DNA of 64,000 bases from Candidatus Poribacteria bacterium (GTDB lineage: Bacteria > Poribacteria > WGA-4E > WGA-3G): assembly GCA_963663765.2 (NCBI GenBank), contig CAXXUA010000005.1:480001-544000 (forward strand), in the 5' to 3' direction. Made by a program: the position numbers and the translations under genes. Positions 1 through 64,000 of the stretch are shown here, piece after piece. Each line of letters begins with the position of its first letter. The first letter of the stretch is position 1. Below the pieces are notes generated by a model. The model saw only the letters and a program-made list of their open reading frames with translations, was not told the origin of the DNA and searched no databases.

Positions 1-5
1 CTCAA

Positions 6-971
6 TTGGAGGAAGACGGTCTCATGGATAATACGATCATTTTTCTCTGGAGCGATCACGGGGAAGGACTACCACGCGGTAAACGATGGCCCTATGACGC
101 TGGCATTCGCATTCCTCTGATTGTGCGTTGGCACGGACATCTTGCCGAAGGAAGTGTAACGGATCAGTTGGTGAGTTTGATAGACCTTGGTCCCACCGTG
201 CTATCATTGTGTGATGTGCAAGCACCAAAACACTTACAAGGACAACCCTTCTTGGGTCCCAATAAAATTGAACGCGAATATATATACGCAACGCGCGATA
301 GATATGATGAATCTTATGATATGATGCGGGCTGTGCGCGATAAGAAGTATAAATACATCCGAAATTATTATCCTGAAAAGCCGTATCTGCTCTGGATTCC
401 TTATCGCAATCGCCATCCTGTTATGCAAGAGATGTGGAGGCTTCATGCAGAAGGCAAGTTGGAAGGGGATCAATTGGTCATGTTCCAATCAAAACGTCCC
501 GCGGAAGAACTCTATGATGTTGAAAACGACAAGTATGAACTCAATAACTTGGCTGAGGATGCTGCGCACGACACTGTGCTTGATCGGATGCGGAATGCTT
601 TGACGCAATGGCAATCTGATTTCGGTGATATGGGAGAAATACCTGAAGATCAGATGGTTGCAAGATGGTACCCTGATGGCAAACAACCCAAGACCGCAGC
701 ACCAATTTTTATTCCTATAAACGGATCTAATCCTGGAAGGGAACCTGCACAAGAAAATGGAGAATGGGAGGCACCACTGCTATTGCAACTGCACTGTTCT
801 ACACAAGGCGCATCAATTGCCTATACATCAGAACAAGGAGAAGATGCACACTGGTTGTTATATTCCGAACCTTTGCGTATACCAAAAGGAAAGACCACCG
901 TTCGCACAAAAGCAATTCGGATTGGGTATGAAGAAAGTGATGAGACGGTACTAACCCTCACAGTTTCTTGA
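6..971 (+). CDS. Sulfatase, 5'-truncated by the window edge, with C-terminal chitobiase/Fn3-associated-like domain
   Basis: WSDHG and YPEKPY...ELYD..ND.YELNNL sulfatase motifs; close paralog of 4689..6293. Confidence 0.9.
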   Translation: MEEDGLMDNTIIFLWSDHGEGLPRGKRWPYDAGIRIPLIVRWHGHLAEGSVTDQLVSLIDLGPTVLSLCDVQAPKHLQGQPFLGPNKIEREYIYATRDRYDESYDMMRAVRDKKYKYIRNYYPEKPYLLWIPYRNRHPVMQEMWRLHAEGKLEGDQLVMFQSKRPAEELYDVENDKYELNNLAEDAAHDTVLDRMRNALTQWQSDFGDMGEIPEDQMVARWYPDGKQPKTAAPIFIPINGSNPGREPAQENGEWEAPLLLQLHCSTQGASIAYTSEQGEDAHWLLYSEPLRIPKGKTTVRTKAIRIGYEESDETVLTLTVS

Positions 972-1059
972 CGAGTCTTAAAGGGTGAGTGCTTTTTCAA
1001 AGTTCTATAGAACCGATTTACATCAGATTTTAGCATTATTGTTGCCAAAGGAGGACTGT

Positions 1060-2124
1060 ATGTCATATGCCGTGCCGATAAACGGAGAAATTCTCCCCGA
1101 CATCAATAAGATGCTAATTATCCGGACTGATGGCATTGGAGATTTGCTGAACGCTACACCAGCAATAGCACTTTTACGACAGAACTATCCTTCTGCGGAA
1201 ATCACGGTGTTAGCACGTCCCCTTAACGCCCCGGTGCTGATAGGAAATCCAGATGTTGACAGAGTACTTGTGTTTGATCGTACGCTGGAACATCGGCAAT
1301 TATCACAGCAACTCCAATTCTATCACATACTAAGACAAGAAAAGTTTGACCTCGTAGTTGCGATGCAAACCGCCACGTTACCACATGTTATCGCATTTCT
1401 ATCAGGTGCACGATATCGCTTAGGTCGTTATCAGAAACGATTCCGTTCTACACTTACACATGCATGGCGTGGAAAATACCAAAAAGGCGTAACACACGAA
1501 GTAGATAGGAACTTGGAATTAGTGCGGTTAATCTGTCAAGGAGAAGGCAAGCGACAACTTGTACTTAACTTGTTACCTGATGAGATTGTGAATGCTAAAA
1601 CACTTCTCGCATCTTGGAATTTAGCTGAAGTTCCATTTCTTGTCGGAATTCATCCGGGTGGAAGTTCCTATGACAAAAGGTGGCCTGAGAAACAATATGC
1701 TGAATTTGCCGACAGACTTGTGCAGCATGACAACGCTAAAATTCTTCTATTACGTGGTCCTGACGAAGCGGAATTGACTCAGAACGTTCAGGATGCGATG
1801 CAGTCTGATGCGGTTGTTTACGCGCCGCAGACAATTCGCGAATTGTCTGCGATACTTTCACACTGCAACCTATTCGTGTGTAACGATTCTGGTCCGATGC
1901 ATCTTGCAGCAGCATTGAACGTAAAGACGGTAGCGATCTTCGGTCCTACTGACCACGTTGCATGGCGTCCGATGAGTGAAAACGCGACTATTGTGCGTCG
2001 CGATATGCCGTGTTGGCCGTGTAGCGCACACAAGTGCAAAATCGGATGGGAATGCACAAAAAAACTTCCTGTTGAAATGGTCTGGGATACAACAACTATG
2101 ACCATAGAAACGAGTCTAAAATGA
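1060..2124 (+). CDS. Glycosyltransferase family 9 (heptosyltransferase-like)
   Basis: IRTDGIGDLL, HPGGS..KRWP and CNDSGPMHLAAA motifs; start moved to ATG 1060 after AAGGAGG. Confidence 0.9.
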   Translation: MSYAVPINGEILPDINKMLIIRTDGIGDLLNATPAIALLRQNYPSAEITVLARPLNAPVLIGNPDVDRVLVFDRTLEHRQLSQQLQFYHILRQEKFDLVVAMQTATLPHVIAFLSGARYRLGRYQKRFRSTLTHAWRGKYQKGVTHEVDRNLELVRLICQGEGKRQLVLNLLPDEIVNAKTLLASWNLAEVPFLVGIHPGGSSYDKRWPEKQYAEFADRLVQHDNAKILLLRGPDEAELTQNVQDAMQSDAVVYAPQTIRELSAILSHCNLFVCNDSGPMHLAAALNVKTVAIFGPTDHVAWRPMSENATIVRRDMPCWPCSAHKCKIGWECTKKLPVEMVWDTTTMTIETSLK

Positions 2125-3368
2125 AAATTGCAATCGCAGCATGGGGAACAACAGGAGATGTCTATCCATTATTAGCATTGGCTGAACGTCTGCTAAAGCA
2201 TAGACATAATGTACGTGTGTGCGCACCATCTATCTATAAAGACAAGATCCATGAGATTGGTGCAGATTTCTACGAAATTGGTGTGGTATTTGATTTAGCA
2301 GAATTCCATCAGACGATGGACTCAATGATAGCAATGCGTGACCCTATGGAATCGTTGTTGCTAATTGCCAAGGAAGGTGTTTTAAAAGGTGGAGAAAAGT
2401 GGTATAACGATTGTTTTGAAGCAATGAAAGGTTATGATTTAGTAATATGTCATTCCGTTGACATCCCTGCTCAGGAAGCAGCCATACACAACGATTTGCC
2501 GTGGATAACAGTGACATACTGCCCTGGTTTCATAAAAACATCTGACAATGCACCATATCCGTTTCCCAATTGGAATAGAACGTTCAACGCATTCGTTTGG
2601 AAGTTAGTAAGGTTAAGGCTCAAATATTCGGTTGATCCGCTTTTCAATCAGTTTATCATCTCTGTCGGTGGGAAACCGCGGGCATTTATGGCTTCTGATG
2701 AGATGTATTCCCCGTACCTTAACCTTATCGCTGCAACCCCTTCTCTCTGTTCATCAATAAGATTTGGACCGAAACATAAATTTACAGGTGTTTGGCATCT
2801 TGGAATACCGGATTTCGAACCACCTTCTGAACTCACAGAATTTCTGTCTGACGGTGCTCCACCAATCGTGATTACGTTTGGATCAATGGGAGGGAGTGAC
2901 GGGAAAGAGACAACGGAGATCTTAGTTGATGCCATCAAAAGCACGAATCAACGTGCTATTATCCAAGCGGGTTGGGGATTGTTAGGCACACAGGAGGTTG
3001 TTCCGAATATCTACTGTGCTGAGTATCTTCCGCATCAATGGTTGTTTCCACAAGCGCGTTGTGTAGTGCATCACGGTGGTGCGGGAACAACTGCTTCAGT
3101 TTGTCGTGCCAAAGTGCCATCAGTCGTTGTGCCACACATTGCAGATCAATTCTATTGGGGTAAGTTGCTCTATGACCTGGGAATTGCTCCGAAAAGTCTG
3201 CCTCGACGTAAACTTAATGCGAAACGGCTTGCAAAACGGATTCAACAGGTTTTAGATACACCTACCATGACTGAACACGCAGAGACCATAGGCACACAAA
3301 TGGAATCTGAGGATGGTTTGTCAACAGCGGTTGACCTTATAGAGTCCTTCCCTTTGTTAAAAAAATGA
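2121..3368 (+). CDS. GT1/GT28-like glycosyltransferase (sterol glucosyltransferase-like)
   Basis: GTTGDVYP, FGSM, VHHGGAGTT, DQFYWG; ATGA overlap with upstream gene. Confidence 0.88.
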   Translation: MKIAIAAWGTTGDVYPLLALAERLLKHRHNVRVCAPSIYKDKIHEIGADFYEIGVVFDLAEFHQTMDSMIAMRDPMESLLLIAKEGVLKGGEKWYNDCFEAMKGYDLVICHSVDIPAQEAAIHNDLPWITVTYCPGFIKTSDNAPYPFPNWNRTFNAFVWKLVRLRLKYSVDPLFNQFIISVGGKPRAFMASDEMYSPYLNLIAATPSLCSSIRFGPKHKFTGVWHLGIPDFEPPSELTEFLSDGAPPIVITFGSMGGSDGKETTEILVDAIKSTNQRAIIQAGWGLLGTQEVVPNIYCAEYLPHQWLFPQARCVVHHGGAGTTASVCRAKVPSVVVPHIADQFYWGKLLYDLGIAPKSLPRRKLNAKRLAKRIQQVLDTPTMTEHAETIGTQMESEDGLSTAVDLIESFPLLKK

Positions 3369-4330
3369 AGAAGATCCTTGTATTCAGTTTCAGTTTTATC
3401 GGTGATGCAGTATTGTCAACCTGCGTGATCCGACCCCTGCGAGCACATTTCCAAAATTCCCATCTAACCTTTCTTGTTGGTCCCAGCGCGTCCAAAATCC
3501 TTGAAAACGACCTACAACTTGATACCGTCCTTGTCTACGCTAATAGAGGAGAACACGCGGGTTTGAAAGGTAGACTGAAACTCATACAGACATTACGGCG
3601 TGAAAAATATGATCTCGTGGTAAATTTGCGGGATAGTTTGGCTGCACGATGTATCGGCACGGAGCATTGGGGTTTGCTACGCGGAGATAGAGAACGACAT
3701 GCAGTTACCCGTTATCTGGAAGTGCTGAGCAACCAAGGTGTTGATACGACAGATGCACATCCCCATTTGCAGTTGACTGAATTTGAACACTCAACAGCAC
3801 ACAACTTTCTTACCGAAGCAGGTGCCACATCAGAAAGATTATTAATTGGGATTCACCCAGGCGGGAACTGGGAATACAAACTGTGGGACGCAAGGAAATA
3901 CGCACAATTGGCAAATGCTTTATCAACTAAAAAAAATGCATCTATTGTACTCTTTGCAGGTCCGAATGAACGCAAACTCCAAGCACAAGTTGCGGATATG
4001 ATGGAAACACCACCGATCCTCGTCAAAACGGATAATTTACGTAAAGTCACTGCATTGATTGCAGCGTGTGATGTCTACATCGGTAACGACACAGGTCCAA
4101 TGCACATTGCTGCTGCTGTCCGAACACCTGTGATCGCACTGTTCGGGTCAACAAACCACATTCGCAGCGGTCCTTTTGGTGAAAAGCATACAGTTGTGCA
4201 AAGTGGAATAGATTTAGGGTGCAATCCGTGTCATCCAGGACGAAATCCTGGTGGGTGTGGTGCTGGCAGCTGCGCCGTCATTGATGGGATTACGGTGCAA
4301 CAGGTGTTGGATGCTGTGAGTAGGTTATAA
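3365..4330 (+). CDS. Glycosyltransferase family 9
   Basis: FIGDAVL, HPGG..EYKLW, GNDTGPMHIAAA. Confidence 0.9.
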   Translation: MKKILVFSFSFIGDAVLSTCVIRPLRAHFQNSHLTFLVGPSASKILENDLQLDTVLVYANRGEHAGLKGRLKLIQTLRREKYDLVVNLRDSLAARCIGTEHWGLLRGDRERHAVTRYLEVLSNQGVDTTDAHPHLQLTEFEHSTAHNFLTEAGATSERLLIGIHPGGNWEYKLWDARKYAQLANALSTKKNASIVLFAGPNERKLQAQVADMMETPPILVKTDNLRKVTALIAACDVYIGNDTGPMHIAAAVRTPVIALFGSTNHIRSGPFGEKHTVVQSGIDLGCNPCHPGRNPGGCGAGSCAVIDGITVQQVLDAVSRL

Positions 4331-4339
4331 ATCTTTACA

Positions 4340-4619
4340 CCATTAGCGTCAATTTATAGTGAAATATACAATTAAGTTTACACGTTTTCTGTAGAAGCGA
4401 TCTCCGAATCGCGACTAAACGCCTTGATAGTCGGGAATCGGAGTTCCCTCCTACACCTGAAAGTGTAAAAATAATTCTAAAATCCACTATAAGAAAATAG
4501 AGTTGGCATTTTCTCTTGTGGGAGGGGTTTTCAACCCCGATTTGAGAGTAAATGAATATAAAATCGGGGTTGAAAACCCCTCCCACAAGAGGTCAAAACC
4601 CTTAAATTGACACTAATGG
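4340..4619. mobile_element. MITE family A (TIR CCATTAGYGTCAATTTA) carrying two REP doublets
   Basis: ccattagcgtcaattta ... taaattgacactaatgg; internal gtgggaggggttttcaaccccgattt/aaatcggggttgaaaacccctcccac; degenerate long flanking repeat ttataaatctttaca / ttagaaaacttttgaca. Confidence 0.75.
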
Positions 4620-4688
4620 TTAGAAAACTTTTGACACTTGACTTAACTCACTGTTTGGAATACCGTCGCTTGCAAAAAGGGAGTTAGA

Positions 4689-6293
4689 ATGAACTTATCA
4701 TCCCGTCCGAATATTCTCTGGATTTCTATAGAAGATACCAGTCCGCGATTTGGTTGCTACGGTGATACGATGGCGCGTACACCGAACATTGACCGACTTG
4801 CTGCTGAAGGTTGTCGGTTTCCTAATGCGTTTTGTACCGCAGGTGTATGTGCGCCGAGTCGCTCCGCTATCATCACAGGTATGTATCAAACCTCTATCGG
4901 GGCACACCACATGCGGACAGGACTTAGAAACCAAAATACACCGCACAACTTACCACCGTATGCCACTGTTCCACCTCCTTATGTCAAAACATTTACAGAA
5001 TACCTAAGAAGTGCTGGTTATTATTGTACCAACAACAGCAAAACTGACTATCAGTTTACACCGCCTGTTACTGCCTGGGATGACAATGGTAGTAAAGGAC
5101 ATTGGCGAAATCGTGGGGAAGGACAACCCTTCTTTTCTGTTTTTAACCCAACCGTTACTCACGAAAGCGGAATGTGGGAACGGAAAGATCGTCCATTGAC
5201 TACAAATCCAGACGATGTACAGTTACCACCCTATCTGCCTGATACACCGAAAGCCAGACGGGCGTTGGCTCGCCAGTATGATAACCTTGCCACTGCCGAT
5301 GCACGTGTGGGTGAGTTAATAGATCAGTTGGAAGAGGATGGATTTGCTGAAAATACAATTGTCTTTCTCTGGAGTGATCACGGTGAAGGACTTCCAAGAG
5401 GGAAACGTTGGCTCTATGATGCGGGTATTCGAATTCCATTGATTGTCCGTTGGCACGGCGAACTACGTCCAGGGAGTAAAAGTGATCAATTGGTTAGTTT
5501 GATAGATCTTGGTCCAACGGTGTTGTCGTTATGTGATGTGCAAGCCCCCCAGCATTTACAAGGACAACCCTTTCTCGGTATACAAACAGTTAAACGTGAT
5601 TATATCTTTGCAACGCGCGACCGAATTGGTTCATCCTATGACATGATCCGTGCTGTCCGCGATAAAAAGTATAAATACATTAGAAATTACTATCCAGAAA
5701 AGCCATATCTGCTCTGGAGTCCTTATCGCAACCGGCACCCCGTGATGCAAGAGATGTGGAGACTTTATGCCGAAGATAAGTTAGAAGGCAATCAATTGGT
5801 CATGTTCCAAACACCGCGCCCCACCGAAGAACTTTACGATGTTGAAAATGACAAGTATGAACTCAATAACTTGGCTGAGGATGCTGCGCACGCCACTGTG
5901 CTTGAACGGCTGCGGAAAGCATTGACGCAATGGCAATCTGATTTCGGTGACATGGGAGAAATTCCTGAAGACCAAATGATTGAAAGATGGCACCCTGATG
6001 GCAAACAACCCAAGACAGCATCACCAATTTTTATTCCCATTAACGTCTCTAATCCTGGAAGGGAACCCGCACAAGAAAATGGAGAATGGGATGCACCGCT
6101 GCTATTGCAACTCCACTGTTCTACACAAGGGGCATCAATTGCTTATACAACAGAACAAGGAGAAGATGCACACTGGCTATTATATTCCGAACCTTTACGT
6201 ATACCAAAGGGTAAGACTGCCATTCGGACAAAAGCGATTCGAATTGGATATGAAGAAAGTGATGAGACTTCACTAACCCTCACAGTTTCCTGA
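4689..6293 (+). CDS. Cys-type sulfatase with C-terminal chitobiase/Fn3-associated-like domain
   Basis: RPNILWI, CAPSRSAIITG (CxPxR), WSDHG. Confidence 0.93.
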   Translation: MNLSSRPNILWISIEDTSPRFGCYGDTMARTPNIDRLAAEGCRFPNAFCTAGVCAPSRSAIITGMYQTSIGAHHMRTGLRNQNTPHNLPPYATVPPPYVKTFTEYLRSAGYYCTNNSKTDYQFTPPVTAWDDNGSKGHWRNRGEGQPFFSVFNPTVTHESGMWERKDRPLTTNPDDVQLPPYLPDTPKARRALARQYDNLATADARVGELIDQLEEDGFAENTIVFLWSDHGEGLPRGKRWLYDAGIRIPLIVRWHGELRPGSKSDQLVSLIDLGPTVLSLCDVQAPQHLQGQPFLGIQTVKRDYIFATRDRIGSSYDMIRAVRDKKYKYIRNYYPEKPYLLWSPYRNRHPVMQEMWRLYAEDKLEGNQLVMFQTPRPTEELYDVENDKYELNNLAEDAAHATVLERLRKALTQWQSDFGDMGEIPEDQMIERWHPDGKQPKTASPIFIPINVSNPGREPAQENGEWDAPLLLQLHCSTQGASIAYTTEQGEDAHWLLYSEPLRIPKGKTAIRTKAIRIGYEESDETSLTLTVS

Positions 6294-6473
6294 CGAAGCA
6301 GTAGGTGATGCTGTGCTATCTCCGAGTCCTATAATAATGTTTGGCCACTCACGGGTATGAATCCGATATTTTTTTACAATGTCACTGCTACGGTGAAATG
6401 TATGCAATTTCACACTTATAAAAGTGCGATTCTTCCTAACATCAATAACCTTACCTCGCTTCTTACTTGGCAT

Positions 6474-8708
6474 TCAGTTTTTGTGCTTTAATCGCAAGCT
6501 ATTCAACACGACAGACACACTACTAAACGCCATCGCAAACGCCGCAAGCATCGGATGCAATTCACGCAGCATAGATGGCAAGAATTCAAGCGGAAATAAC
6601 ACCCCAGCAGCAACAGGAATCAACAACACATTATAGATAAATGCCCAAAACAGATTCTGTTTTATCGTACGCAGTGTGGACCGACTGAGCCTAATAGCAT
6701 CAGGAATAGCGCGAAGGTCACCGTGCATCAACGTCAGATCGGCTGTTTCCATAGCAATGTCTGTTCCCGTGCCGAGTGCCATCCCAACATCTGCTTGTGC
6801 TAACGCAGGCGCATCGTTGATACCGTCCCCCACCATCGCCACGAGACCTCTTGTTTCTTCTTGTGCTTTTTTTACAGCTTCAGCTTTATCTTCAGGCAGA
6901 AGTTCTGCCATCACATCGGTAATTCCAACACCTTTTGCAATAGCCTGTGCTGTGCCTTGGTTGTCTCCGGTCATCATTGTCAAATTGCATCCGAGTTGTC
7001 TGAGTTCAGTAACAGCAGTTTTCGCCTCAGTTTTCATCGTATCCGCAACAGCAAGAAGTCCGCTTACTTTTAAATCAATTGCAACCCACAATACTGTTTT
7101 AGCGTCTGCTTGTAGCCGTTCTGCGTCTGCATCAAAAGCATGTGTCCGAATGTTATGGTGTTGCATTAAGGACAAATTGCCTATGATGATATTTTTCTCA
7201 TCAAGTTGTGCTATAATACCATTACCAGCAACAGCACTGAATTCCGTAGGCATGATAGTCTCAATATCGCGTTCCGAAGCAGCAGACACAATTGCTTTAC
7301 CGATGGGGTGTTCACTACCACGTTCAGCAGAGGCAGCCATCTGAAGCAATTGATTCTTATCTCCATCGTCTGCAATAATGTCCGTAAGGGTAAGTCGTCC
7401 TTGTGTGAGTGTGCCGGTCTTATCAAGAACGACCTGCGATATTGCACCCACATGTTCTAACGCTTCACTATTCCGAAAGAGGATACCACGTTGTGCACCA
7501 AGTCCTGTGCTAACCATTATCGCTGTCGGTGTTGCAAGTCCTAATGCACATGGACACGCAATAACCAGTACTGCTACCAATCGGAGCATTGCATCTGTGA
7601 AGCCTTGAGCGGGAAGGAACCACCACACAAAGAAGGTCACTGCAGCGATAGCTAAGACAATAGGTACAAACACACTTGCAACAGCATCTGCGGTGCGTTG
7701 AATGGGTGCTTTGCTTTGCTGTGTTTGTTGCACTAATTGAACAAGTTTTGCCAGAGATGTATCTGTCCCAACATGTGTAGCCTCAATAGTCAACATGCCG
7801 CTCTGATTGATCGTAGCGCTGGCAACGGTATCACCTACAGTCTTATCAACAGGCATACTTTCACCAGTGAACAAACTTTCGTCAACGGCACTTGAACCTT
7901 CGCTCACGATGCCATCAACAGGCATGCTTTCGCCAGGACGCACAATAAGTATGTCACCAGCGACTACTTGTTCAATTGGTATGTGCTGTTCTTCACCATC
8001 TTTAAGTAGACATGCAGTTTTCGGTGAGAGTTGCATCAGTTTTTTGAGGGCCGCACTTGTCTGCCCTTTTGCACGCGCCTCCAAAAACTTGCCCAATTTT
8101 ATCAATGTGATGATAACAGCCGCAGTCTCAAAATAAACATGGTCTCCAAACCTCTCTGAATTTAGGGTTAAGGCAAACATGACGACTATACTATACAGAA
8201 ACGCAACAGAAGACCCCATTGCAACAAGCACATCCATATTTGCAGAACGATTGTTTAGTGATTTGTAACTACCGACATAGTAATCCCAACCGACATAAAC
8301 CTGCACGGGTAGTGCTAAAGCAAACATTATCCAGTTGACCCAAGGATCATGTGTCCATTCCCCAATCAATTCCATATCTCTACCCATGCTAAGTAGAAAT
8401 AACGGGAGTGTGAAAAGGATACCTACACTGAATTGATGCTTTTGTCGTTGTAGTTCTTCAGCACGTGCGGCAGCCTCTGAATCTGCGTCAATAACGTCAA
8501 ATCCAAGTGATCGGATTTTGTCAACAATCGTTTCCTCATTGAGTGAAGAAGGGTTATATGTGACTGCAGCCTGTTCCGTTGCGATGCTAACATTCGCTAT
8601 AAGAATGCCATCCATCTCTTGAAGACTATCGGTGATAGTTGACGCACAACCTTCACAATGCATCCCTGTGATAGGAAGTGAAATCTGTTGTTGCATGATT
8701 TTTCTCAA
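6474..8708 (-). CDS. copA: Copper-type P1B ATPase
   Basis: GMHCEGC HMA domain, [22 protein letters not shown] and MAFSSVSV motifs. Confidence 0.92.
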
Positions 8709-8725
8709 AGTTGTCTAACTCGCCG

Positions 8726-10456
8726 TTACGGTTCAGGAAGTAAAGGCTCCAGTTCGTTTGGTGTAGCCCTAAATATAAAAGCATCTCTTCCAGTAAAATA
8801 CTGATTGTAAACTGCTTCCCAATCGCTGTTTGTTAATCCCCATTGTGGTGCATTACCAAGTTTAAAATAAACAATATCTGCGTCTTCCAGACTCTTGAAC
8901 GGATATTCGCCAACCGGTGCGTCACGGCTACCGGGAATAAAGATAACAGCATTGTGGATTTCTGAATTCTTAACCAACGGGGGTAATTTCTGATATTCAT
9001 TACTCCATTTTTGATACGCTATACCAATACGGACATAAGTCCACACCGTGTTTTGAATAAGTAGCATTGAGCATAATCCAGCAACATAAAACATCACTGC
9101 GACATAACGAATTGCTGCAACACCCGTGCGTCTGTTTTCTGAGATCGGTTTCTTCAGTCGTTCAAAAAGGATAAACATGCCTTTCGCTGCAAGCGGAATG
9201 AAACCGAGAAATATCGCCTCTGTGTAGTAACGAGCATTGACAGGTGTAAATCCCCATGTTGATCCTTCAAAATAGAAGAAGGCGTAAAGCAACAGACTCC
9301 CAACAATCAATGAAATACTTAAGACATCGTATCTATTACGTGAGGCATGAAAAAATGGTAGAAGCACAAAAAACCAAGGTAGAAACAACGGCAAAAAGTC
9401 AATGAAAAAACCAAAAGTCAGTTTAGGTTCTGCAAGTAATCCCGGATGATAGTTGCCCCATCCGAATGCATTGAAACTGATACACGGAAGGATGTGTCGC
9501 CATGTTCTCTCGACTGCCCATTGTGGCTTAAATTCCCATCCACTATCAGGGTCAACATAGTATCCTTCTGTGCGTTTACCGAATCCAATTTTATCGTAAG
9601 GTTGCGCGGCGGTATGCGTAAAAGTGAACGGATCTCCAGTAAAATGGTGATTCCATGCCATACACAAGAACACCCATACAGCAAAAGGCATTAAGAAAAT
9701 CCCTAACCGAGATAATAATTGTTTTCGTGTAGGTAAATTGGTCTGTTTTTGTGCTTCCGTTTCATCAGACTTACTTGTCATATCGGGTTTATACAGATGA
9801 TAAAGCGCGAAACCTGCACCGACAACACCAAAGACAATTGCTGAGAGCGGACGTGTATTGAACGCATACCCTAATGCGCATCCTGAGAGAAGCGGATAAA
9901 GCACATTACCTGTACCGTTTAAGGTGCGAACCAATGCAAATAGATAGAGTGTCAAGTAAAATCGACTTACCGGTTCGCTGAACCAAGTTGATCCCATGCC
10001 TGCGGTTATCGGTGAAATCAGTGCAAACACTGCAGCGATGAGAGCAATGGGTTTCCCGTAAGTTTCTTTTACGAAGAGGAAAAGCAGAAACAGCGCACCA
10101 CCTGTTGCAAGCGCAGGAATCAGCCAAGGTGCGTTGACAAACACACCGAACATCAGCATCAACGCATTGCCGAATGGATATTTAGAATACCATTTATCGT
10201 TCAGCATGTTGATATGCGGTGAAGACGACAACCCATATTCGGGCATCGGTTTACCGTTTGGTTCCAGAGTCACCTCTCCATCTATCGTTTGCGGTGGAAC
10301 CGGTATTGATATTTTACCTTGCGCAAACAGTTTCGCCTGAAATAGATAAGAAGCAGTATCGGGTTCAAAGTAGGAAAAATTGAGGTAGATACCACTGAGA
10401 ATTATTGATAGCAGCACACCAAGTATGGAGATAATAAGAATAGTTTTGTTTTTCAT
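8726..10456 (-). CDS. Multi-pass GT-C fold (ArnT/PMT-like) glycosyltransferase
   Basis: D..SYLFQAK.FA.G, SKYP.G, many hydrophobic helices. Confidence 0.7.
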   Translation of the reverse strand: MKNKTILIISILGVLLSIILSGIYLNFSYFEPDTASYLFQAKLFAQGKISIPVPPQTIDGEVTLEPNGKPMPEYGLSSSPHINMLNDKWYSKYPFGNALMLMFGVFVNAPWLIPALATGGALFLLFLFVKETYGKPIALIAAVFALISPITAGMGSTWFSEPVSRFYLTLYLFALVRTLNGTGNVLYPLLSGCALGYAFNTRPLSAIVFGVVGAGFALYHLYKPDMTSKSDETEAQKQTNLPTRKQLLSRLGIFLMPFAVWVFLCMAWNHHFTGDPFTFTHTAAQPYDKIGFGKRTEGYYVDPDSGWEFKPQWAVERTWRHILPCISFNAFGWGNYHPGLLAEPKLTFGFFIDFLPLFLPWFFVLLPFFHASRNRYDVLSISLIVGSLLLYAFFYFEGSTWGFTPVNARYYTEAIFLGFIPLAAKGMFILFERLKKPISENRRTGVAAIRYVAVMFYVAGLCSMLLIQNTVWTYVRIGIAYQKWSNEYQKLPPLVKNSEIHNAVIFIPGSRDAPVGEYPFKSLEDADIVYFKLGNAPQWGLTNSDWEAVYNQYFTGRDAFIFRATPNELEPLLPEP

Positions 10457-10571
10457 TTTATTACAATATCTTTCCTACTTGTAGACAGTCAAGTGTGCTA
10501 TCATTTCTTGGTTTCTAATTCTTTTGTATGTCTCTTGTTGTTTTGTCATAACTCAAGATTGACTTTTTCAT

Positions 10572-10599
10572 TTGACACATGCATCAAATATGATACAAT
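10572..10599 (+). promoter_or_regulatory. Sigma70-type promoter of the DUF5069 gene
   Basis: TTGACA-16 bp-TACAAT with TGn extended -10. Confidence 0.6.
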
Positions 10600-10652
10600 A
10601 CTATAGCAGATATAATAACACATGTTCACACAAAATGAAAGGATAACTAATC

Positions 10653-11936
10653 ATGGATTTAATACGTCAACCACCACGGAGACCTTCAAACCTGGGTGTA
10701 GCAGGAATTGTCGGTGCAGCACGCATGACAGACAAAGCACGCGCACACAACGAGGAGACACTCGGAGAATTTGTTTACGGAAGATATTCAGGTTTGGATC
10801 GACGGATTTTAGAATTTCTGGGAATTACAGCAGACGACTTTGCTGCTGCAGCTGATGAACACGATGATGCTAAACTCAGTGCCTGGATGCTGGAAAAGGG
10901 AAAAAAGACGGACGCAGAGATTGCTGCATTCAACAAATCGGAATTGGATAGACTACCTACTGACAAGAAACATCAACAACTTCTGGATGAACGACTCGCG
11001 AAGTTTGCACCAGATCGTACAGATATAAAAACAATACTACAATCCATTGAACTGGATGACTATGGTTGTTTCTGGCAGGTGGATCTCACTGCACGTCCGC
11101 CACGCAGTGCACGGTCAAGAGATGTTGCAGGTATCTGTGGTGTAGCACGCATGGCAGACAAAGCACGTGCGGAACGCGCCGGAAAAATCGGCGACTATAA
11201 ATTTGGTGATATTTCTGGACAAGATGTTCGCATATTGAAGTTCCTCGGTGTCTCTGCAGAAGATTTTCAAGAAGCTGCAGTTAACAACCCAAATGATATT
11301 GAACTTAGCGAATGGGTACAGAAAAACTGTAATAAAATACAAAATGAAATTGACGCATACAATCATGCTATGGTCAATCGCAGTCCCGATGAAACCACAC
11401 GAGAACGGTTTGAGTCGCGCCGAAACGACGTTGATCCTACAAGAACAGACATCACAACATGGGTTGCACTACAAGACTTGGATGATGAGTTGAGTTTTGG
11501 CATTGTTGACCTCAACCGACGCGCACCACGCAGCCCCTACAATACTGATGTCTATGGTATGGTGCAGCTTGCGCGATTGGTAGACAAAGGCAGAGCTCAT
11601 ATTGGCAATACGTTGGGTTCCTATTTTTACGGAGAGGAATCAGGGATTGATAGGATGACGCTTGGATTTTTAGGAGTATCCCCCACTGACTTTACAGAAG
11701 CGTTGAAGACATTACCAACAGATATTGACGTTGAAAGGTGGTTGCAGGAAAATTATCCAAAAAGTGAAGCAGACATCAATGTATTTAATGAAAAGATGAT
11801 ACATGCATCCCCTGAAACTGAACGGCATAAGGTGTTATGGGAAATGATGCTGAAAAAACTTGACGCTGACCCTTCGGTGATCAATACATGGTTTGCTATG
11901 TTGGACCTTGATGATGAAAAGACGTTTGCAATATAG
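10653..11936 (+). CDS. Protein with three tandem DUF5069-like domains
   Basis: DL...PRS...G....ARM.DKARA....G.Y.YG..SG.D...L.FLGV repeated three times. Confidence 0.8.
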   Translation: MDLIRQPPRRPSNLGVAGIVGAARMTDKARAHNEETLGEFVYGRYSGLDRRILEFLGITADDFAAAADEHDDAKLSAWMLEKGKKTDAEIAAFNKSELDRLPTDKKHQQLLDERLAKFAPDRTDIKTILQSIELDDYGCFWQVDLTARPPRSARSRDVAGICGVARMADKARAERAGKIGDYKFGDISGQDVRILKFLGVSAEDFQEAAVNNPNDIELSEWVQKNCNKIQNEIDAYNHAMVNRSPDETTRERFESRRNDVDPTRTDITTWVALQDLDDELSFGIVDLNRRAPRSPYNTDVYGMVQLARLVDKGRAHIGNTLGSYFYGEESGIDRMTLGFLGVSPTDFTEALKTLPTDIDVERWLQENYPKSEADINVFNEKMIHASPETERHKVLWEMMLKKLDADPSVINTWFAMLDLDDEKTFAI

Positions 11937-12009
11937 TTTACTATAGATGGTTTTCGTACTATGATAGATGTGACACGTTGATTGAGTCTTGTGATATGGG
12001 AGATAGGAA

Positions 12010-12432
12010 ATGAAGCAGTATTCAAGGTTAATTTCACTGGTAGGTGGTGTCATCTCTTTTTTTAGTTTTGCATTGCCCTGGGTGGAAGATTCCTCAGGAT
12101 TTAAACTCGCAAACATCTCTTCAAGCAACAGTAATGTAGGTTTTGTTGTGATAGTATTCATAGTTACTTTGATTATAATTGTCACGAGTTTAATACTGAA
12201 TAGACAAACATTTTTGAAAGTATTAATATCAAGAATAATAGTGATGATTTGTTGTGGTATTGGTCTATTCTGTCTTTCTTATCTGTTTTCCGGGCAAGTC
12301 AAAATCTATGGTAATTATGTTCGTGATATACAATATGGTGCGTATCTAAATACGATTGGATTTATCATTTCAATCGTAGGTATATGGAATCATCCGACAA
12401 CGAAAGATATACCACACTCCGAAGAAGAATAG
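12010..12432 (+). CDS. Small 4-TM hypothetical membrane protein
   Basis: Hydrophobic helices, FALPW motif. Confidence 0.6.
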   Translation: MKQYSRLISLVGGVISFFSFALPWVEDSSGFKLANISSSNSNVGFVVIVFIVTLIIIVTSLILNRQTFLKVLISRIIVMICCGIGLFCLSYLFSGQVKIYGNYVRDIQYGAYLNTIGFIISIVGIWNHPTTKDIPHSEEE

Positions 12433-12469
12433 GGAAATGGAAACAACAATCGCTAACATTGAATATTAT

Positions 12470-12684
12470 CAGGACTTACGCACCCAACGGTAGGCGGGGA
12501 ATGCCAAAACGGCATTCATACCCGACGAATGCCATAGGCGCATTCGGCGTTGATTTGGGGGAATGCCTAAATGGCATTCATACCGTTGATTTCTTGATTT
12601 GGCGCCGGAAACCTAAAAAATGCTGAAAATTACATCGTTTTCGTCTTAATTCTTGATTGGATCATGAAAACTGCGTAAGTCCTG
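12470..12684. mobile_element. MITE family B (TIR CAGGACTTACGCA), 5-bp TSD ATTAT, containing nested micro-hairpin elements
   Basis: attat|caggacttacgca ... tgcgtaagtcctg|attat. Confidence 0.85.
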
Positions 12685-12878
12685 ATTATTCAACATGAAG
12701 GTTTATGGTAGGTTTTAGAATTATTAGTTACATGATACGACTGTTTTCAATAGAAGTGACCTCCCAGACGCGACCGAGATGCTTTTGCAATAGAAGAAAA
12801 TACTCCAATAAACAATAATGGGAGGTACCATCAAGAAACAATGTTATGTCTGAAATGGTATAATATTTTTGTGGACTT

Positions 12879-13313
12879 ATGGAGAAACAAACAATGTATT
12901 TATATCACGGAAGCAAACAGTTGTTTCCCAAATTGAAAAAACGCAAAGCTCAAGCACCACCAGGGAGACCTCCCGAAGAAGCCTTAGAGGCAATCTATTT
13001 AACACCTGATTTTTTCTTTGCATTGGCTTGCGCAGCAAGACCCCCCGGAGTTTCTAATATAGATCTGACAAAACGAATCATTTGCTTTGAAAACCCTGAT
13101 CAGTTTGAGCCAAACGAGACGATTTACATCTATTTTGTAGATTCAACAAAAATACCAGAGGATAAGAAAATTGAAATTGATCCATGGCAGGTTGCTGTAA
13201 CTGAGAATGAGATAACTCCAGATAAAGTTGAAACCTATAAGTCTGGTGACTTGCTGAAACACTATCGCGTTACCGATAAATGGATTGACTCAGATGAAGG
13301 CAATTCAGGTTAA
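12879..13313 (+). CDS. Hypothetical protein, possible ADP-ribosyltransferase-like fold
   Basis: LYHGS and IYLTPD motifs resemble ART strands 1 and 2. Confidence 0.5.
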   Translation: MEKQTMYLYHGSKQLFPKLKKRKAQAPPGRPPEEALEAIYLTPDFFFALACAARPPGVSNIDLTKRIICFENPDQFEPNETIYIYFVDSTKIPEDKKIEIDPWQVAVTENEITPDKVETYKSGDLLKHYRVTDKWIDSDEGNSG

Positions 13314-13348
13314 TAGAACACCTGCTACATAACAAAGGAGATTACATA

Positions 13349-14293
13349 ATGTTTTTTGCAACTAACAATGGTATCTATACAATTGAAGATAATGGGAATA
13401 AAGAACCTACACAAGTTTATGAAGGCACAGACCATCAGACAATGGTTTCATTGTCAAAGGGTCACACCGTAGCGGTAGCACTATCAGGTGGAACACTACT
13501 CATCTTGTCAGAGAAAGGTGAGAAATGCATACCAACAGGTATAGAGGATCCAATCGCTTCGTTGCTCGTTGTTCGTGAGGACCCGATAACACTACTTATC
13601 GGAACGGATGAGGGTGCTTATGTCTATCGGCTCGTTGATGAAGAAGGTCCTGCTGAACGGGTTAAGTCTTTTGATGAATTAGAATGTCGGAAAGATTGGT
13701 ATACGCCATGGGGCGGTCCACCAGCTGTCCGGACTCTTGCCAAAACCCAAGACGGATTTTGTTATGCAGATATCCACGTAGGAAGTATCATGCGTTCCAA
13801 CGATGAAGGTATTTCTTGGGAACCTGTCACACCGGACCTAAATAAAGATGTTCATCAGGTTGCTACGTGTCCTGCGGATGATCATCAAGTGTTTGCGAAC
13901 ACTGCTAACGGTGTCTATGTCAGTAAAGATCGAGGGCATTCCTGGGTGAATCGGCTTGAAGGGTTGCCGGTTCGCTACGGCACCTCTATTGCAGTAGATC
14001 CTGCCGACCCAAACTTGATGATCGCCACAGTCCAAAGAGGACCACGAGGCGGTGGTGCTTGGCTTTGTCGTTCAGACAATGGTGGTACGACGTGGACTCA
14101 ACTTAACGAAGATCTCAAAGAATCAGCAGATCGGATTCGCACAGGTAGTATTGCGTTTACATCTGATGGAACAGCTTGGGCTGTAATCGGAAAAACGCTT
14201 TATATCGGTAAGGATCGAGCCACAGATTGGAGTCCGTTCTGGACAGCACCCAATGTTGATAGCGAATACCCTATTCAAACCCTTGCTGGATAG
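13349..14293 (+). CDS. BNR/Asp-box beta-propeller protein
   Basis: Repeated S.D.G.SW/TW Asp-boxes. Confidence 0.8.
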   Translation: MFFATNNGIYTIEDNGNKEPTQVYEGTDHQTMVSLSKGHTVAVALSGGTLLILSEKGEKCIPTGIEDPIASLLVVREDPITLLIGTDEGAYVYRLVDEEGPAERVKSFDELECRKDWYTPWGGPPAVRTLAKTQDGFCYADIHVGSIMRSNDEGISWEPVTPDLNKDVHQVATCPADDHQVFANTANGVYVSKDRGHSWVNRLEGLPVRYGTSIAVDPADPNLMIATVQRGPRGGGAWLCRSDNGGTTWTQLNEDLKESADRIRTGSIAFTSDGTAWAVIGKTLYIGKDRATDWSPFWTAPNVDSEYPIQTLAG

Positions 14294-14435
14294 TAGTGCT
14301 TAGTCAAGTGTTTATTGACGGATCTAAAAAGTAGTCGGGAATCGGAGTTCCCTCCTACAATACACACAATACACAAGACTTCTGTAGGAGCGATCTCCGA
14401 ATCTCGACCTACAATAGTATGTTGACTCAACAGTA
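14294..14435. repeat. REP doublet within a probable small TA-ended MITE
   Basis: agtcgggaatcggagttccctcctac ... gtaggagcgatctccgaatctcgac, same REP family as 4390-4455; imperfect ends tagtgcttagtcaa / ttgactcaacagta. Confidence 0.6.
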
Positions 14436-14470
14436 GTTTGTTGCAAGAGTAATTAGAGGAGTCTGTAGTT

Positions 14471-14836
14471 ATGAATGTATTAGGTATTGACTTTACTTTC
14501 TTTGCTGTGAGTGATATGCAGAGATCACTCACCTTTTATCGTGATACACTTGGCGTTCCACTGGCAGGTTTAGCACATGAAGGTAAATGGGCAGAATTTC
14601 AAATAAATCCAGGAACTTTAGCGTTAGGAGAAGGCGATTTCTTCACGGAACCCGGTGGTGGAATGGTCGCATTTGCTGTTGGGGACGCCAAAGCTGCTGT
14701 GGAAGAATTAGAACAAGCGGGGATTAAGCTTCAAACCCCATTGGGTGAATCTGCTGTATGTTTTTGGGCGGTTGTTGAAGACCCCGATGGAAATCGTGTT
14801 ATCATTCATCAGCGAAAGGATAAGACAGTTGGGTAG
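14471..14836 (+). CDS. VOC/glyoxalase family protein
   Basis: V.D..RS..FYRD.LG and DPDGN motifs. Confidence 0.88.
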   Translation: MNVLGIDFTFFAVSDMQRSLTFYRDTLGVPLAGLAHEGKWAEFQINPGTLALGEGDFFTEPGGGMVAFAVGDAKAAVEELEQAGIKLQTPLGESAVCFWAVVEDPDGNRVIIHQRKDKTVG

Positions 14837-14855
14837 ATAACAATTTACGATCATA

Positions 14856-15182
14856 ACGCGTTGTGCTAAATAACTATATGTTAATCATTGTTTCACATAA
14901 GCATGACGTTTTGCAGGTGTCCTTCATAGTTTGAAACGATCTTCAGTCCCGACAAATGCCATACACGCATTTGGCGTTGATTTGGTAGGGACGATATGTT
15001 TATAGAAAACGTCATAGTACATCCTCTTTAGTCCCGACAAATGCCATACGGGGAATGCCAAAAGGCATTCATACCGTTGATTTGGCGCATTTGGCGTTGA
15101 TTTGGTAGGGACGATATGTGTGCATTATAAACCTAATATATGTAAAAACTTTGAATACAATGGGTTAACTGGCACAAGTCGT
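14856..15182 (+). mobile_element. MITE family C (TIR ACGAGTTGTGCTAAATAACT-like), 7-bp TSD GATCATA
   Basis: gatcata|acgcgttgtgctaaataact ... gttaactggcacaagtcgt|gatcata; colinear with the copy at 55665-55894. Confidence 0.9.
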
Positions 15183-15300
15183 GATCATAGATCATAGTTT
15201 TATCTAAACGAATGATAATATAAAGGTTACAATTCATAATAATTGTGGTATAATATAGCATGAGTTGGTATTGTAGAACTAATTTTGTGAGGTCGCGTAG

Positions 15301-15576
15301 ATGAACTACCGAGACATTATTACCATTGAACCTGGCAAACGTGGAGGGAAACCTTGTATTCGTGGTATGCGAATTACTGTTTACGATGTCTTAGACTATC
15401 TCGCATCAGGCATGACAGTAGTCGAAATTCTTGATGATTTTCCCTATTTAACCGAAACTGACATCCGGGCATGCCTTGCCTATGCAGCAGATCGCGAAAA
15501 AGCACAGATGGTTATTTACACAAATGAAACTTCTATTCGACCAGAATCTATCGCCTCAACTGGTGAAACGACTTGA
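15301..15576 (+). CDS. DUF433 family antitoxin (VapB45-like)
   Basis: PGKRGGKPCIRGMRITV..LT..DI.ACL.YA. Confidence 0.9.
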   Translation: MNYRDIITIEPGKRGGKPCIRGMRITVYDVLDYLASGMTVVEILDDFPYLTETDIRACLAYAADREKAQMVIYTNETSIRPESIASTGETT

Positions 15577-15855
15577 GGATTTGTTCCTAATTCTACCCAC
15601 GCACAGAATATTGGGTTAGATACCGCAGCGGATTCCGAATTGTGGAACTATGCAAGCGATAGCGACTATCTCATTGTGTCGAAGGATACAGATTTCGGTG
15701 ATAAAAGTGCAATTCATGGACATCCACCTAAAGTAATTTGGATTAAGCGAGGAAATTGTTCCACAAGAACAGTTGAAAAGATATTGACAGATCACTACTC
15801 GGATATACAATCCTTTGCAAGAAATCCAGATCAAGGATTACTGATCCTGTTATAA
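15524..15855 (+). pseudogene. DUF5615 PIN-like toxin (VapC45-like), frameshifted
   Basis: MKLLFDQNLS from ATG 15524; 1-nt loss near 15586 (ttc cta att instead of ttc cct aat); continues IVSKDTDF..HGHPPKVIWIKRGN. Confidence 0.82.
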
Positions 15856-15921
15856 TTTCACTTTACCTTAAACCCCGCACTAATGTAATACTGTTGAAAA
15901 TACAAGGAAATTTACGTACTT

Positions 15922-16419
15922 ATGAAAACATTTTCAAGACTCAATCTTATATTTCTTATTTTTATTTTAGTAATCGGTATATCCAGTTGTGAACGGATAC
16001 CAAAAGTAATAGATTCTCAAACAGAAACACCACTGGCGGATCGCGACCATGTTTGGCCAGTTGATCAAAACGGTATTGAGGTGCCTATCCCAGGAACATG
16101 GGTATTAGTATCACATACGCACGAAAATTCGACATCTACAATTGGTGAAAATTTCACCTTACCTGCAGATCCCCAACCTATTCTTCAAACATCGGATGGC
16201 ACATATACAGATGATGAAGGTATACTCTGGACGAAAATAAGGCTTATAACCGCTGAAGGCGATAGGTGGCAGTTCCTTGAACGTGTAGATACAAGTGTTT
16301 CACCTCATCAACTCTACGCTGTTGTTACAGTAGATGAAAATGGAATCCCAATTCTTGAATATGGTGAATATCCATTTGATTTACCGAGGTACAACGTGCA
16401 AATTTGGGAGAAACAGTGA
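15922..16419 (+). CDS. Hypothetical lipoprotein
   Basis: Signal peptide ending ISSC. Confidence 0.65.
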   Translation: MKTFSRLNLIFLIFILVIGISSCERIPKVIDSQTETPLADRDHVWPVDQNGIEVPIPGTWVLVSHTHENSTSTIGENFTLPADPQPILQTSDGTYTDDEGILWTKIRLITAEGDRWQFLERVDTSVSPHQLYAVVTVDENGIPILEYGEYPFDLPRYNVQIWEKQ

Positions 16420-16448
16420 GGAATCACATATAAATCAGGCGCATTCCC

Positions 16449-17684
16449 ATGCTATTCCGTTTTTCACTCTACGGCTTCCTAAAAAATCAACGCTACTATG
16501 ATCCGTTTATTGTATTAGCATTCCGTGAGAAAGGTCTATCCTTTTTACAAATCGGTCTCATTTTCGGATTTAGAGAGGTATGTACGAATATCTTTGAAAT
16601 TCCTTCTGGTGCTGTAGCAGATCTTTATGGTCGACGTCGTGCCATGATATTTTCGTTTTGTGCTTATATTGCCTCTTTCGCTACATTTGCATTAAGCAAT
16701 TCACTCCTGATGCTTTTTGGTGCTATGTTCTTCTTTGGCTTAGGCGATGCGTTTCGAACCGGTACACACAAGGCGATGATTTTCGACTGGTTACGTTTGC
16801 AGGGTAGATCAGATGAGAAGACAAAAATATACGGCTTTACACGTTCATGGTCACAGATGGGGTCTGCGGTTTCTGTTCTCATTGCAGGCACATTAGTTTT
16901 TCTCCTTGGCAATTACACAGCTATTTTCTGGTATTCAATTATTCCATACCTAATAAACATCATTAATTTCTTTGGTTATCCGAAGGAACTTGATGGCGAT
17001 AAACAGAGTGAGTTTTCACTCAAAGCGGTTGCAAGTTTGTTCTGGAGTGCGATCAAACAATCAGTGCAATTCCCTCCTTTACGCCGTTTAGTTTTTGAGG
17101 GTATGGGTTTTGAAGGTATGTATAAAGCAAGTAAAGATTATCTACAACCGGTACTTGAAAAGGCTGCCACCGTATTACCAATTCTGTTAACAGTTGATAG
17201 TTCAAAACGCACTGCGGTTCTCGTTACGGTTATCTATTTTCCACTCTATTTTTTATCATCATTTGCCTCTCGGAATTCCCATAGAGTTTCGGATTGGCGA
17301 GGTGGAGATGAAGGTGCTGCGCAAGTGATGTGGTGGACAAATTTATTATTTTTTGCCCTGTTGATTCCAGCTTTTTATTACAACTTACACCCTGCGATAA
17401 TCGCTCTATTCGTCATTTTAGCAATACTTCAGAATTTTTGGAGACCCGGTTTGATTAGTCGTTTCAATGTACAGTCTTCACCTGAGATGAGCGCGACAAT
17501 TTTATCCATAGAAGGACAATCGAAATCTTTAGCGACAGTAATCCTTGCTCCATTGCTCGGATGGTTAGTAGACAATGCTGGGAACTTTTACCCAGTAGGT
17601 ATTGTTGGTACTTGCATTGCAGTGGTAATTCTTATAGCATATCATAGTCAATTAGAAGTGAAACCCGAATATAGTGCGGAGTAG
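16449..17684 (+). CDS. MFS transporter
   Basis: EIPSGAVADLYGRR motif A, multiple TM helices. Confidence 0.88.
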   Translation: MLFRFSLYGFLKNQRYYDPFIVLAFREKGLSFLQIGLIFGFREVCTNIFEIPSGAVADLYGRRRAMIFSFCAYIASFATFALSNSLLMLFGAMFFFGLGDAFRTGTHKAMIFDWLRLQGRSDEKTKIYGFTRSWSQMGSAVSVLIAGTLVFLLGNYTAIFWYSIIPYLINIINFFGYPKELDGDKQSEFSLKAVASLFWSAIKQSVQFPPLRRLVFEGMGFEGMYKASKDYLQPVLEKAATVLPILLTVDSSKRTAVLVTVIYFPLYFLSSFASRNSHRVSDWRGGDEGAAQVMWWTNLLFFALLIPAFYYNLHPAIIALFVILAILQNFWRPGLISRFNVQSSPEMSATILSIEGQSKSLATVILAPLLGWLVDNAGNFYPVGIVGTCIAVVILIAYHSQLEVKPEYSAE

Positions 17685-18327
17685 TCCTCTTATGGAACAG
17701 GTGTCTCTGTTTCCTCTTTTAGATAAACAAATTGCACAACCCCAACCGTTACCGACGAATCAGCATGCTGCTAAGGTTGTCACCGGATTAAAGTACATTG
17801 CTGATTATCTCACTGAAGTGCAACATGATTGGTTGATAAATCATATTGACAAACAACAATGGAATACTTTTTATCAACGACGTGTGCAAAATTATGGTCA
17901 CAGTTACAACTTCAATGGTCGGCAAGAAGAACAGGAAAAACCGATTGCTGCGTTTCCTGAGTGGGTGAACAGACTCTGTCAGAAATTGCAAAAAGATGGA
18001 CACATGCCTAAAGTCGCAAATCAGGTGCTTGTAAGTGAATATGAACCCGGACAAGGTATTGGAGATCATACGGATAAAGAGGCATGCTTCATGGATACCA
18101 TTGGTATTTTGAGTTTAAATTCATGTTGTGTGATGGATTTGACAAGTGTAAGTGATAAAACAAAAAAGTTTCCTATCTGGTTAGCACCAAGAAGTTTGAC
18201 TGTCTTAACTGGAGATGCAAAAAACAGATGGATGCACGGGATACCTTCCAGAAAGTCGGATATGTGGGAGGGACGAAAATATCCGCGACAGCGACGCATA
18301 TCCCTCAGTTTTAGGTGTTTGATGTAA
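17674..18327 (+). CDS. AlkB-like 2OG-Fe(II) dioxygenase
   Basis: YEPGQGIGDHTD, W.HGI, RISLSFR. Confidence 0.88.
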   Translation: MRSSPLMEQVSLFPLLDKQIAQPQPLPTNQHAAKVVTGLKYIADYLTEVQHDWLINHIDKQQWNTFYQRRVQNYGHSYNFNGRQEEQEKPIAAFPEWVNRLCQKLQKDGHMPKVANQVLVSEYEPGQGIGDHTDKEACFMDTIGILSLNSCCVMDLTSVSDKTKKFPIWLAPRSLTVLTGDAKNRWMHGIPSRKSDMWEGRKYPRQRRISLSFRCLM

Positions 18328-18350
18328 ATAGATGATTAGGAAAATGAAGC

Positions 18351-18686
18351 ATGAATGAATTAATATATCCATTTCTTATGAGCGTATTGCCCTCAGCGGA
18401 AGGTGGAGGCTATTTAATCGAATTTCCTGACTTACCAGGGTGTATGTCTGATGGGGAGACGATTGACGAGACAATAGAGAATGGAAAAGACGCTGTTTTT
18501 TGCTGGATAGAAACAGCAAAAGAGTTCGGTAACGAAATCCCTAAACCCGGTTCTGTCGATGTATTCAATGGACTGTGGGTTCAACAGATCCCTGAGTACA
18601 TCCACGTCCAAATTTTGCAACGAGCAGAGCAGAATGGTGTAAGTTTAAATACTCTGGTTACCGAAATGTTATCAGCGGAACAGTGA
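18351..18686 (+). CDS. hicB: HicB family antitoxin (no adjacent HicA)
   Basis: FPDLPGCMSDGETIDE plus C-terminal RHH-like GVSLNTL. Confidence 0.85.
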   Translation: MNELIYPFLMSVLPSAEGGGYLIEFPDLPGCMSDGETIDETIENGKDAVFCWIETAKEFGNEIPKPGSVDVFNGLWVQQIPEYIHVQILQRAEQNGVSLNTLVTEMLSAEQ

Positions 18687-18834
18687 TTGTAGGATTATCT
18701 TGACAATGCATTAGCCGGAATTAGGTACAGTCGAAAGACCGTACCTAAATTACCTCAGAAAGTTAAATAGGTTAACAGGAGTTTTCATTGCTTAAGTTTA
18801 CCGCGACACCCCAGCAGATATGACACGCAAAACC

Positions 18835-18985
18835 TGTCATTTCCGTTTTAATGACATACAATGACCCTACCATAACGTGTCAAATGAAAGGAAATGAACC
18901 TACCAGATCGCAGCAGCGCGTTTGTCAAATGAAAGGCATGAACAGCCACCAAAACCTATCAATGAAAGGAAATGAAACATGTCAA
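18835..18985 (+). repeat. Short direct repeats TCAAATGAAAGG upstream of an HTH gene
   Basis: gtcaaatgaaaggaaatgaac, gtcaaatgaaaggcatgaac, tcaatgaaaggaaatgaaac, plus an inverted tgtcatttc. Confidence 0.6.
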
Positions 18986-19380
18986 AACTCTCCATCACAG
19001 AAGCCGTCAAAATCATTCCAGTATCAGAATCGACACTCAGGCGAGACCAAAAAGTGGTAAGGTATCCTTTGAAAAAGACCAGAAAGGACGCAAGCAGATT
19101 GATGTTTCAGAACTACAACGCGTCTACGAGCAGCTAAAAACACAGAACGGATCACAACCACCAACAGACGACTCCGCAGACCCATCAGAACTTGTCAATG
19201 AATGGGAATGACAGCGAAAAAGTTATTGAATTATTGGAGGGTCAAGTGCAGGATCTGAAAGAAAGACTGGAGAAAGATGACGGAGAAAAATCCCGCTTGC
19301 TTGAGTTAGCATACAACCTGCAAAAACAGAACGAGCTCCTCATGCTCCCTAGCACAAAGAAAAAACCCGGCTTCTGGTGA
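18979..19380 (+). pseudogene. Plasmid-type HTH + coiled-coil DNA-binding protein, frameshifted
   Basis: MSKLSITEAVKIIPVSESTLRRD.. / KSGKVSFEKDQKGRKQIDVSELQRVY.. / ..LLEGQVQDLKERLEK..KKPGFW, assembled across reading frames. Confidence 0.65.
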
Positions 19381-19522
19381 TACTTCCGCCTCAAAAGATA
19401 ATACCCAGAAGGAAACATCGGAATGCCGATTATTCATTTTTCTAAATGAAAACGACGGGGCAATAATTGCAATCGCCACGCTTGTTCTTGCAGGTATAAC
19501 CCTTTGGTACGTCATTGAGACA

Positions 19523-19978
19523 ATGCGAATGAGACGAGTTACCCTGGAAATGCTACGTGTTTCCAACACGCCAGAAATTCAAGTGCCACTATATAGAATC
19601 CGGAGTTGGAGAGAACATACACTCAACCTCAATATACAAAACATAGGGACAGGTTTTGCCTATAATGTAAATTTTGATGGTAATCTTTCCACTGTAGAAA
19701 TCAGTTATAATACGCTTGCTGATAATGAAATAATGAAAAACGGCATAAACTGTTTAGGTCCTGGAAAGCGGTATCAAATACCGCTATTTCGGCAATATGA
19801 TCAGCATGATTTGCCAACAACCCTTCTTAACATGGATGTTACTTATATGGATTCAGCAAATACCCCTCATGATAAAACATTCCAACTTGATTTTACAAAT
19901 GTTGAAGGTTATACGCAAATAGGGGATCCCTCTCTTTATAGTATTGCTGAATCGTTGAGACGCATTGCAAATAGGTAA
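19523..19978 (+). CDS. Hypothetical protein; upstream in-frame TM segment suggests an earlier or lost start
   Basis: In-frame GAIIAIATLVLAGITLWY before the listed Met; NIGTG.AYNV motif. Confidence 0.5.
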   Translation: MRMRRVTLEMLRVSNTPEIQVPLYRIRSWREHTLNLNIQNIGTGFAYNVNFDGNLSTVEISYNTLADNEIMKNGINCLGPGKRYQIPLFRQYDQHDLPTTLLNMDVTYMDSANTPHDKTFQLDFTNVEGYTQIGDPSLYSIAESLRRIANR

Positions 19979-20452
19979 AGTTGATAATCATATGGGTCGG
20001 TGTGGCGGTGTTTGTGTGCTGTGCTGGAGGCTTGCGCTATGTGCCACAGGCTTCGCTGCGTTCGCTCCGCTACGCTTCGGGCGGTGATATTCGCTACGCT
20101 CCACCGTCCACCCTTCGCTGCTCCACTTCACTTTACTACGCCAGAGGCACAGGCGGGGAATGCCTAAATGGCATTCATACCGTTGATTTGGCGGTGCCTG
20201 TTACGGGCTTGTGTGCGAGAATACGCACCGCGCCCTTGCACCAGCAGGTACACAGTCCAGTGATGCATTTGCTTTGCCGCGCCCTGACTGTAGCCCTGCT
20301 GCCATTCTCATTGAACAGAGATTTTCCCGTATAAAAAACTTTTCTTGCTCCCCGTCTTTCGCCGCAATTTCTCAATTTTACTTACAATCCAAAATCGCAC
20401 GGAATATAAGCAGCACTGCAGTTTATCCGAATTCTATAAATATATATGTCCA

Positions 20453-20702
20453 GATGAAAAGTGTAAGCGAATCCCAATTCACCGAAGCCGTGTATAGGAA
20501 CTATCACGGCGAGCCGTTGACGTCTATTGCCAAAGATTTTGGTATCGGACAATCCACTTTGTCGCAACTCAAACCCGCCGCGCGGACAACTGGGAACGGA
20601 TACATCAGCAGATCGTTGCGACTGAAATCGTGCGTCTGGTTTTCGCAAACACTCCCCACCACTTCCTGTCGAGAGGACGATCCCCCAATAAACTCGATAT
20701 AA
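20453..20702 (+). pseudogene. Small HTH protein remnant
   Basis: GEPLTSIAKDFGIGQSTLSQLK helix-turn-helix, then apparent loss of frame. Confidence 0.45.
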
Positions 20703-21185
20703 CGTGAAAAAAAGTTGTTAACAGAAAAATACGAAAGTTGTATAATTCCAATATCAACTAAGATAAGCCCGAAAAATACGGGCACCTCATCTCAAAAACA
20801 AATATTTAGGTCTTAGCTTAGTCGCTGGGGTGCCGCACATTTTTTGATTAAATGGGAAATCCAGCGACTAAGCTATTGGTGTATCCACTCATGTGCAAGT
20901 GGTGTTTTATTATATTTTACGGGTATTTTCGGGTGTGAGATCAGGTGTAGTGTTCTGACTATTCTTGAAAGCACCTTATCGTTAATACTAATCTATAATC
21001 AATATCCATAATAGGAGGAAGGAAAACATGAAATTTCAATTTATGGCAAAAAACATTGACAGTTTGTTTATTGATGTCTGCTGTCGTCAGTTGAATAACA
21101 ATCACCGCCGTGTCAAAAGTCCCTCTGTCCGAACGCGGAGAGATGCGGGACACAAGCGGATAATTACCATATAGGAGATAGACTC

Positions 21186-22094
21186 ATGAGTATTTATCGT
21201 TTTTTTTTCAAGCCAAGTATGCAATTCTCTTTTTTCCAGTTAGTTGGAATGCTTACAGTCGTTTCTGGGGTGATTCTTTTCTCTATTCTCCACCTGGACG
21301 GTGAACAAGACAGTGCCAGAGAGGCACGGCTGATGCAACGTCTTGATGATGCCCGCGCCGAAGTTCTGTCCCTAAAAAAAGCGGCGGAAACCAAACGAAA
21401 CGGTACCCCCCGCTCCGCCTCTGCGTCGCTAAAGGTCTCCTCCGAGACGGAGACCGAGACACCCGCTGTGCACGCGGCCGACGACAGCGATGTTTCCATA
21501 TCCGACGACAGCGATGTTTCCATATCCGACGACACGTTGGAAGTTGTGCATACAGGGCCTCTCAAAGGTCTACCGCTGGATCTCGCCAAGAAAATCCATA
21601 AAGAATATACCGCTGCGTCCCTTGCGCGTGCAAAGCGGTATCACGAATGGGATCTTCGGAGAAAGGACTTTAAAGAAAGGGAGGGGGCATTGTTTGAAAA
21701 AGAATTAGCCCATAAGGATGTCCTAATCGCTAATTCAAAGAAGCGTGCCGAGATAATCTTAACGATTTATGCGCGTATGTCCCCCGAACAACTCGAGTCC
21801 GCGCGGGAAGAGGCATTGAAAACGCAGCCCGCCGAGGTTGTCGATAGTTTTTTTAAGCAAATCGCGGTGTCCCGCACCGACAAGTCCCCTGAGGAGATAA
21901 ACCAGGCGATGCAGGACGTCGAGAAAACTCACGAAGCTCTGGGGATAGAGCAGCAGAAATTGGTAGCGGAGCGGGAACAAATCACGCGCGAGGAGAAAGA
22001 ACTTCAGGACACAAAGCCCCTCCCACCGAATTTAGGTTTGGACGAGTTTTACACAGAATGGAAAAAACGTAATAGTCCAAAGCCCGCACCATAG
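21186..22094 (+). CDS. Membrane-anchored coiled-coil hypothetical protein with a 24-bp internal tandem repeat
   Basis: N-terminal TM helix; DDSDVSIS repeated at about 21478-21533; visibly GC-richer than its neighbours. Confidence 0.7.
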   Translation: MSIYRFFFKPSMQFSFFQLVGMLTVVSGVILFSILHLDGEQDSAREARLMQRLDDARAEVLSLKKAAETKRNGTPRSASASLKVSSETETETPAVHAADDSDVSISDDSDVSISDDTLEVVHTGPLKGLPLDLAKKIHKEYTAASLARAKRYHEWDLRRKDFKEREGALFEKELAHKDVLIANSKKRAEIILTIYARMSPEQLESAREEALKTQPAEVVDSFFKQIAVSRTDKSPEEINQAMQDVEKTHEALGIEQQKLVAEREQITREEKELQDTKPLPPNLGLDEFYTEWKKRNSPKPAP

Positions 22095-22127
22095 TGGGCT
22101 TTGGGCATAAACCTCAATGGAGTGTTT

Positions 22128-22793
22128 TTATTGATTCGACTTCACAGATGCCCATTGCGTTGTCAATTTGTCTTTCGCATCAACAGGAAGTACTACTTCA
22201 ACGGTCATATCATCTTCCGGTTCACCTTGAAAGTAACGGAAGTTATCAAGCCAGAAATCAACATCCGATTGTGCGATAGCTAAACCGACCCACATCTGTC
22301 TGTCAACATCTGCTATTGAAGCAAAAGTGTAAGAATATTCCACCCATTCTGTTGTTAGATTGAAGGTTTTACCTTGACCGTGAAAGTTTGTCCAAGGATC
22401 CGCTTGTAGTTGAACGCTTATACTCACATCTCTCGGTTCTTCAGCGCGTGCCCAGAAAATTATCGTATAATCTTCCCCGCTTTTCATTGAAACACTCTGT
22501 TGATTAATCTTTGCATGCCAATCAATCCCAGTCGCAATGTGACCGACAATTTTTAGACATTGATCCCCATGTTGCGGGTCATCATCATCAATTTCCCACG
22601 TATATTGTGCCCCTCTCTCACAACACGTGCCATCCTCTAAGCTCCACGCTGCTAAGTCATCTTCAAAACTGTAGTTTTCAAGGAGGAGTTCTCCCTTTAC
22701 CCATTTTCCTAAATCTTGAGTTGTTCCTGCAAAAGCACTAAATCCTACAAATATAGCCATAATACCAACAATAATAATACGTATGCTATTCAC
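22128..22793 (-). CDS. Secreted CBM4/9-like carbohydrate-binding protein with C-terminal VDAKDKLTTQWASVK motif
   Basis: Signal peptide, N.SFE, Y.I.FWARA, WLDNFR. Confidence 0.75.
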   Translation of the reverse strand: MNSIRIIIVGIMAIFVGFSAFAGTTQDLGKWVKGELLLENYSFEDDLAAWSLEDGTCCERGAQYTWEIDDDDPQHGDQCLKIVGHIATGIDWHAKINQQSVSMKSGEDYTIIFWARAEEPRDVSISVQLQADPWTNFHGQGKTFNLTTEWVEYSYTFASIADVDRQMWVGLAIAQSDVDFWLDNFRYFQGEPEDDMTVEVVLPVDAKDKLTTQWASVKSNQ

Positions 22794-22967
22794 CTAATTT
22801 CTCCTTTTTCTCACTTTCTTATATGCACGTTAAAAAAACTATATTCTTATAAGCATAGACTGACATCAGACCATGAATGTATAACTGTATGAATTATGGA
22901 CAATAATACACAAATACCATTTTTCTGTCAACAACAAATTAACCTATGGGTGTGTAAAATTTTTGCT

Positions 22968-23613
22968 CCATAGGTGTCAATTTAAGAACAGGAATTACGC
23001 ACCCAACGGTAGGCGTGCTTTGTAAGCGCACCCCCCAACTGCAGGCGTGCTTTGTAAGCGCGCTCCCTAACTGCAGGCGTGCTTTGTAAGCGCACCCCAA
23101 TGGTAGGCGTGCTTTGTAAGCGCACCCCCTAACAGCACTCCCCTGCAGGCGTGCTTTGTAAGCGCACCCCCCAACTGCAGACGTGCTTTGTAAGCGCACC
23201 CCCCAACTGCAGGCGTGCTTTGTAAGCGCGCACCCCAACTGCAGGCGTGCTTTGTAAGCGCACCCCAACTGCAGGCGTGCTTTGTAAGCGCACCCCGATG
23301 GTAGGCGTGCTTTGTAAGCGCACCCCGATGGTAGGCGTGCTTTGTAAGCGCACCCCAACTGCAGGCGTGCTTTGTAAGCGCACCCAGATGGTAGGCGTGC
23401 TTTGTAAGCGCGCTGGCACATCACGTCTCAACAGCGCGCTTACAAAGCACGCCTACCGTGTGAGAAAATTTATTACCGAATTTAATAAATTAATCATCAT
23501 AAAGTTTGATGCTCAAATTGTCCAAATAATTATATGTTTTAGTATAATCGGGGTTGAAAACCCCTCCCACAAGAGAAAATACCAACACTTTTTTCTTAAA
23601 TTGACGCTTATGG
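22968..23613. mobile_element. MITE family A nested in the left TIR of family D, 17-bp TSD
   Basis: tgtgtaaaatttttgct|ccataggtgtcaatttaag ... cttaaattgacgcttatgg|tgtgtaaaatttttgct. Confidence 0.85.
23009..23456 (+). repeat. Tandem array of 13 ~30-bp REP-derived units plus one inverted copy
   Basis: G(T/C)AGGCGTGCTTTGTAAGCGC with C-rich ~10-bp linkers; ends with agcgcgcttacaaagcacgcctac. Confidence 0.92.
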
Positions 23614-23710
23614 TGTGTAAAATTTTTGCTCAAACTACTCATTCTTCATTGTAGGGCGGGGCTCTGTGCCCGCCCCAACTGATTAAATGAGAGATTGCGG
23701 GGCACAGAAC

Positions 23711-23853
23711 CCTAATGAGTTTTGACGTTCAAGTTGTGTATTCGTAGGGGCGTGGTTGCCACGCCCAATCTACGCAAACTTAAAAACCAAACGGGTTGGG
23801 GAACCCAACCCCTACGAATTCAACTACCGATTTGATTGTCAAACTTCATTAGG
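23711..23853. mobile_element. Small MITE with REP doublet
   Basis: cctaatgagttttgac ... gtcaaacttcattagg; internal gtaggggcgtgg / ccaacccctac. Confidence 0.65.
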
Positions 23854-24104
23854 TGTCAATATAAGGAAATATTGTTAATATCAACCATACGCTTCAGTCC
23901 CGTAGGGACGATATGTTTATAGAAATACATATCCTCACGTCTTTTTTAGTCCCGGAGGGACGATATGTTTAACCTTCTATGTCGTTCCTACGGAACTCAA
24001 GAGAGGGGTGATCGTCTTTTTATAAACATTGCGTCCCTACGGGACTAAAGAGAACAAAAGTGTGTACCTCTGTGCAAAATCTTTACACACCCTTTACCTA
24101 TGAC

Positions 24105-24294
24105 CAGGGTGATTCAGTTTTACCCATTTTACCTGTTTCTTGAGAAAATCGCGACTGGCAAATCAAGAAATCAACGGTATGAATGCGCGTATAGCATTCC
24201 CCGGGTACGAATGCCTTTTGGCATTCCACGGGTCGCCCCTACCGCGGAGTTTCTTTTTCAAAAAATCCAAAAATTAGGAAACTGAATAACCCTG
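24105..24294. mobile_element. Small MITE (TIR CAGGGT.ATTCAGTTT) containing a REP with nested micro-elements
   Basis: cagggtgattcagttt ... aaactgaataaccctg. Confidence 0.75.
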
Positions 24295-24303
24295 AATCTA
24301 TGA

Positions 24304-24433
24304 CAGAGGCATTCAATTGTCCGAATTGACTATTGTGGGAGGGGTTTGTAACCCCGATTTCAGAGACAAGCATAACAAATCGGGGTTACAAATCCCTCCT
24401 ACAAAGATGTATTGTGACAATTGAATGTCTCTG
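24304..24433. mobile_element. Small MITE (TIR CAGAG.CATTCAATTGTC) with REP doublet
   Basis: cagaggcattcaattgtc ... gacaattgaatgtctctg; internal REP same family as 4517-4586. Confidence 0.78.
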
Positions 24434-24743
24434 AACCTAAGGTGTATGTAAAGTCTTGGTTACTGTGCGTAGGGACCGGGTCTCCCCGTCCGAACAGAAA
24501 CTTTATACAGGCGGGAAACCTCGTCCCTACGATGTCCACAGTTCCCTAACGTCATACAAACTTTGATAGAAACTGGACGGACTTCTTCTAATATCAGGGT
24601 TTCAACAAAAACTTTACTCACTCATCAGTCACACGGATGTTTTTGTTGAAAATATTTTGCTATATATGCTAAAATGGTTTAACTTAATTACGGCATAGTT
24701 TGACCTATTCCGTGTGGTGAGAAAAGGAGAATACTCTAATAAA

Positions 24744-26819
24744 ATGAGACAATTTAGAACAGAAGCAATTAGGAATATTGGCATAATTGCTCATTCAGGG
24801 GCTGGTAAAACATCCCTGATTGAAGCGATGCTATATAATGGTGGTGCGATTGAGCGAATGGGTGCTGTGGATGATGGAAACACGGTAGCAGACTATGCCT
24901 CAGATGAGATAGACCGTAAGACATCACTTAGTTGTTCCGTGTGTATAGCGGAATGGGGTGATCACAAGTTGAATTTAATTGATACGCCGGGTGCGGAGGA
25001 TTTTTATGGTGATCTTCACAGTGTACTTCGGGTTGTGGATGCGGTTATTGTAGTCGTTGATGCAACGACTGGGGTGGAAGGCGGTACCGAAAAGGTATGG
25101 GAAGTGGCGAACAAGTACGAATTACCGCGGTTGATCTTTATCAACAAAATGGATAAAGAGAATGCGAGTTTTGAAAATGCACTTGCGAGTATTTCAGATA
25201 TATTGGAGATCCGTGCTGTCCCGGTGCAAATCCCAATTGGAAAAGAGGATGAATTCACAGGTATTGTAGATGTGATTCAGGATGGTGCGTTTCTTGAACC
25301 GAATGGAAACACACCAGTTGCGAAAACAGATGTTCCTGAGGAATTGACAGGAGCAGCAGAGGAATCTCGTGAAGCCCTTGTTGAAGTGGCTGCCGAGAGT
25401 GATGATGAGTTGATAGAAAAATTTTTTGAAGGTGAACTTTCTGAACAGGAGATTCAGAATGGTCTTCAAACCGGTATTCTTGAAACTCAGTTTGTGCCTG
25501 TGTTGTGTGGGGCTGCGTTGAAGAACATCGGCGTTCAGCAGTTGATGGATATGATTGTTAGTTGGTGTCCGTCTCCAGTTCAGGCGGGTGCAGTGCAAGA
25601 TGCTGAAGATGAATCCAAGACTCGCGAACCTTCACCTGACGAACCGTTATCTGCTGTTGTCTTCAAGACAATTGCGGACCCGTTTTCTGGTCAACTTAGT
25701 CTTTTCCGTGTGTATTCTGGGACATTGACAGGAGACATTCAAGCAAGGAATACGACTCGAGGACAAGTGGAACGTATTGGTAAACCCACATTCATGAATG
25801 GCAAAATTGCGATTAACACCGACAAGATTTCTGCTGGCGATATTGGTGCCCTTACCAAACTTGCTAACACACGTACTGGTGATACTTTGTCAGACACGGA
25901 TACTCCAATTAAACTTCCCGGTATTGAGTTTCCAAACACAGTAATCTCATTTGCTATTTCTCCTGCGCGCGAGGGTGATGATGAGAAATTGATTACTGGT
26001 TTGACACGTATAAGTGAAGAAGATCCATCGTTTCAGATTGACCGGAATGATGTAACGAAGCAGCTGCTTGTCTCCGGTTTAGGTGAGCTTCATATCACTG
26101 TCAATCGTGCAAGGATTGCTGAAAAATTTGGTGTTGAAACGAAAGTTGTCACTCCAAAAGTGCCTTATCGTGAGACAGTTCGTAGACCCGTAAAAGGAGT
26201 GCAAGAGAGGCACAAGAAGCAGTCTGGTGGTAAGGGTCAATTCGGTGATGTTACTATCAATCTTTCACCTTTGGAACGTGGAACTGGTTTTGAGTTTATT
26301 AACAATATCAAGGGTGGTGTAATTCCTCAAAATTATATCCCCGCCGTAGAGAAGGGCATCCGTCAAAGGATGGATCGGGGTGTACTTGTTGGTTATCCGT
26401 TAGTTGATATCCAAATTGACCTTTATGATGGCAAGTATCATCAGGTGGATTCATCGGATATGGCGTTCCAAATTGCGGGTTCTATGGCATTTTCGACAGC
26501 GGTGCAGCAAGCAGATCCTTGTCTTCTTGAACCGATCATGAAGGTATCAATATCCGTTCCTGATCAGTATATGGGTAATATCATAGGCGATCTGAATGGT
26601 CGTCGTGGTCAAGTGCTGGGTGTTGATCAGATGGGTAAACGTCAGGTTATACAAGCGATGGTGCCGCAATCAGAGATGCTTCGTTATTCTATTGATTTGA
26701 AGTCTATGACGAGTGCACGTGGGAATTTCACGATGGAATTTGAGCGCTATGACATCGTTCCTGATGACGTTGCTCAGAAGGTAATTGCTGCATCTAAAAC
26801 GGAAGAGGAAGAGGCATAA
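24744..26819 (+). CDS. fusA: Elongation factor G paralog (EF-G2-like)
   Basis: RNIGIIAHSGAGKTS, DTPG, NKMD, GLGELH, PKVPYRET, HKKQSGG.GQFG, DSS; divergent G1 and standalone location. Confidence 0.88.
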   Translation: MRQFRTEAIRNIGIIAHSGAGKTSLIEAMLYNGGAIERMGAVDDGNTVADYASDEIDRKTSLSCSVCIAEWGDHKLNLIDTPGAEDFYGDLHSVLRVVDAVIVVVDATTGVEGGTEKVWEVANKYELPRLIFINKMDKENASFENALASISDILEIRAVPVQIPIGKEDEFTGIVDVIQDGAFLEPNGNTPVAKTDVPEELTGAAEESREALVEVAAESDDELIEKFFEGELSEQEIQNGLQTGILETQFVPVLCGAALKNIGVQQLMDMIVSWCPSPVQAGAVQDAEDESKTREPSPDEPLSAVVFKTIADPFSGQLSLFRVYSGTLTGDIQARNTTRGQVERIGKPTFMNGKIAINTDKISAGDIGALTKLANTRTGDTLSDTDTPIKLPGIEFPNTVISFAISPAREGDDEKLITGLTRISEEDPSFQIDRNDVTKQLLVSGLGELHITVNRARIAEKFGVETKVVTPKVPYRETVRRPVKGVQERHKKQSGGKGQFGDVTINLSPLERGTGFEFINNIKGGVIPQNYIPAVEKGIRQRMDRGVLVGYPLVDIQIDLYDGKYHQVDSSDMAFQIAGSMAFSTAVQQADPCLLEPIMKVSISVPDQYMGNIIGDLNGRRGQVLGVDQMGKRQVIQAMVPQSEMLRYSIDLKSMTSARGNFTMEFERYDIVPDDVAQKVIAASKTEEEEA

Positions 26820-26861
26820 TTTTTCTGTGTGTTATTATAGATGATAGTTTTTCTCCTTTTA

Positions 26862-26996
26862 TGTAGGTGCATTCTTTTCGGATAGGATGCACCTATTGCT
26901 TGTAATACCCAATTCACGTGAACTGTATTGCTAATTGTGCGGTTAGGAAACCGCACCTACCATCGGAAAAAGATAAATCCCGTCAATTTGGTATTA
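26862..26996. repeat. REP palindromes and a small TA-ended MITE (26903-26996)
   Basis: taatacccaattcacg ... cgtcaatttggtatta; gtgcggttaggaaaccgcacctac. Confidence 0.6.
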
Positions 26997-27011
26997 GTTA
27001 GGTAATTAAAC

Positions 27012-27512
27012 GTGTTTGAAGAAAAAAAACATTTACATCGCTACTTCCTTATCTGCTGCTGTATGCTTGTGTTGGTTGGTTGTGGTTCTGGTGAAATCCA
27101 GAATTTTGAGGGGATTCAGGCACTTATGGATCCGCGTACGGATCGGTTGGAAATTAGGATTTATCTGCTTGATAGACACGGAAATGCATTAATCTGGAAT
27201 CAGAGTATCCTGAGTCCGAGTGTTGGTGTAAGTACGATTTCGGAAGCGGATTTTATTACACATGCCGAGGTTTACTCAATGCGCGATGGTAAGAGACATA
27301 AAAAAGTGTATGATGGTAGATTGGTTGATGTGCGTTGGTCACAAGAACCGAATAGCCTTGAAAGACTCTTGAGTGCTGAGATTCCACGTGCGCTTATTGA
27401 GGAAGACCTTGAACGTGATACGCATTTGGGAGTGATTGTAGTTGAAGTCAAGACAGATAAACAGGGGCCTTTTACGGATACGATTGATGAGACATCGATA
27501 TATCGGGATTAG
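27012..27512 (+). CDS. Hypothetical lipoprotein
   Basis: LVGC lipobox. Confidence 0.65.
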   Translation: MFEEKKHLHRYFLICCCMLVLVGCGSGEIQNFEGIQALMDPRTDRLEIRIYLLDRHGNALIWNQSILSPSVGVSTISEADFITHAEVYSMRDGKRHKKVYDGRLVDVRWSQEPNSLERLLSAEIPRALIEEDLERDTHLGVIVVEVKTDKQGPFTDTIDETSIYRD

Positions 27513-27514
27513 TT

Positions 27515-28375
27515 ATGCCAATACACACGCAGGACTATAGACATTGGGAAGGTACACTGAACCCGCGTATGCGGACACGTTGGTGGATAATTGCTAAAGC
27601 GGAGTTAAAGCTGCTTGCTAAGCGTAAGATTGTGCGCCTAATTGTTGCTATTCCGCCTGTAATCTATGTTTTGGTGCATGGTATATTGATATATGTGATG
27701 AATGTCATTCCTGAGGATGCTGTTTGGTTTGATATTGACACCAGTTTTTTTCAGGGATTTGTATTTAGGATGCTGCCGTTTCCAACGGCATTTTTGCTTG
27801 CCTTAGTTGTAATATTTGGAGGTGCGGGGTTAATTGCGGATGATCTTAAGCATAATTCTCTTTCACTTTATCTGTCTAAACCGATTTCTTGGATAGATTA
27901 CGTCATCGGTAAGTTTGCGGTGATTGGTATTTTACTTTTGTGTATGACCTTAGTTCCTGGTTTGCTGTTGTTTTTGGAACAATCATTGTTGACTGATGAA
28001 CCTTTCATTCAAAAACATTTTTGGTTGCCTTTTTCAATTATCATTTATTCGGTAATCATAACAGTTATCTCAGGTTTGTTGATGTTGGTGTTCTCATCAC
28101 TTACGACCAATTTGCGTTATGCTACGATAGGATTTTGTGCGGTGTGGTTCGGTCTTCCCGTAGTGCATTTAATTTTGAAAGAAGTATTTCGTACAAGTTC
28201 AGTTGGTATTGTATCTATTTGGGCAAATTTTGATCGTTTGGGGTCAACCCTATTTGGTGTGAGTAGTAATTATGATATACATTGGTCAATGTCGTTACTG
28301 TTTTTGGCTGCGTTGGGTGTGGGTTGTATTTTGGTTTTACGCCATCGGATTCGTGCTGTGGAGATAGTGAAATAG
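27515..28375 (+). CDS. ABC-2 type transporter permease
   Basis: G.GLIADD.....L.LYLSKPI...DY..GK; 6 TM helices. Confidence 0.85.
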   Translation: MPIHTQDYRHWEGTLNPRMRTRWWIIAKAELKLLAKRKIVRLIVAIPPVIYVLVHGILIYVMNVIPEDAVWFDIDTSFFQGFVFRMLPFPTAFLLALVVIFGGAGLIADDLKHNSLSLYLSKPISWIDYVIGKFAVIGILLLCMTLVPGLLLFLEQSLLTDEPFIQKHFWLPFSIIIYSVIITVISGLLMLVFSSLTTNLRYATIGFCAVWFGLPVVHLILKEVFRTSSVGIVSIWANFDRLGSTLFGVSSNYDIHWSMSLLFLAALGVGCILVLRHRIRAVEIVK

Positions 28376-28384
28376 GCTGGTTCT

Positions 28385-29245
28385 TTACAATAATCTTGCG
28401 CCGTTTGCGTCCCACATTTCCTCCTCAGTATATTCCTGTGGGGGATTTATTTTTGTTAGAGTTGGTTGCCAATTGGGTTTGAATTGATGTATCAGTCGTA
28501 CAGCATTTCTATAAGAAATATCTTTTTTCGTGTTATCATCAAGATTAGTGGATTCTAGCTGTGATTGGACAAGTCGAAAGTCGTAGTAGGGTAGGTCACT
28601 GCCGAACATGAGCCTGTTAGCTGCAAGGTTTTCTACGAGATGTACGATGTCCCAACTTTCATCTGCGCCTTCAGGTTTCTGTGCGATGTCATACCAGATA
28701 TTTTCCTGATTACTACAATGTACAATTGCATCCATGTGTCCTGCTTTGTTCATTGAGACATGCCCGATGATGAAGGTAATTGTGGGAAACTTTTGTGCAT
28801 ACGCAGCGATGTTCTGTGTTGATCCAGCTTGATGTAGCAGACATAATCCGTTGTGTTTTGCCACGACCTCAAGAAAGGCATATAATTCCCCACCAAGAGA
28901 ATGTCCGGATAAAGCTGGATGACATGCGAATCCAACCAGTCCATCTTCAGACATAGTTCTATCCAGTTCATCCACACCTGCCTGCTCATGTCGGACTTCT
29001 ACAATGGCGAGTCCTATAGGAAAACGTTGCGGATACATGTGGCATGCGTTTGCGATAACCTTGTTCTGTTCGCGTGTGTCTAAGACACCCCGTGCCTGTG
29101 GTCCTCCTGCTGTGGGACATGGTATTGCAGCGATCACTCCTGCGCACGCCATCCGTGCCAGACACTTGTCCACGTTTTGTCCTACCACGGGAGCGCGTGA
29201 CACTGTCATTCCGATGTGGCAATGCACGTCAATATAGGAACGCAT
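28385..29245 (-). CDS. Amidohydrolase_2 family protein
   Basis: DVHCH and FGSDLPY. Confidence 0.85.
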   Translation of the reverse strand: MRSYIDVHCHIGMTVSRAPVVGQNVDKCLARMACAGVIAAIPCPTAGGPQARGVLDTREQNKVIANACHMYPQRFPIGLAIVEVRHEQAGVDELDRTMSEDGLVGFACHPALSGHSLGGELYAFLEVVAKHNGLCLLHQAGSTQNIAAYAQKFPTITFIIGHVSMNKAGHMDAIVHCSNQENIWYDIAQKPEGADESWDIVHLVENLAANRLMFGSDLPYYDFRLVQSQLESTNLDDNTKKDISYRNAVRLIHQFKPNWQPTLTKINPPQEYTEEEMWDANGARLL

Positions 29246-29268
29246 AGGTTTACCTTTATGTATATTTA

Positions 29269-30741
29269 ACGACCTGTTTTAGTTAACTTAATGTTTGTAT
29301 TATTATCACACCTATTAAGCTTGTGTTATTAACATATCGTCCCTACCAAATCAACGCCAAATGCGCGTTTGGCATTTGGCGGGACTAAAGATAGGGTATT
29401 CAACGTTTTTCTATAAAAATATCGTCCCTACGGGACTAAATGGTTCACTCTTTAAGTCTTTGCGATATTTCTTCAATTGAAGTTCCATAGGGTTCTAACT
29501 TGTATCTCGGTTGCTCTTGTGGGTCTTTCTTCCAATGGTAAGGGTGTTTATGGACATTCCACCAACACACCGCGCACTCAATGGATTCGATGAGTTCATC
29601 TTGTGTCTCAAACTTTCTCCCTTTCAATGCCAGTGATCTGAGTTGTTTCCACCAAGGTTCTATCAGGTTTAACCAACACGCATATTTCGGAATAAACTGA
29701 ACTCCTACCTCCGGCCACACCAATAATGCGGTTTTTACATCACGACTATGGTGAGTAGAAAGATTGTCTTCAATCAAAAGCCGCTTGTCTGATGGAAACT
29801 TCTCTATGATTTTCTCAAGCAATGCTATATGACTTGCACTATCCCTCCTCTGAAATCACTATTTCCTCTTGACCCGTCGCACGTTCAAACACATCATGAA
29901 CCCATACTTTACCACGACGACCATAGTCCAGTTCAAAGGTCACACGACCCACACCGCGTTGCCAAACTTCACCGGATATGTTTTAGCTTCTATCGGTCCC
30001 ATCTCATCAATACAGACAACACAAGTATTAGGCGGCGGGGAACGATACGCCGCTATAACAGTCCCCTTTTTTCTACAACTCTTTGTCTTGCTTCTCCGCT
30101 TCACGAAACCAACTTTGTTGACGCTTCAAACGCAATCCCTCTTCATTTAGCCACTCCCAGATTGTTGAATCAGAAAGATGAATACCTGTTCTTTCTTTAA
30201 ATGCCGTTTGCAACCGTATCAATGTCCACAACTCAAATGGATAACCGAGACTACGCGGATTTTGCATTGCTAAATCTATGAGTTTCCCTCGCACCTCTGT
30301 TGAATGCACACGCGGTTTCCCACTTTTCGGCTTATCTGTGAGCCCTGGGATACCCGCTTCATTGAACCTTTTGACCCAACAGGGACCAGAGTTATCCGAC
30401 TTGAAACCCACATTTATTCCTGCTTGAGTAGCTGTCAGTGTCTCGTCATCAAGCATGCTAACAATCAATTTCGCACGCTGCACCATCCGATAGGAATGTG
30501 TGCGTGAACTCGCAAGTCTCCTCAATTCAACGTTTTCTTCCTCATTAACCTCACGAATGTGATGTATTCGTTTTCCCATCTCAATTCTCCTCTCCATTTT
30601 TTGAATTTAATAGATAGAAGAATTATACCAAAATATCTTGGCGAGTCAACCACTAAATAAGAAATCAACTCTTGAAAAAACTAAGAAAGCGTCTGCAATT
30701 GTGAAGCACTACATTACAAATAGTTATTTAGCACAACTCGT
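29269..30741 (-). mobile_element. MITE family C, 7-bp TSD ATATTTA, hosting an IS630
   Basis: atattta|acgacctgttttagttaact ... agttatttagcacaactcgt|atattta. Confidence 0.82.
29439..30653 (-). mobile_element. IS630-family insertion sequence with TA duplication; transposase decayed
   Basis: HTH ORF 30073..30597 and DDE_3 portion (DEMGP, DNLSTH, P.YA.WLN.IE.WW) ending 29445; AAAAAAG slippery site plus extra frameshifts; ends aatggttcactc / gagtcaaccac flanked by TA. Confidence 0.88.
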
Positions 30742-30749
30742 ATATTTAT

Positions 30750-31517
30750 TTAGAATTTTGGTAATGGTTGGTATGTATTAAAACCTTTTGTTTTGTCTTT
30801 GCCTTGCAAGAGATATATTTTGTGTGATGAACGCACTTCTGCACCGGGAAAACGGACATTTGCTGGCATATATCGCATTGTGTAGCCACATCGTCTTTTT
30901 TGTGATACATTGGGACTGGAATTGTGTATTGTCCATGCATCGTGAAAATGGCACTCACCGACTTCTAACTCCAAATCTACTGCTGTTGATTCATCAATGT
31001 CTGCTGAGACGACTTCTCTGCCAAAGAGATTGTTATTGCGATTGACCGATTCATACCGACGATCACGCAAAGTATGACTTCCAGGGATGACTCGCATGCA
31101 TCCATTTTCAATTTTTGATTCATCCACTGCTAACCACATTGTGATGACGTTCATGGGGTCAAGAGATTTTCCCCAATATACCCCGTCTTGGTGCCAGGGT
31201 ACTTCCATTCCATCGTGTTTGCGTTTGCTAATGAAATGACTTGACCAGAGAACAATATCCTGACCGATGAACCTTTCAATCACTTTCAGCACACGTGGGT
31301 GAGTTAGGTATTTGAATAGAAACGGATGTGTGAAGTGAGGTACGTCCATCTGTTCTGGACGTTTACCTTCAGGTAAGTTCTCAATCATTTCGGCTACATA
31401 ATCCCGCAGTTCGTTTAACTCGGATTCTGTAAAGATGCGACCGTAAGTGAGATACCCATTTTCTTTGTAGAAACTTACTTGTTCGTCGGATACTGTTGTT
31501 TGTATTTGCCAATTCAT
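30750..31517 (-). CDS. Phytanoyl-CoA dioxygenase (PhyH) family
   Basis: PWHQD, ENGCMRVIPGSH, H.S.PN...RR. Confidence 0.9.
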   Translation of the reverse strand: MNWQIQTTVSDEQVSFYKENGYLTYGRIFTESELNELRDYVAEMIENLPEGKRPEQMDVPHFTHPFLFKYLTHPRVLKVIERFIGQDIVLWSSHFISKRKHDGMEVPWHQDGVYWGKSLDPMNVITMWLAVDESKIENGCMRVIPGSHTLRDRRYESVNRNNNLFGREVVSADIDESTAVDLELEVGECHFHDAWTIHNSSPNVSQKRRCGYTMRYMPANVRFPGAEVRSSHKIYLLQGKDKTKGFNTYQPLPKF

Positions 31518-31687
31518 TTTTTTACCTGTTTTTGTGCAATGTCCGTAGTTGCTATCTACAAGAATTATTGGATATAAGTACTGTTTTCAGTATAGTTTTT
31601 CTTCAAACTTGATGGTTCTGAATTACAGGTTGATTTCTTAATATGTTTTCAAATGAAAACATATTTCGCTTTTTTGAAAACATTTTA

Positions 31688-31732
31688 AATTGCCTATAAA
31701 CCCAGTCTTTGTGTGGGTTTATAGGCAATTTT
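31688..31732. other. Long perfect hairpin, possible terminator
   Basis: aaattgcctataaaccca ... tgggtttataggcaattt. Confidence 0.5.
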
Positions 31733-32035
31733 GTTGATTTAAAAAATAATTTTGCTCATGTGTAACGTTTTTGTTTTTTGTCTGAACCATGATTTTCAGG
31801 ATTTCCAGATTTTCAGGATTGATTTCTGCACAGTAAGTTTTTTTAAAGGACAACAAGCTTTGACAGGATCAAGATTTATAGATCTACGTCTATAATGTAA
31901 TGTGAAATGTATTATAACATACTAAATTAGCATTTGTCAAGTAAGAATATACAAAATTTACAATTTTTGTGATTTTGTAGAAAATTTTAATTTATACACG
32001 TATACATCTTGCAAAACCTTGTTTAACCAAAGTCA

Positions 32036-33898
32036 CTATTTGTTCTCGTCGCTTGGGATTGTCCACAATAACACTGTGCCGTCATAACTGCCACTGGCAA
32101 GGGTTTTGCCATCCGGACTAAATGCTACATTACGGACCCATCCCGTATGTCCTTTGAGTGTGTGTATGATCTTCCCCGTGTCTGTGTTCCACAAGCGGAT
32201 GGTTTTATCCATACTTCCACTGACAAGTGTAATACCATCTGGACTGAACGCTACACAGTTGACCTGATTTGTATGTTCTTCCAGTGTGTGTATGATGTTC
32301 CCTGTGTCTGCGTTCCACAAATGAATGGTGTTGTCTCTACTTCCGCTTGCGATTATTTTTCCATCCGCTCTGAACGCGATGCTCTTGACCGTTCGCGTAT
32401 GCCCATTAAGTGTGCGGAGGCGATTACCCGTGTCTGTGTTCCACAAGCGGATGGTTGTGTCCTCACTTCCGCTTGCGATTGTTTTCCCATCTGGACTGAA
32501 CGCGACGCTGATGACACCCTCCGTATGTCCTGTGAGGACGCGAAGATGCGTGCCGTTGTTTGCGTCCCACACGCGGACAGAGAAGTCCTTACTACCACTT
32601 GCGATTGTGCTTCCATCAGGACTGAACGCGACGCTGGTGACATAATGTGTATGTCCTGTGAGGGTGTGTATGAGGTCACCAATGTTGAAGTTCCACAAGC
32701 GAATGGTTTTGTCCTCACTTCCACTTGCGATTGTGTTTCCATCTGGACTGAATTCTACGCTGCTGACACCCTCCGTATGCCCTTCAAACGTGCGGAGAAG
32801 GGTAGCAGTGTCTGGTTTCCATAGATGAACAGCTGTATCCTGACCGCAACTGGCGAGAATGTTACTATCCGGGCTGAACGCTACACTATAGACAGCATCC
32901 GTATGTCCTTCAAATGTGCGGAGGAGATCACCCATGTCTGCATTCCAAAAACGGAGGGTTCCGTCCCCACTGCGACTGGCAATTGTTTTTCCATCCGGAC
33001 TGAAGGCTACACCTCTGACACCCTCCGTTTGTCCGTCAAACGTGCGTAGGTGATCACCTGTGTTTGCGTCCCACAAGCGAAGCGTATTATCCTTACTGAC
33101 GCTTGCGAATGTTTTCCCATCTGGACTGAAGGCTACATGTCTGACTATACCGGTATGTCTTTCCAGCGTGCGTATGAATTTATAAGTGTTAGCGTTCCAC
33201 AAACGGATCGTATTGTCACGACTTCCGCTGGCGATCATGTTACCATCTGGACTAAATACTACGGTGAAGACAGCAAACTCGTGTCCTGCAAGAGTAGGGA
33301 GGTAATTCCCTGTGTTAGCGTTCCACAAACGGATTGTGTTGTCTGAATTCCCACTTGCAATCGTGCTACCATCCGGACTGAAGGCTACGGTATAGACATC
33401 ACCAGCATGTGCTGTTAGTGTTCGGATGTGTGTACCGTTGTGAAAGTTCCACAAACGGACGGTTACGTCCCCACTGCCACTGGCAATTGTTTTTCCATCC
33501 GGACTGAACGCTACACTGCTGACCCAACTCTTATGTCCTTTGAGTGTGCGTATAAGGTCACTCGTGTCTGCGTTCCATAAGCGGATGGTGTTGTCAACAC
33601 TCCCACTGGCGATTGTTTTTCCATCCGGACTGAACGCTATGCTGGTGACTTGAGATGTATGTCCTGATAAGAGATCAAGTTCTTCGCCTGTCTGTGCATC
33701 GTATATCCACACGCCGATGCTACTTGCTACGGCTAACTTTGTGCCATCGGGTGAATACGATAAATTACCAGTAATCTGTCCTTTCCCGAGTCGTGCTTTT
33801 GCACCTTCGGGGAGATTCCATTCTGTGTAGTCTTGAGCAAACGTGGTTGTGGATGCTAAGGTCAGGACGATCCATAGTGTGTAGAATATGTGATTCAT
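32036..33898 (-). CDS. Secreted WD40-repeat protein with highly regular repeats
   Basis: Signal peptide, LPEGAKARLGKG, about 13 GH..V.SVAFSPDG.TIASGS.D.TIRLW repeats. Confidence 0.93.
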   Translation of the reverse strand: MNHIFYTLWIVLTLASTTTFAQDYTEWNLPEGAKARLGKGQITGNLSYSPDGTKLAVASSIGVWIYDAQTGEELDLLSGHTSQVTSIAFSPDGKTIASGSVDNTIRLWNADTSDLIRTLKGHKSWVSSVAFSPDGKTIASGSGDVTVRLWNFHNGTHIRTLTAHAGDVYTVAFSPDGSTIASGNSDNTIRLWNANTGNYLPTLAGHEFAVFTVVFSPDGNMIASGSRDNTIRLWNANTYKFIRTLERHTGIVRHVAFSPDGKTFASVSKDNTLRLWDANTGDHLRTFDGQTEGVRGVAFSPDGKTIASRSGDGTLRFWNADMGDLLRTFEGHTDAVYSVAFSPDSNILASCGQDTAVHLWKPDTATLLRTFEGHTEGVSSVEFSPDGNTIASGSEDKTIRLWNFNIGDLIHTLTGHTHYVTSVAFSPDGSTIASGSKDFSVRVWDANNGTHLRVLTGHTEGVISVAFSPDGKTIASGSEDTTIRLWNTDTGNRLRTLNGHTRTVKSIAFRADGKIIASGSRDNTIHLWNADTGNIIHTLEEHTNQVNCVAFSPDGITLVSGSMDKTIRLWNTDTGKIIHTLKGHTGWVRNVAFSPDGKTLASGSYDGTVLLWTIPSDENK

Positions 33899-33973
33899 GT
33901 GTGGTTTACCTTCTTTTACCTGTATTTGCGTTGTTGGATAGCCAAATACCGGATAGTTGCGAGTGATTGAATT

Positions 33974-34816
33974 TTATTCTGTAGATAATATTCTGTTAAG
34001 ACTACCTCCGAGAATTTCTGCTTTATCGTTTTCGGGTATGAATGTGCAATGTGTTCTGAATGCTTCAAGAGCGTGTTGATATGTCATGAATTTACGGACT
34101 ACGGGATAATCGGAACCCCAGCAGAGTCGTCCTGGACCGAAATGTTCGTAGAGAGCACGCACAATCCAGTGTGTATCGGAATAGGGATAGTCCCACGAGA
34201 CTTGGGAAACGTAGGCGAATCCTGACATCTTTACATGGATATTTGGTATTTTTGCAGAGGTAAGAACTTCGTTTAGTTGTGGATATGGATGTTTTTCTCC
34301 AGAACGCGCACCTGCCATGTGATGACACAAAAACGGTATTGATGGGAACTGTGCTGCGAGTTTGCGTAATGGTGCATGTTGATGACTACCCATTGCTATG
34401 CTTGCGATTAACCCTAATTCTGCGGTTGTCTGGAAGAAATTCTGTCCTTCATCAGTAAAGAACCAGCTGCAATCGTCATCACCTTTGAGGTAGTGTGTGT
34501 AACCTTTTAGGTTGTATTTTTCTGCTGCGGATTTGAGTCTGTCCGTTGCGCCGTCAGTGTGGTAAGTGTCGGTCCAGGAACAGTCTACATCTGCGAATTG
34601 AATGAGTCTGTCTGGATAGCGTTGTACACACTCTGCAATGTAATCATTGTTATCGGGATTTTTGTCTATACGCGCGCAGATTATCACGGCTTTATTTACT
34701 TTGTGTGTATCCATTTCGTGTAGCAGTTGTTCAGCTGTTCCACGACTTTTCTCGTCAGGGACAGGCGGTTGGTAGGGCCAAGTGTGCCATGCGTGTGTGT
34801 GGGAATCAATAATCAT
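33974..34816 (-). CDS. Amidohydrolase_2 family protein
   Basis: IDSHTH, VKMSG, WGSDYP; start set at MIIDSH. Confidence 0.88.
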   Translation of the reverse strand: MIIDSHTHAWHTWPYQPPVPDEKSRGTAEQLLHEMDTHKVNKAVIICARIDKNPDNNDYIAECVQRYPDRLIQFADVDCSWTDTYHTDGATDRLKSAAEKYNLKGYTHYLKGDDDCSWFFTDEGQNFFQTTAELGLIASIAMGSHQHAPLRKLAAQFPSIPFLCHHMAGARSGEKHPYPQLNEVLTSAKIPNIHVKMSGFAYVSQVSWDYPYSDTHWIVRALYEHFGPGRLCWGSDYPVVRKFMTYQHALEAFRTHCTFIPENDKAEILGGSLNRILSTE

Positions 34817-34927
34817 TTGGGTTTTATGTGTTGTTAATTGGTTGTTTATTGTTATAGTTAATCTTAGTATATATGCGTTGGTATGTTTTGTCAATTTGAA
34901 TTATTTGAAAACTGAATTCAGGGTGGT

Positions 34928-34956
34928 TTGACATTTTATACAAGAACTGATATCCT
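34928..34956 (+). promoter_or_regulatory. Sigma70-type promoter
   Basis: TTGACA-17 bp-TATCCT with TGn; AGGAGG RBS downstream. Confidence 0.55.
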
Positions 34957-34979
34957 ACACAGCAAGGAGGAGAAACATC

Positions 34980-36353
34980 ATGGCAACGTTAATGCAAACT
35001 GAAAATCGTATCAGACCGATCTATATTGATGGATACACCCACAAATTGAGTTACGAACCCGGTGAAGATATTGCGTTCCATGTCTCAACAAGTGCGGGAA
35101 ACTACTCCTTGGAAATTGCACGCATCGGTGTGACACGTGAAGTCGTATTCAACGAATCTGAACTCCCTGGGGAAGCACAACCTGTCCCTGAAAACGCTTC
35201 ATCACACGGATGTGGTTGGAATGCCACCTTCACACTTGAAGTACCAGACACATGGTAAAGTGGGTATTATGAAGGCACCCTTCGCGCAACTGATAGCGGT
35301 GGAGACACTTTATATAGAAACCAGCGTACTGCAGAGAGTTCACTGTTCTTCATCATTCGCGCTTCCAAACCGGGTGAAAACACACCCATTCTCCTCCAAC
35401 TCTCTACCAACACGTACAACGCTTACAATAACTGGGGCGGTTTTAGTCTCTACGGATTTCACGGACACAGTAAGTTGCAAGGCAACCGTGTTTCATTTGA
35501 CCGTCCTACTGGAGGCATCTTTAGAAATTGGGAATTACCCTTCATCGTCTGGGCAGAGCAGAACGGATATTCACTTGATTATGTAGTGAATAGTGACTTG
35601 GAATTCCATCCTGATATATTGGAACATTACAAACTCGTATTGAGCGTTGGGCATGACGAATACTGGTCTGCACCGATGCGGGATAATCTTGAAGCATTCA
35701 TCACAAATGGCGGTAACGTTGCCTTTTTTAGCGGCAATTCTGTGTGTTGGCAGGTGCGTTCTGAAGACAATGGACGCGCCCTCGTCTGCTGGAAGCAGAG
35801 TTACAACCAAGACCCTATCTATAAAACCGATGATTATAGTACGCTGAGTACCTTGTGGAGTCACTATCTGGTGAACAGACCTGAAAATCAGCTGACGGGT
35901 GTCGGTTTCTTACAAGGCGGTTATCACTTGAGCCACGGGCAGTTTATGGATGGTAGTGGTGCATATACAGTGCATCGTCCTGAACATTGGGTATTTGAAG
36001 GCACAAACTTAGCAAGAGATGACACATTCGGTGGAGAGCATACCATCGTTGGTTATGAATGTGATGGGTGTGAATTCACGCTTGAAGATGGTTTACCCGT
36101 ACCAACCTATAATGATAGCACACCTGAAGGATTTACCATCCTCGCAACCGCACCTGTCCGTTGGCATCCAGACGATTGCGAATGGTATGAACGTTGGCAA
36201 AAAGGACATACTGGCGCAGCAACAATGGGTATTTATACAAAGGGTGGCACCGTCTTTACTGCTGCAACTACAGACTGGTCACACGGATTGGCAGGTGGGG
36301 ATGCTGTTGTTGAGCGGATTACACATAATGTTTTGCGGAGGCTTTCGGAGTAA
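34980..36353 (+). pseudogene. N,N-dimethylformamidase beta-subunit-like protein with one in-frame TAA (35256-35258)
   Basis: Both ORFs are in the same frame: PDTW*SGYY...NTYNAYNNWGG.SLY...VSFDRP...GHDEYWS...VGYECD. Confidence 0.82.
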
Positions 36354-36423
36354 GCGCGCTATGTAAAATGAATTAAGTCATACTAACCAATATAAAATCC
36401 ACCCTTAAGAGAGTTTTGTCCTT

Positions 36424-37149
36424 CTATTTTTCCTGGTTTATCCATTGATCTAGTTCTTTCAAGTGTTCGCCTACGATAGAATGATCACTCCGCTGCCGAA
36501 ACTCATTACGGAGATTATTATATTCCTTTCTACCATATAGTGTTGCGATTAGGCAGAACAAAAGGGATATGGGACACTTTGCGGGTACGGGAAAAGAGGG
36601 TTGCGTTTCTGGGAGCCAACTGGGACAATCAATCTGCAGTTTACTATCAAGATAATCTTTATCAAATTTCTTAATAAGTTGTGCGTGGTGGAAGTCATGA
36701 ATTCCCTCTTTACCTGCTGGAGTCTCGGTCTGATTCGCGCTCTCTGGTGTTTCTAAACGAAAACCAATTCCGTAAGGTTTTTGACATTCGTCAGGGCAAT
36801 TGCCAAGACATACTAGCATGACTCTGAGTTTTGCGATGCTATGTGTTTGGTTCCACTTGCAATATAAAGACAGGATTGGGACAAAGTGACCATCTTTTTC
36901 CAGAGGGGGCAAGTATAAAACCTTGCCTTGATCGGAAAAATCCAATTGAGGTTGCTTAAATAAAGATTCTATCTCTTTAGTAGTGGTTATAGGTATCCAC
37001 TTATATTTTATTGCATTGTAAGTTTTCAATGCTTGACAGGATGGTTTTCGCTGCGATTTTTTTGTAATCCACGCCGATCTTTGTTTACTTAACAGATGTA
37101 TGAGAAAATCTTTTAACACGTTGCTTGGTGTGGTCATTGCACTCCCCAT
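36424..37149 (-). CDS. Hypothetical protein, last gene of the methylase operon
   Basis: Long ORF 6 bp from the previous stop; GFRLETPE..HDFHHAQL motif. Confidence 0.7.
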   Translation of the reverse strand: MGSAMTTPSNVLKDFLIHLLSKQRSAWITKKSQRKPSCQALKTYNAIKYKWIPITTTKEIESLFKQPQLDFSDQGKVLYLPPLEKDGHFVPILSLYCKWNQTHSIAKLRVMLVCLGNCPDECQKPYGIGFRLETPESANQTETPAGKEGIHDFHHAQLIKKFDKDYLDSKLQIDCPSWLPETQPSFPVPAKCPISLLFCLIATLYGRKEYNNLRNEFRQRSDHSIVGEHLKELDQWINQEK

Positions 37150-37155
37150 GTAAAA

Positions 37156-38460
37156 TTACAGCGAAAACCGAGCTCTGGGTCGGTAATCAATTTCGTCCTC
37201 ATTAAAATAGTTTACAAATCTTTGGGTAAAGGGCGAGGTAGTATCAGCGAGGAACTCTCTACAACACCCATGATTGTAGAAACGGGAAGCGTCTTCACAA
37301 AATACCCAATCAGGGGTCGCAGTCAACCAAGGTTCTGTTACTTCTTTGATGTCTTCACATTCGCGTAGTTTATCCCAAAACCAGACAGGTCGCGAAATCC
37401 AATGGGCTTTGTCAACTCTGCCGAATCTATAGCACTCAATCAAATTTGTATCCAATCCCAAATCTTCATGCCCTGCCAGTCGTGCTGTTTTATTCCAAGT
37501 TTCAATATTCTCCCTATCACCCTTAATTAAACTTGGATACCTTGAAACCAGATGCGGTGCATCTACCAAAATATCTTGCTCCGGTAGGACGAGTTGCTCC
37601 AACCATTTTGATATTCTGGCAGCACCAACCCTCGCTAAAACGTGCTTATTAATCTCATCGTCTGAATCCTTTATATCCTCTACATCTTTAAATCTCAAAC
37701 CGTTTCCAGATTTCGTTATAAACTCCCGAAACGTTGTTTGAAAATGTTCTTTTCCTTTATCTCTCCAGATGAATTGAACGATTTCTCGTGGTAGTAACTC
37801 AAATAAATCTCTGTCAAAACCAAGAAATTCACTGATGGGTTTCTCCAAATTGTCTTGAACATCTTGGACCCTTTCGTCAAAGTCACGCAGCAAATCACAT
37901 AAATTCGGCCAGCACCAAGGTCTGAACCCTTGTTCAGAATCCTGCCAATCACCCATCCAGAGATTAGGATTGTCTAACTGCTGATCCCCCAAATTCAAGT
38001 CCGCGAATGAATCCAGATCTCCTCTCAGGGTTAGATCAAAAGGATTACTACCATACTGATTCAATCCAATAATCAATTTGCATTTTGAAAAGCAGCGAAC
38101 AAGATAAGCGACGATTTCACCGGTTAGAAATCCTGTAATAAGTTTCATCTCTTTTTTCTTTTTCTTTTTTTCTTTCTCTTGACTATCCAATAAATCGTAA
38201 TCAATTATAAAAATTGATGCATTATCTATTTCATCTGCTTCATCCTTGTGATTATTTTCTAGATCCTTTTCTCCTTTCCGAAATTCAATTTGCCTCTGTT
38301 TCAACGCTTTTATTGCGTTTTGGAATTCACCATGTTTTAGGGATTTAACATTAAAATTTCCGCCTTGATTTGACTTGTCAAGTCCCTCCTCCAATTTTTC
38401 CATAAAACCCTTTGTACGTTTCGGTGCATCATCATATATCAGGATTGTTTCCTTACTCAT
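37156..38460 (-). CDS. Divergent receiver-domain protein with a large unknown C-terminal region
   Basis: ILIYDD (beta1 acidic pair) and IFIIDYDL (phosphoacceptor-like); ATGA overlap with the kinase gene. Confidence 0.65.
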   Translation of the reverse strand: MSKETILIYDDAPKRTKGFMEKLEEGLDKSNQGGNFNVKSLKHGEFQNAIKALKQRQIEFRKGEKDLENNHKDEADEIDNASIFIIDYDLLDSQEKEKKKKKKEMKLITGFLTGEIVAYLVRCFSKCKLIIGLNQYGSNPFDLTLRGDLDSFADLNLGDQQLDNPNLWMGDWQDSEQGFRPWCWPNLCDLLRDFDERVQDVQDNLEKPISEFLGFDRDLFELLPREIVQFIWRDKGKEHFQTTFREFITKSGNGLRFKDVEDIKDSDDEINKHVLARVGAARISKWLEQLVLPEQDILVDAPHLVSRYPSLIKGDRENIETWNKTARLAGHEDLGLDTNLIECYRFGRVDKAHWISRPVWFWDKLRECEDIKEVTEPWLTATPDWVFCEDASRFYNHGCCREFLADTTSPFTQRFVNYFNEDEIDYRPRARFSL

Positions 38461-40625
38461 TTTTCTTCCCTCCATTCAATTGAGAAAGCGGTCTTAAATT
38501 CTTTTTGTGGTTCTACGAACCGGACACGACAACCAATATTGTCTGCCACTAATCGGACAATCGTAAGTCCGAGTCCGGTGCCACCGTAGCCAAGTGCTTT
38601 CCTTTCCGGTGAGATTTTTGACTCCCTTTCAAAAGGTTCAAACAACTTCTCTGCGTTTTTTAAATTGATCCCATGTCCAGTATCCTGGATGAGAATTTTA
38701 TGGTTTTTATCATGAGAACGAGAACTGATATGCAGCAAGCGTGTAGGAGAATCAAGCATTGCAGTAAAAGCGTTAATAAACACATTTTGAAAGATGGCAC
38801 CCCATTCAGCAAATGACGCCTTAGGAAGATACAATAGATCATCAAGTTGATTATAATTTATTTTAGTGTCTCTTGCCAAAAAACTTGTCTGGTGGGTGAT
38901 TTCTTCAATTACTGTCTTTGCCCGTAGTCTTTTGTCTCGCATTAGTATATTATCGGCATCAGCGACGTAGTCAAACAGAAGGTTCGTTGATTTTGCCCTT
39001 TTAAGCCAAACTGTTAAATCCTTGCTTAGTGAATTAAGATTTTTTTGAAGTTCAGAATCCAATGTCTTTATCGCTTTGATTTTATTTATGGTGTTTTCAA
39101 TAAAAGCAAACTGTTTTTGCAGTTCATGTTGATATGATAGTGCTGAAATACCCGCAGTGGCAAGGGGGGCAAGCATTCCCATCTGTCCAAGAACAAGTTC
39201 CTGATCATCCTTTACATTCGTTGTTGCCTCATGAACTTCCTTATAAATTTCTTTGTAAACTTCTTTAGGAATATCTGATTCGTATGCTTCTAACACCTGT
39301 TCAATACGTTCAAATTTCAAAGATGTTGGTTCAATTGATTTTTCTCGTTCTTTTTCTTTATTCCTTCTCTTTGTAGTTTCATGTGCGTAAAAATCTATTG
39401 CAGTACGAACCGTAGCTACCAAATCATCATAGGCAGTAGTCTGAGCTAAACGGTCTCTTGTAATCATGATTTTAAGATTAGGTTCATTGGAAGTATTGAC
39501 GATTACAATCCCAAGCACACGACCAAGAGTTGGTAAATTATGCATTGCATTGGAAATTGGCTCAATACTCTTACCAAGGAGTTTGGACTTGTTTTGTCTA
39601 TGTGAGTGATCATACTCTAATTTCAACCAATCGCTCGTTGGTAAACCGTAAAAAGGAAGACGAAAACCTCCATCATATACATGAACACCACCGTGTTTTT
39701 TGAAATATTCTCTTGCTTCTCCTACTTTGATCCTAAACTTTTGTTTTCCCTTTAAATTATAGATACGAATCTCAAAACGGCAAGTGTTTAGGTTTATATT
39801 CTTGTTGAATTTTCCATTATTATGGTCAAAATTTCTAATATTGTAATTATGGATTATTTTCTCTCCATCTGAAAACTCTAAGGAGAGGATCAGTTCCCCA
39901 TCAACACACTTACCAACAAGTCGAGCAATCCAGATACCCTTTACGGCATTCATTTGGCTTAAAAATTCCTTTTCAAAATCCTGCTGAGTTGATTGAAAAC
40001 GGATTCTAAAACGATCTTTTGGATTGTCCAAAGATGATGAGCCAAAAGGTGGTTGCAGCCACCACAATTCTGAAGCGAGTTCTTGAATAGATTTTTCTGT
40101 CCAATTATCTTTGTCCTTTAGACCTTCCAAGATGAGTGTAGTACCATGTGGGGTATCTAATTCCCATTTACTGCGGTTGTATATATCATATTCAACCATT
40201 ACTTTTGTTAGATCCTCAGCTTCCACAGCTTTTTTCCAATCTATTTGGGCTTCAAGCAGTTGAGGGTTTTTACCTTCTGGAAGAGTTTTTATTGTTAATT
40301 CGTTAGCTAGAAATTGAACTGCTAATCGTCCCACTCCTTTTGATCCGGTCATTTTCCGATTAAACTTTTTGGTAAATTCATTATTCTTATGAGTTGTTCC
40401 AATCCGCATCCAGAAATTTTTGAAATCACTATAGGTCATACCATGCCCATCGTCACTAATTTCAATACGTTCCATATCGGGTGTGAAATCAATTATGACT
40501 TCGGTGGCATCAGCATCATAACTGTTTTTTATCAATTCAGCTAAGGCAATGTGTGGTTTGCCAACGAGCCTTTCACCAAGTTCTCTTAGAAGTTCAGCAT
40601 CAATTGTAAAAGCTAGTGTGCCCAT
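38457..40625 (-). CDS. MORC/GHKL ATPase fused to a histidine kinase
   Basis: N-terminal ELIKNSYDADA, DDGHGM, GSKGVGR, GTTL; C-terminal YQHEL H-box, QNVFINA, DTGHGI, LFEPF, GTGLGL. Confidence 0.88.
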   Translation of the reverse strand: MGTLAFTIDAELLRELGERLVGKPHIALAELIKNSYDADATEVIIDFTPDMERIEISDDGHGMTYSDFKNFWMRIGTTHKNNEFTKKFNRKMTGSKGVGRLAVQFLANELTIKTLPEGKNPQLLEAQIDWKKAVEAEDLTKVMVEYDIYNRSKWELDTPHGTTLILEGLKDKDNWTEKSIQELASELWWLQPPFGSSSLDNPKDRFRIRFQSTQQDFEKEFLSQMNAVKGIWIARLVGKCVDGELILSLEFSDGEKIIHNYNIRNFDHNNGKFNKNINLNTCRFEIRIYNLKGKQKFRIKVGEAREYFKKHGGVHVYDGGFRLPFYGLPTSDWLKLEYDHSHRQNKSKLLGKSIEPISNAMHNLPTLGRVLGIVIVNTSNEPNLKIMITRDRLAQTTAYDDLVATVRTAIDFYAHETTKRRNKEKEREKSIEPTSLKFERIEQVLEAYESDIPKEVYKEIYKEVHEATTNVKDDQELVLGQMGMLAPLATAGISALSYQHELQKQFAFIENTINKIKAIKTLDSELQKNLNSLSKDLTVWLKRAKSTNLLFDYVADADNILMRDKRLRAKTVIEEITHQTSFLARDTKINYNQLDDLLYLPKASFAEWGAIFQNVFINAFTAMLDSPTRLLHISSRSHDKNHKILIQDTGHGINLKNAEKLFEPFERESKISPERKALGYGGTGLGLTIVRLVADNIGCRVRFVEPQKEFKTAFSIEWREEK

Positions 40626-40642
40626 TGTTTTAACCTTTAGTT

Positions 40643-41704
40643 TTATTGAGAGGCGGTTTCAAGATGAAGTTTAATACTTTGTGCAATAATTTGTGCTAAT
40701 TTAACAGGCACAGCATTTCCAATTAAACGACAAATAGTCGTCACATGATGCGGATCATTTGGGTGAACAAATTGATAGTTGTCTGGAAACGTTTGGAGGC
40801 GTGCAGCCTCTCTTACTGATAGTCCTCGGTCCTGTTCAGGATGACCAAACCTACCGTTCCCAAATCCAAAGCAAGTGGTCGTAAGTGTTGGCGATGGAGC
40901 GTCCCATTCCATTCTTCCATAAATTGATGTGTAACCACGACCTATACCATGTTGATGGCATTTAGCGACTAATTCAGCTGGCCAGTCCTTCCAAGTACCG
41001 CCAGGTCTTGATGCTCTAATCCTTTGTAAGTTTAGTTCAGACAACCCCGCAGCTTTATGATATGGATCTTTCTGACTTGTTTGACCAGCTTCAATTGGTT
41101 CCAAATCAGAAATCGTATCCCGAACACTCTTATAGTTTTCCTGCGTATGAGTTGGCTTCAAGAGATCTATCTTGCCATATTTTGATTTTGAAGCGAGGAG
41201 AACAAGTCGTTTCCGGGTTTGAGGAATACCATATTTTGGGCAAAATACCTTCGGATATGCAGACACTTCATAACCGTTGCTTTTCAAAGTTTCTATGAAT
41301 TCCAGATATATTTCCCCTTTTCTGAAAGTTGTTAAAGTGGGAACATTTTCCATTGAAACAATATCAGGTTTGATTTCTGAAATAATATTTGAAAAATTGG
41401 AAAGTAATTTCCATTTGCTATCAGGATTCCGCATGCCTTTGTTATATGCAGAAAAGGGTTGGCATGGTGCACATCCAATTAATATTTTAACGTCACCTTC
41501 AGGATAACGTTGCATAAGTTCAGAAACCTTCACGTCTTCAATTTTCTTATTAATGAAGATGGCTCCCTGATTATTGGTTTCATAGGCATATTTGCAGGAT
41601 TTATCAGCATCTAATCCTGCAACAACATTAAAACCCTCTAATATGAAGCCGTGTGTGAGAGCACCCGCACCGCAGAATAAATCTATAACCGAACAGTCTG
41701 TCAT
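40643..41704 (-). CDS. dcm: DNA (cytosine-5)-methyltransferase
   Basis: DLFCGAG, PCQPFS, ENV, PQTRKR, REAARLQTFP, GNAVP. Confidence 0.95.
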   Translation of the reverse strand: MTDCSVIDLFCGAGALTHGFILEGFNVVAGLDADKSCKYAYETNNQGAIFINKKIEDVKVSELMQRYPEGDVKILIGCAPCQPFSAYNKGMRNPDSKWKLLSNFSNIISEIKPDIVSMENVPTLTTFRKGEIYLEFIETLKSNGYEVSAYPKVFCPKYGIPQTRKRLVLLASKSKYGKIDLLKPTHTQENYKSVRDTISDLEPIEAGQTSQKDPYHKAAGLSELNLQRIRASRPGGTWKDWPAELVAKCHQHGIGRGYTSIYGRMEWDAPSPTLTTTCFGFGNGRFGHPEQDRGLSVREAARLQTFPDNYQFVHPNDPHHVTTICRLIGNAVPVKLAQIIAQSIKLHLETASQ

Positions 41705-42267
41705 AGTAATTTGATATTGTAAATATATAGTTTTTAAACACGGAATGAAGAAACCACATGAACTACAATTCCAGTTCAATATATCTTACAATTTTCCTCT
41801 GTATTTTGTTCTTAATTTTAGCTACCCATGTGCCAAATTCCAAATACACGTTATCGTAGAACGATATTATATCCCTTATTTTACATCAAACTGTTACTTG
41901 TGTCAAATACCAATCAGGAGATATGAATTCGTCATGAAAAATTATATGAATACAATTTCTATAATGTTATATTATAGTACACTTAACATAATTTGTCAAG
42001 TATAATTCAAGCACGGTCGTCTGATCATTGATTTGAAGTAAGAAATAAATATTGCTAATTTAAGAGAAAAAGAACCAATGTCTCTGCCAATTTAATGTTT
42101 GCTAAAAACTTCAACACATCAATTCTGAAAACTTTGGTTCTATAATGATATATATTTCAACACGAATTTAACTCCTATCTAAAGATTTATCAATCCTTTT
42201 GATATTTTTCATCATATCTGCTATACTTTCAAACAACACTTCAACCCAATAGAAACCGGAGTTTCAA

Positions 42268-43716
42268 ATGCCAAACAACCAACCAAATATCCTCTTAATC
42301 ACAACTGACCAACAACGCGGCGACTGTCTGGGAATTGATCCCGACGGTCCCGATTGCCTTCAAACACCAAACCTTGACTGGATCGGCAGCAGTGGCACGC
42401 ACTTCCGACGTGGATACGCGGAGTGTCCAAGTTGTATCCCCGCGCGCCGCGGTATCATGACAGGCACTGCACCTGCAGCCAATGGAATGGTTGGATATAC
42501 AGGCGCACAGTGGAATCCACCACATACCCTGGCTGGTGAATTATCCAAAGCAGGATATCAAACCGAGATGATTGGCAAACTACATCTCAGTCCGCCGCGT
42601 AAGCGATACGGTTTCGATCACCTACAGTTGTCTGATACCACCCACGGAACTGCTAACAACGACTATGTAGAATGGTTACAGCAATACCACCACCGCAATG
42701 ACTATGATCCGGGCATGGCACACGGAGTTTCTGCTAACGGATGGGTAGGTCGTCCACACCATCTACCCGAAGAGCAGATGCACACGTTCTGGTGTGTCGA
42801 CCGAGCGCTTAAGTTCATTCGAAAACGCGATCCTTCAGTGCCGTATTTCCTCAACCTCTCCTTTATAGACCCACATCCGCCGCTAACACCACCAGCACAC
42901 TACTATCAACGCTACATCCAGCGGAAACTCCCATCTCCCGCTTTCGGTGTATGGTCTTTAAACCATGATCTGGCTGAGAAGGGACACAATCCAAATGCTT
43001 GGGAGATAAACCTTGACAGACACGACATGCAATGTGCCCGCGCTGCATATTACGGAATGATCAATTTCATTGACGATCAGGTTGGTCGGTTGCTGCAAAA
43101 CGTTGGTGGTTTGAATGACTGTCTCGTTATTTTCACTTCGGACCATGGTGAAATGCTGGGTGACCACAATATGTTCCGTAAAACCTTTCCTTACGAAGCC
43201 AGTGCAAGAGTGCCTTTTCTCGTTCGCACACCAGCCCGATGGGGTTATCCCAAAGCGAACATCAACTATTCCCCTGTCGGTTTACAGGACATCATGCCGA
43301 CTCTTCTTGACGCTGCAAACATTGAGATTCCCAGTACATGCACCGGTAAAAGTCTACTACCTATCATGCGTGGTGATACCGAACGCGTGCGGGATTGTCT
43401 ACACGGAGAGCACTCTGGTTGTTATAATAATAAGCATGGCAACCACTATATTACTGATGGACACCACAAATACATCTGGTATTCCCAAACAGGCAGAGAA
43501 CATCTCTTCAATCTGCAAGATGACCCGCACGAAACAGTTGATTTAGCAAGCGAAAACGATGCTGAAACGCAACTAACGCCTTGGAGAAATAGACTTATTG
43601 AGTTCCTACGTGACCGACCTGAAGGTTTTACTGATGGCGAAAGACTCATCGTAGGACAACCGCACAAGGCACTGCTCCCGGGTTATCAACCCGATGCAAC
43701 TTATCCTTATCTGTAA
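42268..43716 (+). CDS. Arylsulfatase/choline-sulfatase-like enzyme
   Basis: PNILLITTDQ, CIPARRGIMTG, GKLH, DPHPP, SDHGEMLG. Confidence 0.92.
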   Translation: MPNNQPNILLITTDQQRGDCLGIDPDGPDCLQTPNLDWIGSSGTHFRRGYAECPSCIPARRGIMTGTAPAANGMVGYTGAQWNPPHTLAGELSKAGYQTEMIGKLHLSPPRKRYGFDHLQLSDTTHGTANNDYVEWLQQYHHRNDYDPGMAHGVSANGWVGRPHHLPEEQMHTFWCVDRALKFIRKRDPSVPYFLNLSFIDPHPPLTPPAHYYQRYIQRKLPSPAFGVWSLNHDLAEKGHNPNAWEINLDRHDMQCARAAYYGMINFIDDQVGRLLQNVGGLNDCLVIFTSDHGEMLGDHNMFRKTFPYEASARVPFLVRTPARWGYPKANINYSPVGLQDIMPTLLDAANIEIPSTCTGKSLLPIMRGDTERVRDCLHGEHSGCYNNKHGNHYITDGHHKYIWYSQTGREHLFNLQDDPHETVDLASENDAETQLTPWRNRLIEFLRDRPEGFTDGERLIVGQPHKALLPGYQPDATYPYL

Positions 43717-43766
43717 TAGCACATGACTGCAATACCCTATATTTTCTAACACATGAGGTAGAAACG

Positions 43767-45968
43767 ATGAAAAAACTCATTTTGTTGCTAATGTTCTATA
43801 TCCTTGTAGCACAGCATTTATACCCCGCTATTGCGCAATACGAACCCTCCACACAAATAGGTTTACCTGAAGGGGCAATTGCCCGTTTCTGCAGAGGGAG
43901 TATAAAAAAAGTAACGTATTCTCCAGATGGTACACGGCTTGCGGTTACCACGTCCATCAGTGTTTGGATTTACGATACACAGACAGGAAAAGAACTTAAA
44001 CTACTTGCAGGAAAACATACACATGTTGTCCATTCCGCTGACTATTCCCCAGATGGAAAAACTATCGCTACTGCAAGTTGGGACAATACTATACGACTAT
44101 GGGACACACGCACAGGTAAAAACACAAAAACTCTCAAAGGACATACCTACGGAATAACTTCAATAGCGTATTCCCCGGACGGTAAAACAATCGCATCCGC
44201 AAGTGCAGACAAGACTTTGCGACTTTGGAATGCACGCACAGGAAAAAATATACAAATACTTTCAGACCAAGGCGAAAATGTCTATTCAGTTATTTTCTCT
44301 CCAGATGGAGAAACAATTGGAAGTAGCGGGGGACGAAAAACAGTCCGCCTGTGGAATACACGCACATCGAATAACACCATCACATTCAAACCAAATACGT
44401 ATAGAGGATACATCTATTCCATAGCATTTTCTATGGATAGCAAGATAATCGCAATTGGGGGTATGGAAAAGTTAGAGTTATGGGATGCATCTACAGGACA
44501 ACCTATAAAAGCAATTGAAGCACATAAAGATAGAGTCTCCACTATTGCATTTTCACCAGATGGGAAAACAATCGCAACAGGGGGTGGAGACGGTATAATG
44601 CAGTTGTGGGATATAACTACTTGGCAACCTATAAGAACATATAATGCACATATAAGAAAAATATCTTCTCTTGCATTTTCACCAGATGGAAAAACAATTG
44701 TCACTGGTAGTTGGGACGGTACAATGGGGTGGTGGGAAACACATACAGGAAAAAACATAAAAATATTTACAGGATATCTCGGGGGCAATAGAATAAAGTA
44801 CTCACCAGATGAAAAAACAATTGCAATCACTGCAGGAGGTCCGGTGCATCTCTGGGATGTAACTACAGGAATGTATCTCAGAACCCTTAAAGGACATATA
44901 GGTTATACACCTGGTGTTGCTTTTTCTTCTGATGGAAATATTATAGCTACTGGAAGTGCAGACAAGACAGTGCGGTTATGGGATATACACTCTGGTGAAA
45001 CTATAAAGATACTCACTGAACATACAAACCTTGTATATACCCCTATATATTCGCCTGATGGTAATATGTTTGCAACTCGTAGTAGGGATCATACTTTACG
45101 GTTGTGGGATGCAGCCACAGGTGAAAATATAAAAACTTTTCAAAGAGGGAATGAAGGAATGAATTTCATTTTCTCACCTGATAGCACTACACTTGCTGTC
45201 GGAAATTCTGGGGGTACAGTCCTTTTGTGGGATACACGAACAAGAGAGAATGTAAACACACTCATTGGACATACAGATCTTGTCTATACTCTTTTATATA
45301 CCAATGATGGCAAGACTATTGGAACTTACAGTAGGGATAACACAGTACGGTTATGGAATGTACACACGGGGAAAAGTATCAAAACCTTCAGCACAGAAGA
45401 AAAAATTGTTGATGTTATGTCTTCACTGGAAGGTAACGTTATTGCAATTACTGTGCACAAAGAGGTAGTATCACTATGGAATGTTGCAACAGGACTACTC
45501 ATAAAGGCATTTGAAGGACATAAGAAAGGGTTTTTTGAATCTTTGGGTCGATTCTCTATTAGAAAAACTAAAAATACATTTGGGGGACCTCCAAAACACG
45601 TCCGATCAGTTAGATACTCACCGAATGGTGAATCGATTGCCGCTATCAGGAATAACGAGACTGTCCAACTATGGAATATCAACACAGGAAAACGTATTGG
45701 AAAACTGATAAAACAACTCAAAGATGATCCTTCTGAAGGCACTACTGACGTTGTATATTCTCCAGATGGAAAAACAATCGCAACTATTCAAATCAGTAAT
45801 AGTGGTGGTACGGTAAGACTCTGGGATACGACAACAGGAAAAAACATAAAAACACTCAAAGGACATGATAATTGTAGTAATTCATTTACATTTTCACCGG
45901 ACAGCAAGACAATTATCACAGCACACCAAGGCGGCACAGTGCTACTCTGGGACATCCCAACACGATAA
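43767..45968 (+). CDS. Secreted WD40-repeat protein (array copy 1)
   Basis: Signal peptide, GLPEGAIARF, SPDG.TIA repeats, C-terminal GTVLLWDIPTR. Confidence 0.92.
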   Translation: MKKLILLLMFYILVAQHLYPAIAQYEPSTQIGLPEGAIARFCRGSIKKVTYSPDGTRLAVTTSISVWIYDTQTGKELKLLAGKHTHVVHSADYSPDGKTIATASWDNTIRLWDTRTGKNTKTLKGHTYGITSIAYSPDGKTIASASADKTLRLWNARTGKNIQILSDQGENVYSVIFSPDGETIGSSGGRKTVRLWNTRTSNNTITFKPNTYRGYIYSIAFSMDSKIIAIGGMEKLELWDASTGQPIKAIEAHKDRVSTIAFSPDGKTIATGGGDGIMQLWDITTWQPIRTYNAHIRKISSLAFSPDGKTIVTGSWDGTMGWWETHTGKNIKIFTGYLGGNRIKYSPDEKTIAITAGGPVHLWDVTTGMYLRTLKGHIGYTPGVAFSSDGNIIATGSADKTVRLWDIHSGETIKILTEHTNLVYTPIYSPDGNMFATRSRDHTLRLWDAATGENIKTFQRGNEGMNFIFSPDSTTLAVGNSGGTVLLWDTRTRENVNTLIGHTDLVYTLLYTNDGKTIGTYSRDNTVRLWNVHTGKSIKTFSTEEKIVDVMSSLEGNVIAITVHKEVVSLWNVATGLLIKAFEGHKKGFFESLGRFSIRKTKNTFGGPPKHVRSVRYSPNGESIAAIRNNETVQLWNINTGKRIGKLIKQLKDDPSEGTTDVVYSPDGKTIATIQISNSGGTVRLWDTTTGKNIKTLKGHDNCSNSFTFSPDSKTIITAHQGGTVLLWDIPTR

Positions 45969-46270
45969 GAATTAGGCACTTGACAACATTCGCTACCAAC
46001 TGAATACTTAAAACAACACTAATTGAGATACAGGAGATTAAAATATGAAGAAACTGCTTTTTCTACTGATACTTGGAATAATCTGTTTATCATCTGTCTT
46101 CGCTCAATACGAACCTTACACGCAAAAAGGTTTACCTGAAGGTGCTATTGCCCGTTTCGGCAGAGGGAGAATAAAGGAATTAACGTATTCCCCAGACGGT
46201 ACACGGCTTGCTGTTACCACGTCCATCGGGGTTTGGATTTACGATGCGCAAACTGGAGAAGAACTTGACC
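45931..46270 (+). repeat. Near-identical junction repeat (gene end + intergenic/promoter + signal peptide), copy 1
   Basis: Matches 48218-48557; contains TTGACA at 45980 and AGGAG RBS. Confidence 0.88.
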
Positions 46271-48255
46271 TTATTACAAGAAAACATGTAGATAGTAGCA
46301 ATACTATTGTGTTTTCCCCAGACCATAAGAGAGTCATAACCGCCGATTGGTGGAGTACAAAAGCACGATTATGGGACACACAGACGGGTAAACCTATAAA
46401 AACACTCACTGGACATAAAGGTCAAATTAATACTATTGTGTTTTCCCCTGATAGCAAAACAATCGCAACGGTAAGTGATGACAAAACAATTCGGTTGTGG
46501 AATGCACGGACAGGGAAAAATATACAAACACTTACAGGACATACTAAATCTGTCAATTCAGTTAGATTTTCACCAGATGGAAAAACAATCGCTGCGGCGA
46601 GTGAAGATAAAACGACAAAACTGTGGAATGTGCATACAGGAAAACTAATAAATACATATTCTGTGTTTCTACGTCCAATGGCGTTTTCACCGGATGGGAA
46701 AACATTGATTGGAATTAGTGAAACTCACAGTAGTACCCGGGGCGTGCAGCTTGTAGTACAGATGCGGAATGTGGCCACAGGAGAAACTACAAAAACATTC
46801 TCTTGGCGCAATATCGTTTATTCTGTTGCGTTTTCACCAGATAGAAAAACAATCGCTGCTGGAGGTCTTGATGGTACGATAAGGTTATGGGATGCAACTA
46901 CTGGACAAGCCATAAATACTTTTAAAGGACATAAGGCTATAGTCAATAACGTTATGTTTTCACCAGATGGAAAAACAATCGCCACTGCAAGCCGTAGCAC
47001 AATGCGATGGTGGGATGCACACACCGGTGATAACATAAAAACCTTTACAGACTATTCAGGTGGCACTCATGATACTGCAATTTCACCAGATGGAAAAACA
47101 ATCGCTATAGGCAAATTCATGAAAGAAGTATGGCTGCGAGATATAACTACAGGAAAACACCTAAAAACCTTTGATGGACATACAGGTTATATTTCTTCAG
47201 TAATGTTTTCACCAAAAGGAAGTACACTATTAGTTAACAGTAATGATAAAAAGGTATGGCTGTGGAATGTATCCACTGGAGAAAATCTATTAACACTCAA
47301 AGGAGACATATATGATATTAAATTTGGTATGTTTTCTCCAGATGGACAAGCGATCGTAACTTACTGTAGCGACAATACACTACGACTGTGGGACACAGAA
47401 ACAGGACAACACCAAAAAACATTTGAAACTGACAAATACCATCGCTCAGGATGGTATGCGTATGCACCTGATGGTGTTAATCTATTAGTTAACTGTAATG
47501 ACAAAACGGTACGAATGTGGAATTTGACAACCGGAGAAAACACCGTAACACTTAAAGGGGATACTTACAATGTTAGGTATGGTTTGCTTTCACCGGATGG
47601 TAAAATAATCGCAACGAGTTGTAGCGATTACACCATACGCCTGTGGGATTCAAATACAGGAAAACACTTAAATACACTCAAAACCTCTACGGCAACAACT
47701 TCTGCAGTGGCATTTTCACCGGATAGCAAAACACTCGCAATTGCTACCCCTTGGGATAAATCACCTTGGCTATGGGACGTTGCCACAGGAGAATATATAA
47801 AAACATTTGAAGCACATCGGCAAGAAATCACCAAATCTATTGCCAAATTATGGGAATCTAAAAAACATAAGGTGCCAGATGATTATATTCGTTCTATTCA
47901 ATATTCACCTGATGGTAAAACGATCGCAGTTTTCAAGGAAAACGATATGGTACTGTTGTGGAATGCTACCACAGGAAAACCTATAGGAAAACCCATAAAA
48001 CCGCAAAAAGGTGTCCCATCTGATTTTCATACTGAACTACTTTTTTCACCTGATGGTAAAACACTCGCTACAAGACCAGTTGGCAATTTTGGTGGGACAG
48101 TAAGATTGTGGGATGCTGCAACGGGGAAGCACATAAAAACACTCAAAGAAAGTACATACTGTGCCAATCCTGCTGTTTTCACACCCGACAGTAAAATGAT
48201 CGCAACAAGCCATTGGGGCGGCACAGTGCTACTCTGGGACATCCCCACACGTTAA
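46045..48255 (+). CDS. Secreted WD40-repeat protein (array copy 2)
   Basis: Same architecture as copy 1. Confidence 0.92.
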   Translation: MKKLLFLLILGIICLSSVFAQYEPYTQKGLPEGAIARFGRGRIKELTYSPDGTRLAVTTSIGVWIYDAQTGEELDLITRKHVDSSNTIVFSPDHKRVITADWWSTKARLWDTQTGKPIKTLTGHKGQINTIVFSPDSKTIATVSDDKTIRLWNARTGKNIQTLTGHTKSVNSVRFSPDGKTIAAASEDKTTKLWNVHTGKLINTYSVFLRPMAFSPDGKTLIGISETHSSTRGVQLVVQMRNVATGETTKTFSWRNIVYSVAFSPDRKTIAAGGLDGTIRLWDATTGQAINTFKGHKAIVNNVMFSPDGKTIATASRSTMRWWDAHTGDNIKTFTDYSGGTHDTAISPDGKTIAIGKFMKEVWLRDITTGKHLKTFDGHTGYISSVMFSPKGSTLLVNSNDKKVWLWNVSTGENLLTLKGDIYDIKFGMFSPDGQAIVTYCSDNTLRLWDTETGQHQKTFETDKYHRSGWYAYAPDGVNLLVNCNDKTVRMWNLTTGENTVTLKGDTYNVRYGLLSPDGKIIATSCSDYTIRLWDSNTGKHLNTLKTSTATTSAVAFSPDSKTLAIATPWDKSPWLWDVATGEYIKTFEAHRQEITKSIAKLWESKKHKVPDDYIRSIQYSPDGKTIAVFKENDMVLLWNATTGKPIGKPIKPQKGVPSDFHTELLFSPDGKTLATRPVGNFGGTVRLWDAATGKHIKTLKESTYCANPAVFTPDSKMIATSHWGGTVLLWDIPTR

Positions 48256-48557
48256 GAATTAGGCACTTGACAACATTCGCTACCAACTGAATACTTAAAA
48301 CAACACTAATTGAGATACAGGAGATTAAAATATGAAGAAACTGCTTTTTCTACTGATACTTGGAATAATCTGTTTATCATCTGTCTTCGCTCAATACGAA
48401 CCTTACACGCAAAAAGGTTTACCTGAAGGTGCTATTGCCCGTTTCGGCAGAGGGAGAATAAAGGAATTAATGTATTCCCCAGACGGTACACGGCTTGCTG
48501 TCATCACATCCATCGGTGTTTGGATTTACGATACACAAACTGGAGAAGAACTTGATC
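48218..48557 (+). repeat. Junction repeat, copy 2
   Basis: Matches 45931-46270. Confidence 0.88.
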
Positions 48558-50602
48558 TGATAGCAGGAGAACATGAAGACAGAGTTTATGATGCTGCTTA
48601 TGCACCTGATAGCAAGAATATCGCGACTGTGGGGAAGGACAAAACGGTACGACTATGGGAAGTTCACACAGGACAACTCCTAAAAACGCTCAATGGACAT
48701 AAGGACGAGGTCCTGTCTGTTGCATATTCACCTGATGGTCAGACACTGGCAAGTGGTGGTTCAGACAATACTATCCGAATCTGGAATGCAAATACAGGAC
48801 AACTCCTAAAAACGCTCATTGGACATAAGAAAGGAGTTTTGTCTGTTGCGTATTCACTAGATAGTGAAACAATTGTAAGTAGCAGTAGTGATGACACAAT
48901 CCGATTTTGGGATGTAGCAAAGGGGCAATTGAAGAATATAGTTCAGGGATATCGGGCTTTGATTTCCTATTCTCCAGATGGTAAGACACTTCTTGTAGTA
49001 GCAGATACTGATAGCAGCAATTCATTCTTAATAAAATCAAAAGATTCAGAAGGTAAAACGGACACAGAAATAATTCCGATTATGACACTTGATACTATTT
49101 ATACTATACACATGTTGAATGCAGTCACAGGAGAACAGATAAATATAATATCATCATTAAATTATGTTAATTGTTTTTCGTATTCCCCAGATGGAAAAAC
49201 AATCGCTATTAGTGATGGAGAAAGGTTTGGACTTTGGGATGCGACTACTGGAAAACACCTAACAACTCTTATTGAGGATAAGATTAAAGCTGTTGCGTAT
49301 TCACCCGATGGAAAAACTATTGCTACTGTCAGTGGTAACACAATTCAATGGTGGAATGCTCAAACAGGAAAAAGCATAAAAACATTTCCATGGTCCACTT
49401 ATTATTCTTATGCAATTAGATTATCACCTGATGGCAAAACAATCGCAATATTACATGGTAATTCAATTTGTCTATGCAATGCGGAATCTGGAAAGTATCT
49501 AACCACAATTACAGGTCATAAGAGGTCTATTTCTGGCTTCGCGTTTTCGCCGGATAGCAAAACTATTGCAACTGGAGGTGGAGACGGGACAGCACGGTTA
49601 TGGAACGCAAATACGGGTGAAAATATACATATAATCAATTTCCCTACAGATCCTCGCAATGAACCCATTAGCATTGATCCCCCGAAGTATTCGCCTGATG
49701 GTAAATCACTTGCAATTCGCAGTAAAGACAATACGGTGTTTTTATGGGATATGCAATTGGAATACATTATAAAAACTATTCCAGGAAAGCATTACCACAC
49801 AAAACAATTTGTTTTTTCTCATAATGGAAAAATACTTGCGACAAGGTCTAAGACTGAGGCAGTTCATTTATGGAATACGAAAACTGGACAATACATAAAC
49901 ACACTCACAGGACTTGTTCATTTCATTACATTTTCACCAGATGGAAATATACTTGCAACCTCTTTGAATAATTGGGTGGAATTATGGAGTATAAACACAG
50001 GAGAAAATCTAAGTAAACTCTTCATACCTAATGCATGTAACACTAAAATTATGTATGCAGAAAACGGCAATCCATTCACAATTACTATCCATCAAAATGA
50101 ATCGGTATCACTTTGGGATCTAACAACAGGAGAGCACATTCAAGCATTTGAGGGAGACATGAATGAGACACTTGCATCATTAGGTCGTTCTTTTCTGAGA
50201 ATGGCAAATAAGGATACACTAGCAAGTGTGAACAATCAGATAATAGTTTCACCTACACAAGATACGTTCGTGACTGTTGTTAATCACAACCCTGTTAGAC
50301 TTTGGAATATTACGACAAGAAAACAAATAGGAAAATCAATAATACCCCTCAAAGGTGAGAAAAGTTATACAATAGTTCAATATTCCCCAGATGGTAAAAC
50401 AATCGCCACTATTCCAGTTGGTACTAATCAGCAAGGTGGTACGGTGCGATTGTGGGATGTAGCCTCAGGTGAACATCTAAAGACACTCAAGGGACATTCA
50501 AATTGCGATTATAATTCAGTAGCGTATTTCCCGGATAGCAAAACAATCGCAACTGGACATGATGATGGTACGGTAATACTCTGGGACATCCCCACACGAT
50601 AA
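48332..50602 (+). CDS. Secreted WD40-repeat protein (array copy 3)
   Basis: N-terminus nearly identical to copy 2; ends GTVILWDIPTR. Confidence 0.92.
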   Translation: MKKLLFLLILGIICLSSVFAQYEPYTQKGLPEGAIARFGRGRIKELMYSPDGTRLAVITSIGVWIYDTQTGEELDLIAGEHEDRVYDAAYAPDSKNIATVGKDKTVRLWEVHTGQLLKTLNGHKDEVLSVAYSPDGQTLASGGSDNTIRIWNANTGQLLKTLIGHKKGVLSVAYSLDSETIVSSSSDDTIRFWDVAKGQLKNIVQGYRALISYSPDGKTLLVVADTDSSNSFLIKSKDSEGKTDTEIIPIMTLDTIYTIHMLNAVTGEQINIISSLNYVNCFSYSPDGKTIAISDGERFGLWDATTGKHLTTLIEDKIKAVAYSPDGKTIATVSGNTIQWWNAQTGKSIKTFPWSTYYSYAIRLSPDGKTIAILHGNSICLCNAESGKYLTTITGHKRSISGFAFSPDSKTIATGGGDGTARLWNANTGENIHIINFPTDPRNEPISIDPPKYSPDGKSLAIRSKDNTVFLWDMQLEYIIKTIPGKHYHTKQFVFSHNGKILATRSKTEAVHLWNTKTGQYINTLTGLVHFITFSPDGNILATSLNNWVELWSINTGENLSKLFIPNACNTKIMYAENGNPFTITIHQNESVSLWDLTTGEHIQAFEGDMNETLASLGRSFLRMANKDTLASVNNQIIVSPTQDTFVTVVNHNPVRLWNITTRKQIGKSIIPLKGEKSYTIVQYSPDGKTIATIPVGTNQQGGTVRLWDVASGEHLKTLKGHSNCDYNSVAYFPDSKTIATGHDDGTVILWDIPTR

Positions 50603-50632
50603 TTCTTACGCACACGAACTAACGGAGTACGC

Positions 50633-51424
50633 ATGAAACAAGTTGCTGTGATTACAGGCGCAGCAAGTGGCATCGGGCGCGGGCTTGCAGAACGATTCGC
50701 TACAGAAGGATTTGCAGTTGTTCTTGCAGATATTGAAGAAGAACCGTTAACCAAACTTGAAACAGACCTACGCGCGGAAGGTGCAACTGTGCTCGCAATC
50801 CACACAGATGTTTCAAATGCTGCTGATGTAGAAAACCTCGCAGTACAAACTTATGACACTTTTGGTGCAGCACATATACTCTGCAACAATGCAGGTGTCG
50901 TTTGTAGTCGTCCTATATGGGAACACACACTCGCTGATTGGGAATGGGTGTTAGGCGTTAACCTCTGGGGTGCAATTCACGGTATTCACACCTTTGTTCC
51001 ACGCATGCTTTCACAAGAAACCGAATGTCATATTGTCAACACCGCTTCAATTCTCGGTCTGATACGAGGTCCAGGTGAAGGCATCTATAAAGTCAGTAAA
51101 CACGGTGTCGTCGCCCTTTCCGAAACCCTTGCAGACGAGTTAGCACAAATGAACTCCAAAATTCAGGTGCATGTGTTGTGTCCCGGTTGGGTACGCACAG
51201 GTATTTTAACCTCTGCCCGAAACCGTCCAGATACTGAATCACTCCCCGACATTCAGAATACTATCACCTCTCAAACCGTTCGCTCAGAAATGGAAACAGG
51301 TATATCCCCTGCCGAAGTCGCTGATCATGTCTACAACGCTATTCAGACAGGTACATTCTATATTCACACGCATCCAGAACACAAAGATTGGGTTCGCGCA
51401 CGTATGGAAGATATTCTTAAATAA
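50633..51424 (+). CDS. SDR family oxidoreductase
   Basis: TGAASGIG, NNAG, YKVSK. Confidence 0.92.
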   Translation: MKQVAVITGAASGIGRGLAERFATEGFAVVLADIEEEPLTKLETDLRAEGATVLAIHTDVSNAADVENLAVQTYDTFGAAHILCNNAGVVCSRPIWEHTLADWEWVLGVNLWGAIHGIHTFVPRMLSQETECHIVNTASILGLIRGPGEGIYKVSKHGVVALSETLADELAQMNSKIQVHVLCPGWVRTGILTSARNRPDTESLPDIQNTITSQTVRSEMETGISPAEVADHVYNAIQTGTFYIHTHPEHKDWVRARMEDILK

Positions 51425-51498
51425 GGTTGACACAATTCCACTTATTATGTTATAAAATAAAACATAAACCACACCGACAGCACCACAAGGAGACCAAC

Positions 51499-53319
51499 AT
51501 GAATAAATTACATACTTTCTGGAAGACACTTACACCCCTGATGATATTGACCTTCATTCTTGTTCTACCCCTCTCTGCTGAGGAACAAACCGAAGATGAA
51601 GCAGCACCACTCACTAAAAACTATGTTGAATTCACACTCGGTGGCACATACTCCGACATCAAAGAGATGAGTTTATTCGGCACAGCATCAACAAAAACAC
51701 TGCGCGGACTCTTCAAAAAATTGGACGAACTGAAAAATGACGATGAAGTCTCAGGCATTATCTTCAAAATCGGAAATATCGGTATAGGATGGGCAAACCT
51801 TCAAGAAATTAGAGAAAAACTAAACGAATTTCAAGATACTGATAAAGAGATGATCGCATATCTGGAAACCGGTGGCAACGCACAATATCTCCTCGCCACT
51901 GCTATGGACAAAATCGTACTTATGCCATCAGGGTTCCTAAACCTCATCGGCTTGCGCTCAGAAATAATGTTCTATAAAGGTCTATTTGAAAAACTGGACA
52001 TTGAAGCCGATATGCTCGCAATGGGAAAATTCAAATCAGGTGTTGAACCCTACATGCGCGACAGCATGTCAGACGCATTCCGAGAATCTATGACAGGCCT
52101 ACTGGACGACCTATATACCCAAATGTTGGAAAAAATCGCAGACGGCAGAGACGGAATTAACAAAGAACACGCAGCAAAGTTAATAGACAACGGTCCCTAC
52201 ACAGCAAAAGAAGCAAAAGAAGCAAAACTCGTTGATGAACTACAATACTACGATGAACTCATTGATACAATAAATGAAAAACCAGGCGTAAACTTAGTTG
52301 AAAATGGCACAAAAAAGAAAAGAAAAGTACCCAACTTAAATAGTGTCATTGGACTGATGCAGTTGATGAACATGCTCAACCCACAACCAAAAGCAAATGC
52401 AAAAACCGCAGAAAACCAACTCGCACTCATCTACGCAAGCGGTCCCATCGTACCCAATGTCAACTCCATCTTGCCAACAACGTCTCTGATAACACCAAAA
52501 ACCTTAAAAAAAGCGTTTGAAAAAGCACGGTCCGATGATTCTATCAAGGCAGTCGTGTTCCGTATAGATAGTCCTGGTGGTTCCGCCTTCGCTTCTGACC
52601 TGATTTGGCGGGAGGTTATGCTCACACAACGTGAAAAACCGGTCATTGTTTCTATGTCAAATTACGCTGCATCCGGTGGCTATTATATCGCTATGGCAGC
52701 AGGAACAATTGTCGCACAACCCGGCACACTCACAGGATCAATCGGCGTCTACGGCGGCAAACTCAATATGAAAGGTCTATACAACAAAGTCGGATTGACA
52801 AAAGAGATCATCGTACACGGGCAAAACGCATCGCTTTACTCCGATTACGGCAGCTTCACGCCAACAGAACGCGAACGCGTCCAAAAAATGATGAAAACTA
52901 TCTACGAAGAATTTGTCAACAAGGCAGCTGATGGTAGGAAAAAGACCTTCGCAGACATTGATGCAGTCGCACAAGGTAGAGTCTGGACAGGAAAACAAGC
53001 TAAAGAACTCGGACTCGTTGATGAACTCGGTGGACTCAATACCGCACTAACAATCGCAAAAAAACAAGCAGGTTTGAAGGAAAATGACAAATACGACATC
53101 CTCATCCTACCGGAACAGAAATCCTTGTTTGAACAAATCTTTGAGGATATACTTGATGACGAAGCAGGAATCTCAACACCATTGCCAATACAACTGGCAC
53201 AGCAGCATCCCGCACTCGCACTATTAAAAACGCATTGGCATCAGATAATAACGTGGTTGACACTCTTTGAAAAAGAACGAGTGATCACTGCACTACCTTT
53301 TCATATTGAAATTCGGTGA
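51499..53319 (+). CDS. sppA: Signal peptide peptidase SppA (67K type)
   Basis: RIDSPGGS, AASGGYY, TGSIGV, GRVWTG..A...GLVD; start after AGGAG. Confidence 0.92.
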   Translation: MNKLHTFWKTLTPLMILTFILVLPLSAEEQTEDEAAPLTKNYVEFTLGGTYSDIKEMSLFGTASTKTLRGLFKKLDELKNDDEVSGIIFKIGNIGIGWANLQEIREKLNEFQDTDKEMIAYLETGGNAQYLLATAMDKIVLMPSGFLNLIGLRSEIMFYKGLFEKLDIEADMLAMGKFKSGVEPYMRDSMSDAFRESMTGLLDDLYTQMLEKIADGRDGINKEHAAKLIDNGPYTAKEAKEAKLVDELQYYDELIDTINEKPGVNLVENGTKKKRKVPNLNSVIGLMQLMNMLNPQPKANAKTAENQLALIYASGPIVPNVNSILPTTSLITPKTLKKAFEKARSDDSIKAVVFRIDSPGGSAFASDLIWREVMLTQREKPVIVSMSNYAASGGYYIAMAAGTIVAQPGTLTGSIGVYGGKLNMKGLYNKVGLTKEIIVHGQNASLYSDYGSFTPTERERVQKMMKTIYEEFVNKAADGRKKTFADIDAVAQGRVWTGKQAKELGLVDELGGLNTALTIAKKQAGLKENDKYDILILPEQKSLFEQIFEDILDDEAGISTPLPIQLAQQHPALALLKTHWHQIITWLTLFEKERVITALPFHIEIR

Positions 53320-53323
53320 TTTT

Positions 53324-54127
53324 ATGAATTCCAATGATTTACACATTGACGTAACTGACGAACAGGTGACTTTCTTCCAAGAAAATGGATACTTGAGCAT
53401 CCCGCGCATCACGACGGATAATGAAGTTGAATGGCTAAAAGGTATCTACGACAAACTCTTCAATGATCGCACGGGTGAAGAGCAAGGACGCTATTTTGAC
53501 CTTGCAGGTCCCCGCGCACATGCCGGTCAAGAAACACTGCCACAAGTATTAGGTCCAGAAGCACAATTCCCAGAACTCCGAGAGACAACCTATTTCAAAA
53601 ACGCACAACGACTTGCCGCAAAACTACTCGGAGAAGAACAGGAAAAGGTTGGTGGCGGCGGACACATGATACTCAAACCCGCACACTACGGGAACGAAAC
53701 GCCTTGGCATCAAGACGAAGCATATTGGAATCCCTCAGTCAGACCACACAGTTTAAGCGTGTGGCTGCCACTTGACAAAGCAACGCTTGAAAGTGGATGT
53801 CTACAGTTCATCCCGAAATCCCACAAAGGCGCCGTCCGTTGGCATCGCCACATAAACAACGACCCGCTTGTACACGGCTTAATTACCGATGATGTTGATC
53901 CGTCAGAAGCAGTCGCATGTCCAATACCCGCAGGCGGTGCAACGTTCCATCACTGCCGCACTTTACACTATTCCGAACCCAACAGCACCCCACAAGAACG
54001 GCGAGCATATATCCTTGTCTTCAGCGGTCCACACAAAAAATTGCACAAACCTGACCACCGTCCCTGGATAACAGAGGAACAGGAAGCACTCGCAAAACTA
54101 AAATCCTTAGCAGCAGATAGGGAATAG
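53324..54127 (+). CDS. Phytanoyl-CoA dioxygenase (PhyH) family
   Basis: TPWHQD, GCLQFIP.SH, LHYS.PN. Confidence 0.9.
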   Translation: MNSNDLHIDVTDEQVTFFQENGYLSIPRITTDNEVEWLKGIYDKLFNDRTGEEQGRYFDLAGPRAHAGQETLPQVLGPEAQFPELRETTYFKNAQRLAAKLLGEEQEKVGGGGHMILKPAHYGNETPWHQDEAYWNPSVRPHSLSVWLPLDKATLESGCLQFIPKSHKGAVRWHRHINNDPLVHGLITDDVDPSEAVACPIPAGGATFHHCRTLHYSEPNSTPQERRAYILVFSGPHKKLHKPDHRPWITEEQEALAKLKSLAADRE

Positions 54128-54424
54128 TAATTAGAAGTAGTCGGCACACGCCGTGTGCCGTACACAAAAAAAGATGTCCAAGATTACAGACACAGCACAG
54201 AGAAACGAAAGGACAACCCATCCGCAGGTATCGCAGGATAAGGAAAATTAATGAAACTCGGTTTGCAATTGAAGGTGGACGATAAAAACACTGTCCCTAA
54301 CAATTGATTAAAACTATATATTAGGTTATAATATATTTAACTGAAGTTTATTTCAATTTATGTATGTATAGTCTATTTCTCTTGACCGCATTTGAAAAAT
54401 TGCTTACATATTGAGACTACTATC

Positions 54425-55585
54425 ATGGCTGAGTATGTTGATGGGATTAATCCTGAAATCCTCAAATGGGCGCGCGAACGTTCCGGTTATTCCTTGGATG
54501 CGGCTGCCAAAACTTTAAGTAAAGATATTTCATTCATCAATGAATGTGAGTCCGGCAATCTTGCACTGACTTATGCTCAACTTGAAACTTTAGCTGATAA
54601 GTACAAGCGTCCTGTAGCTATTTTCTTTTTTCCTGAACCGCCGGAAGAAGATAATATTGCTGAGAATCTTGCACTGCGAAGTTCTGACGTTGATCAATTA
54701 GAACCGAGAATCCATATTCTATTGCGACAAGCTTATGCACGACAACTTTCCTTGATGGAACTCAGCATGGGGAAAAATCCATCTGAAAATCAAATATTTA
54801 GAGACTTTCACGCCCAACTTAATGATTCACCTTTGGAATTAGCAAAACAGACTCGAGTGTATCTGAACATCAGTGTTGACCAACAAACAAATTGGAAAAA
54901 TTCCACAATAGCATTGGAAACTTGGCGGGAATGTATTCAAGAAAAAGGTATTTTCATTTTTAAAGAAGCATTTAAAAATAATTCTGTCGATGGATTTTGC
55001 CTTGTACATGATGTGTTTCCTGTAATCTATCTCAATAATAGTCGACCAGTAGTCCGACAAATTTTTACTTTGTTCCATGAATTAGCACACCTGCTACTTG
55101 GTAAAAACGGGATTACCCGTGACATTAACCCTACAGGTGAAAAAATTGAAACATTCTGTAACCAATTTGCTGCTGAATTTCTTGTGCCATCTGATGACTT
55201 AGAATCTCACCTTAAGTTTCCTGATTACGATGATAATACTGTAGAAAAATTGGCAAGTATTTATAAAGTTAGCCGTCCAGTCATTTTGTTAAAGTTAGTC
55301 AATAAGGGGATTCTTACGAATGAAATTTATCTGCAGAAAATAAAGGGGTGGACAGCATTATATGAATCACATAGAGAACAAAAAACCAGAGATGAATCCC
55401 CAGGCGGCGGAAACTATTACAATACTCAAACAGAATATTTAGGTCCGAGATATATGGAACTTGCTTTTAGCAAGTTTTACCAGGGGCAATGTACGATTGA
55501 ACAACTCTCAGAGCATCTAAACGTCAAGGTTAAGAATTTATCTGGGCTTGAAGACTGCCTGTTCAGAAAGGCAGTTCGTAAATGA
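54425..55585 (+). CDS. XRE HTH + ImmA/IrrE metallopeptidase
   Basis: ILKWARERSG HTH; FTLFHELAHL (HExxH); E.FCN.FAAEFL.P. Confidence 0.9.
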   Translation: MAEYVDGINPEILKWARERSGYSLDAAAKTLSKDISFINECESGNLALTYAQLETLADKYKRPVAIFFFPEPPEEDNIAENLALRSSDVDQLEPRIHILLRQAYARQLSLMELSMGKNPSENQIFRDFHAQLNDSPLELAKQTRVYLNISVDQQTNWKNSTIALETWRECIQEKGIFIFKEAFKNNSVDGFCLVHDVFPVIYLNNSRPVVRQIFTLFHELAHLLLGKNGITRDINPTGEKIETFCNQFAAEFLVPSDDLESHLKFPDYDDNTVEKLASIYKVSRPVILLKLVNKGILTNEIYLQKIKGWTALYESHREQKTRDESPGGGNYYNTQTEYLGPRYMELAFSKFYQGQCTIEQLSEHLNVKVKNLSGLEDCLFRKAVRK

Positions 55586-56289
55586 TCTACGTATTTGACA
55601 CCAATAGTTTTAGTGTCCTTGGTAATTATTACCCTAACCAATTCCAAACTATTTGGCAATATTTACGAGTTGTGCTAAATAACTCTATGTTAATCATTGT
55701 TTCATTTCACATAAGGATGACGTTTTGCAGGTGACCTTCATAGCTTGAAACGATCTTCAGTCCAGTAGGGACGATATGTTTATAGAAAAATGTCATAATA
55801 CATCCTCTTTAGTCCCGTAGGGACGATATGTGTGCATTATAAACCTAATATATGTAATAACTTTGAAAACAATGGGTTAACTGGCACAAGTCGTAATATT
55901 TCGATCAAGCAATGAAAGATGGAAAGATTATCTCTGTAAAAGAAGTTGAAAGAGAACTACAACGGTACACGCGGTATCCTCATTTATCTGATTGGATAAA
56001 ACGGAATAAAAACATTTTTGTGAAACCGGGTACTGCAGAAACGCAATTTGTTAGGCAAATTTTCTTAGTGCCACATTTCCAAAACTTAGTAAATGAGAAA
56101 AATCGTTTAACTGGATACCCGTGTGCCGATCCATTCATCATTGCCTTAGCCAAAACAATAAACGGTTGTGTTGTCACTGAAGAAAAAGAGAAACCTAACG
56201 CTCCTAAAATACCAAACGTTTGTGACCATTTTAAAGTTCCATTTACTAACTTGCGGGGATTCATGGAAAGAGAAAAATGGAAATTCTAA
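55582..56289 (+). pseudogene. DUF4411 PIN-like nuclease interrupted by a MITE
   Basis: MIYVFDTN... from the ATGA overlap; removing 55665-55901 restores WQYFDQAMKDG...ADPFIIALA...VVTEE..KIPNVC. Confidence 0.88.
55665..55894 (+). mobile_element. MITE family C, 230 bp, 7-bp TSD AATATTT
   Basis: aatattt|acgagttgtgctaaataact ... gttaactggcacaagtcgt|aatattt. Confidence 0.93.
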
Positions 56290-56443
56290 ATGTAATATAA
56301 TAACTAACAATGCAATACAATAAATCCATTCAAACTTTGATTGTAAAACGAATTAGCATAAGAATAATGCATATACCATTTTATAAAGTAATATCTCATT
56401 TAGGAAGACTTCTTCCTGTGCTTGCGCGGACCTCCCATGTCCT

Positions 56444-56707
56444 CCGCTTGTACACGGCTTAATTACCGATGATGTTGATCCGTCAGAAGCAGTCGCATGT
56501 CCAATACCCGCAAGCGGAGCAACGTTCCATCACTGCCGCACTTTACACTATTCCGCACCCAACAGCACCCCACAAGAACGGCGAGCATATATCCTTGTCT
56601 TCAGCGGTCCACACCAAAAATTGGACAAACCTGACCACCGTCCCTGGATAACAGAGGAACAGGAAGCACTCGCAAAACTAAAATCCTTAGCAGCAGGTAA
56701 AAATTAA
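56444..56707 (+). pseudogene. Displaced duplicate of the phyH 3' end (repeat of 53864-54116)
   Basis: About 253 bp with about 5 mismatches by eye; ends AAGKN-stop. Confidence 0.9.
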
Positions 56708-56710
56708 CAC

Positions 56711-56751
56711 AAAATCTCGCTGAATGCTATACACGCATTCAGCGAGATTTT
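56711..56751. terminator. Palindromic hairpin, probable bidirectional terminator
   Basis: aaaatctcgctgaatgc-tatacac-gcattcagcgagatttt between convergent units. Confidence 0.6.
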
Positions 56752-56873
56752 GAATTTGTAATGTTTCAAATCGCTAAATCGCATTGATCTGCCCAGAAAC
56801 GGAACACAACCTAACAGGTCGTGCTACAACACCCTCGTTAGGTTCGGTTTCCTAACCAATACAGAATACCACA

Positions 56874-56987
56874 CGGGGAATGCTTTATAGCATTCATACC
56901 CGGGGAATGCTTTATAGCATTCATACCCGGGGAATGCTTTATAGCATTCATACCGTTGATTTCTTGATTTCTTGATTACTTGATTTG
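56874..56987 (+). repeat. Nested micro-hairpin elements: three hairpins followed by four TTGATT(T/A) tails
   Basis: (ggggaatgctttatagcattcatacc)x3 then ttgatttc ttgatttc ttgattac ttgatttg. Confidence 0.85.
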
Positions 56988-57055
56988 GCGTATTCTGCTT
57001 ACCCTATTGTCCAATTAATTCTAAAGTCTACTATAATAGTAAAGCAGGAACTGCA

Positions 57056-58522
57056 TCAATTGGCAAATAGATAATCGTTATTGATATTTTCTATTACCTC
57101 AAGGCATGTTTTTCCGTTAACTAACTGATGATAGTATTGTACGACACGTCTGCAAAAGTCTTGATTCTGGTTTAAGACGTTGTCGGGTGTAGGATCCTGT
57201 GGCGACCAAAGGGTTGTATTTGAAAAAATGATATCCATACGGTTTTGCACGTCTGTTATGCTCGCACCAAATGCACCGTTCAATGTGTCCTGTATTGTTC
57301 TGTCGGGGTCACGTATTTCGTATTGTGTTCTGGTGTCGGTTATGCCTTGGTAGTCGTCACCTGATATTGTGTGAGGTGTCAAAAAGCGTAGCACTGTCGC
57401 GAAGGAATAAGCAAACTCGGCTTTGAAGAGGTCTGTGCTTATATGATAGTTAGGTGATCGGACGATGTCTGCAGCACGTTCACGGAGTTTTACTGTCTCA
57501 ATGATGTTGATGCGTGCGTTATCATCTTTGATTCTCCGGATGCGTTCAATGAATTCCAAGGTATACGCTTCGGCACTTTTTCCGGTTATTGGAATGTCAG
57601 TCTCAACAATTTTGGCGTATCCTTTCATCAACCTTTCCAGATGTGGTGCGAATGTTGGATGTGATGCTGCCTCATTAACGTATTCAATACCAGAAAGCAT
57701 GCCTTTGTGTGTAATTCCCGGCACGTGTACGGAGTTCACCAAAAGCAGTTTCCAATCATGATAAGGTTCAATACTCTCCTGACTAACAACAACGCCATAG
57801 TCATCAAGTTTGCCAAATGGGACGCGCAGCCTGTTCTCTAAGTCTTCCAAAATTAGTGATGTCACAGGCATCTGTTCTGCATAAGTTATCAAAGCATCTG
57901 TGCTTTTGATCTGTGCTTGTGCTGCGTCTTTGATTTCACCTGGGACAGCGTGGACTTGCGGGACGAGTCGGTCACCCATTTCGTTGAGAAATCCAACATT
58001 TGTTTCTAACCATTTTGCGTGATCATTTGAACGTTTTGGATACTCGTTGATAAGAATGTCCCGAACAATGTCTCCGTTGTTTCGTAGATTATCTGTGTTT
58101 ATGACACAAAGGGATGCGTTTGTTCCGTGATGTGTATAGTAGCGATAGAGTGTTTCGTCTAACACGTCCATTGCGAGTTCACCTTTGGCTATTCCTGCCT
58201 CTGTTACGCCTATTAGAATAAGGTCTAACTCGTTTTTGGTTTTTGCGTAGAATTGTTCGCGTCCTTCTTCTGTTGAGAGTGTCGTTGCGCCGACAACGGA
58301 TGAAATCTGTTGGACGTCATAGATACCGCTATGGTCAAATGAAACGACGTGATATATCCCGTTCTGTTGATTGAATGCGTCTGCTTTCTCGGTGCCTCGG
58401 GGTTGTCCTATATATATGCCTCCCTCATAGAGATTGCGGTTGTTGAGAATGTCAACGAATTGATGTGTTAGCGCGCGTTGTAGACCACCTGCACCGATGG
58501 CAAGTATTTTGGTTGGTAGCAT
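57056..58522 (-). CDS. Mannitol dehydrogenase/tagaturonate reductase (UxaB-like) family
   Basis: IGAGGLQRA, TEAGI, NGD, DRLVP, KLLLVN..H. Confidence 0.72.
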   Translation of the reverse strand: MLPTKILAIGAGGLQRALTHQFVDILNNRNLYEGGIYIGQPRGTEKADAFNQQNGIYHVVSFDHSGIYDVQQISSVVGATTLSTEEGREQFYAKTKNELDLILIGVTEAGIAKGELAMDVLDETLYRYYTHHGTNASLCVINTDNLRNNGDIVRDILINEYPKRSNDHAKWLETNVGFLNEMGDRLVPQVHAVPGEIKDAAQAQIKSTDALITYAEQMPVTSLILEDLENRLRVPFGKLDDYGVVVSQESIEPYHDWKLLLVNSVHVPGITHKGMLSGIEYVNEAASHPTFAPHLERLMKGYAKIVETDIPITGKSAEAYTLEFIERIRRIKDDNARINIIETVKLRERAADIVRSPNYHISTDLFKAEFAYSFATVLRFLTPHTISGDDYQGITDTRTQYEIRDPDRTIQDTLNGAFGASITDVQNRMDIIFSNTTLWSPQDPTPDNVLNQNQDFCRRVVQYYHQLVNGKTCLEVIENINNDYLFAN

Positions 58523-58554
58523 GTGTTAGTTGTTCTCCTTTCAAAAGTTCGCTC

Positions 58555-59715
58555 CTACTGGAGGATTTCTTCATAGAGATTGAGATATGCATCTGCGATG
58601 TTTTTCCAGTCGTAGGGTTTGACTTTTTCGTTGTTTGCTTTTCCCATTTCAAGTCGTTTTTCTCCTGCGTTTATTAGTTTTATGAGACATTGTGCAAGTT
58701 CGTCAACATCGGCGGTGTTGAACAAGGCACCGTTAACACCGTCTTCCACCAATTCATCAATACCTTCCACACGGCTTGCAATGATGGGTAGACCTGTTCC
58801 CATTGCGTCTAAAACGACGAGGGGCATCCCTTCTGATAGTGATGGTAATATGAAAATGTCCGCTTCACGATACTTTTGCGGTAGTTCTTCGTATAGCACT
58901 GAGCCAGTGAAATGGATGTAAGAGTTGACATTGAGCTTTTTTGCTAATGCTGTAAGTTCTTCACTGTAGGGTCCGTCACCGACAATCTCTATCTCAAATT
59001 TGTGTTCAACCTTGTCAAGTATTTTCGGTAGTGCGCGAATGAGAAATTGAAATCCCTTACGTGGAATGAGCCTACCCACTGCAAGGCATCGGACTATCTG
59101 TGGATTTGCGGTACGTTGTGATGGATCATAACTTTTCCAATCTAAACCATCGGGAATGACATTGATGTGGACAGCATCTGTGAGATGTGCAAGGTCGCGT
59201 AGGTCGTCACTGCATGAAACGACTGCAGAGGCGTTGTCCCAAATTGCTCGGATCAACGGCTTTAGTAGTAGATATAACCAACGATAATAGGGAGGGTCGG
59301 GATCGGGTCGTGGTACGTCTCTACCACCTAAGAACACGGCATAAGGGATTTTCCTGAATTTCTGCAGAAGATATGCACCACCGCCTGCGGGGATACCGAA
59401 AAAGACCTGAACGATGTCTGGCTTGAACTGCTTTGCAAACCTCAACCCGTAAATACTGGAACTTATGGAGTATGTTAGCATTTCGTGAACTGCACAGACA
59501 TTTGGATTTTTTCGGAGTGCACTTACCCTATGCACATGAAATCCTTCAACTTCCTCTCTTTTTAAACAATCACGGTATTGCGATGTAATGAGATGCACTT
59601 TGTGACCTGCAGCAGCGAAATGTTTTCCAAGAAAATAACTTACTCTACCACCCCCTCCACCGATGGGAGGAAACTCGTGATTGAACATCAAAATTCTTCG
59701 TTGATGTGAAGCCAA
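58555..59715 (-). CDS. Glycosyltransferase family 4
   Basis: EFPPIGGG, VGRL..RKG, SEGMPLVVLDAM..GLP. Confidence 0.92.
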   Translation of the reverse strand: MASHQRRILMFNHEFPPIGGGGGRVSYFLGKHFAAAGHKVHLITSQYRDCLKREEVEGFHVHRVSALRKNPNVCAVHEMLTYSISSSIYGLRFAKQFKPDIVQVFFGIPAGGGAYLLQKFRKIPYAVFLGGRDVPRPDPDPPYYRWLYLLLKPLIRAIWDNASAVVSCSDDLRDLAHLTDAVHINVIPDGLDWKSYDPSQRTANPQIVRCLAVGRLIPRKGFQFLIRALPKILDKVEHKFEIEIVGDGPYSEELTALAKKLNVNSYIHFTGSVLYEELPQKYREADIFILPSLSEGMPLVVLDAMGTGLPIIASRVEGIDELVEDGVNGALFNTADVDELAQCLIKLINAGEKRLEMGKANNEKVKPYDWKNIADAYLNLYEEILQ

Positions 59716-60627
59716 TTAGTTACCTATTTTTCCTTGTTTCGTACGATTCTTTGCTAAATCCACCGCAAAATCTATCATAGTTTTAGCGATGTTAGTGCCG
59801 GTGACGGACTGCAGTTCCTCAAATCCTGGTGAGGTGTTGACTTCCAAGATGACGGGTCCGTTATTCGTTTGAAGTAGGTCTACGCCTGCGATGTCTAAAT
59901 TTAATGCTGCAGCTGCGGCTGCGGCGATACGGTTATATTCCTCTGTCAACTTTATTGCTTGTCCGTTAGCTCCTTGATGTATGTTTGCTCGGAATTCACC
60001 TGCGGTTGCACACCTTTTCATTGCTGCTATGACTTTGCCTCCAACGACGAGAATTCGGTAATCTACACCAGCTGCTTCTGCAATAAAGGATTGGATGATG
60101 TAATCTTTGTGAAGTTCGCACATTGCTTCTACAGTTGAGGCCAATGAGGTAGGTGTATCTAATAACATGACACCGATTCCATGTGTTCCGTAAAAGGGTT
60201 TTAGGATGAATGGATAATCGCCTATGTGAGTTACTGCGTCTTCTAAGAATGAGGCAGAACCGACGGTAAGACTGGGTGGAATAGGTAATCCGTGTTGTGC
60301 AAGGATACGTAGGGAACGGAACTTGTTTCGCGCGTTTGCTATGGCATTTGCAGAATTGACGACAGGGATACCGAGCCATTCAAAGTGTAGGACAACCTCT
60401 CCACCGTATCTTGCTGTTGCGTTGCTGAGGCGCGGGATTACGACATCAAAGTTTTCTGCATTTGTGCCGTCGTAGGTCATTCGGGGACCGGTTCCCCCGA
60501 TTTGCATGTAGAATCCGAATGGGTCTCTGACATGTACAGTGTGTCCTGCTTTTTCGGCAGCTTCAACGAGACTTCGGGTTGAGTGGTTATCGGGACCACG
60601 GGAAAGGATGGCAATGTTCATAGTCAA
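59716..60627 (-). CDS. rimK: RimK family ATP-grasp glutamate ligase
   Basis: KP..GTHG.GV, D.R..VVGG, FRANIHQG, AGVDLL, LEVN.SPG. Confidence 0.85.
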   Translation of the reverse strand: MTMNIAILSRGPDNHSTRSLVEAAEKAGHTVHVRDPFGFYMQIGGTGPRMTYDGTNAENFDVVIPRLSNATARYGGEVVLHFEWLGIPVVNSANAIANARNKFRSLRILAQHGLPIPPSLTVGSASFLEDAVTHIGDYPFILKPFYGTHGIGVMLLDTPTSLASTVEAMCELHKDYIIQSFIAEAAGVDYRILVVGGKVIAAMKRCATAGEFRANIHQGANGQAIKLTEEYNRIAAAAAAALNLDIAGVDLLQTNNGPVILEVNTSPGFEELQSVTGTNIAKTMIDFAVDLAKNRTKQGKIGN

Positions 60628-60896
60628 GATAGTTTTCAGTTGTCAGTTGTTAGTTATCAGCAACATCATAATGATTTAATCAGTAATTTGTTGCCAGAAT
60701 TGCTGATTACGCGAATTTCACGGACTATTCTTTTGTCTGAACAAGGATTTTCAGGATTTCCAGATTACCAGGATTTGACTCTTCCCCACTGTCATTGCAT
60801 TCTTAAAACCACTCATATTGCAGAATAATGTATGCTCATCGTTTTTCCAATCACGACGCGCTTTGTAAGTGCCCCATCGTTTTGGGTATGTCGCTG

Positions 60897-60959
60897 TCAA
60901 CTATTCTGGTACGTTTCTTTCAGGAAAACTTCTAATTCCTCAAAGGTATCAAATATCGG
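60897..60959 (-). pseudogene. Diverged, displaced copy of the 3' end of gene 62825..63862
   Basis: Encodes IFDTFEELEVFLKETYQNS* versus IFDSFEELDDFLKETYQNRRD* in the intact gene. Confidence 0.8.
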
Positions 60960-62708
60960 TTAATTTGGATACAACCATATTTTGAGTGCCTTCTGTGCGA
61001 GTTCTTCCGCTCTCTTTTTAATAGCATTTTCGTTCCATTGCTTTGCATGGACGAGGCTTTTATTTAGGTGTAACGGACTCTCGCAAAATCCACCGTTTAT
61101 ACATTGTTTTTTGTTGAAAGGTAGATCGCTTAACGCCGGATTATCCCTTTTTCCGATAAGAGTAAGGTTGCCAATTGTATGAAGGTATTTTTCCTGAATC
61201 TCTTGCCAGTTTTCACCTAATTCCTGTTGCCATTCCTCGGGTAGATCAGAATTTTGCGGCATCACATGCTCAATCGTGCAGTTTGCAACGCTTATTGGTT
61301 CTCTGCGTTCTGAATTCTCAAGTTTACGCAGCAGATAATTACACCTGTTAAAATTATAAACATCTTTTAAGAGTAATGCTTGCTTAAATTCTCTGTCTGA
61401 AGGATAACGCCTTGTAGATATAAGTTGCAAGAATGCAGCCTTCACACTTTCAAGATATTTGTCTTTGTCTACTTTTGTCATCAGAGTCGCAAAAGTTGTG
61501 TTCAAGGTATTTGTCGGAATTCCGCATATAGAACGTCGAAAAACGTAACTTTCTACTAAGCAAAGGATTTTGATAAACTCTGGTTTTTGGATATGTTTCC
61601 GCGTATAGTCTTCATAGACTTCAATCAATAGTGGAAAGGCAACTGTAACATCAAGCGAATTGATATTCTCAAAGCAATCTTGAAGGCCAATGTCATCTTC
61701 CTGATCTAGTGCAATGCATACGTAGTGCCTTGAAAAACGGGAAATGTCCTTGATAATCGGTTCTATAGTTTCTAACGCTTCTGAATTTTTTCTTTCTTGA
61801 ATATAAACTTTGAAACGTTCGTAAACGCTATTAATCTTCGGAATCTGCCGCGTTTCTAACGTGAGATAATCCCTAATGAACGAGTCGAACCAGCCAGTGT
61901 ATTGATCTCCAAAACGCTGCTCCATAGGAAGCCAATATATTTCATATAGCTTGTTTTGGAAATCACGTTCTTGTCCCATAAGCACATAGTTGCGAATGAG
62001 ATCTGCTTGTGAAAGTTCAAGTCCTGTAGAATTGAGACTCTCAAAAATCAGTTGAGGATTATCGTCAGGGCGATCCAAAACGATATCTACTATTCTTAAT
62101 CTTTGAATTCCAATATACACTGCCTTAAGGTCTGCACTTTTAAGTTTTGCTTCAAAAAAACGATAGTTTTCCACTAACTGCGGAGCATTATTGGCGGGGA
62201 GTTCTCTATCTTCCAACAACTGAATCAATTTACCTTTATTATGATGGTTAGTAATTTGGAACCAGTTTACATCAATTCCATCCAACAGATGAATTAGGGA
62301 ATCCTTATCGTGCTGAGTGAGCAACTGCTTGTATCGCAACTCATCTGTTCTACGGACATTAAGGTAGTAGTCCGAAAGTTCTTCAGGTGTTATACCTATA
62401 TCAACATTCTGTCCTTCAACTGCTCTACTGAGTGCCGCAAGCAAAAGGGTTAAAGATGTTAACCTCTGTTGACCGTCAATAACATGCAGTTCGCGTACTC
62501 TTGAAGCGTTATTAACTTTTGGGTCAATGTAGACGATTGAACCGAGAAAATGGGATATGTTATTACTATTTTGTCCCAGACGTAGTACATCATCCCACAG
62601 TTTTTCGCAGTGGTGTTTTTTCCAACTGTACCTACGTTGGAAGATTGGTACAGAAAATTGCTTATTGCCATCTAATAATTGTAGAAAATCTGTATCATGT
62701 GCTTCCAT
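60960..62708 (-). CDS. GmrSD-type (DUF262 + DUF1524 HNH) type IV restriction endonuclease
   Basis: P.FQR.YSW, IDGQQRLT, IFESLNSTG, TIEHVMPQ, IGNLTL; start at ATG after GGAGG. Confidence 0.9.
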   Translation of the reverse strand: MEAHDTDFLQLLDGNKQFSVPIFQRRYSWKKHHCEKLWDDVLRLGQNSNNISHFLGSIVYIDPKVNNASRVRELHVIDGQQRLTSLTLLLAALSRAVEGQNVDIGITPEELSDYYLNVRRTDELRYKQLLTQHDKDSLIHLLDGIDVNWFQITNHHNKGKLIQLLEDRELPANNAPQLVENYRFFEAKLKSADLKAVYIGIQRLRIVDIVLDRPDDNPQLIFESLNSTGLELSQADLIRNYVLMGQERDFQNKLYEIYWLPMEQRFGDQYTGWFDSFIRDYLTLETRQIPKINSVYERFKVYIQERKNSEALETIEPIIKDISRFSRHYVCIALDQEDDIGLQDCFENINSLDVTVAFPLLIEVYEDYTRKHIQKPEFIKILCLVESYVFRRSICGIPTNTLNTTFATLMTKVDKDKYLESVKAAFLQLISTRRYPSDREFKQALLLKDVYNFNRCNYLLRKLENSERREPISVANCTIEHVMPQNSDLPEEWQQELGENWQEIQEKYLHTIGNLTLIGKRDNPALSDLPFNKKQCINGGFCESPLHLNKSLVHAKQWNENAIKKRAEELAQKALKIWLYPN

Positions 62709-62824
62709 AGATTGTATATTCCTCCATATCTGGTCAATATTAGATACACCATTTTCAGACAAGAGTTATGAATTCTAACTTCTCAGTAGAAATTGCAAAT
62801 TGATAAAAAAGCAGGTATACGCAT

Positions 62825-63862
62825 TTAATCTCGTCGGTTTTGGTACGTTTCTTTTAGGAAATCATCTAATTCCTCAAAGCTGTCAAAGATACGGTCGCAT
62901 AAGTTTTCAAAGAAGATGCTGCGGGTTTCGTTGTAGACAGCATATACCGGTTTGTTATGTCGTGTTGCGTAGTTCATTTCGCTGAGAACACCTGGCGATA
63001 ATTTGTCTGTGGGATATAGGACAACGACAAAATCGCTTTGGTGAACAAACTGATAGTCTCTTGAGATAGTGCGTGTTTTGATCTGCTCTATTACGTCGTC
63101 GTCTAATTCGCTCATCGTTTCTGGGACATTCAGCATTTCGTCATCTGCCTCTGCTTTTGAGAAGGTGACGAGTGCCATGTCCTTGATTGCGAGTGGGTCA
63201 AAGACGATAAATGAATGACGGAGTTTGTCTCCGAGTTTGCGTATTTTTTGTATCTCCTCTGGCGTGTCTCTTAACAGTGTAATCGGGTAACTCAGGTAAA
63301 ATTTGGGTTTGTCTGAAAAAAGGAGTTCATAGAAGTTTGTGAGTTCGTGTTGTCTTGCGACGGTGTAGTATGGTTTTTCGGTGAGATGTGCGAGGTGTCG
63401 TGTAAGGAATTCTTCTTCGTCTAACCAGACATTGAGTGCAGTTTTTTTAATACCCGACCATTGTGCGTTTTTCTCCATGCGTGTGTATATGTCTGCAATG
63501 TTGTCAACGACGTTGATAAACATATCTGGTGGGAGAATTTCTATGTCTTTGAATGTAAATCCTTCCAGTAGACTTCCTCGCCATCGAAAACATGCGTGTA
63601 GTCCAATGATTGCGTGGTGATATGCTTTTGCGTCTCTTGCAATTTCGTAGAATGCGGTTCGACGTGCTAATGATAGGACAGCTGGGTCTGAGTCGAGGAC
63701 TTTTTGTGTGAAGTGTACGCGTGCTTCTGCTGCGACTCGGTGCATGTAGTCACCTACGTTGAAGAATCCTATGTTGAGTTGTCTTTGTAAGCAGAGCGCT
63801 TCAAAGTCTTTTATGAGTTCTTTGCGTCCTGAGCAGCTGATACCTGTGCAAAATATATTCAT
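62825..63862 (-). CDS. Archaeal adenylate kinase-like P-loop domain fused to a nucleoside 2-deoxyribosyltransferase-like domain
   Basis: TGISCSGRK, NVGD.M, LHA; C-terminal FYLSYPIT, DP, RDY..V..SD, S.GV.SE. Confidence 0.65.
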   Translation of the reverse strand: MNIFCTGISCSGRKELIKDFEALCLQRQLNIGFFNVGDYMHRVAAEARVHFTQKVLDSDPAVLSLARRTAFYEIARDAKAYHHAIIGLHACFRWRGSLLEGFTFKDIEILPPDMFINVVDNIADIYTRMEKNAQWSGIKKTALNVWLDEEEFLTRHLAHLTEKPYYTVARQHELTNFYELLFSDKPKFYLSYPITLLRDTPEEIQKIRKLGDKLRHSFIVFDPLAIKDMALVTFSKAEADDEMLNVPETMSELDDDVIEQIKTRTISRDYQFVHQSDFVVVLYPTDKLSPGVLSEMNYATRHNKPVYAVYNETRSIFFENLCDRIFDSFEELDDFLKETYQNRRD

Positions 63863-64000
63863 TGTTTTGTAATTTGTTTATTGTGAATTTTCCTTTATTT
63901 CATCAGACACTATGCGTGAAAAAGTTACCAATTGGACACTTTTTTGTTTTTTGGAAAGGTTTTATCTTTGGCCATAAATCCTGTAGTAGTAAGGGTATAA

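Follow-up and report, generated by a model that had tools for sequence, protein, structure and literature searches.

A 35-base hairpin-and-tail unit with hundreds of copies in the genome of a Poribacteria sponge symbiont has probably spread by insertion into palindromes and into itself

Introduction

Why does a hairpin of about 35 bases ending in TTGATTT recur inside palindromes of a Poribacteria contig, in places inside another copy of itself? The question is raised by a window of 64,000 nucleotides (positions 480,001–544,000 of contig CAXXUA010000005.1, assembly GCA_963663765.2) from a Candidatus Poribacteria MAG, for which a preliminary description had proposed a minimal element moved in trans, possibly by an HUH/Y1 enzyme. 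Its account of insertion, palindromic hosts and nesting stands after genome-wide analysis, whereas the HUH/Y1 mobiliser and the link with ISDra2 and TTGAT are not supported. The repeats probably constitute a family of ultra-small (33–35 nt), non-coding and non-autonomous mobile units, each comprising a 6–7-bp hairpin followed by G-TTGATTT, and the hundreds of copies in this sponge-symbiont genome are likely to have spread by insertion into palindromes and into the unit itself.

Form and number of the units

Within the window, the unit takes the form CG-GGGAATGC-loop-GCATTCATACC-G-TTGATTT-G, with ACAAATGC...GCATTTGGC as the alternative hairpin, and is distributed over seven arrays. These were parsed with A defined as GGGAATGC-N5-8-GCATTCATACC, B as AC(A/G)AATGC-N-GCATT(T/C)GGC and the tail, t, as TTGATT(T/A). 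Units were recovered by the parser at all seven places previously named, and are listed below together with the empty hosts in the window (the caret marks the point of insertion).

12495..12602, plus strand: composite array in a REP1-type palindrome (parser A,B,t,A,t,t at 12497–12600)
14950..14985, plus strand: B-type unit of 34 nt in the MITE-C copy at 14856, site 1 (AGTCC-C^G-TAGGGACG; parser B,t at 14952–14983; alignment)
15035..15104, plus strand: B-type unit in the MITE-C copy at 14856, site 2 (parser; alignment)
20154..20191, plus strand: single A unit in a palindrome loop (GGCAC-AGGC^GCG-GTGCC; parser A,t at 20156–20189)
23009..23456, unstranded: array of at least 13 empty REP1 palindromes (…AGGC^GTGCTTTGTAAGCGCGC; sequence)
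24158..24230, minus strand: two stacked A hairpins, then two stacked tails (parser A,A,t,t at 24160–24228)
29346..29381, minus strand: MITE-C-type end with a B-type unit at its site 2 (parser B,t at 29348–29379; alignment)
55759..55825, plus strand: empty sites 1 (55759–55773) and 2 (55811–55825) of the MITE-C copy at 55665 (alignment)
56874..56988, plus strand: three A hairpins, then four tails (parser A,A,A,t,t,t,t at 56876–56986)

At 12495, a nested C/B-type unit (ACGAATGC...GCATTCGGC plus tail) lies at the junction of an A hairpin with its tail, followed by a second A unit and two stacked tails. The B unit at 15035..15104 carries a 35-nt A unit (15051–15083 plus junction bases; A,t) in its loop CATAC^GC. 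The A unit at 20154 lies between two ORFs without Pfam matches, and its flanks form a single-member cluster (C5 + 500155). A REP of the GTAGGGGCGACC...GGTCGC type, lying about 480 nt upstream of fusA, holds the array at 24158 in its loop, and the MITE-C-type end at 29346 is part of a broken IS630-like element whose site 1 (29423–29437) is empty. The three hairpins at 56874 are identical (loop TTTATA); their host is the palindrome CAGAATAC...GTATTCTG, with the array inserted in its loop CACAC^GC. Folding as single-stranded DNA gave z = -3.4 for the array at 12495, z = -3.2/-3.9 for the site at 20154 and z = -7.2 for the array at 56874.

The pattern GAATGC-N6,7-GCATTC-N5,6-GTTGATTT was found five times in the window, against 0.00 expected from 100 dinucleotide shuffles. 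Genome-wide, 615 A hairpins in 427 clusters were detected with at most one mismatch per arm. Hairpin units make up about 520 arrays in the MAG, and 657 arrays were parsed for hairpin/tail grammar. The commonest host of A units is REP1.

Filled and empty sites

Alignment of the MITE-C copies revealed, in that at 14856, an insert of 34 columns at site 1 and one of 69 columns at site 2 (34 + 35, with the A unit in the B loop), whereas the copy at 55665 reads AGTCC-A-GTAGGGACG and AGTCC-C-GTAGGGACG at the two sites. Six further gap columns match the small indels by which the two lengths had earlier been reconciled. A third copy (29290–29460, minus strand) has an empty site 1 and only B at site 2. 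Among 271 MITE copies, both sites are empty in 191, and the rest range over all pairings of empty, B and B+A; all mixed states occur, including B/empty (13 copies), B/B (11), BA/empty (11) and empty/B (10).

The two states, expected to recur beyond the loci first named, were found in paralogous hosts genome-wide and at one orthologous locus. Hundreds of paralogous hosts, comprising REPs and the IS630-derived MITE, are empty where other copies are filled, with 467 empty and 36 filled copies of ...agtccCGtagggacg, and 135 empty and 23 filled copies of ...ggtaggCGtgctttg. The orthologous locus, on a near-identical metagenome contig (L178, about 99%), aligns with C2:135642-136675 of G000, the genome under study, at 95.9% over 1069 columns with one 35-column gap, which corresponds to an A unit lying within a D-type unit, present in L178 and absent in G000. 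The flanking base is G in the empty G000 and C...C in the filled L178. This was the only orthologous filled/empty pair found, and it places the polymorphism, be it a gain or a loss, at strain level.

Insertion site, orientation and junction

Clustering of 516 arrays by their flanks yielded 89 clusters, with 56 singletons. With one representative per cluster (83 A-type), position -5 is A in 75% of sites, position -2 is C in 88% and position -1 is G in 84%. The sites are preceded by A-S-S-C, and each palindrome is entered exactly at C^G. TTGATTT, which had been linked with the ISDra2 target motif TTGAT, belongs to the 3' part of the unit and is not the target. The hosts proved to be palindromes as described (REPs, MITE hairpins and loops of related units). 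Target duplication is likewise absent as described, with the exception of one G that is ambiguous. Orientation relative to the host is fixed, with counts per host type of 152 versus at most 3, 102 versus at most 3, 59 versus 0, and 135 versus at most 2. Measured against GC skew, the arrays have a strand bias with an odds ratio of 0.31 at ±100 kb, but empty REPs are biased in like manner (0.42 and 0.32), so this is uninformative about the unit itself.

A rule had been proposed for the junction base, whereby a target base N becomes CG-hairpin-G-tail-complement of N. It holds for the two large classes and for the orthologous pair, but was not confirmed for four minor host families (GCGACC-TCC-C, GTAGG-AGCG, GAGACC-CCG and AATCC-TGA), in which the predicted ancestor is 1–2 nt off the common empty form and absent among the empty copies. 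Replacement of this kind excludes simple cut-and-paste, target duplication and slippage as its source.

Distribution across Poribacteria

The exact pattern was present in 38 of the 39 other genomes of the genus (0–343 copies), in 22 of 65 genomes of the sister genus g13 and, as one copy, in one of 20 genomes of g6. It was absent from 51 genomes of the remaining 28 genera of the phylum, and a reversed-pattern control gave 0 in every genome. The unit is therefore confined to two to three genera of Poribacteria, and its dominant loop variants differ between species among the matches listed.

We consider it unlikely that this abundance arose without dedicated transposition, that is, from a few ancient complex events followed by host-repeat amplification, gene conversion and unequal recombination. 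Most copies do lie in about a dozen host families, so that copy number may largely reflect host amplification or gene conversion, and many of the singleton flanks are chimeric, joining two host families, which points to recombination between copies. Frequent recombination is likewise apparent from surplus tails (Att, 73 arrays) and from tandem AtAt... arrays, and copying from an existing nested donor would account for the invariant C...C junction. Against this, the units occupy at least 12 unrelated host contexts, including sites with singleton flanks such as that at 20154, and one replacement rule operates at unrelated targets, both for N = C and for N = G. Moreover, the rare variant GTAGGCG of REP1 site 2 is mostly filled (19 filled, 1 empty), in contrast to GTAAGCG (1 filled, 137 empty), loop variants mix freely between inner and outer positions, and copy numbers span 0 to 343 within one genus.

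Search for a mobiliser

The absence of a mobilising gene from the window was corroborated by zero Y1 transposase matches there, the nearest being at C5:550867-551220, 6.9 kb beyond the window end. The genome as a whole encodes four IS605-like tnpA-tnpB copies and two RAYTs, and a single-stranded move by such a Y1 HUH enzyme, either a RAYT with the host REPs among its substrates or a resident IS605-like TnpA, would fit the lack of target duplication and the location of sites in hairpins. REP1, the top host of A units, is arrayed directly upstream of RAYT-2 (a partial gene at the end of contig C10); the unit fills one REP1 there. Furthermore, the host flank CAACGGTAGG is able to pair with the unit's CATACCGTTG, and the lower strand of the unit, GGTATG plus hairpin, is akin to a GTAG-tagged REP, albeit without GTAG itself.

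This route is nevertheless quite unlikely. Zero PF01797 matches were obtained in G024, G001 and G010, which carry 87, 60 and 61 exact copies, respectively. Homologues of RAYT-1 and RAYT-2-like genes occur in 28 and 18 of 39 genus genomes, respectively, unrelated to copy number, and G020, with an 88% RAYT-1, has two copies of the unit. The left end common to the four IS605-like copies, TTAACACTATTCCGTC..., is unrelated to the unit, RAYT-1 (NF047646, 122.5 bits) is flanked by GTAGGAG...-type REPs, a different repeat, and target-base replacement is not a product of peel-and-paste insertion. Longer elements with the unit's ends around a mobiliser gene, which had been suggested as the place to look, were not found in the genome. 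Reverse transcriptase showed no co-occurrence with the unit and is probably not the mover. We infer a trans-acting, structure- and sequence-specific activity, probably other than a Y1 HUH transposase or a reverse transcriptase.

Stacking grammar and self-nesting

Stacked arrays obey the grammar (CG-hairpin)n G (tail-C)n-1 tail. Units were found at their own hairpin/tail junction, as self-nesting had implied, and the numbers of hairpins and tails, whose correlation had been put forward as a test, are coupled genome-wide. Arrays of exactly two A hairpins without other parts (n = 80) have two tails in 65 cases and one in three, while those with one A hairpin have one tail in 234 of 349. The linker between stacked hairpins is CG in 108 of 117 cases and the "expected" G in one; that between tails is C in 275 of 296 (T-C-T 238, TTGATTA-C 37), with G-linked forms numbering 0 to 1. 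The inner hairpin variant GAATACC is paired with the adjacent tail variant TTGATTA in five of eight arrays, compared with one of 54 in which both hairpins are standard. The grammar is repeated in 80 metagenome loci, with CG between hairpins in 10/10 and C between tails in 20/20.

An origin of the arrays by slippage during replication, or by tandem duplication of hairpins and 8-nt tails, is highly improbable and already largely refuted, as is a selected motif such as a terminator or protein-binding site. The tails do form an 8-nt tandem repeat, the array at 56874 has three identical hairpins and a hairpin preceding a T-rich run is superficially terminator-like. However, the hairpins of a stack are unlike one another in 65 of 77 arrays, their number is tied to that of the tails, and the units favour no direction with respect to adjacent ORFs (same/same 139, opposite/opposite 164, divergent 120, convergent 59; n = 482 outside crude ORFs), nor did any Rfam family match the unit.

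Proposed mechanism and significance

Under the favoured reading of the units as mobile DNA, new copies would join in one orientation at C/G after A-S-S, in or beside palindrome loops, with REPs, subterminal hairpins of the IS630-derived MITE and CATACGC loops of related units as targets, and the target base N would be swapped for CG-hairpin-G-tail-complement(N). As the unit's own junction, CATACC^G-TTGATTT, resembles the preferred site, nesting would ensue and generate (hairpin)n(tail)n arrays, from which later recombination between stacked hairpins would delete hairpins and leave surplus tails. A more tentative proposal is that the insertion chemistry may be new to science and require neither a Y1 HUH enzyme nor a reverse transcriptase: within a DNA hairpin, an unpaired C/G that follows A-S-S would be recognised, CG-hairpin-G-TTGATTT added one way and the complement of the target base left. 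With such a chemistry, the unit would recreate its own target and so grow recursively; it would then rank as the smallest self-targeting mobile DNA known, and the junction rule could serve as a fingerprint for finding the enzyme.

The clean insertion grammar, the strain-level filled/empty pair and a junction rule that excludes the usual mechanisms are testable features, and the range of 0 to 343 copies among 40 sequenced species of one genus is suited to a gene-association search for the mobiliser. Since the units remodel REPs, MITE ends and intergenic hairpins, and mark recombination points through chimeric flanks, they represent a visible driver of genome change, acting in an uncultivated sponge symbiont.

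Relation to known systems

A full-text search for the right-arm motif brought up 11 papers, all unrelated, and a search of the Poribacteria repeat literature by title and abstract likewise found no description of the element in print. To our knowledge, mobile DNA below 50 nt has been described only for cyanobacterial SDRs, with a mechanism open since 2008, and the Poribacteria unit adds a second, unrelated lineage.

The closest analogue, likened by description and not by sequence, would be the Nostoc small dispersed repeats SDR4-6, which are also tiny, non-coding and dispersed, with hundreds of copies in one lineage and no known mobiliser. SDR units are reportedly 21–27 nt long, as opposed to 33–35 nt here (inserts measured at 34 and 35), and are said to occur also within hairpin-forming flanks and one inside another. 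Papers citing Elhai et al. (2008, Genome Res 18:1484) place SDR5 between bases 3 and 4 of HIP1 and describe the SDRs as confined to Nostocaceae, not Poribacteria. On those descriptions, both systems insert precisely in short conserved palindromes, the targets being HIP1 for SDR5 and A-S-S-C^G in Poribacteria, where the genome contains only 29 HIP1 occurrences. The hairpin-plus-tail build, the strict stacking grammar and the complemented junction base set the Poribacteria unit off from SDR4-6.

REPs and REPINs are outlined by Bertels and Rainey (2011, PMC3116915) and Di Nocera et al. (2013, PMC3733652) as short extragenic palindromes present in hundreds of copies, arranged in mosaics and associated with RAYTs. 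The Poribacteria units are similarly short, extragenic, palindromic and clustered in mosaics, in a genome with GTAG-tagged REPs and RAYTs; a conserved GTAG or CGTC tag at one foot is characteristic of REPs. However, they are guests inside REPs rather than the REPs adjoining a RAYT gene, they are stacked or in tandem one way (inverted arrangements number 0–3 per host type), unlike REPINs, which replicate as inverted doublets, and they are present in genomes without a Y1 gene.

IS200/IS605 elements move by a single-strand mechanism, with TTGAT as the target of ISDra2. They share with the unit hairpin-bearing ends, the lack of target duplication and perhaps a bias towards single-stranded DNA, but the unit has one hairpin instead of two and its ends are unlike those of the resident IS605 copies. 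Moreover, TTGATTT lies inside the unit, with insertion 5' of it and replacement of the target base, and not 3' of a fixed tetra- or pentanucleotide such as the TTGAT of ISDra2. Insertion sequences of the IS1397 class, which reportedly target REP hairpins, carry transposase genes and produce target duplications, likewise insert in the loop or stem of extragenic palindromes; they are full insertion sequences, whereas the 35-nt unit codes for nothing. Finally, classical MITEs such as the IS630-derived MITE-C are also non-autonomous, abundant and intergenic, with filled and empty states, but the Poribacteria unit has neither the terminal inverted repeats of an insertion sequence nor a target duplication, measures a third to a tenth of their length and is found nested in copies of itself.

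Structure of the unit and its occurrence in the window

The unit is a real, abundant, lineage-restricted and self-nesting micro-element, and the preliminary description of it stands. A single copy is ordered l-CG-H-G-T-GG-r, in which l and r denote flanking host DNA, T the tail (TTGATTT) and H a hairpin, either of type A (GGGAATGC, a loop of 5–8 nt and GCATTCATACC) or of type B/C (AC(A/G)AATGC, a loop and GCATT(T/C)GGC). Units had been reported at seven places in the window and were present in the sequence at all seven, where a token parser returned the following arrays (A and B, hairpins; t, tail):

12497, plus strand: A,B,t,A,t,t
14952, plus strand: B,t
15051, plus strand: A,t within a B loop
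20156, plus strand: A,t
24160, minus strand: A,A,t,t
29348, minus strand: B,t
56876, plus strand: A,A,A,t,t,t,t

The strict hairpin-plus-tail pattern occurred five times in the window, against 0.00 expected from 100 shuffles. When folded as single-stranded DNA, the sites formed hairpins stacked within the host palindrome (z from -1.2 to -7.2).

Census and array patterns

The genome under study (G000; 6.35 Mb in 15 contigs, 41% G+C), of which the window is C5:480001-544000, contains 615 A hairpins (at most one mismatch per arm), grouped in 427 clusters, and the parser assigned 657 arrays. Left out of the pattern counts were 120 arrays of B alone, which are the opposite-strand echo of the near-palindromic B pattern or insert-split B units. 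Rarer patterns than those tabulated were also found, the longest array being a tandem of about ten units.

Table. Array patterns in G000 and number of arrays.
At: 234
Att: 73
Bt: 73
AAtt: 65
A alone: 18
Attt: 14
AAttt: 9
Atttt: 9
AAAtt: 4
AAt: 3
AAAttt: 3

Hairpin and tail numbers are coupled, the latter seldom being below the former: two tails are present in 65 of the 80 arrays with exactly two A hairpins and one tail in three of them, while 234 of the 349 arrays with one A hairpin have one tail. The Att class is in part really a nest in a composite, D-type hairpin that the parser missed; the left flank CCATGATTCATACC precedes 21 arrays, 12 of them Att. The remaining Att arrays fit a pair of stacked 27-nt hairpins from which recombination has removed one.

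In D-type units, an A hairpin's left arm is followed by another hairpin (AAGCATGC-GCGTATG-GCATGCTCC or GCGAATGC…GCATTCGCC), and then ATGATTCATACC and a tail (e.g., C13, plus strand, 88930; C4, plus strand, 926248). Dozens occur genome-wide, and nested A units are hosted there as well. Perfect palindromes of considerable length, built as GGTAGGCGGGGAATGCC-loop-GGCATTCCCCGCCTACC, were also observed (e.g., C6, minus strand, 204524; C4, plus strand, 1121439), whose left half is identical to a flank of the palindrome REP1 joined to an A hairpin's left arm; these may be the product of strand switching at the hairpin. Arrays are strongly clustered and co-oriented within regions, for instance with 3 on the plus and 42 on the minus strand in C6:300000-450000.

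Filled and empty sites and the target

G000 was scanned for the flanks of each occupied site without a unit. The usual outcome was l-CG-r for the empty and l-CG-H-G-T-GG-r for the filled form, CG preceding 433 and GG following 350 of 471 arrays. Empty sites include CG>TG/CA variants, which would be compatible with cytosine methylation of the target CpG.

Table. Empty and filled copies of host sites in G000.
MITE C site 2 (…tagtccCGtaggg…): 467 empty, 36 filled
MITE C site 1: 100 empty, 11 filled
REP1 site 1, four flank variants: 135, 197, 376 and 90 empty; 23, 13, 8 and 4 filled
Loop of B units (…gccataCGcgcattt…): 57 empty, 47 filled
REP1 site 2, rare variant GTAGGCG: 1 empty, 19 filled
REP1 site 2, common variant GTAAGCG: 137 empty, 1 filled

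The sequence to the left of the site thus matters, since GTAGGCG is mostly filled whereas GTAAGCG is mostly empty. Both sites were readable in 271 copies of MITE C and both empty in 191 of these. Every mixed state was seen (site 1/site 2): B/empty in 13 copies, B/B in 11, B+A/empty in 11, empty/B in 10, empty/B+A in four, B+A/B+A in four and B+A/B in three, with further states also present. An A unit was never found directly at a MITE site among the 271 copies, being confined there to B loops. Within the window alone, site 2 appears in three states, namely empty, B and B+A.

For the target survey, 516 tailed arrays were reduced to 89 flank clusters, 56 of them singletons, with one representative per cluster. 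Among the 83 A-type representatives, A occupies position -5 in 75%, C position -2 in 88% and G position -1 in 84%, with C or G at -4 and -3. Hosts are nearly all palindromes, with the insertion site within or adjoining the loop: REP1, which is the main host of A units; REPs of the GCGACC and GATC types; MITE C, in its GTCCC-GTA-GGGAC hairpins; CATACGC loops; and, at 20154 in the window, a palindrome with singleton flanks. Unit orientation is fixed per host (152 versus at most 3, 102 versus at most 3, and 59 versus 0) and likewise in nests (135 versus at most 2). Many singleton flanks join the left flank of one host family to the right flank of another, a chimerism that points to recombination between copies.

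Junction rule

The junctions fit a rule in which a target base N becomes CG-H-G-T-complement(N). Ordinary sites have the C of CG as N, and the result is indistinguishable from G-H-G-T-G inserted at C|G. For a nest, N is the G that separates hairpin from tail, giving CATACC-C-G-H-G-T-C-TTGATTT; the nests equally fit a second wording, with CG-H added 5' and T-C added 3' of the central G. The linkers are nearly invariant: CG between stacked hairpins in 108 of 117 cases (CATACC-CG-GGGAATG) and C between tails in 275 of 296, the first tail being preceded by G (CATACC-G-TTGATT) 512 times. Plain insertion at CpG predicts CATACC-G-H between hairpins and T-GG-T between tails, which were seen once and at most once, respectively. 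Such a base-complementing rule had been put forward in the preliminary description; it stands at nests, at ordinary sites and in a strain pair described below, and is unconfirmed in four minor host families (GCGACC-TCC, GTAGG-AGCG, GAGACC-CCG/TG and AATCC-TGA), where the predicted ancestor is 1–2 nt off the common empty form.

As sources of the nested junction, target duplication of 1 or 2 nt, conservative site-specific recombination across an overlap of 1–2 nt, an integron-like G|TT exchange, hairpin opening (P-nucleotides) and target-primed synthesis were each rejected, as the change of G to C...C would require an extra assumption.

Nesting versus slippage

Slippage does not account for the stacking: the stacked hairpins of a pair are unlike each other in 65 of 77 arrays, loop variants being freely combined. 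Where arrays lie within B loops, the variant typical of that site's single occupants (loop CTTAATG) comes first and a different hairpin second, so that the newcomer sits 3' of the resident hairpin. An inner variant hairpin (stem GAATACC) is accompanied by a directly adjoining variant tail, TTGATTA, in five of eight arrays, compared with one of 54 arrays for that tail in the same place with standard hairpins at both positions. This coupling indicates that hairpin and tail enter together, as a single segment placed between the resident ones, and bears out the nesting that had been deduced from the window. The resemblance of the unit's own junction, CATACC|G, to the loop target CCATAC|G explains self-nesting.

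Strain- and species-level comparison

The exact pattern was found in at least 120 metagenome stretches, of which 80 were taken as loci. Only one of these, L178 (1194 nt), was near enough to G000 (~99%) for orthologous comparison; three others (L127, L156 and L174) have 91–96% identity and diverge at repeats. L178 aligns to C2:135642-136675 with 95.9% identity over 1069 columns, 35 of which are one gap. In unit orientation, G000 reads …CCATGATTCATACC-G-TTGATTTGG… and L178 reads …CCATGATTCATACC-CG-(A hairpin, loop CAAAAG)-G-TTGATTT-C-TTGATTTGG…, the sole mismatch adjoining the gap being G versus C. This is strain-level presence/absence of one nested unit, gain and loss not being told apart, and it shows the junction rule without assuming an ancestor.

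A second strain-level polymorphism lies at most ~100 nt from the nested A unit: at C2:135520-135650, the first loop of a D-type unit in G000 holds a 128-nt insertion that contains a palindrome (GGTTCTT…AAGAACC) of its own and is missing from L178 (99% identical). The proximity of the two differences marks such hairpins as hot spots.

In the two nearest species (G016 and G100; fusA identity 88–89%), genes are syntenic and intergenic repeats wholly turned over, so that sites are not comparable. In six public runs, with short-read contigs broken at repeats, a 35-nt 'skip' at 14949-14985 of the window corresponds to paralogous empty MITE copies.

Distribution

An exact 27-base pattern was searched in 176 genomes of the phylum, with a reversed control that gave no match in any of them. 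The pattern was present in 38 of the 39 other genomes of the genus, in 22 of 65 sister-genus genomes (1–27 matches), in one genome among 20 from a third genus (a single match) and in none of 51 genomes of the remaining 28 genera. G000 had the most matches (343); G016 had 177, G017 had 176 and G003 had none. Among the matches listed, the dominant loop variant is unlike from species to species. The 80 metagenome loci were selected for containing the unit, so their junctions alone are independent evidence: CG between hairpins in 10 of 10 and C between tails in 20 of 20 (patterns: At, 80; AAtt, 9; Att, 8; AAt, 0). No match was found in viral contigs or in plasmids. With so wide a spread of copy number, and with the junction rule, the mechanism is testable.

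Candidate mobilisers

An HUH/Y1 enzyme had been proposed as a possible mobiliser, and G000 holds genes of this kind outside the window:

C5:550867, C5:688634, C3:287718 and C5:353059: four near-identical IS605-like copies, tnpA then tnpB, one truncated after tnpA
C4:621598-622074: RAYT-1, NCBIfam REP-associated tyrosine transposase, 122.5 bits
C10:24480-25277: RAYT-2, with a frameshift near 25150-25190 and truncated where the contig stops

RAYT-1 (an ORF of 159–252 aa) lies amid long GTAGGAG…-type REP arrays (C4:620900-622700) that include the GATC REP, itself a host of A units. At least eight copies of REP1 immediately precede RAYT-2, and an A unit occupies one of these copies; judged by this adjacency only, REP1 is probably the cognate REP of RAYT-2. 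Of the 39 genomes of the genus, 28 have a RAYT-1 homologue and 18 have a match to the initial 64 residues of RAYT-2, neither being related to the copy number of the unit. A six-frame search found no Pfam Y1_Tnp match in G024 (one contig, 87 copies), G001 (60) or G010 (61), and the common left end of the four IS605-like copies, the nearest of which (C5:550867) is 6.9 kb past the window's end, is unrelated to the unit. Co-occurrence thus speaks against the proposed mechanism, which does not stand. A reverse transcriptase is an improbable mobiliser too, since PF00078 and the unit show no co-occurrence: G024, G001 and G017 (87, 60 and 176 copies) lack this domain, and G003 (no copies) and G010 have it. 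Y2 (IS91-type, PF04986) gave no match in five genomes, the control genomes also being without signal.

Longer gene-flanking elements with the same ends, a left-hand hairpin and right-hand tails, had been suggested as a further check, and none was found in G000; the search yielded only D-type composites and hairpins broken by other insertions, in one case a transposase ORF of 545 aa.

Units show no preference of direction relative to neighbouring ORFs, 24 of 506 lying inside crude ORFs, and are not terminators. GC skew correlates with the orientation of units (odds ratio 0.31) and also with that of unoccupied REPs, so this replication-strand bias is not attributable to the unit.

Relation to known systems

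The unit is neither a REP/REPIN, nor an IS200/IS605 derivative, nor a classical MITE, and Rfam has no family for it. In working mode, as far as the available descriptions go, it is like the small dispersed repeats (SDRs) of Nostoc, which reportedly measure 21–27 nt and are said to nest. These are the nearest analogue (Elhai et al. 2008); according to passages citing that work, SDR5 is inserted precisely between bases 3 and 4 of the cyanobacterial palindrome HIP1, and SDRs are limited to the Nostocaceae. The review by Delihas (2011) does not mention SDRs. Judged by phylum, size and target, all of which differ, the unit is not a member of that group. Its source lineage is a sponge symbiont, not a cyanobacterium, and HIP1 occurs only 29 times in G000.

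Other repeats in the window

A near-perfect palindrome of ~130 nt at 24304-24433 (GTAGGAGGGATTTGTAACCCCGATTT … AAATCGGGGTTACAAACCCCTCCCAC) resembles a REPIN doublet. Rfam gave it a sub-threshold miRNA-like score (34 bits; gathering score, 245); two such scores were obtained in all, both on palindromes other than the unit. A dense array at 23009-23456 comprises at least 13 unoccupied REP1 palindromes, and the overlying 161-aa ORF (22939-23424, minus strand), without Pfam match, is probably mere read-through of repeats. A broken IS630-like element was located at 29290-30745:

29445-29822, minus strand: DDE_3 (Pfam)
30073-30597, minus strand: HTH_32/HTH_33 (Pfam)

Its ends are those of MITE C, with the left-end motif reverse-complemented at ~30711-30740 and the hairpin end at 29290-29460, so that MITE C (at least 271 copies) probably derives from that insertion sequence. 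In place of this 1.48-kb stretch, the syntenic locus has 145 unrelated bases in G016 and 411 in G100.

Follow-up and report, generated by a model that had tools for sequence, protein, structure and literature searches.

The minus-strand segment 36424-41704 of the window, by which the whole 64-kb stretch of Candidatus Poribacteria DNA analyzed here is meant, carries four co-directional genes, A, B, C and D, predicted to encode a C5 cytosine DNA methyltransferase, an ATPase-histidine kinase fusion, a receiver-like protein and an alpha+beta protein. They are supported as a conserved, horizontally spread unit, and the cassette falls into a class of kinase-gated, restriction-like defence cassettes that was recognised only recently. 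The favoured reading, that of a horizontally mobile, restriction-modification (R-M)-like conflict cassette of the two-component-gated kind, is held tentatively, with slightly less than even confidence. The theme of a C5 methylase combined with a paraMORC-histidine kinase and a receiver-like protein was already published in 2021 (PMC8011034); D and the C-terminal domain of C match no family in any library searched.

Gene layout and predicted proteins

The order is A (dcm; 40643-41704, 353 aa), B (38457-40625, 722 aa), C (37156-38460, 434 aa) and D (36424-37149, 241 aa), all on the minus strand. The tight packing proposed in a sequence-only reading of this DNA was confirmed, all ORFs being present: A and B are separated by 17 bp, B and C overlap in ATGA, and 6 bp lie between C and D (18 bp with the D start at 37137). 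Two gene starts were revised. The same reading had given C 439 aa; the gene stands, but the proposed start at 38475 falls within the ribosome-binding site, whereas ATG 38460, overlapping the stop codon of B and preceded by GGAGG 9 nt upstream, is the start common to the other loci and yields 434 aa. The 241-aa ORF of D is present, but its homologues fit better the second ATG at 37137, which gives 237 aa. The AT-richness claimed for the cassette proved to be mild only, with a GC content of 0.37-0.40 versus 0.42 in the window and 0.43-0.49 in the immediate flanks. Equal AT-richness is seen in two WD40 genes close by. The flanks are metabolic, as had been stated, and comprise an Amidohydro_2 gene, a split DMFA2_C gene and a sulfatase gene.

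A putative promoter, TTGACA-17-TAAAAT (41878..41906, minus strand), lies some 200 nt ahead of the dcm start codon (ATG); it is a pattern match with 11 of 12 consensus positions. The motif recurs 188-190 nt upstream of dcm in three other loci (L004, L006, L036) and is kept in L001, a locus without dcm, 294 nt upstream of B. A second promoter-like site, a perfect TTGACA-17-TATAAT (41971..41999, minus strand, 12/12 consensus matches), is absent from all five other dcm+ loci scanned and is therefore weaker as a conserved feature.

The product of gene A is predicted to be a Dcm-type C5 cytosine DNA methyltransferase. It matches PF00145 with 210.8 bits (cut-off 22, E=4e-62), TIGR00675 with 142.9 bits (cut-off 100.65, E=1.7e-41) and the PADLOC model MTase_II at 6e-93, and motifs I (FxGxG), IV (PCQ at 80), VI (ENV), VIII (QxRxR) and X (GNAV) were all located.

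The sequence-only reading had recognized two GHKL domains in B, with an H-box in the second part, and the profile searches bear this out. The N-terminal GHL ATPase domain (aa 1-180; 40086-40625, minus strand) carries the Bergerat ATPase motifs I-IV of the HATPase_c_3 type of MORC/paraMORC proteins, as judged by its sequence: E30..N34..D37, D58xG60xG62 and G94xxG97xG99 are invariant, and aa 25-137 match HATPase_c_3 at E=1.3e-27 (96.9 bits, cut-off 25). Its profile matches are weak and include MutL (1e-5), PMS2 (4e-5), HtpG and MORC3 (0.003). Within or beside this domain there is a hypervariable stretch (aa 121-180; 40086-40265, minus strand) with an entropy peak of 1.3-1.5 bits and a pairwise identity of 31-62%, versus 80-100% in the rest of B. 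The conserved region of aa 280-400 may be an S5-fold transducer domain. The C-terminal part (aa 475-722; 38460-39203, minus strand) comprises a predicted DHp helix pair with the H-box and a HATPase_c domain with N, G1, F and G2 boxes; aa 611-719 match HATPase_c with E=1.5e-18 (67.6 bits, cut-off 26.4). H500-E501 of the H-box YQHE (H500 codon 39126-39128) are invariant in 39 locus homologues and the window protein as well as in alignment A4, and the alignments show no variation in the N and G boxes either. Compared with solved kinases, the profile of aa 475-706 matched AdeS (9e-11), CpxA (6e-10) and HK853 (7e-7), the alignments starting at H500. The kinase part is thus predicted to be a complete HisKA-type histidine kinase core.

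The N-terminal module of C (aa 1-160; 37981-38460, minus strand) is receiver-like, in keeping with what had been proposed. D10, D11 and D87 (codon 38200-38202, within IIDYDL) are invariant in 42/42 sequences, T113 is present in 36 of the 42 and T or S at this position in 39, and the Atlas model of P0063, a homologue with 68% identity, matches Response_reg proteins and clusters with TM values by row of 0.62, 0.56 and 0.55. The assignment rests on these motifs and on the homologue's model: PF00072 (Response_reg) matched neither C nor the C-family members scanned, alignment with a canonical receiver by hhalign was not significant, and no conserved receiver Lys after beta5 was identified in the C sequences. 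The remainder of the protein (aa 161-434; 37159-37980, minus strand) is a conserved C-terminal domain with invariant W184, W286, D300 (in VDAPH), H303, R357, E389-D390 (in FCED) and R414; D300, H303, R357, E389, D390 and R414 each occur in 42/42 sequences. The Atlas structure search with this domain returned unnamed clusters only. For C as a whole, no family was found in Pfam, PADLOC or NCBIfam and no sequence relative among solved structures.

The FRLE..HDFHHAQ motif pointed out earlier in the last protein of the operon is present and strongly conserved across 151 D-family sequences. The invariant residues of D are P91, R131, E133, H151, H155, Q157, P184 and Y205; in the family, R131, H155, Q157 and Y205 occur in 151/151 sequences and E133 and H151 in 150/151. 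The predicted structure is confident (pLDDT 89.2, pTM 0.87) and of the alpha+beta type, with no significant Foldseek match (best E=0.45 in PDB and 0.083 in BFVD). A Pfam search with 34 family members at E<=10 gave single chance rows only, and no HNH signature was found in D. HUH-type DNA nicking enzymes have sites composed of Glu, His-hydrophobic-Gln and Tyr. The residue set R131-x-E133, H151, H155-x-Q157 and Y205 recalls such sites by analogy; in the bolder and rather unlikely reading given last, D might on this ground process DNA as an enzyme of a new sort.

Conservation, spread and methylase loss

The arrangement of B, C and D is conserved far beyond chance. The co-occurrence of the last two genes with the kinase, on which the sequence-only reading had staked its case, is near-universal: B lies directly upstream of C in 42/42 loci with room for it, and D directly downstream in 40/42. 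Related loci span 10 phyla, including two archaeal loci, and there are plasmid copies, an intact one in Mycolicibacterium and a degraded one in Ornithinimicrobium; no homologues of C or D were found in phage records. Pairwise distances of B, C and D correlate with each other at 0.50-0.80, and dN/dS values of 0.15-0.33 in 14 pairs indicate purifying selection on the three genes. Mosaic recombination inside the cassette is seen between L006 and L036, in which C and D are 99.8-100% identical and B only 82%, the methylase recognition region being unchanged by this exchange. Four Poribacteria loci lie within type I R-M/AAA_15-DUF3696 islands, IS elements adjoin several loci, and a HhH-GPD gene follows D in two loci (L016, L030), while an H2TH gene is a neighbour in L041. 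In the organism studied here the cassette looks vertically kept, since several Poribacteria carry it at this very site.

A C5 methylase (at least 70% query coverage) is present in 27/35 large loci; in eight loci dcm has been deleted or replaced, by at least four different events. The B, C and D ORFs and the ribosome-binding site of B are retained in the methylase-less loci, and in L001 the promoter-like motif as well. The dN/dS pairs suggest purifying selection on B, C and D after methylase loss but cannot date the losses. The methylases that accompany the same B-C-D set fall into two distant clades, one with about 30% and the other with 50-86% identity to the A protein of the window. Methylase distances track those of B, C and D only weakly (correlation 0.17-0.40) and hence give no evidence that methylase and effector are linked in specificity. 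Vsr is encoded nearby in 19/46 loci; none occurs in the window (best tblastn E=0.02), in agreement with the sequence-only reading.

Comparison with known systems

Among the closest published systems are the HEF_HK/Response_reg_2 'two-component-like' cassettes beside C5 methylases, described by Bellieny-Rabelo, Pretorius and Moleleki in 2021 and, in the part of the paper available, reported without a functional test (PMC8011034). According to the same text, a C5 methylase gene is followed there, as here, by a soluble kinase composed of HATPase_c_3, DHp and HATPase_c and by a receiver-like protein, with Vsr, HNH_2 or unnamed genes coming next (PMC8011034). The acceptor Asp also lies in a DY[DN]L motif in C and in the Response_reg_2 proteins alike. 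Examples were confirmed in Pantoea and E. coli, the kinase being present in 212/5426 complete E. coli genomes. Genuine members are longer (kinase of 989 aa, receiver protein of 597-629 aa) and pass PF19191 and PF19192; as positive controls, the 989-aa kinase of Pantoea scored 26.9 bits with the former model and the 629-aa protein 70 bits with the latter. B was rejected as a HEF_HK protein, scoring 15 bits with PF19191 (E=0.035), below the gathering threshold of 24.1, and a Paraburkholderia relative reached 17.1. C was likewise rejected as a Response_reg_2 protein, with no match to PF19192 (gathering 27 bits) at E<=0.1; nor was there a match at E<=1 in 37/37 C-family proteins scanned, a set taken from 150 listed representatives together with the window protein. 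In the hhalign comparison of C with Response_reg_2 the DY[DN]L strand alone aligned, and the C-terminal domains did not. In the tree, whose branches are long, the clade of the window's B is separate from the HEF_HK kinases. D has no counterpart in the HEF_HK examples fetched; the unnamed 'OG_20', with 334 occurrences in the supplement (PMC8011034), is a possible one.

Another comparable system is Ambrosia, which, according to the available part of a preprint, consists of an N6 methylase, a HATPase/kinase, a REC protein and an HNH protein, protects P. aeruginosa from phage and was reported only in Gammaproteobacteria (10.1101/2025.09.30.679545). Its defence requires every gene and the receiver Asp, and it is described there as unlike conventional type II R-M (10.1101/2025.09.30.679545). 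As far as that text goes, the likeness lies in one cluster with a methylase, a HATPase/histidine kinase, a REC protein and a fourth output gene; Ambrosia differs in its XRE regulator, N6-adenine methylase, REC-wHTH protein and type IV HNH nuclease. The agreement concerns the kinase and REC elements only and stands at the domain level. The cassette was rejected as an Ambrosia system: neither the operon nor its immediate surroundings contain an XRE gene, the methylase is of the C5 type, and no wHTH or HNH family was found in C or D.

In Detocs a kinase-to-receiver-effector relay acts as a direct immune switch, and His and Asp mutants lose defence, as stated in the accessible text (10.1101/2023.01.24.525353). 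The kinship is one of predicted domain logic, a phosphorelay from kinase to receiver, with the effector domain following the receiver in the same protein. The system as described there differs in having a TPR sensor in place of the GHL ATPase, a PNP ATP nucleosidase effector and a stand-alone buffer receiver, DtcB, and in lacking a methylase; neither a TPR nor a PNP domain was found to be encoded in the operon, nor was a further gene for a receiver. PADLOC 2.0.0, whose library may or may not include Detocs models, gave no match of this kind for B, C or D.

The ATPase of B also has precedents. Prokaryotic MORC/paraMORC proteins, BbrUII/HgiDII and the paraMORC3-type Shedu protein VcSduA (PMC12137116) resemble B, in the portions of the sources available, in having an N-terminal HATPase_c_3 domain with intact motifs beside a cytosine methylase. 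In the MORC/paraMORC proteins and the GHKL-nuclease fusions described there, the ATPase is paired with helicases or fused to PD-(D/E)xK or other nucleases, whereas B is fused to a kinase and has no recognizable nuclease. The paper linking paraMORCs to R-M systems (Iyer, Abhiman and Aravind 2008, PMC2292703) contains, in its available text, no occurrence of 'receiver' or 'two-component' and no mention of histidine-kinase fusions.

A match to an already named system, given beforehand as a refutation of the sequence-only reading, was found by half. The theme of 2021 (PMC8011034) and Ambrosia cover part of the cassette, but B and C fail the Pfam models of 2021, and D and the C-terminus of C are in no searched library. 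PADLOC 2.0.0, proposed as a check, gave nothing for C and D and recognized only the ATPase N-terminus of B.

Proposed mechanism and alternatives

We infer a defence role, the kind of signal, a phosphotransfer and the effector chemistry as follows. A would methylate cytosines of host DNA, and B would be a soluble sensor whose input module is the MutL/MORC-like ATPase with its fast-evolving insert; the most plausible partner of this module is DNA or some cue of infection. The kinase core would autophosphorylate at H500 and then pass the phosphoryl group to D87 of C, and phospho-C would turn on the output, its own C-terminal domain together with D. The output would most likely be directed at DNA, with the C-terminal domain of C or D as the candidate catalyst; D may alternatively be an NTF2-like adaptor or brake. 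If the relay controls the output in this way, B, C and D would do no harm in the absence of the methylase, which would explain its repeated loss. The operon structure, the B-C-D linkage, the predicted catalytic competence, selection, mobility and context, the precedents of Ambrosia and Detocs, and this gating were counted in favour of the defence-cassette reading. Counted against it were the lack of a recognizable effector fold, nuclease or other, in C and D by sequence-family and structure searches, the blank PADLOC result for both proteins, the receiver assignment of C, which Pfam and hhalign do not back, the metabolic flanks and apparently vertical retention of the cassette here, the weak tracking by the methylase, the undated methylase losses in the dN/dS comparison and the lack of homologues of C and D in phage records.

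Among the alternatives, an Ambrosia-like transcriptional switch survives best, albeit as an unlikely one: B would sense infection and phosphorylate C, the C-terminal domain of C would be a DNA-binding output domain that induces the operon, and D would be the sole effector, type IV-like, acting on DNA with the 5-methylcytosine that the cassette itself introduces. The same gene logic is found in Ambrosia, in which, as the available text has it, AbrC combines REC with wHTH, infection raises expression and methylation does not protect phage (10.1101/2025.09.30.679545). The slot of D is that of an HNH nuclease in related cassettes (Bacteroides plasmid L052; E. coli DEC5E and ST131), and methylase loss would be tolerated, there being no toxicity without substrate. 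However, the invariant D300, H303, E389 and D390 of C are more in keeping with an active site than with a helix-turn-helix; a scan of 37 C-family members detected no HTH family, and D lacks the HNH signature. Frequent Vsr or mismatch-glycosylase partners suggest standing rather than induced methylation, and, were the substrate a product of the methylase, the apparent purifying selection on B, C and D in methylase-less loci would be difficult to account for.

A classical R-M system, in which B-C-D would be a constitutive ATP-dependent restriction complex cutting DNA without the Dcm mark and His-Asp chemistry would be merely internal regulation, is improbable. It would account for the tight operon with the methylase first and for the Vsr linkage, and it agrees with the link of paraMORCs to R-M systems made in the accessible text of PMC2292703. 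GHKL ATPases are also known in type II enzymes, and B matches the BbrUII/HgiDII model at 3.8e-28 and the PADLOC REase_II models at 7.5e-13; both matches are limited to the ATPase domain (profile positions 2-176 of the former), and 98 bits is far under the family cut-off of 550. The absence of a recognizable restriction endonuclease, observed already in the sequence-only reading, holds in Pfam, PADLOC and NCBIfam searches of B, C and D, and type II membership was rejected on this ground. That the methylase was lost repeatedly while B, C and D stayed intact speaks for an effector gated by a signal rather than a classical restriction enzyme that is constitutively active, as such loss would be lethal in the latter case unless a methylase of the same specificity were encoded elsewhere; two distant methylase clades serving one B-C-D set and the exchange of B between L006 and L036 with the methylase recognition region unchanged point the same way.

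Equally doubtful is a cytoplasmic two-component pathway outside defence, in which the MutL-like ATPase would monitor the chromosome (for mismatches, 5mC deamination damage or supercoiling) and C and D would carry out a repair or epigenetic response: the MutL/PMS2-like N-terminus of B, the frequent 5mC-damage repair genes nearby, the stable syntenic position in several Poribacteria and the strong sequence conservation of B and C agree with it, but the patchy distribution over 10 phyla and plasmids, the several contexts within one phylum, R-M islands and IS elements included, the intra-cassette recombination, the hypervariable patch of B and the validated defence by the sister architecture Ambrosia (10.1101/2025.09.30.679545, in its accessible part) do not, and Vsr and glycosylases go with any C5 methylase, with no necessary tie to B, C and D.

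Beyond the favoured defence-cassette reading, a bolder and rather unlikely version of it regards B-C-D as a self-contained new immune module, with the methylase optional: a MutL/MORC-like DNA clamp would read foreign or unmodified DNA and signal through the His-Asp relay to two previously unseen enzyme families, the C-terminal domain of C, with its invariant D300, H303, E389, D390 and R414, and D. If this were true, D would possibly be an NTF2-like fold displaying its conserved Arg, Glu, His, Gln and Tyr residues (R131-x-E133, H151, H155-x-Q157, Y205), and the methylase would be an add-on that converts an abortive response into a self-sparing one.

Layout of the cassette and its surroundings

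The four co-directional minus-strand genes recognized at 36424–41704 in the sequence-only reading, here designated A to D, are real, their open reading frames having been located, and their neighbours in the window are metabolic genes, as had also been claimed; the AT richness noted there amounts to a content slightly, not markedly, above that of the surroundings. Gene A (40643–41704, minus strand) encodes a complete C5 cytosine methyltransferase (PF00145, E=4e-62) in which motifs I, IV (PCQ), VI, VIII, and X were all found. Gene B (38457–40625, minus strand) encodes a protein of 722 aa with an HATPase_c_3 domain (aa 25–137) and an HATPase_c domain (aa 611–719). The predicted start of gene C is most likely the ATG overlapping the B stop codon (ATGA); the gene itself stands, but its product of 439 aa gives way to one of 434 aa, which fits the overlap, the GGAGG located 9 nt upstream of this ATG, and the related loci, where the 4-nt B/C overlap is also seen. 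Gene D, on the minus strand within 36424–41704, encodes 241 aa, which a start at the second ATG would shorten to 237 aa. A promoter-like site, TTGACA-17-TAAAAT, lies ca. 200 nt upstream of A and is common to three relatives. No convincing terminator was found inside the cassette, and neither Vsr, nor a tRNA, nor an Rfam family within the 64-kb window. Short hairpins of unrelated sequence occur at the same position, 20–35 nt upstream of the dcm ATG, in four related loci (L004, L006, L009, and L017); a conserved 5'-UTR hairpin before dcm was set aside, as the window has none and only L006 gave a z-score below −2.

Several other features of the window deserve mention. The DMFA2_C-family gene adjoining D is split into two ORFs (34980–35258 and 35475–36353, plus strand), the 292-aa ORF starting at profile position 125, and its orthologues in L001, L002, L006, and L007 are unbroken and 457–475 aa long; either a frameshift has made it a pseudogene or the split is an error of sequencing. 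A 256-nt direct repeat (53864–54119 and 56444–56699, 98% identical), the first copy of which coincides with the 3' end of a PhyH gene, flanks a 2.3-kb insert (54120–56443) with an HTH and Peptidase_M78 (ImmA/IrrE-like) gene at 54392–55585 and a small, apparently broken gene at 55582–55734 and 55912–56289; the insert looks like an integrated cassette with a duplicated target end. Tandem repeats are found at 22998–23411, within a minus-strand ORF (22939–23424), with ca. 13 copies of a 30–32-nt unit (84–91% matches), and at 56874–56954, with three perfect copies of a 27-nt unit. Repeated WD motifs appear in the translations of 32036–33898 and 43767–45968, and a 126-nt period was detected by TRF at 32144–33649 and 48668–48904; the ORFs at 46045–48255 and 48332–50602 are similar in size to the WD-motif ORFs, and L007 has a WD40 gene in the same neighbourhood. 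Finally, a 174-aa minus-strand ORF (30073–30597) has HTH_32/HTH_33 and no catalytic domain; such HTH domains are known from the N-terminal portion of certain transposases.

Proteins B, C, and D

The two GHKL domains discerned in B by the sequence-only reading, the second with an H-box, correspond to HATPase_c_3 and HATPase_c. In 39 locus homologues and in a 25-row alignment of B, the Bergerat motifs (E30, N34, D37, D58xGxG, and G94xxGxG), H500-E501, and the C-terminal N, G1, F, and G2 boxes are invariant. In a profile of B, aa 475–706 align with solved HisKA kinases, among them AdeS (9e-11), CpxA, and HK853, and aa 20–75 with MutL, PMS2, HtpG, and MORC3. On account of these invariant motifs and alignments, B is a fusion of a MutL/MORC-type ATPase with a full kinase core. 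Residues 121–180 are hypervariable among close relatives.

A word-indexed search yielded 1143 relatives of C, and its profile matches 668 representative clusters (50% identity), of which the 150 best listed are mostly ca. 400 aa long. The lineage is thus a large one, and it occurs in both bacteria and archaea. The receiver-like start ascribed to this protein is borne out in part. In its favour are the pattern within aa 1–160 (D10, D11, and D87 in 42/42 sequences, T113 in 36/42) and the Atlas model of P0063, a homologue 68% identical to C, which matches response regulators with TM-by-row values of 0.55–0.62; against it, PF00072 and PF19192 gave no match in the 37 C-family members scanned, and hhalign of C with a canonical receiver was not significant, which is why this N-terminal domain is called only receiver-like. 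In the C-terminal 270 residues W184, W286, D300, H303, R357, E389, D390, and R414 are invariant, and in the structure search with P0063 this part matches unnamed Atlas clusters only. The profiles of C and D gave nothing below E=0.07 against solved structures.

Protein D has 156 relatives by the word-indexed search. It belongs to no Pfam, PADLOC, or NCBIfam family, and Pfam at E≤10 on 34 members returned single chance rows only; no longer fused form was seen among proteins of 509–2000 aa, which is weak evidence. The FRLE..HDFHHAQ motif noted in the sequence-only reading is strongly conserved: R131, H155, and Q157, together with P91, P184, and Y205, are invariant in 151/151 sequences, and E133 and H151 are present in 150/151. 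AlphaFold2 models D with high confidence (pLDDT 89.2, pTM 0.87), predicting three N-terminal helices, a five-strand meander, and a C-terminal helical hairpin, with R131/E133 on strand 125–133, H155/Q157 on strand 155–159, and Y205 on the long helix. Foldseek found nothing significant for this model (best E=0.45 in PDB and 0.083 in BFVD). NTF2-like proteins are many among its weak top PDB matches, all with probabilities ≤0.06, and the order of helices followed by a meander sheet fits the NTF2-like fold, which is a lead only; given these probabilities, membership of that fold was set aside, as was that of the HUH fold, a resemblance with no HUH protein among the listed Foldseek matches.

Spread of the B-C-D unit and its described relatives

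Scanning a genome collection with the C alignment produced 46 loci. B is directly upstream of C on the same strand in 42/42 loci with room for it, and D directly downstream in 40/42, so that the last two genes, grouped with the ATPase-kinase in the sequence-only reading, are indeed tied to it elsewhere; the exceptions are L024, with a divergent D-like ORF still containing an H..YHAQ motif, and L038, with an IS element in the D position. The loci represent 10 phylum-level groups, two archaeal records among them, and those of Poribacteria form one clade with the window inside. Two plasmids contain the cassette, that of Mycolicibacterium an intact copy and that of Ornithinimicrobium a degraded one, and the proteins of the plasmid copies are labelled "ATP-binding" or "hypothetical" in RefSeq. 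The plasmid search found C in 2 records; D was not found in plasmid records by tblastn, but hhalign does detect that of M. arabiense. Phage records contained neither C nor D.

In 27 of the 35 large loci there is a C5 methylase that matches over 70% or more of the query; it may lie upstream or downstream, on either strand. Of the 46 loci, 19 have Vsr as a fusion or as a neighbour, none of these from Poribacteria, and since D and Vsr are found together in loci, D as a Vsr substitute was set aside. Mismatch-type glycosylase genes directly follow D in three loci, of the HhH-GPD type in L016 (11882–12607) and L030 (1295–1990), which have no Vsr match, and of the H2TH type in L041 (12597–13454), where Vsr is present beside it. 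Repair of the T:G mismatches produced when 5mC is deaminated is a function of some HhH-GPD enzymes. Four Poribacteria copies lie within type I R-M/AAA_15-DUF3696 islands, and L016, from Anaerolineae, has two RAMP-superfamily (CRISPR-associated) genes (13531–15974) ca. 1.7 kb downstream of D.

As described by Bellieny-Rabelo et al. 2021, in a paper without experiments, HEF_HK kinases with an N-terminal HATPase_c_3 are accompanied by Response_reg_2 partners and a C5 methylase, then by Vsr, HNH_2, or unnamed genes, in cassettes tied to paraMORCs (PMC8011034). The window B and C differ in failing both Pfam models, PF19191 and PF19192, which both work on a Pantoea plasmid cassette used as a positive control. 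The HEF_HK/Response_reg_2 type occurs in 212 of 5426 complete E. coli genomes, and the E. coli loci examined contained no gene of the kind of D or of "OG_20", a gene group of the 2021 paper to which D may belong. In two of them, from O55:H7 DEC5E (L056) and ST131 strain 2822 (L057), the HEF_HK/Response_reg_2 pair is followed by a gene annotated as a "phosphorothioated DNA-binding restriction endonuclease"; ArdC and MobH relaxase genes adjoin it in strain 2822, so that a location on an integrative conjugative element is probable there. In the tree of B-like proteins, which has long branches, the window lineage and the Mycolicibacterium copy form a clade of their own, with a Paraburkholderia cassette, also containing a D-like gene, as its sister. 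By hhalign, D and the Paraburkholderia 225-aa protein show no significant similarity, sharing the H..FHAQL strand alone, and neither C nor D significantly matches the receiver-like or HNH proteins of related cassettes. The cassette is a variant of a described class, and its main interest lies in the uncharacterised C and D families; a literature search, with most subscription journals outside it, found no paper naming or testing either. Iyer et al. 2008 tie paraMORCs to R-M and leave kinase fusions unmentioned (PMC2292703).

The observation behind the sequence-only reading holds, and its interpretation is supported in part. We tentatively regard the cassette as a restriction-like defence cassette gated by a phosphorelay, the likeliest of the readings weighed, though short of probable. 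B would sense DNA or an infection cue, phosphate would pass from its H500 to D87 of C, and phosphorylated C would turn on an output consisting of its own C-terminal domain and D; the methylase would be a modular, dispensable part for self-marking or self-sparing. In Detocs, a kinase-receiver-effector relay acts as the immune switch (10.1101/2023.01.24.525353). A 2025 preprint describes Ambrosia as an XRE regulator, an N6 methylase, a HATPase/kinase, a REC-wHTH protein, and an HNH nuclease, a proven phage defence in which every gene and the receiver Asp are needed (10.1101/2025.09.30.679545); its layout is also present on a Bacteroides plasmid. A transcriptional switch of the Ambrosia kind, with D as the only effector, is conceivable here and rather unlikely. 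MADS was set aside as it has an N6 methylase, eight genes, and no role for a kinase.

Methylase loss, probable recombination, and significance

Eight large loci gave no 70% methylase match; of these, L002 is cut by a contig end and L038 has a Dcm-Vsr fusion, and the methylase is truly absent in six (L001, L007, L008, L010, L013, and L015), as well as in the shorter L003 and L005. In L001 a scar (7724–7846) fuses 28 N-terminal methylase codons to the B ribosome-binding site, with the promoter kept; L005 and L010 retain an internal methylase fragment just upstream of B, in L013 an IS (rve) element (6512–7360) replaces the methylase, and the remaining loci have no remnant of it. In 8/8 methylase-less loci the AAGGAT..ATG in front of B is retained, and B and C are full-length; D is broken in L010, and the L003 contig ends inside D. 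The dN/dS values for B, C, and D are 0.15–0.33 in all 14 pairs, including pairs in which both are methylase-less, and the dates of the losses cannot be derived from them. A classical constitutive R-M system is disfavoured by these losses with B and C kept, because a constitutive enzyme would be fatal after them unless a second methylase were encoded elsewhere; with that proviso, the methylase-less variants suggest a gated output, and the classical reading appears quite improbable. That the cassette is a chromosome-state signalling pathway with no defence role is very doubtful as well.

Methylase distances correlate with those of B, C, and D at 0.17–0.40, as compared with 0.50–0.80 for B, C, and D among themselves; the partial correlation of the methylase recognition region with D is 0.27, an exploratory value. 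Between L006 and L036, two Poribacteria chromosomes, identity reaches 99.8% for C (422 residues aligned), 100% for D, and 98% for the methylase, the recognition region of which is identical, whereas B differs by 15–22% (82% identical, dS 0.51), a discrepancy indicative of recombination within the cassette. Of the window proteins, B is closest to those of L007, L005, and L010, and C to that of L001.

Only recently has two-component signalling been conceived of as an immune switch (Detocs 2023, Ambrosia 2025), and the cassette offers three handles on it: B, a sensor that contains a hypervariable patch and whose ATPase and kinase sites are intact; the output proteins C and D, in which the invariant residues stand out clearly and no fold is recognised, D being confidently modelled; and natural methylase-less variants that point to a gated output. 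Eukaryotic MORC proteins act together with DNA methylation, and the cue read by MORC-like ATPases in restriction systems is of relevance to them too. If the outputs are not new enzymes, the cassette would be a further member of a described, partly validated class; if they are new DNA-acting enzymes, it would enlarge the effector repertoire and possibly the enzyme toolbox.
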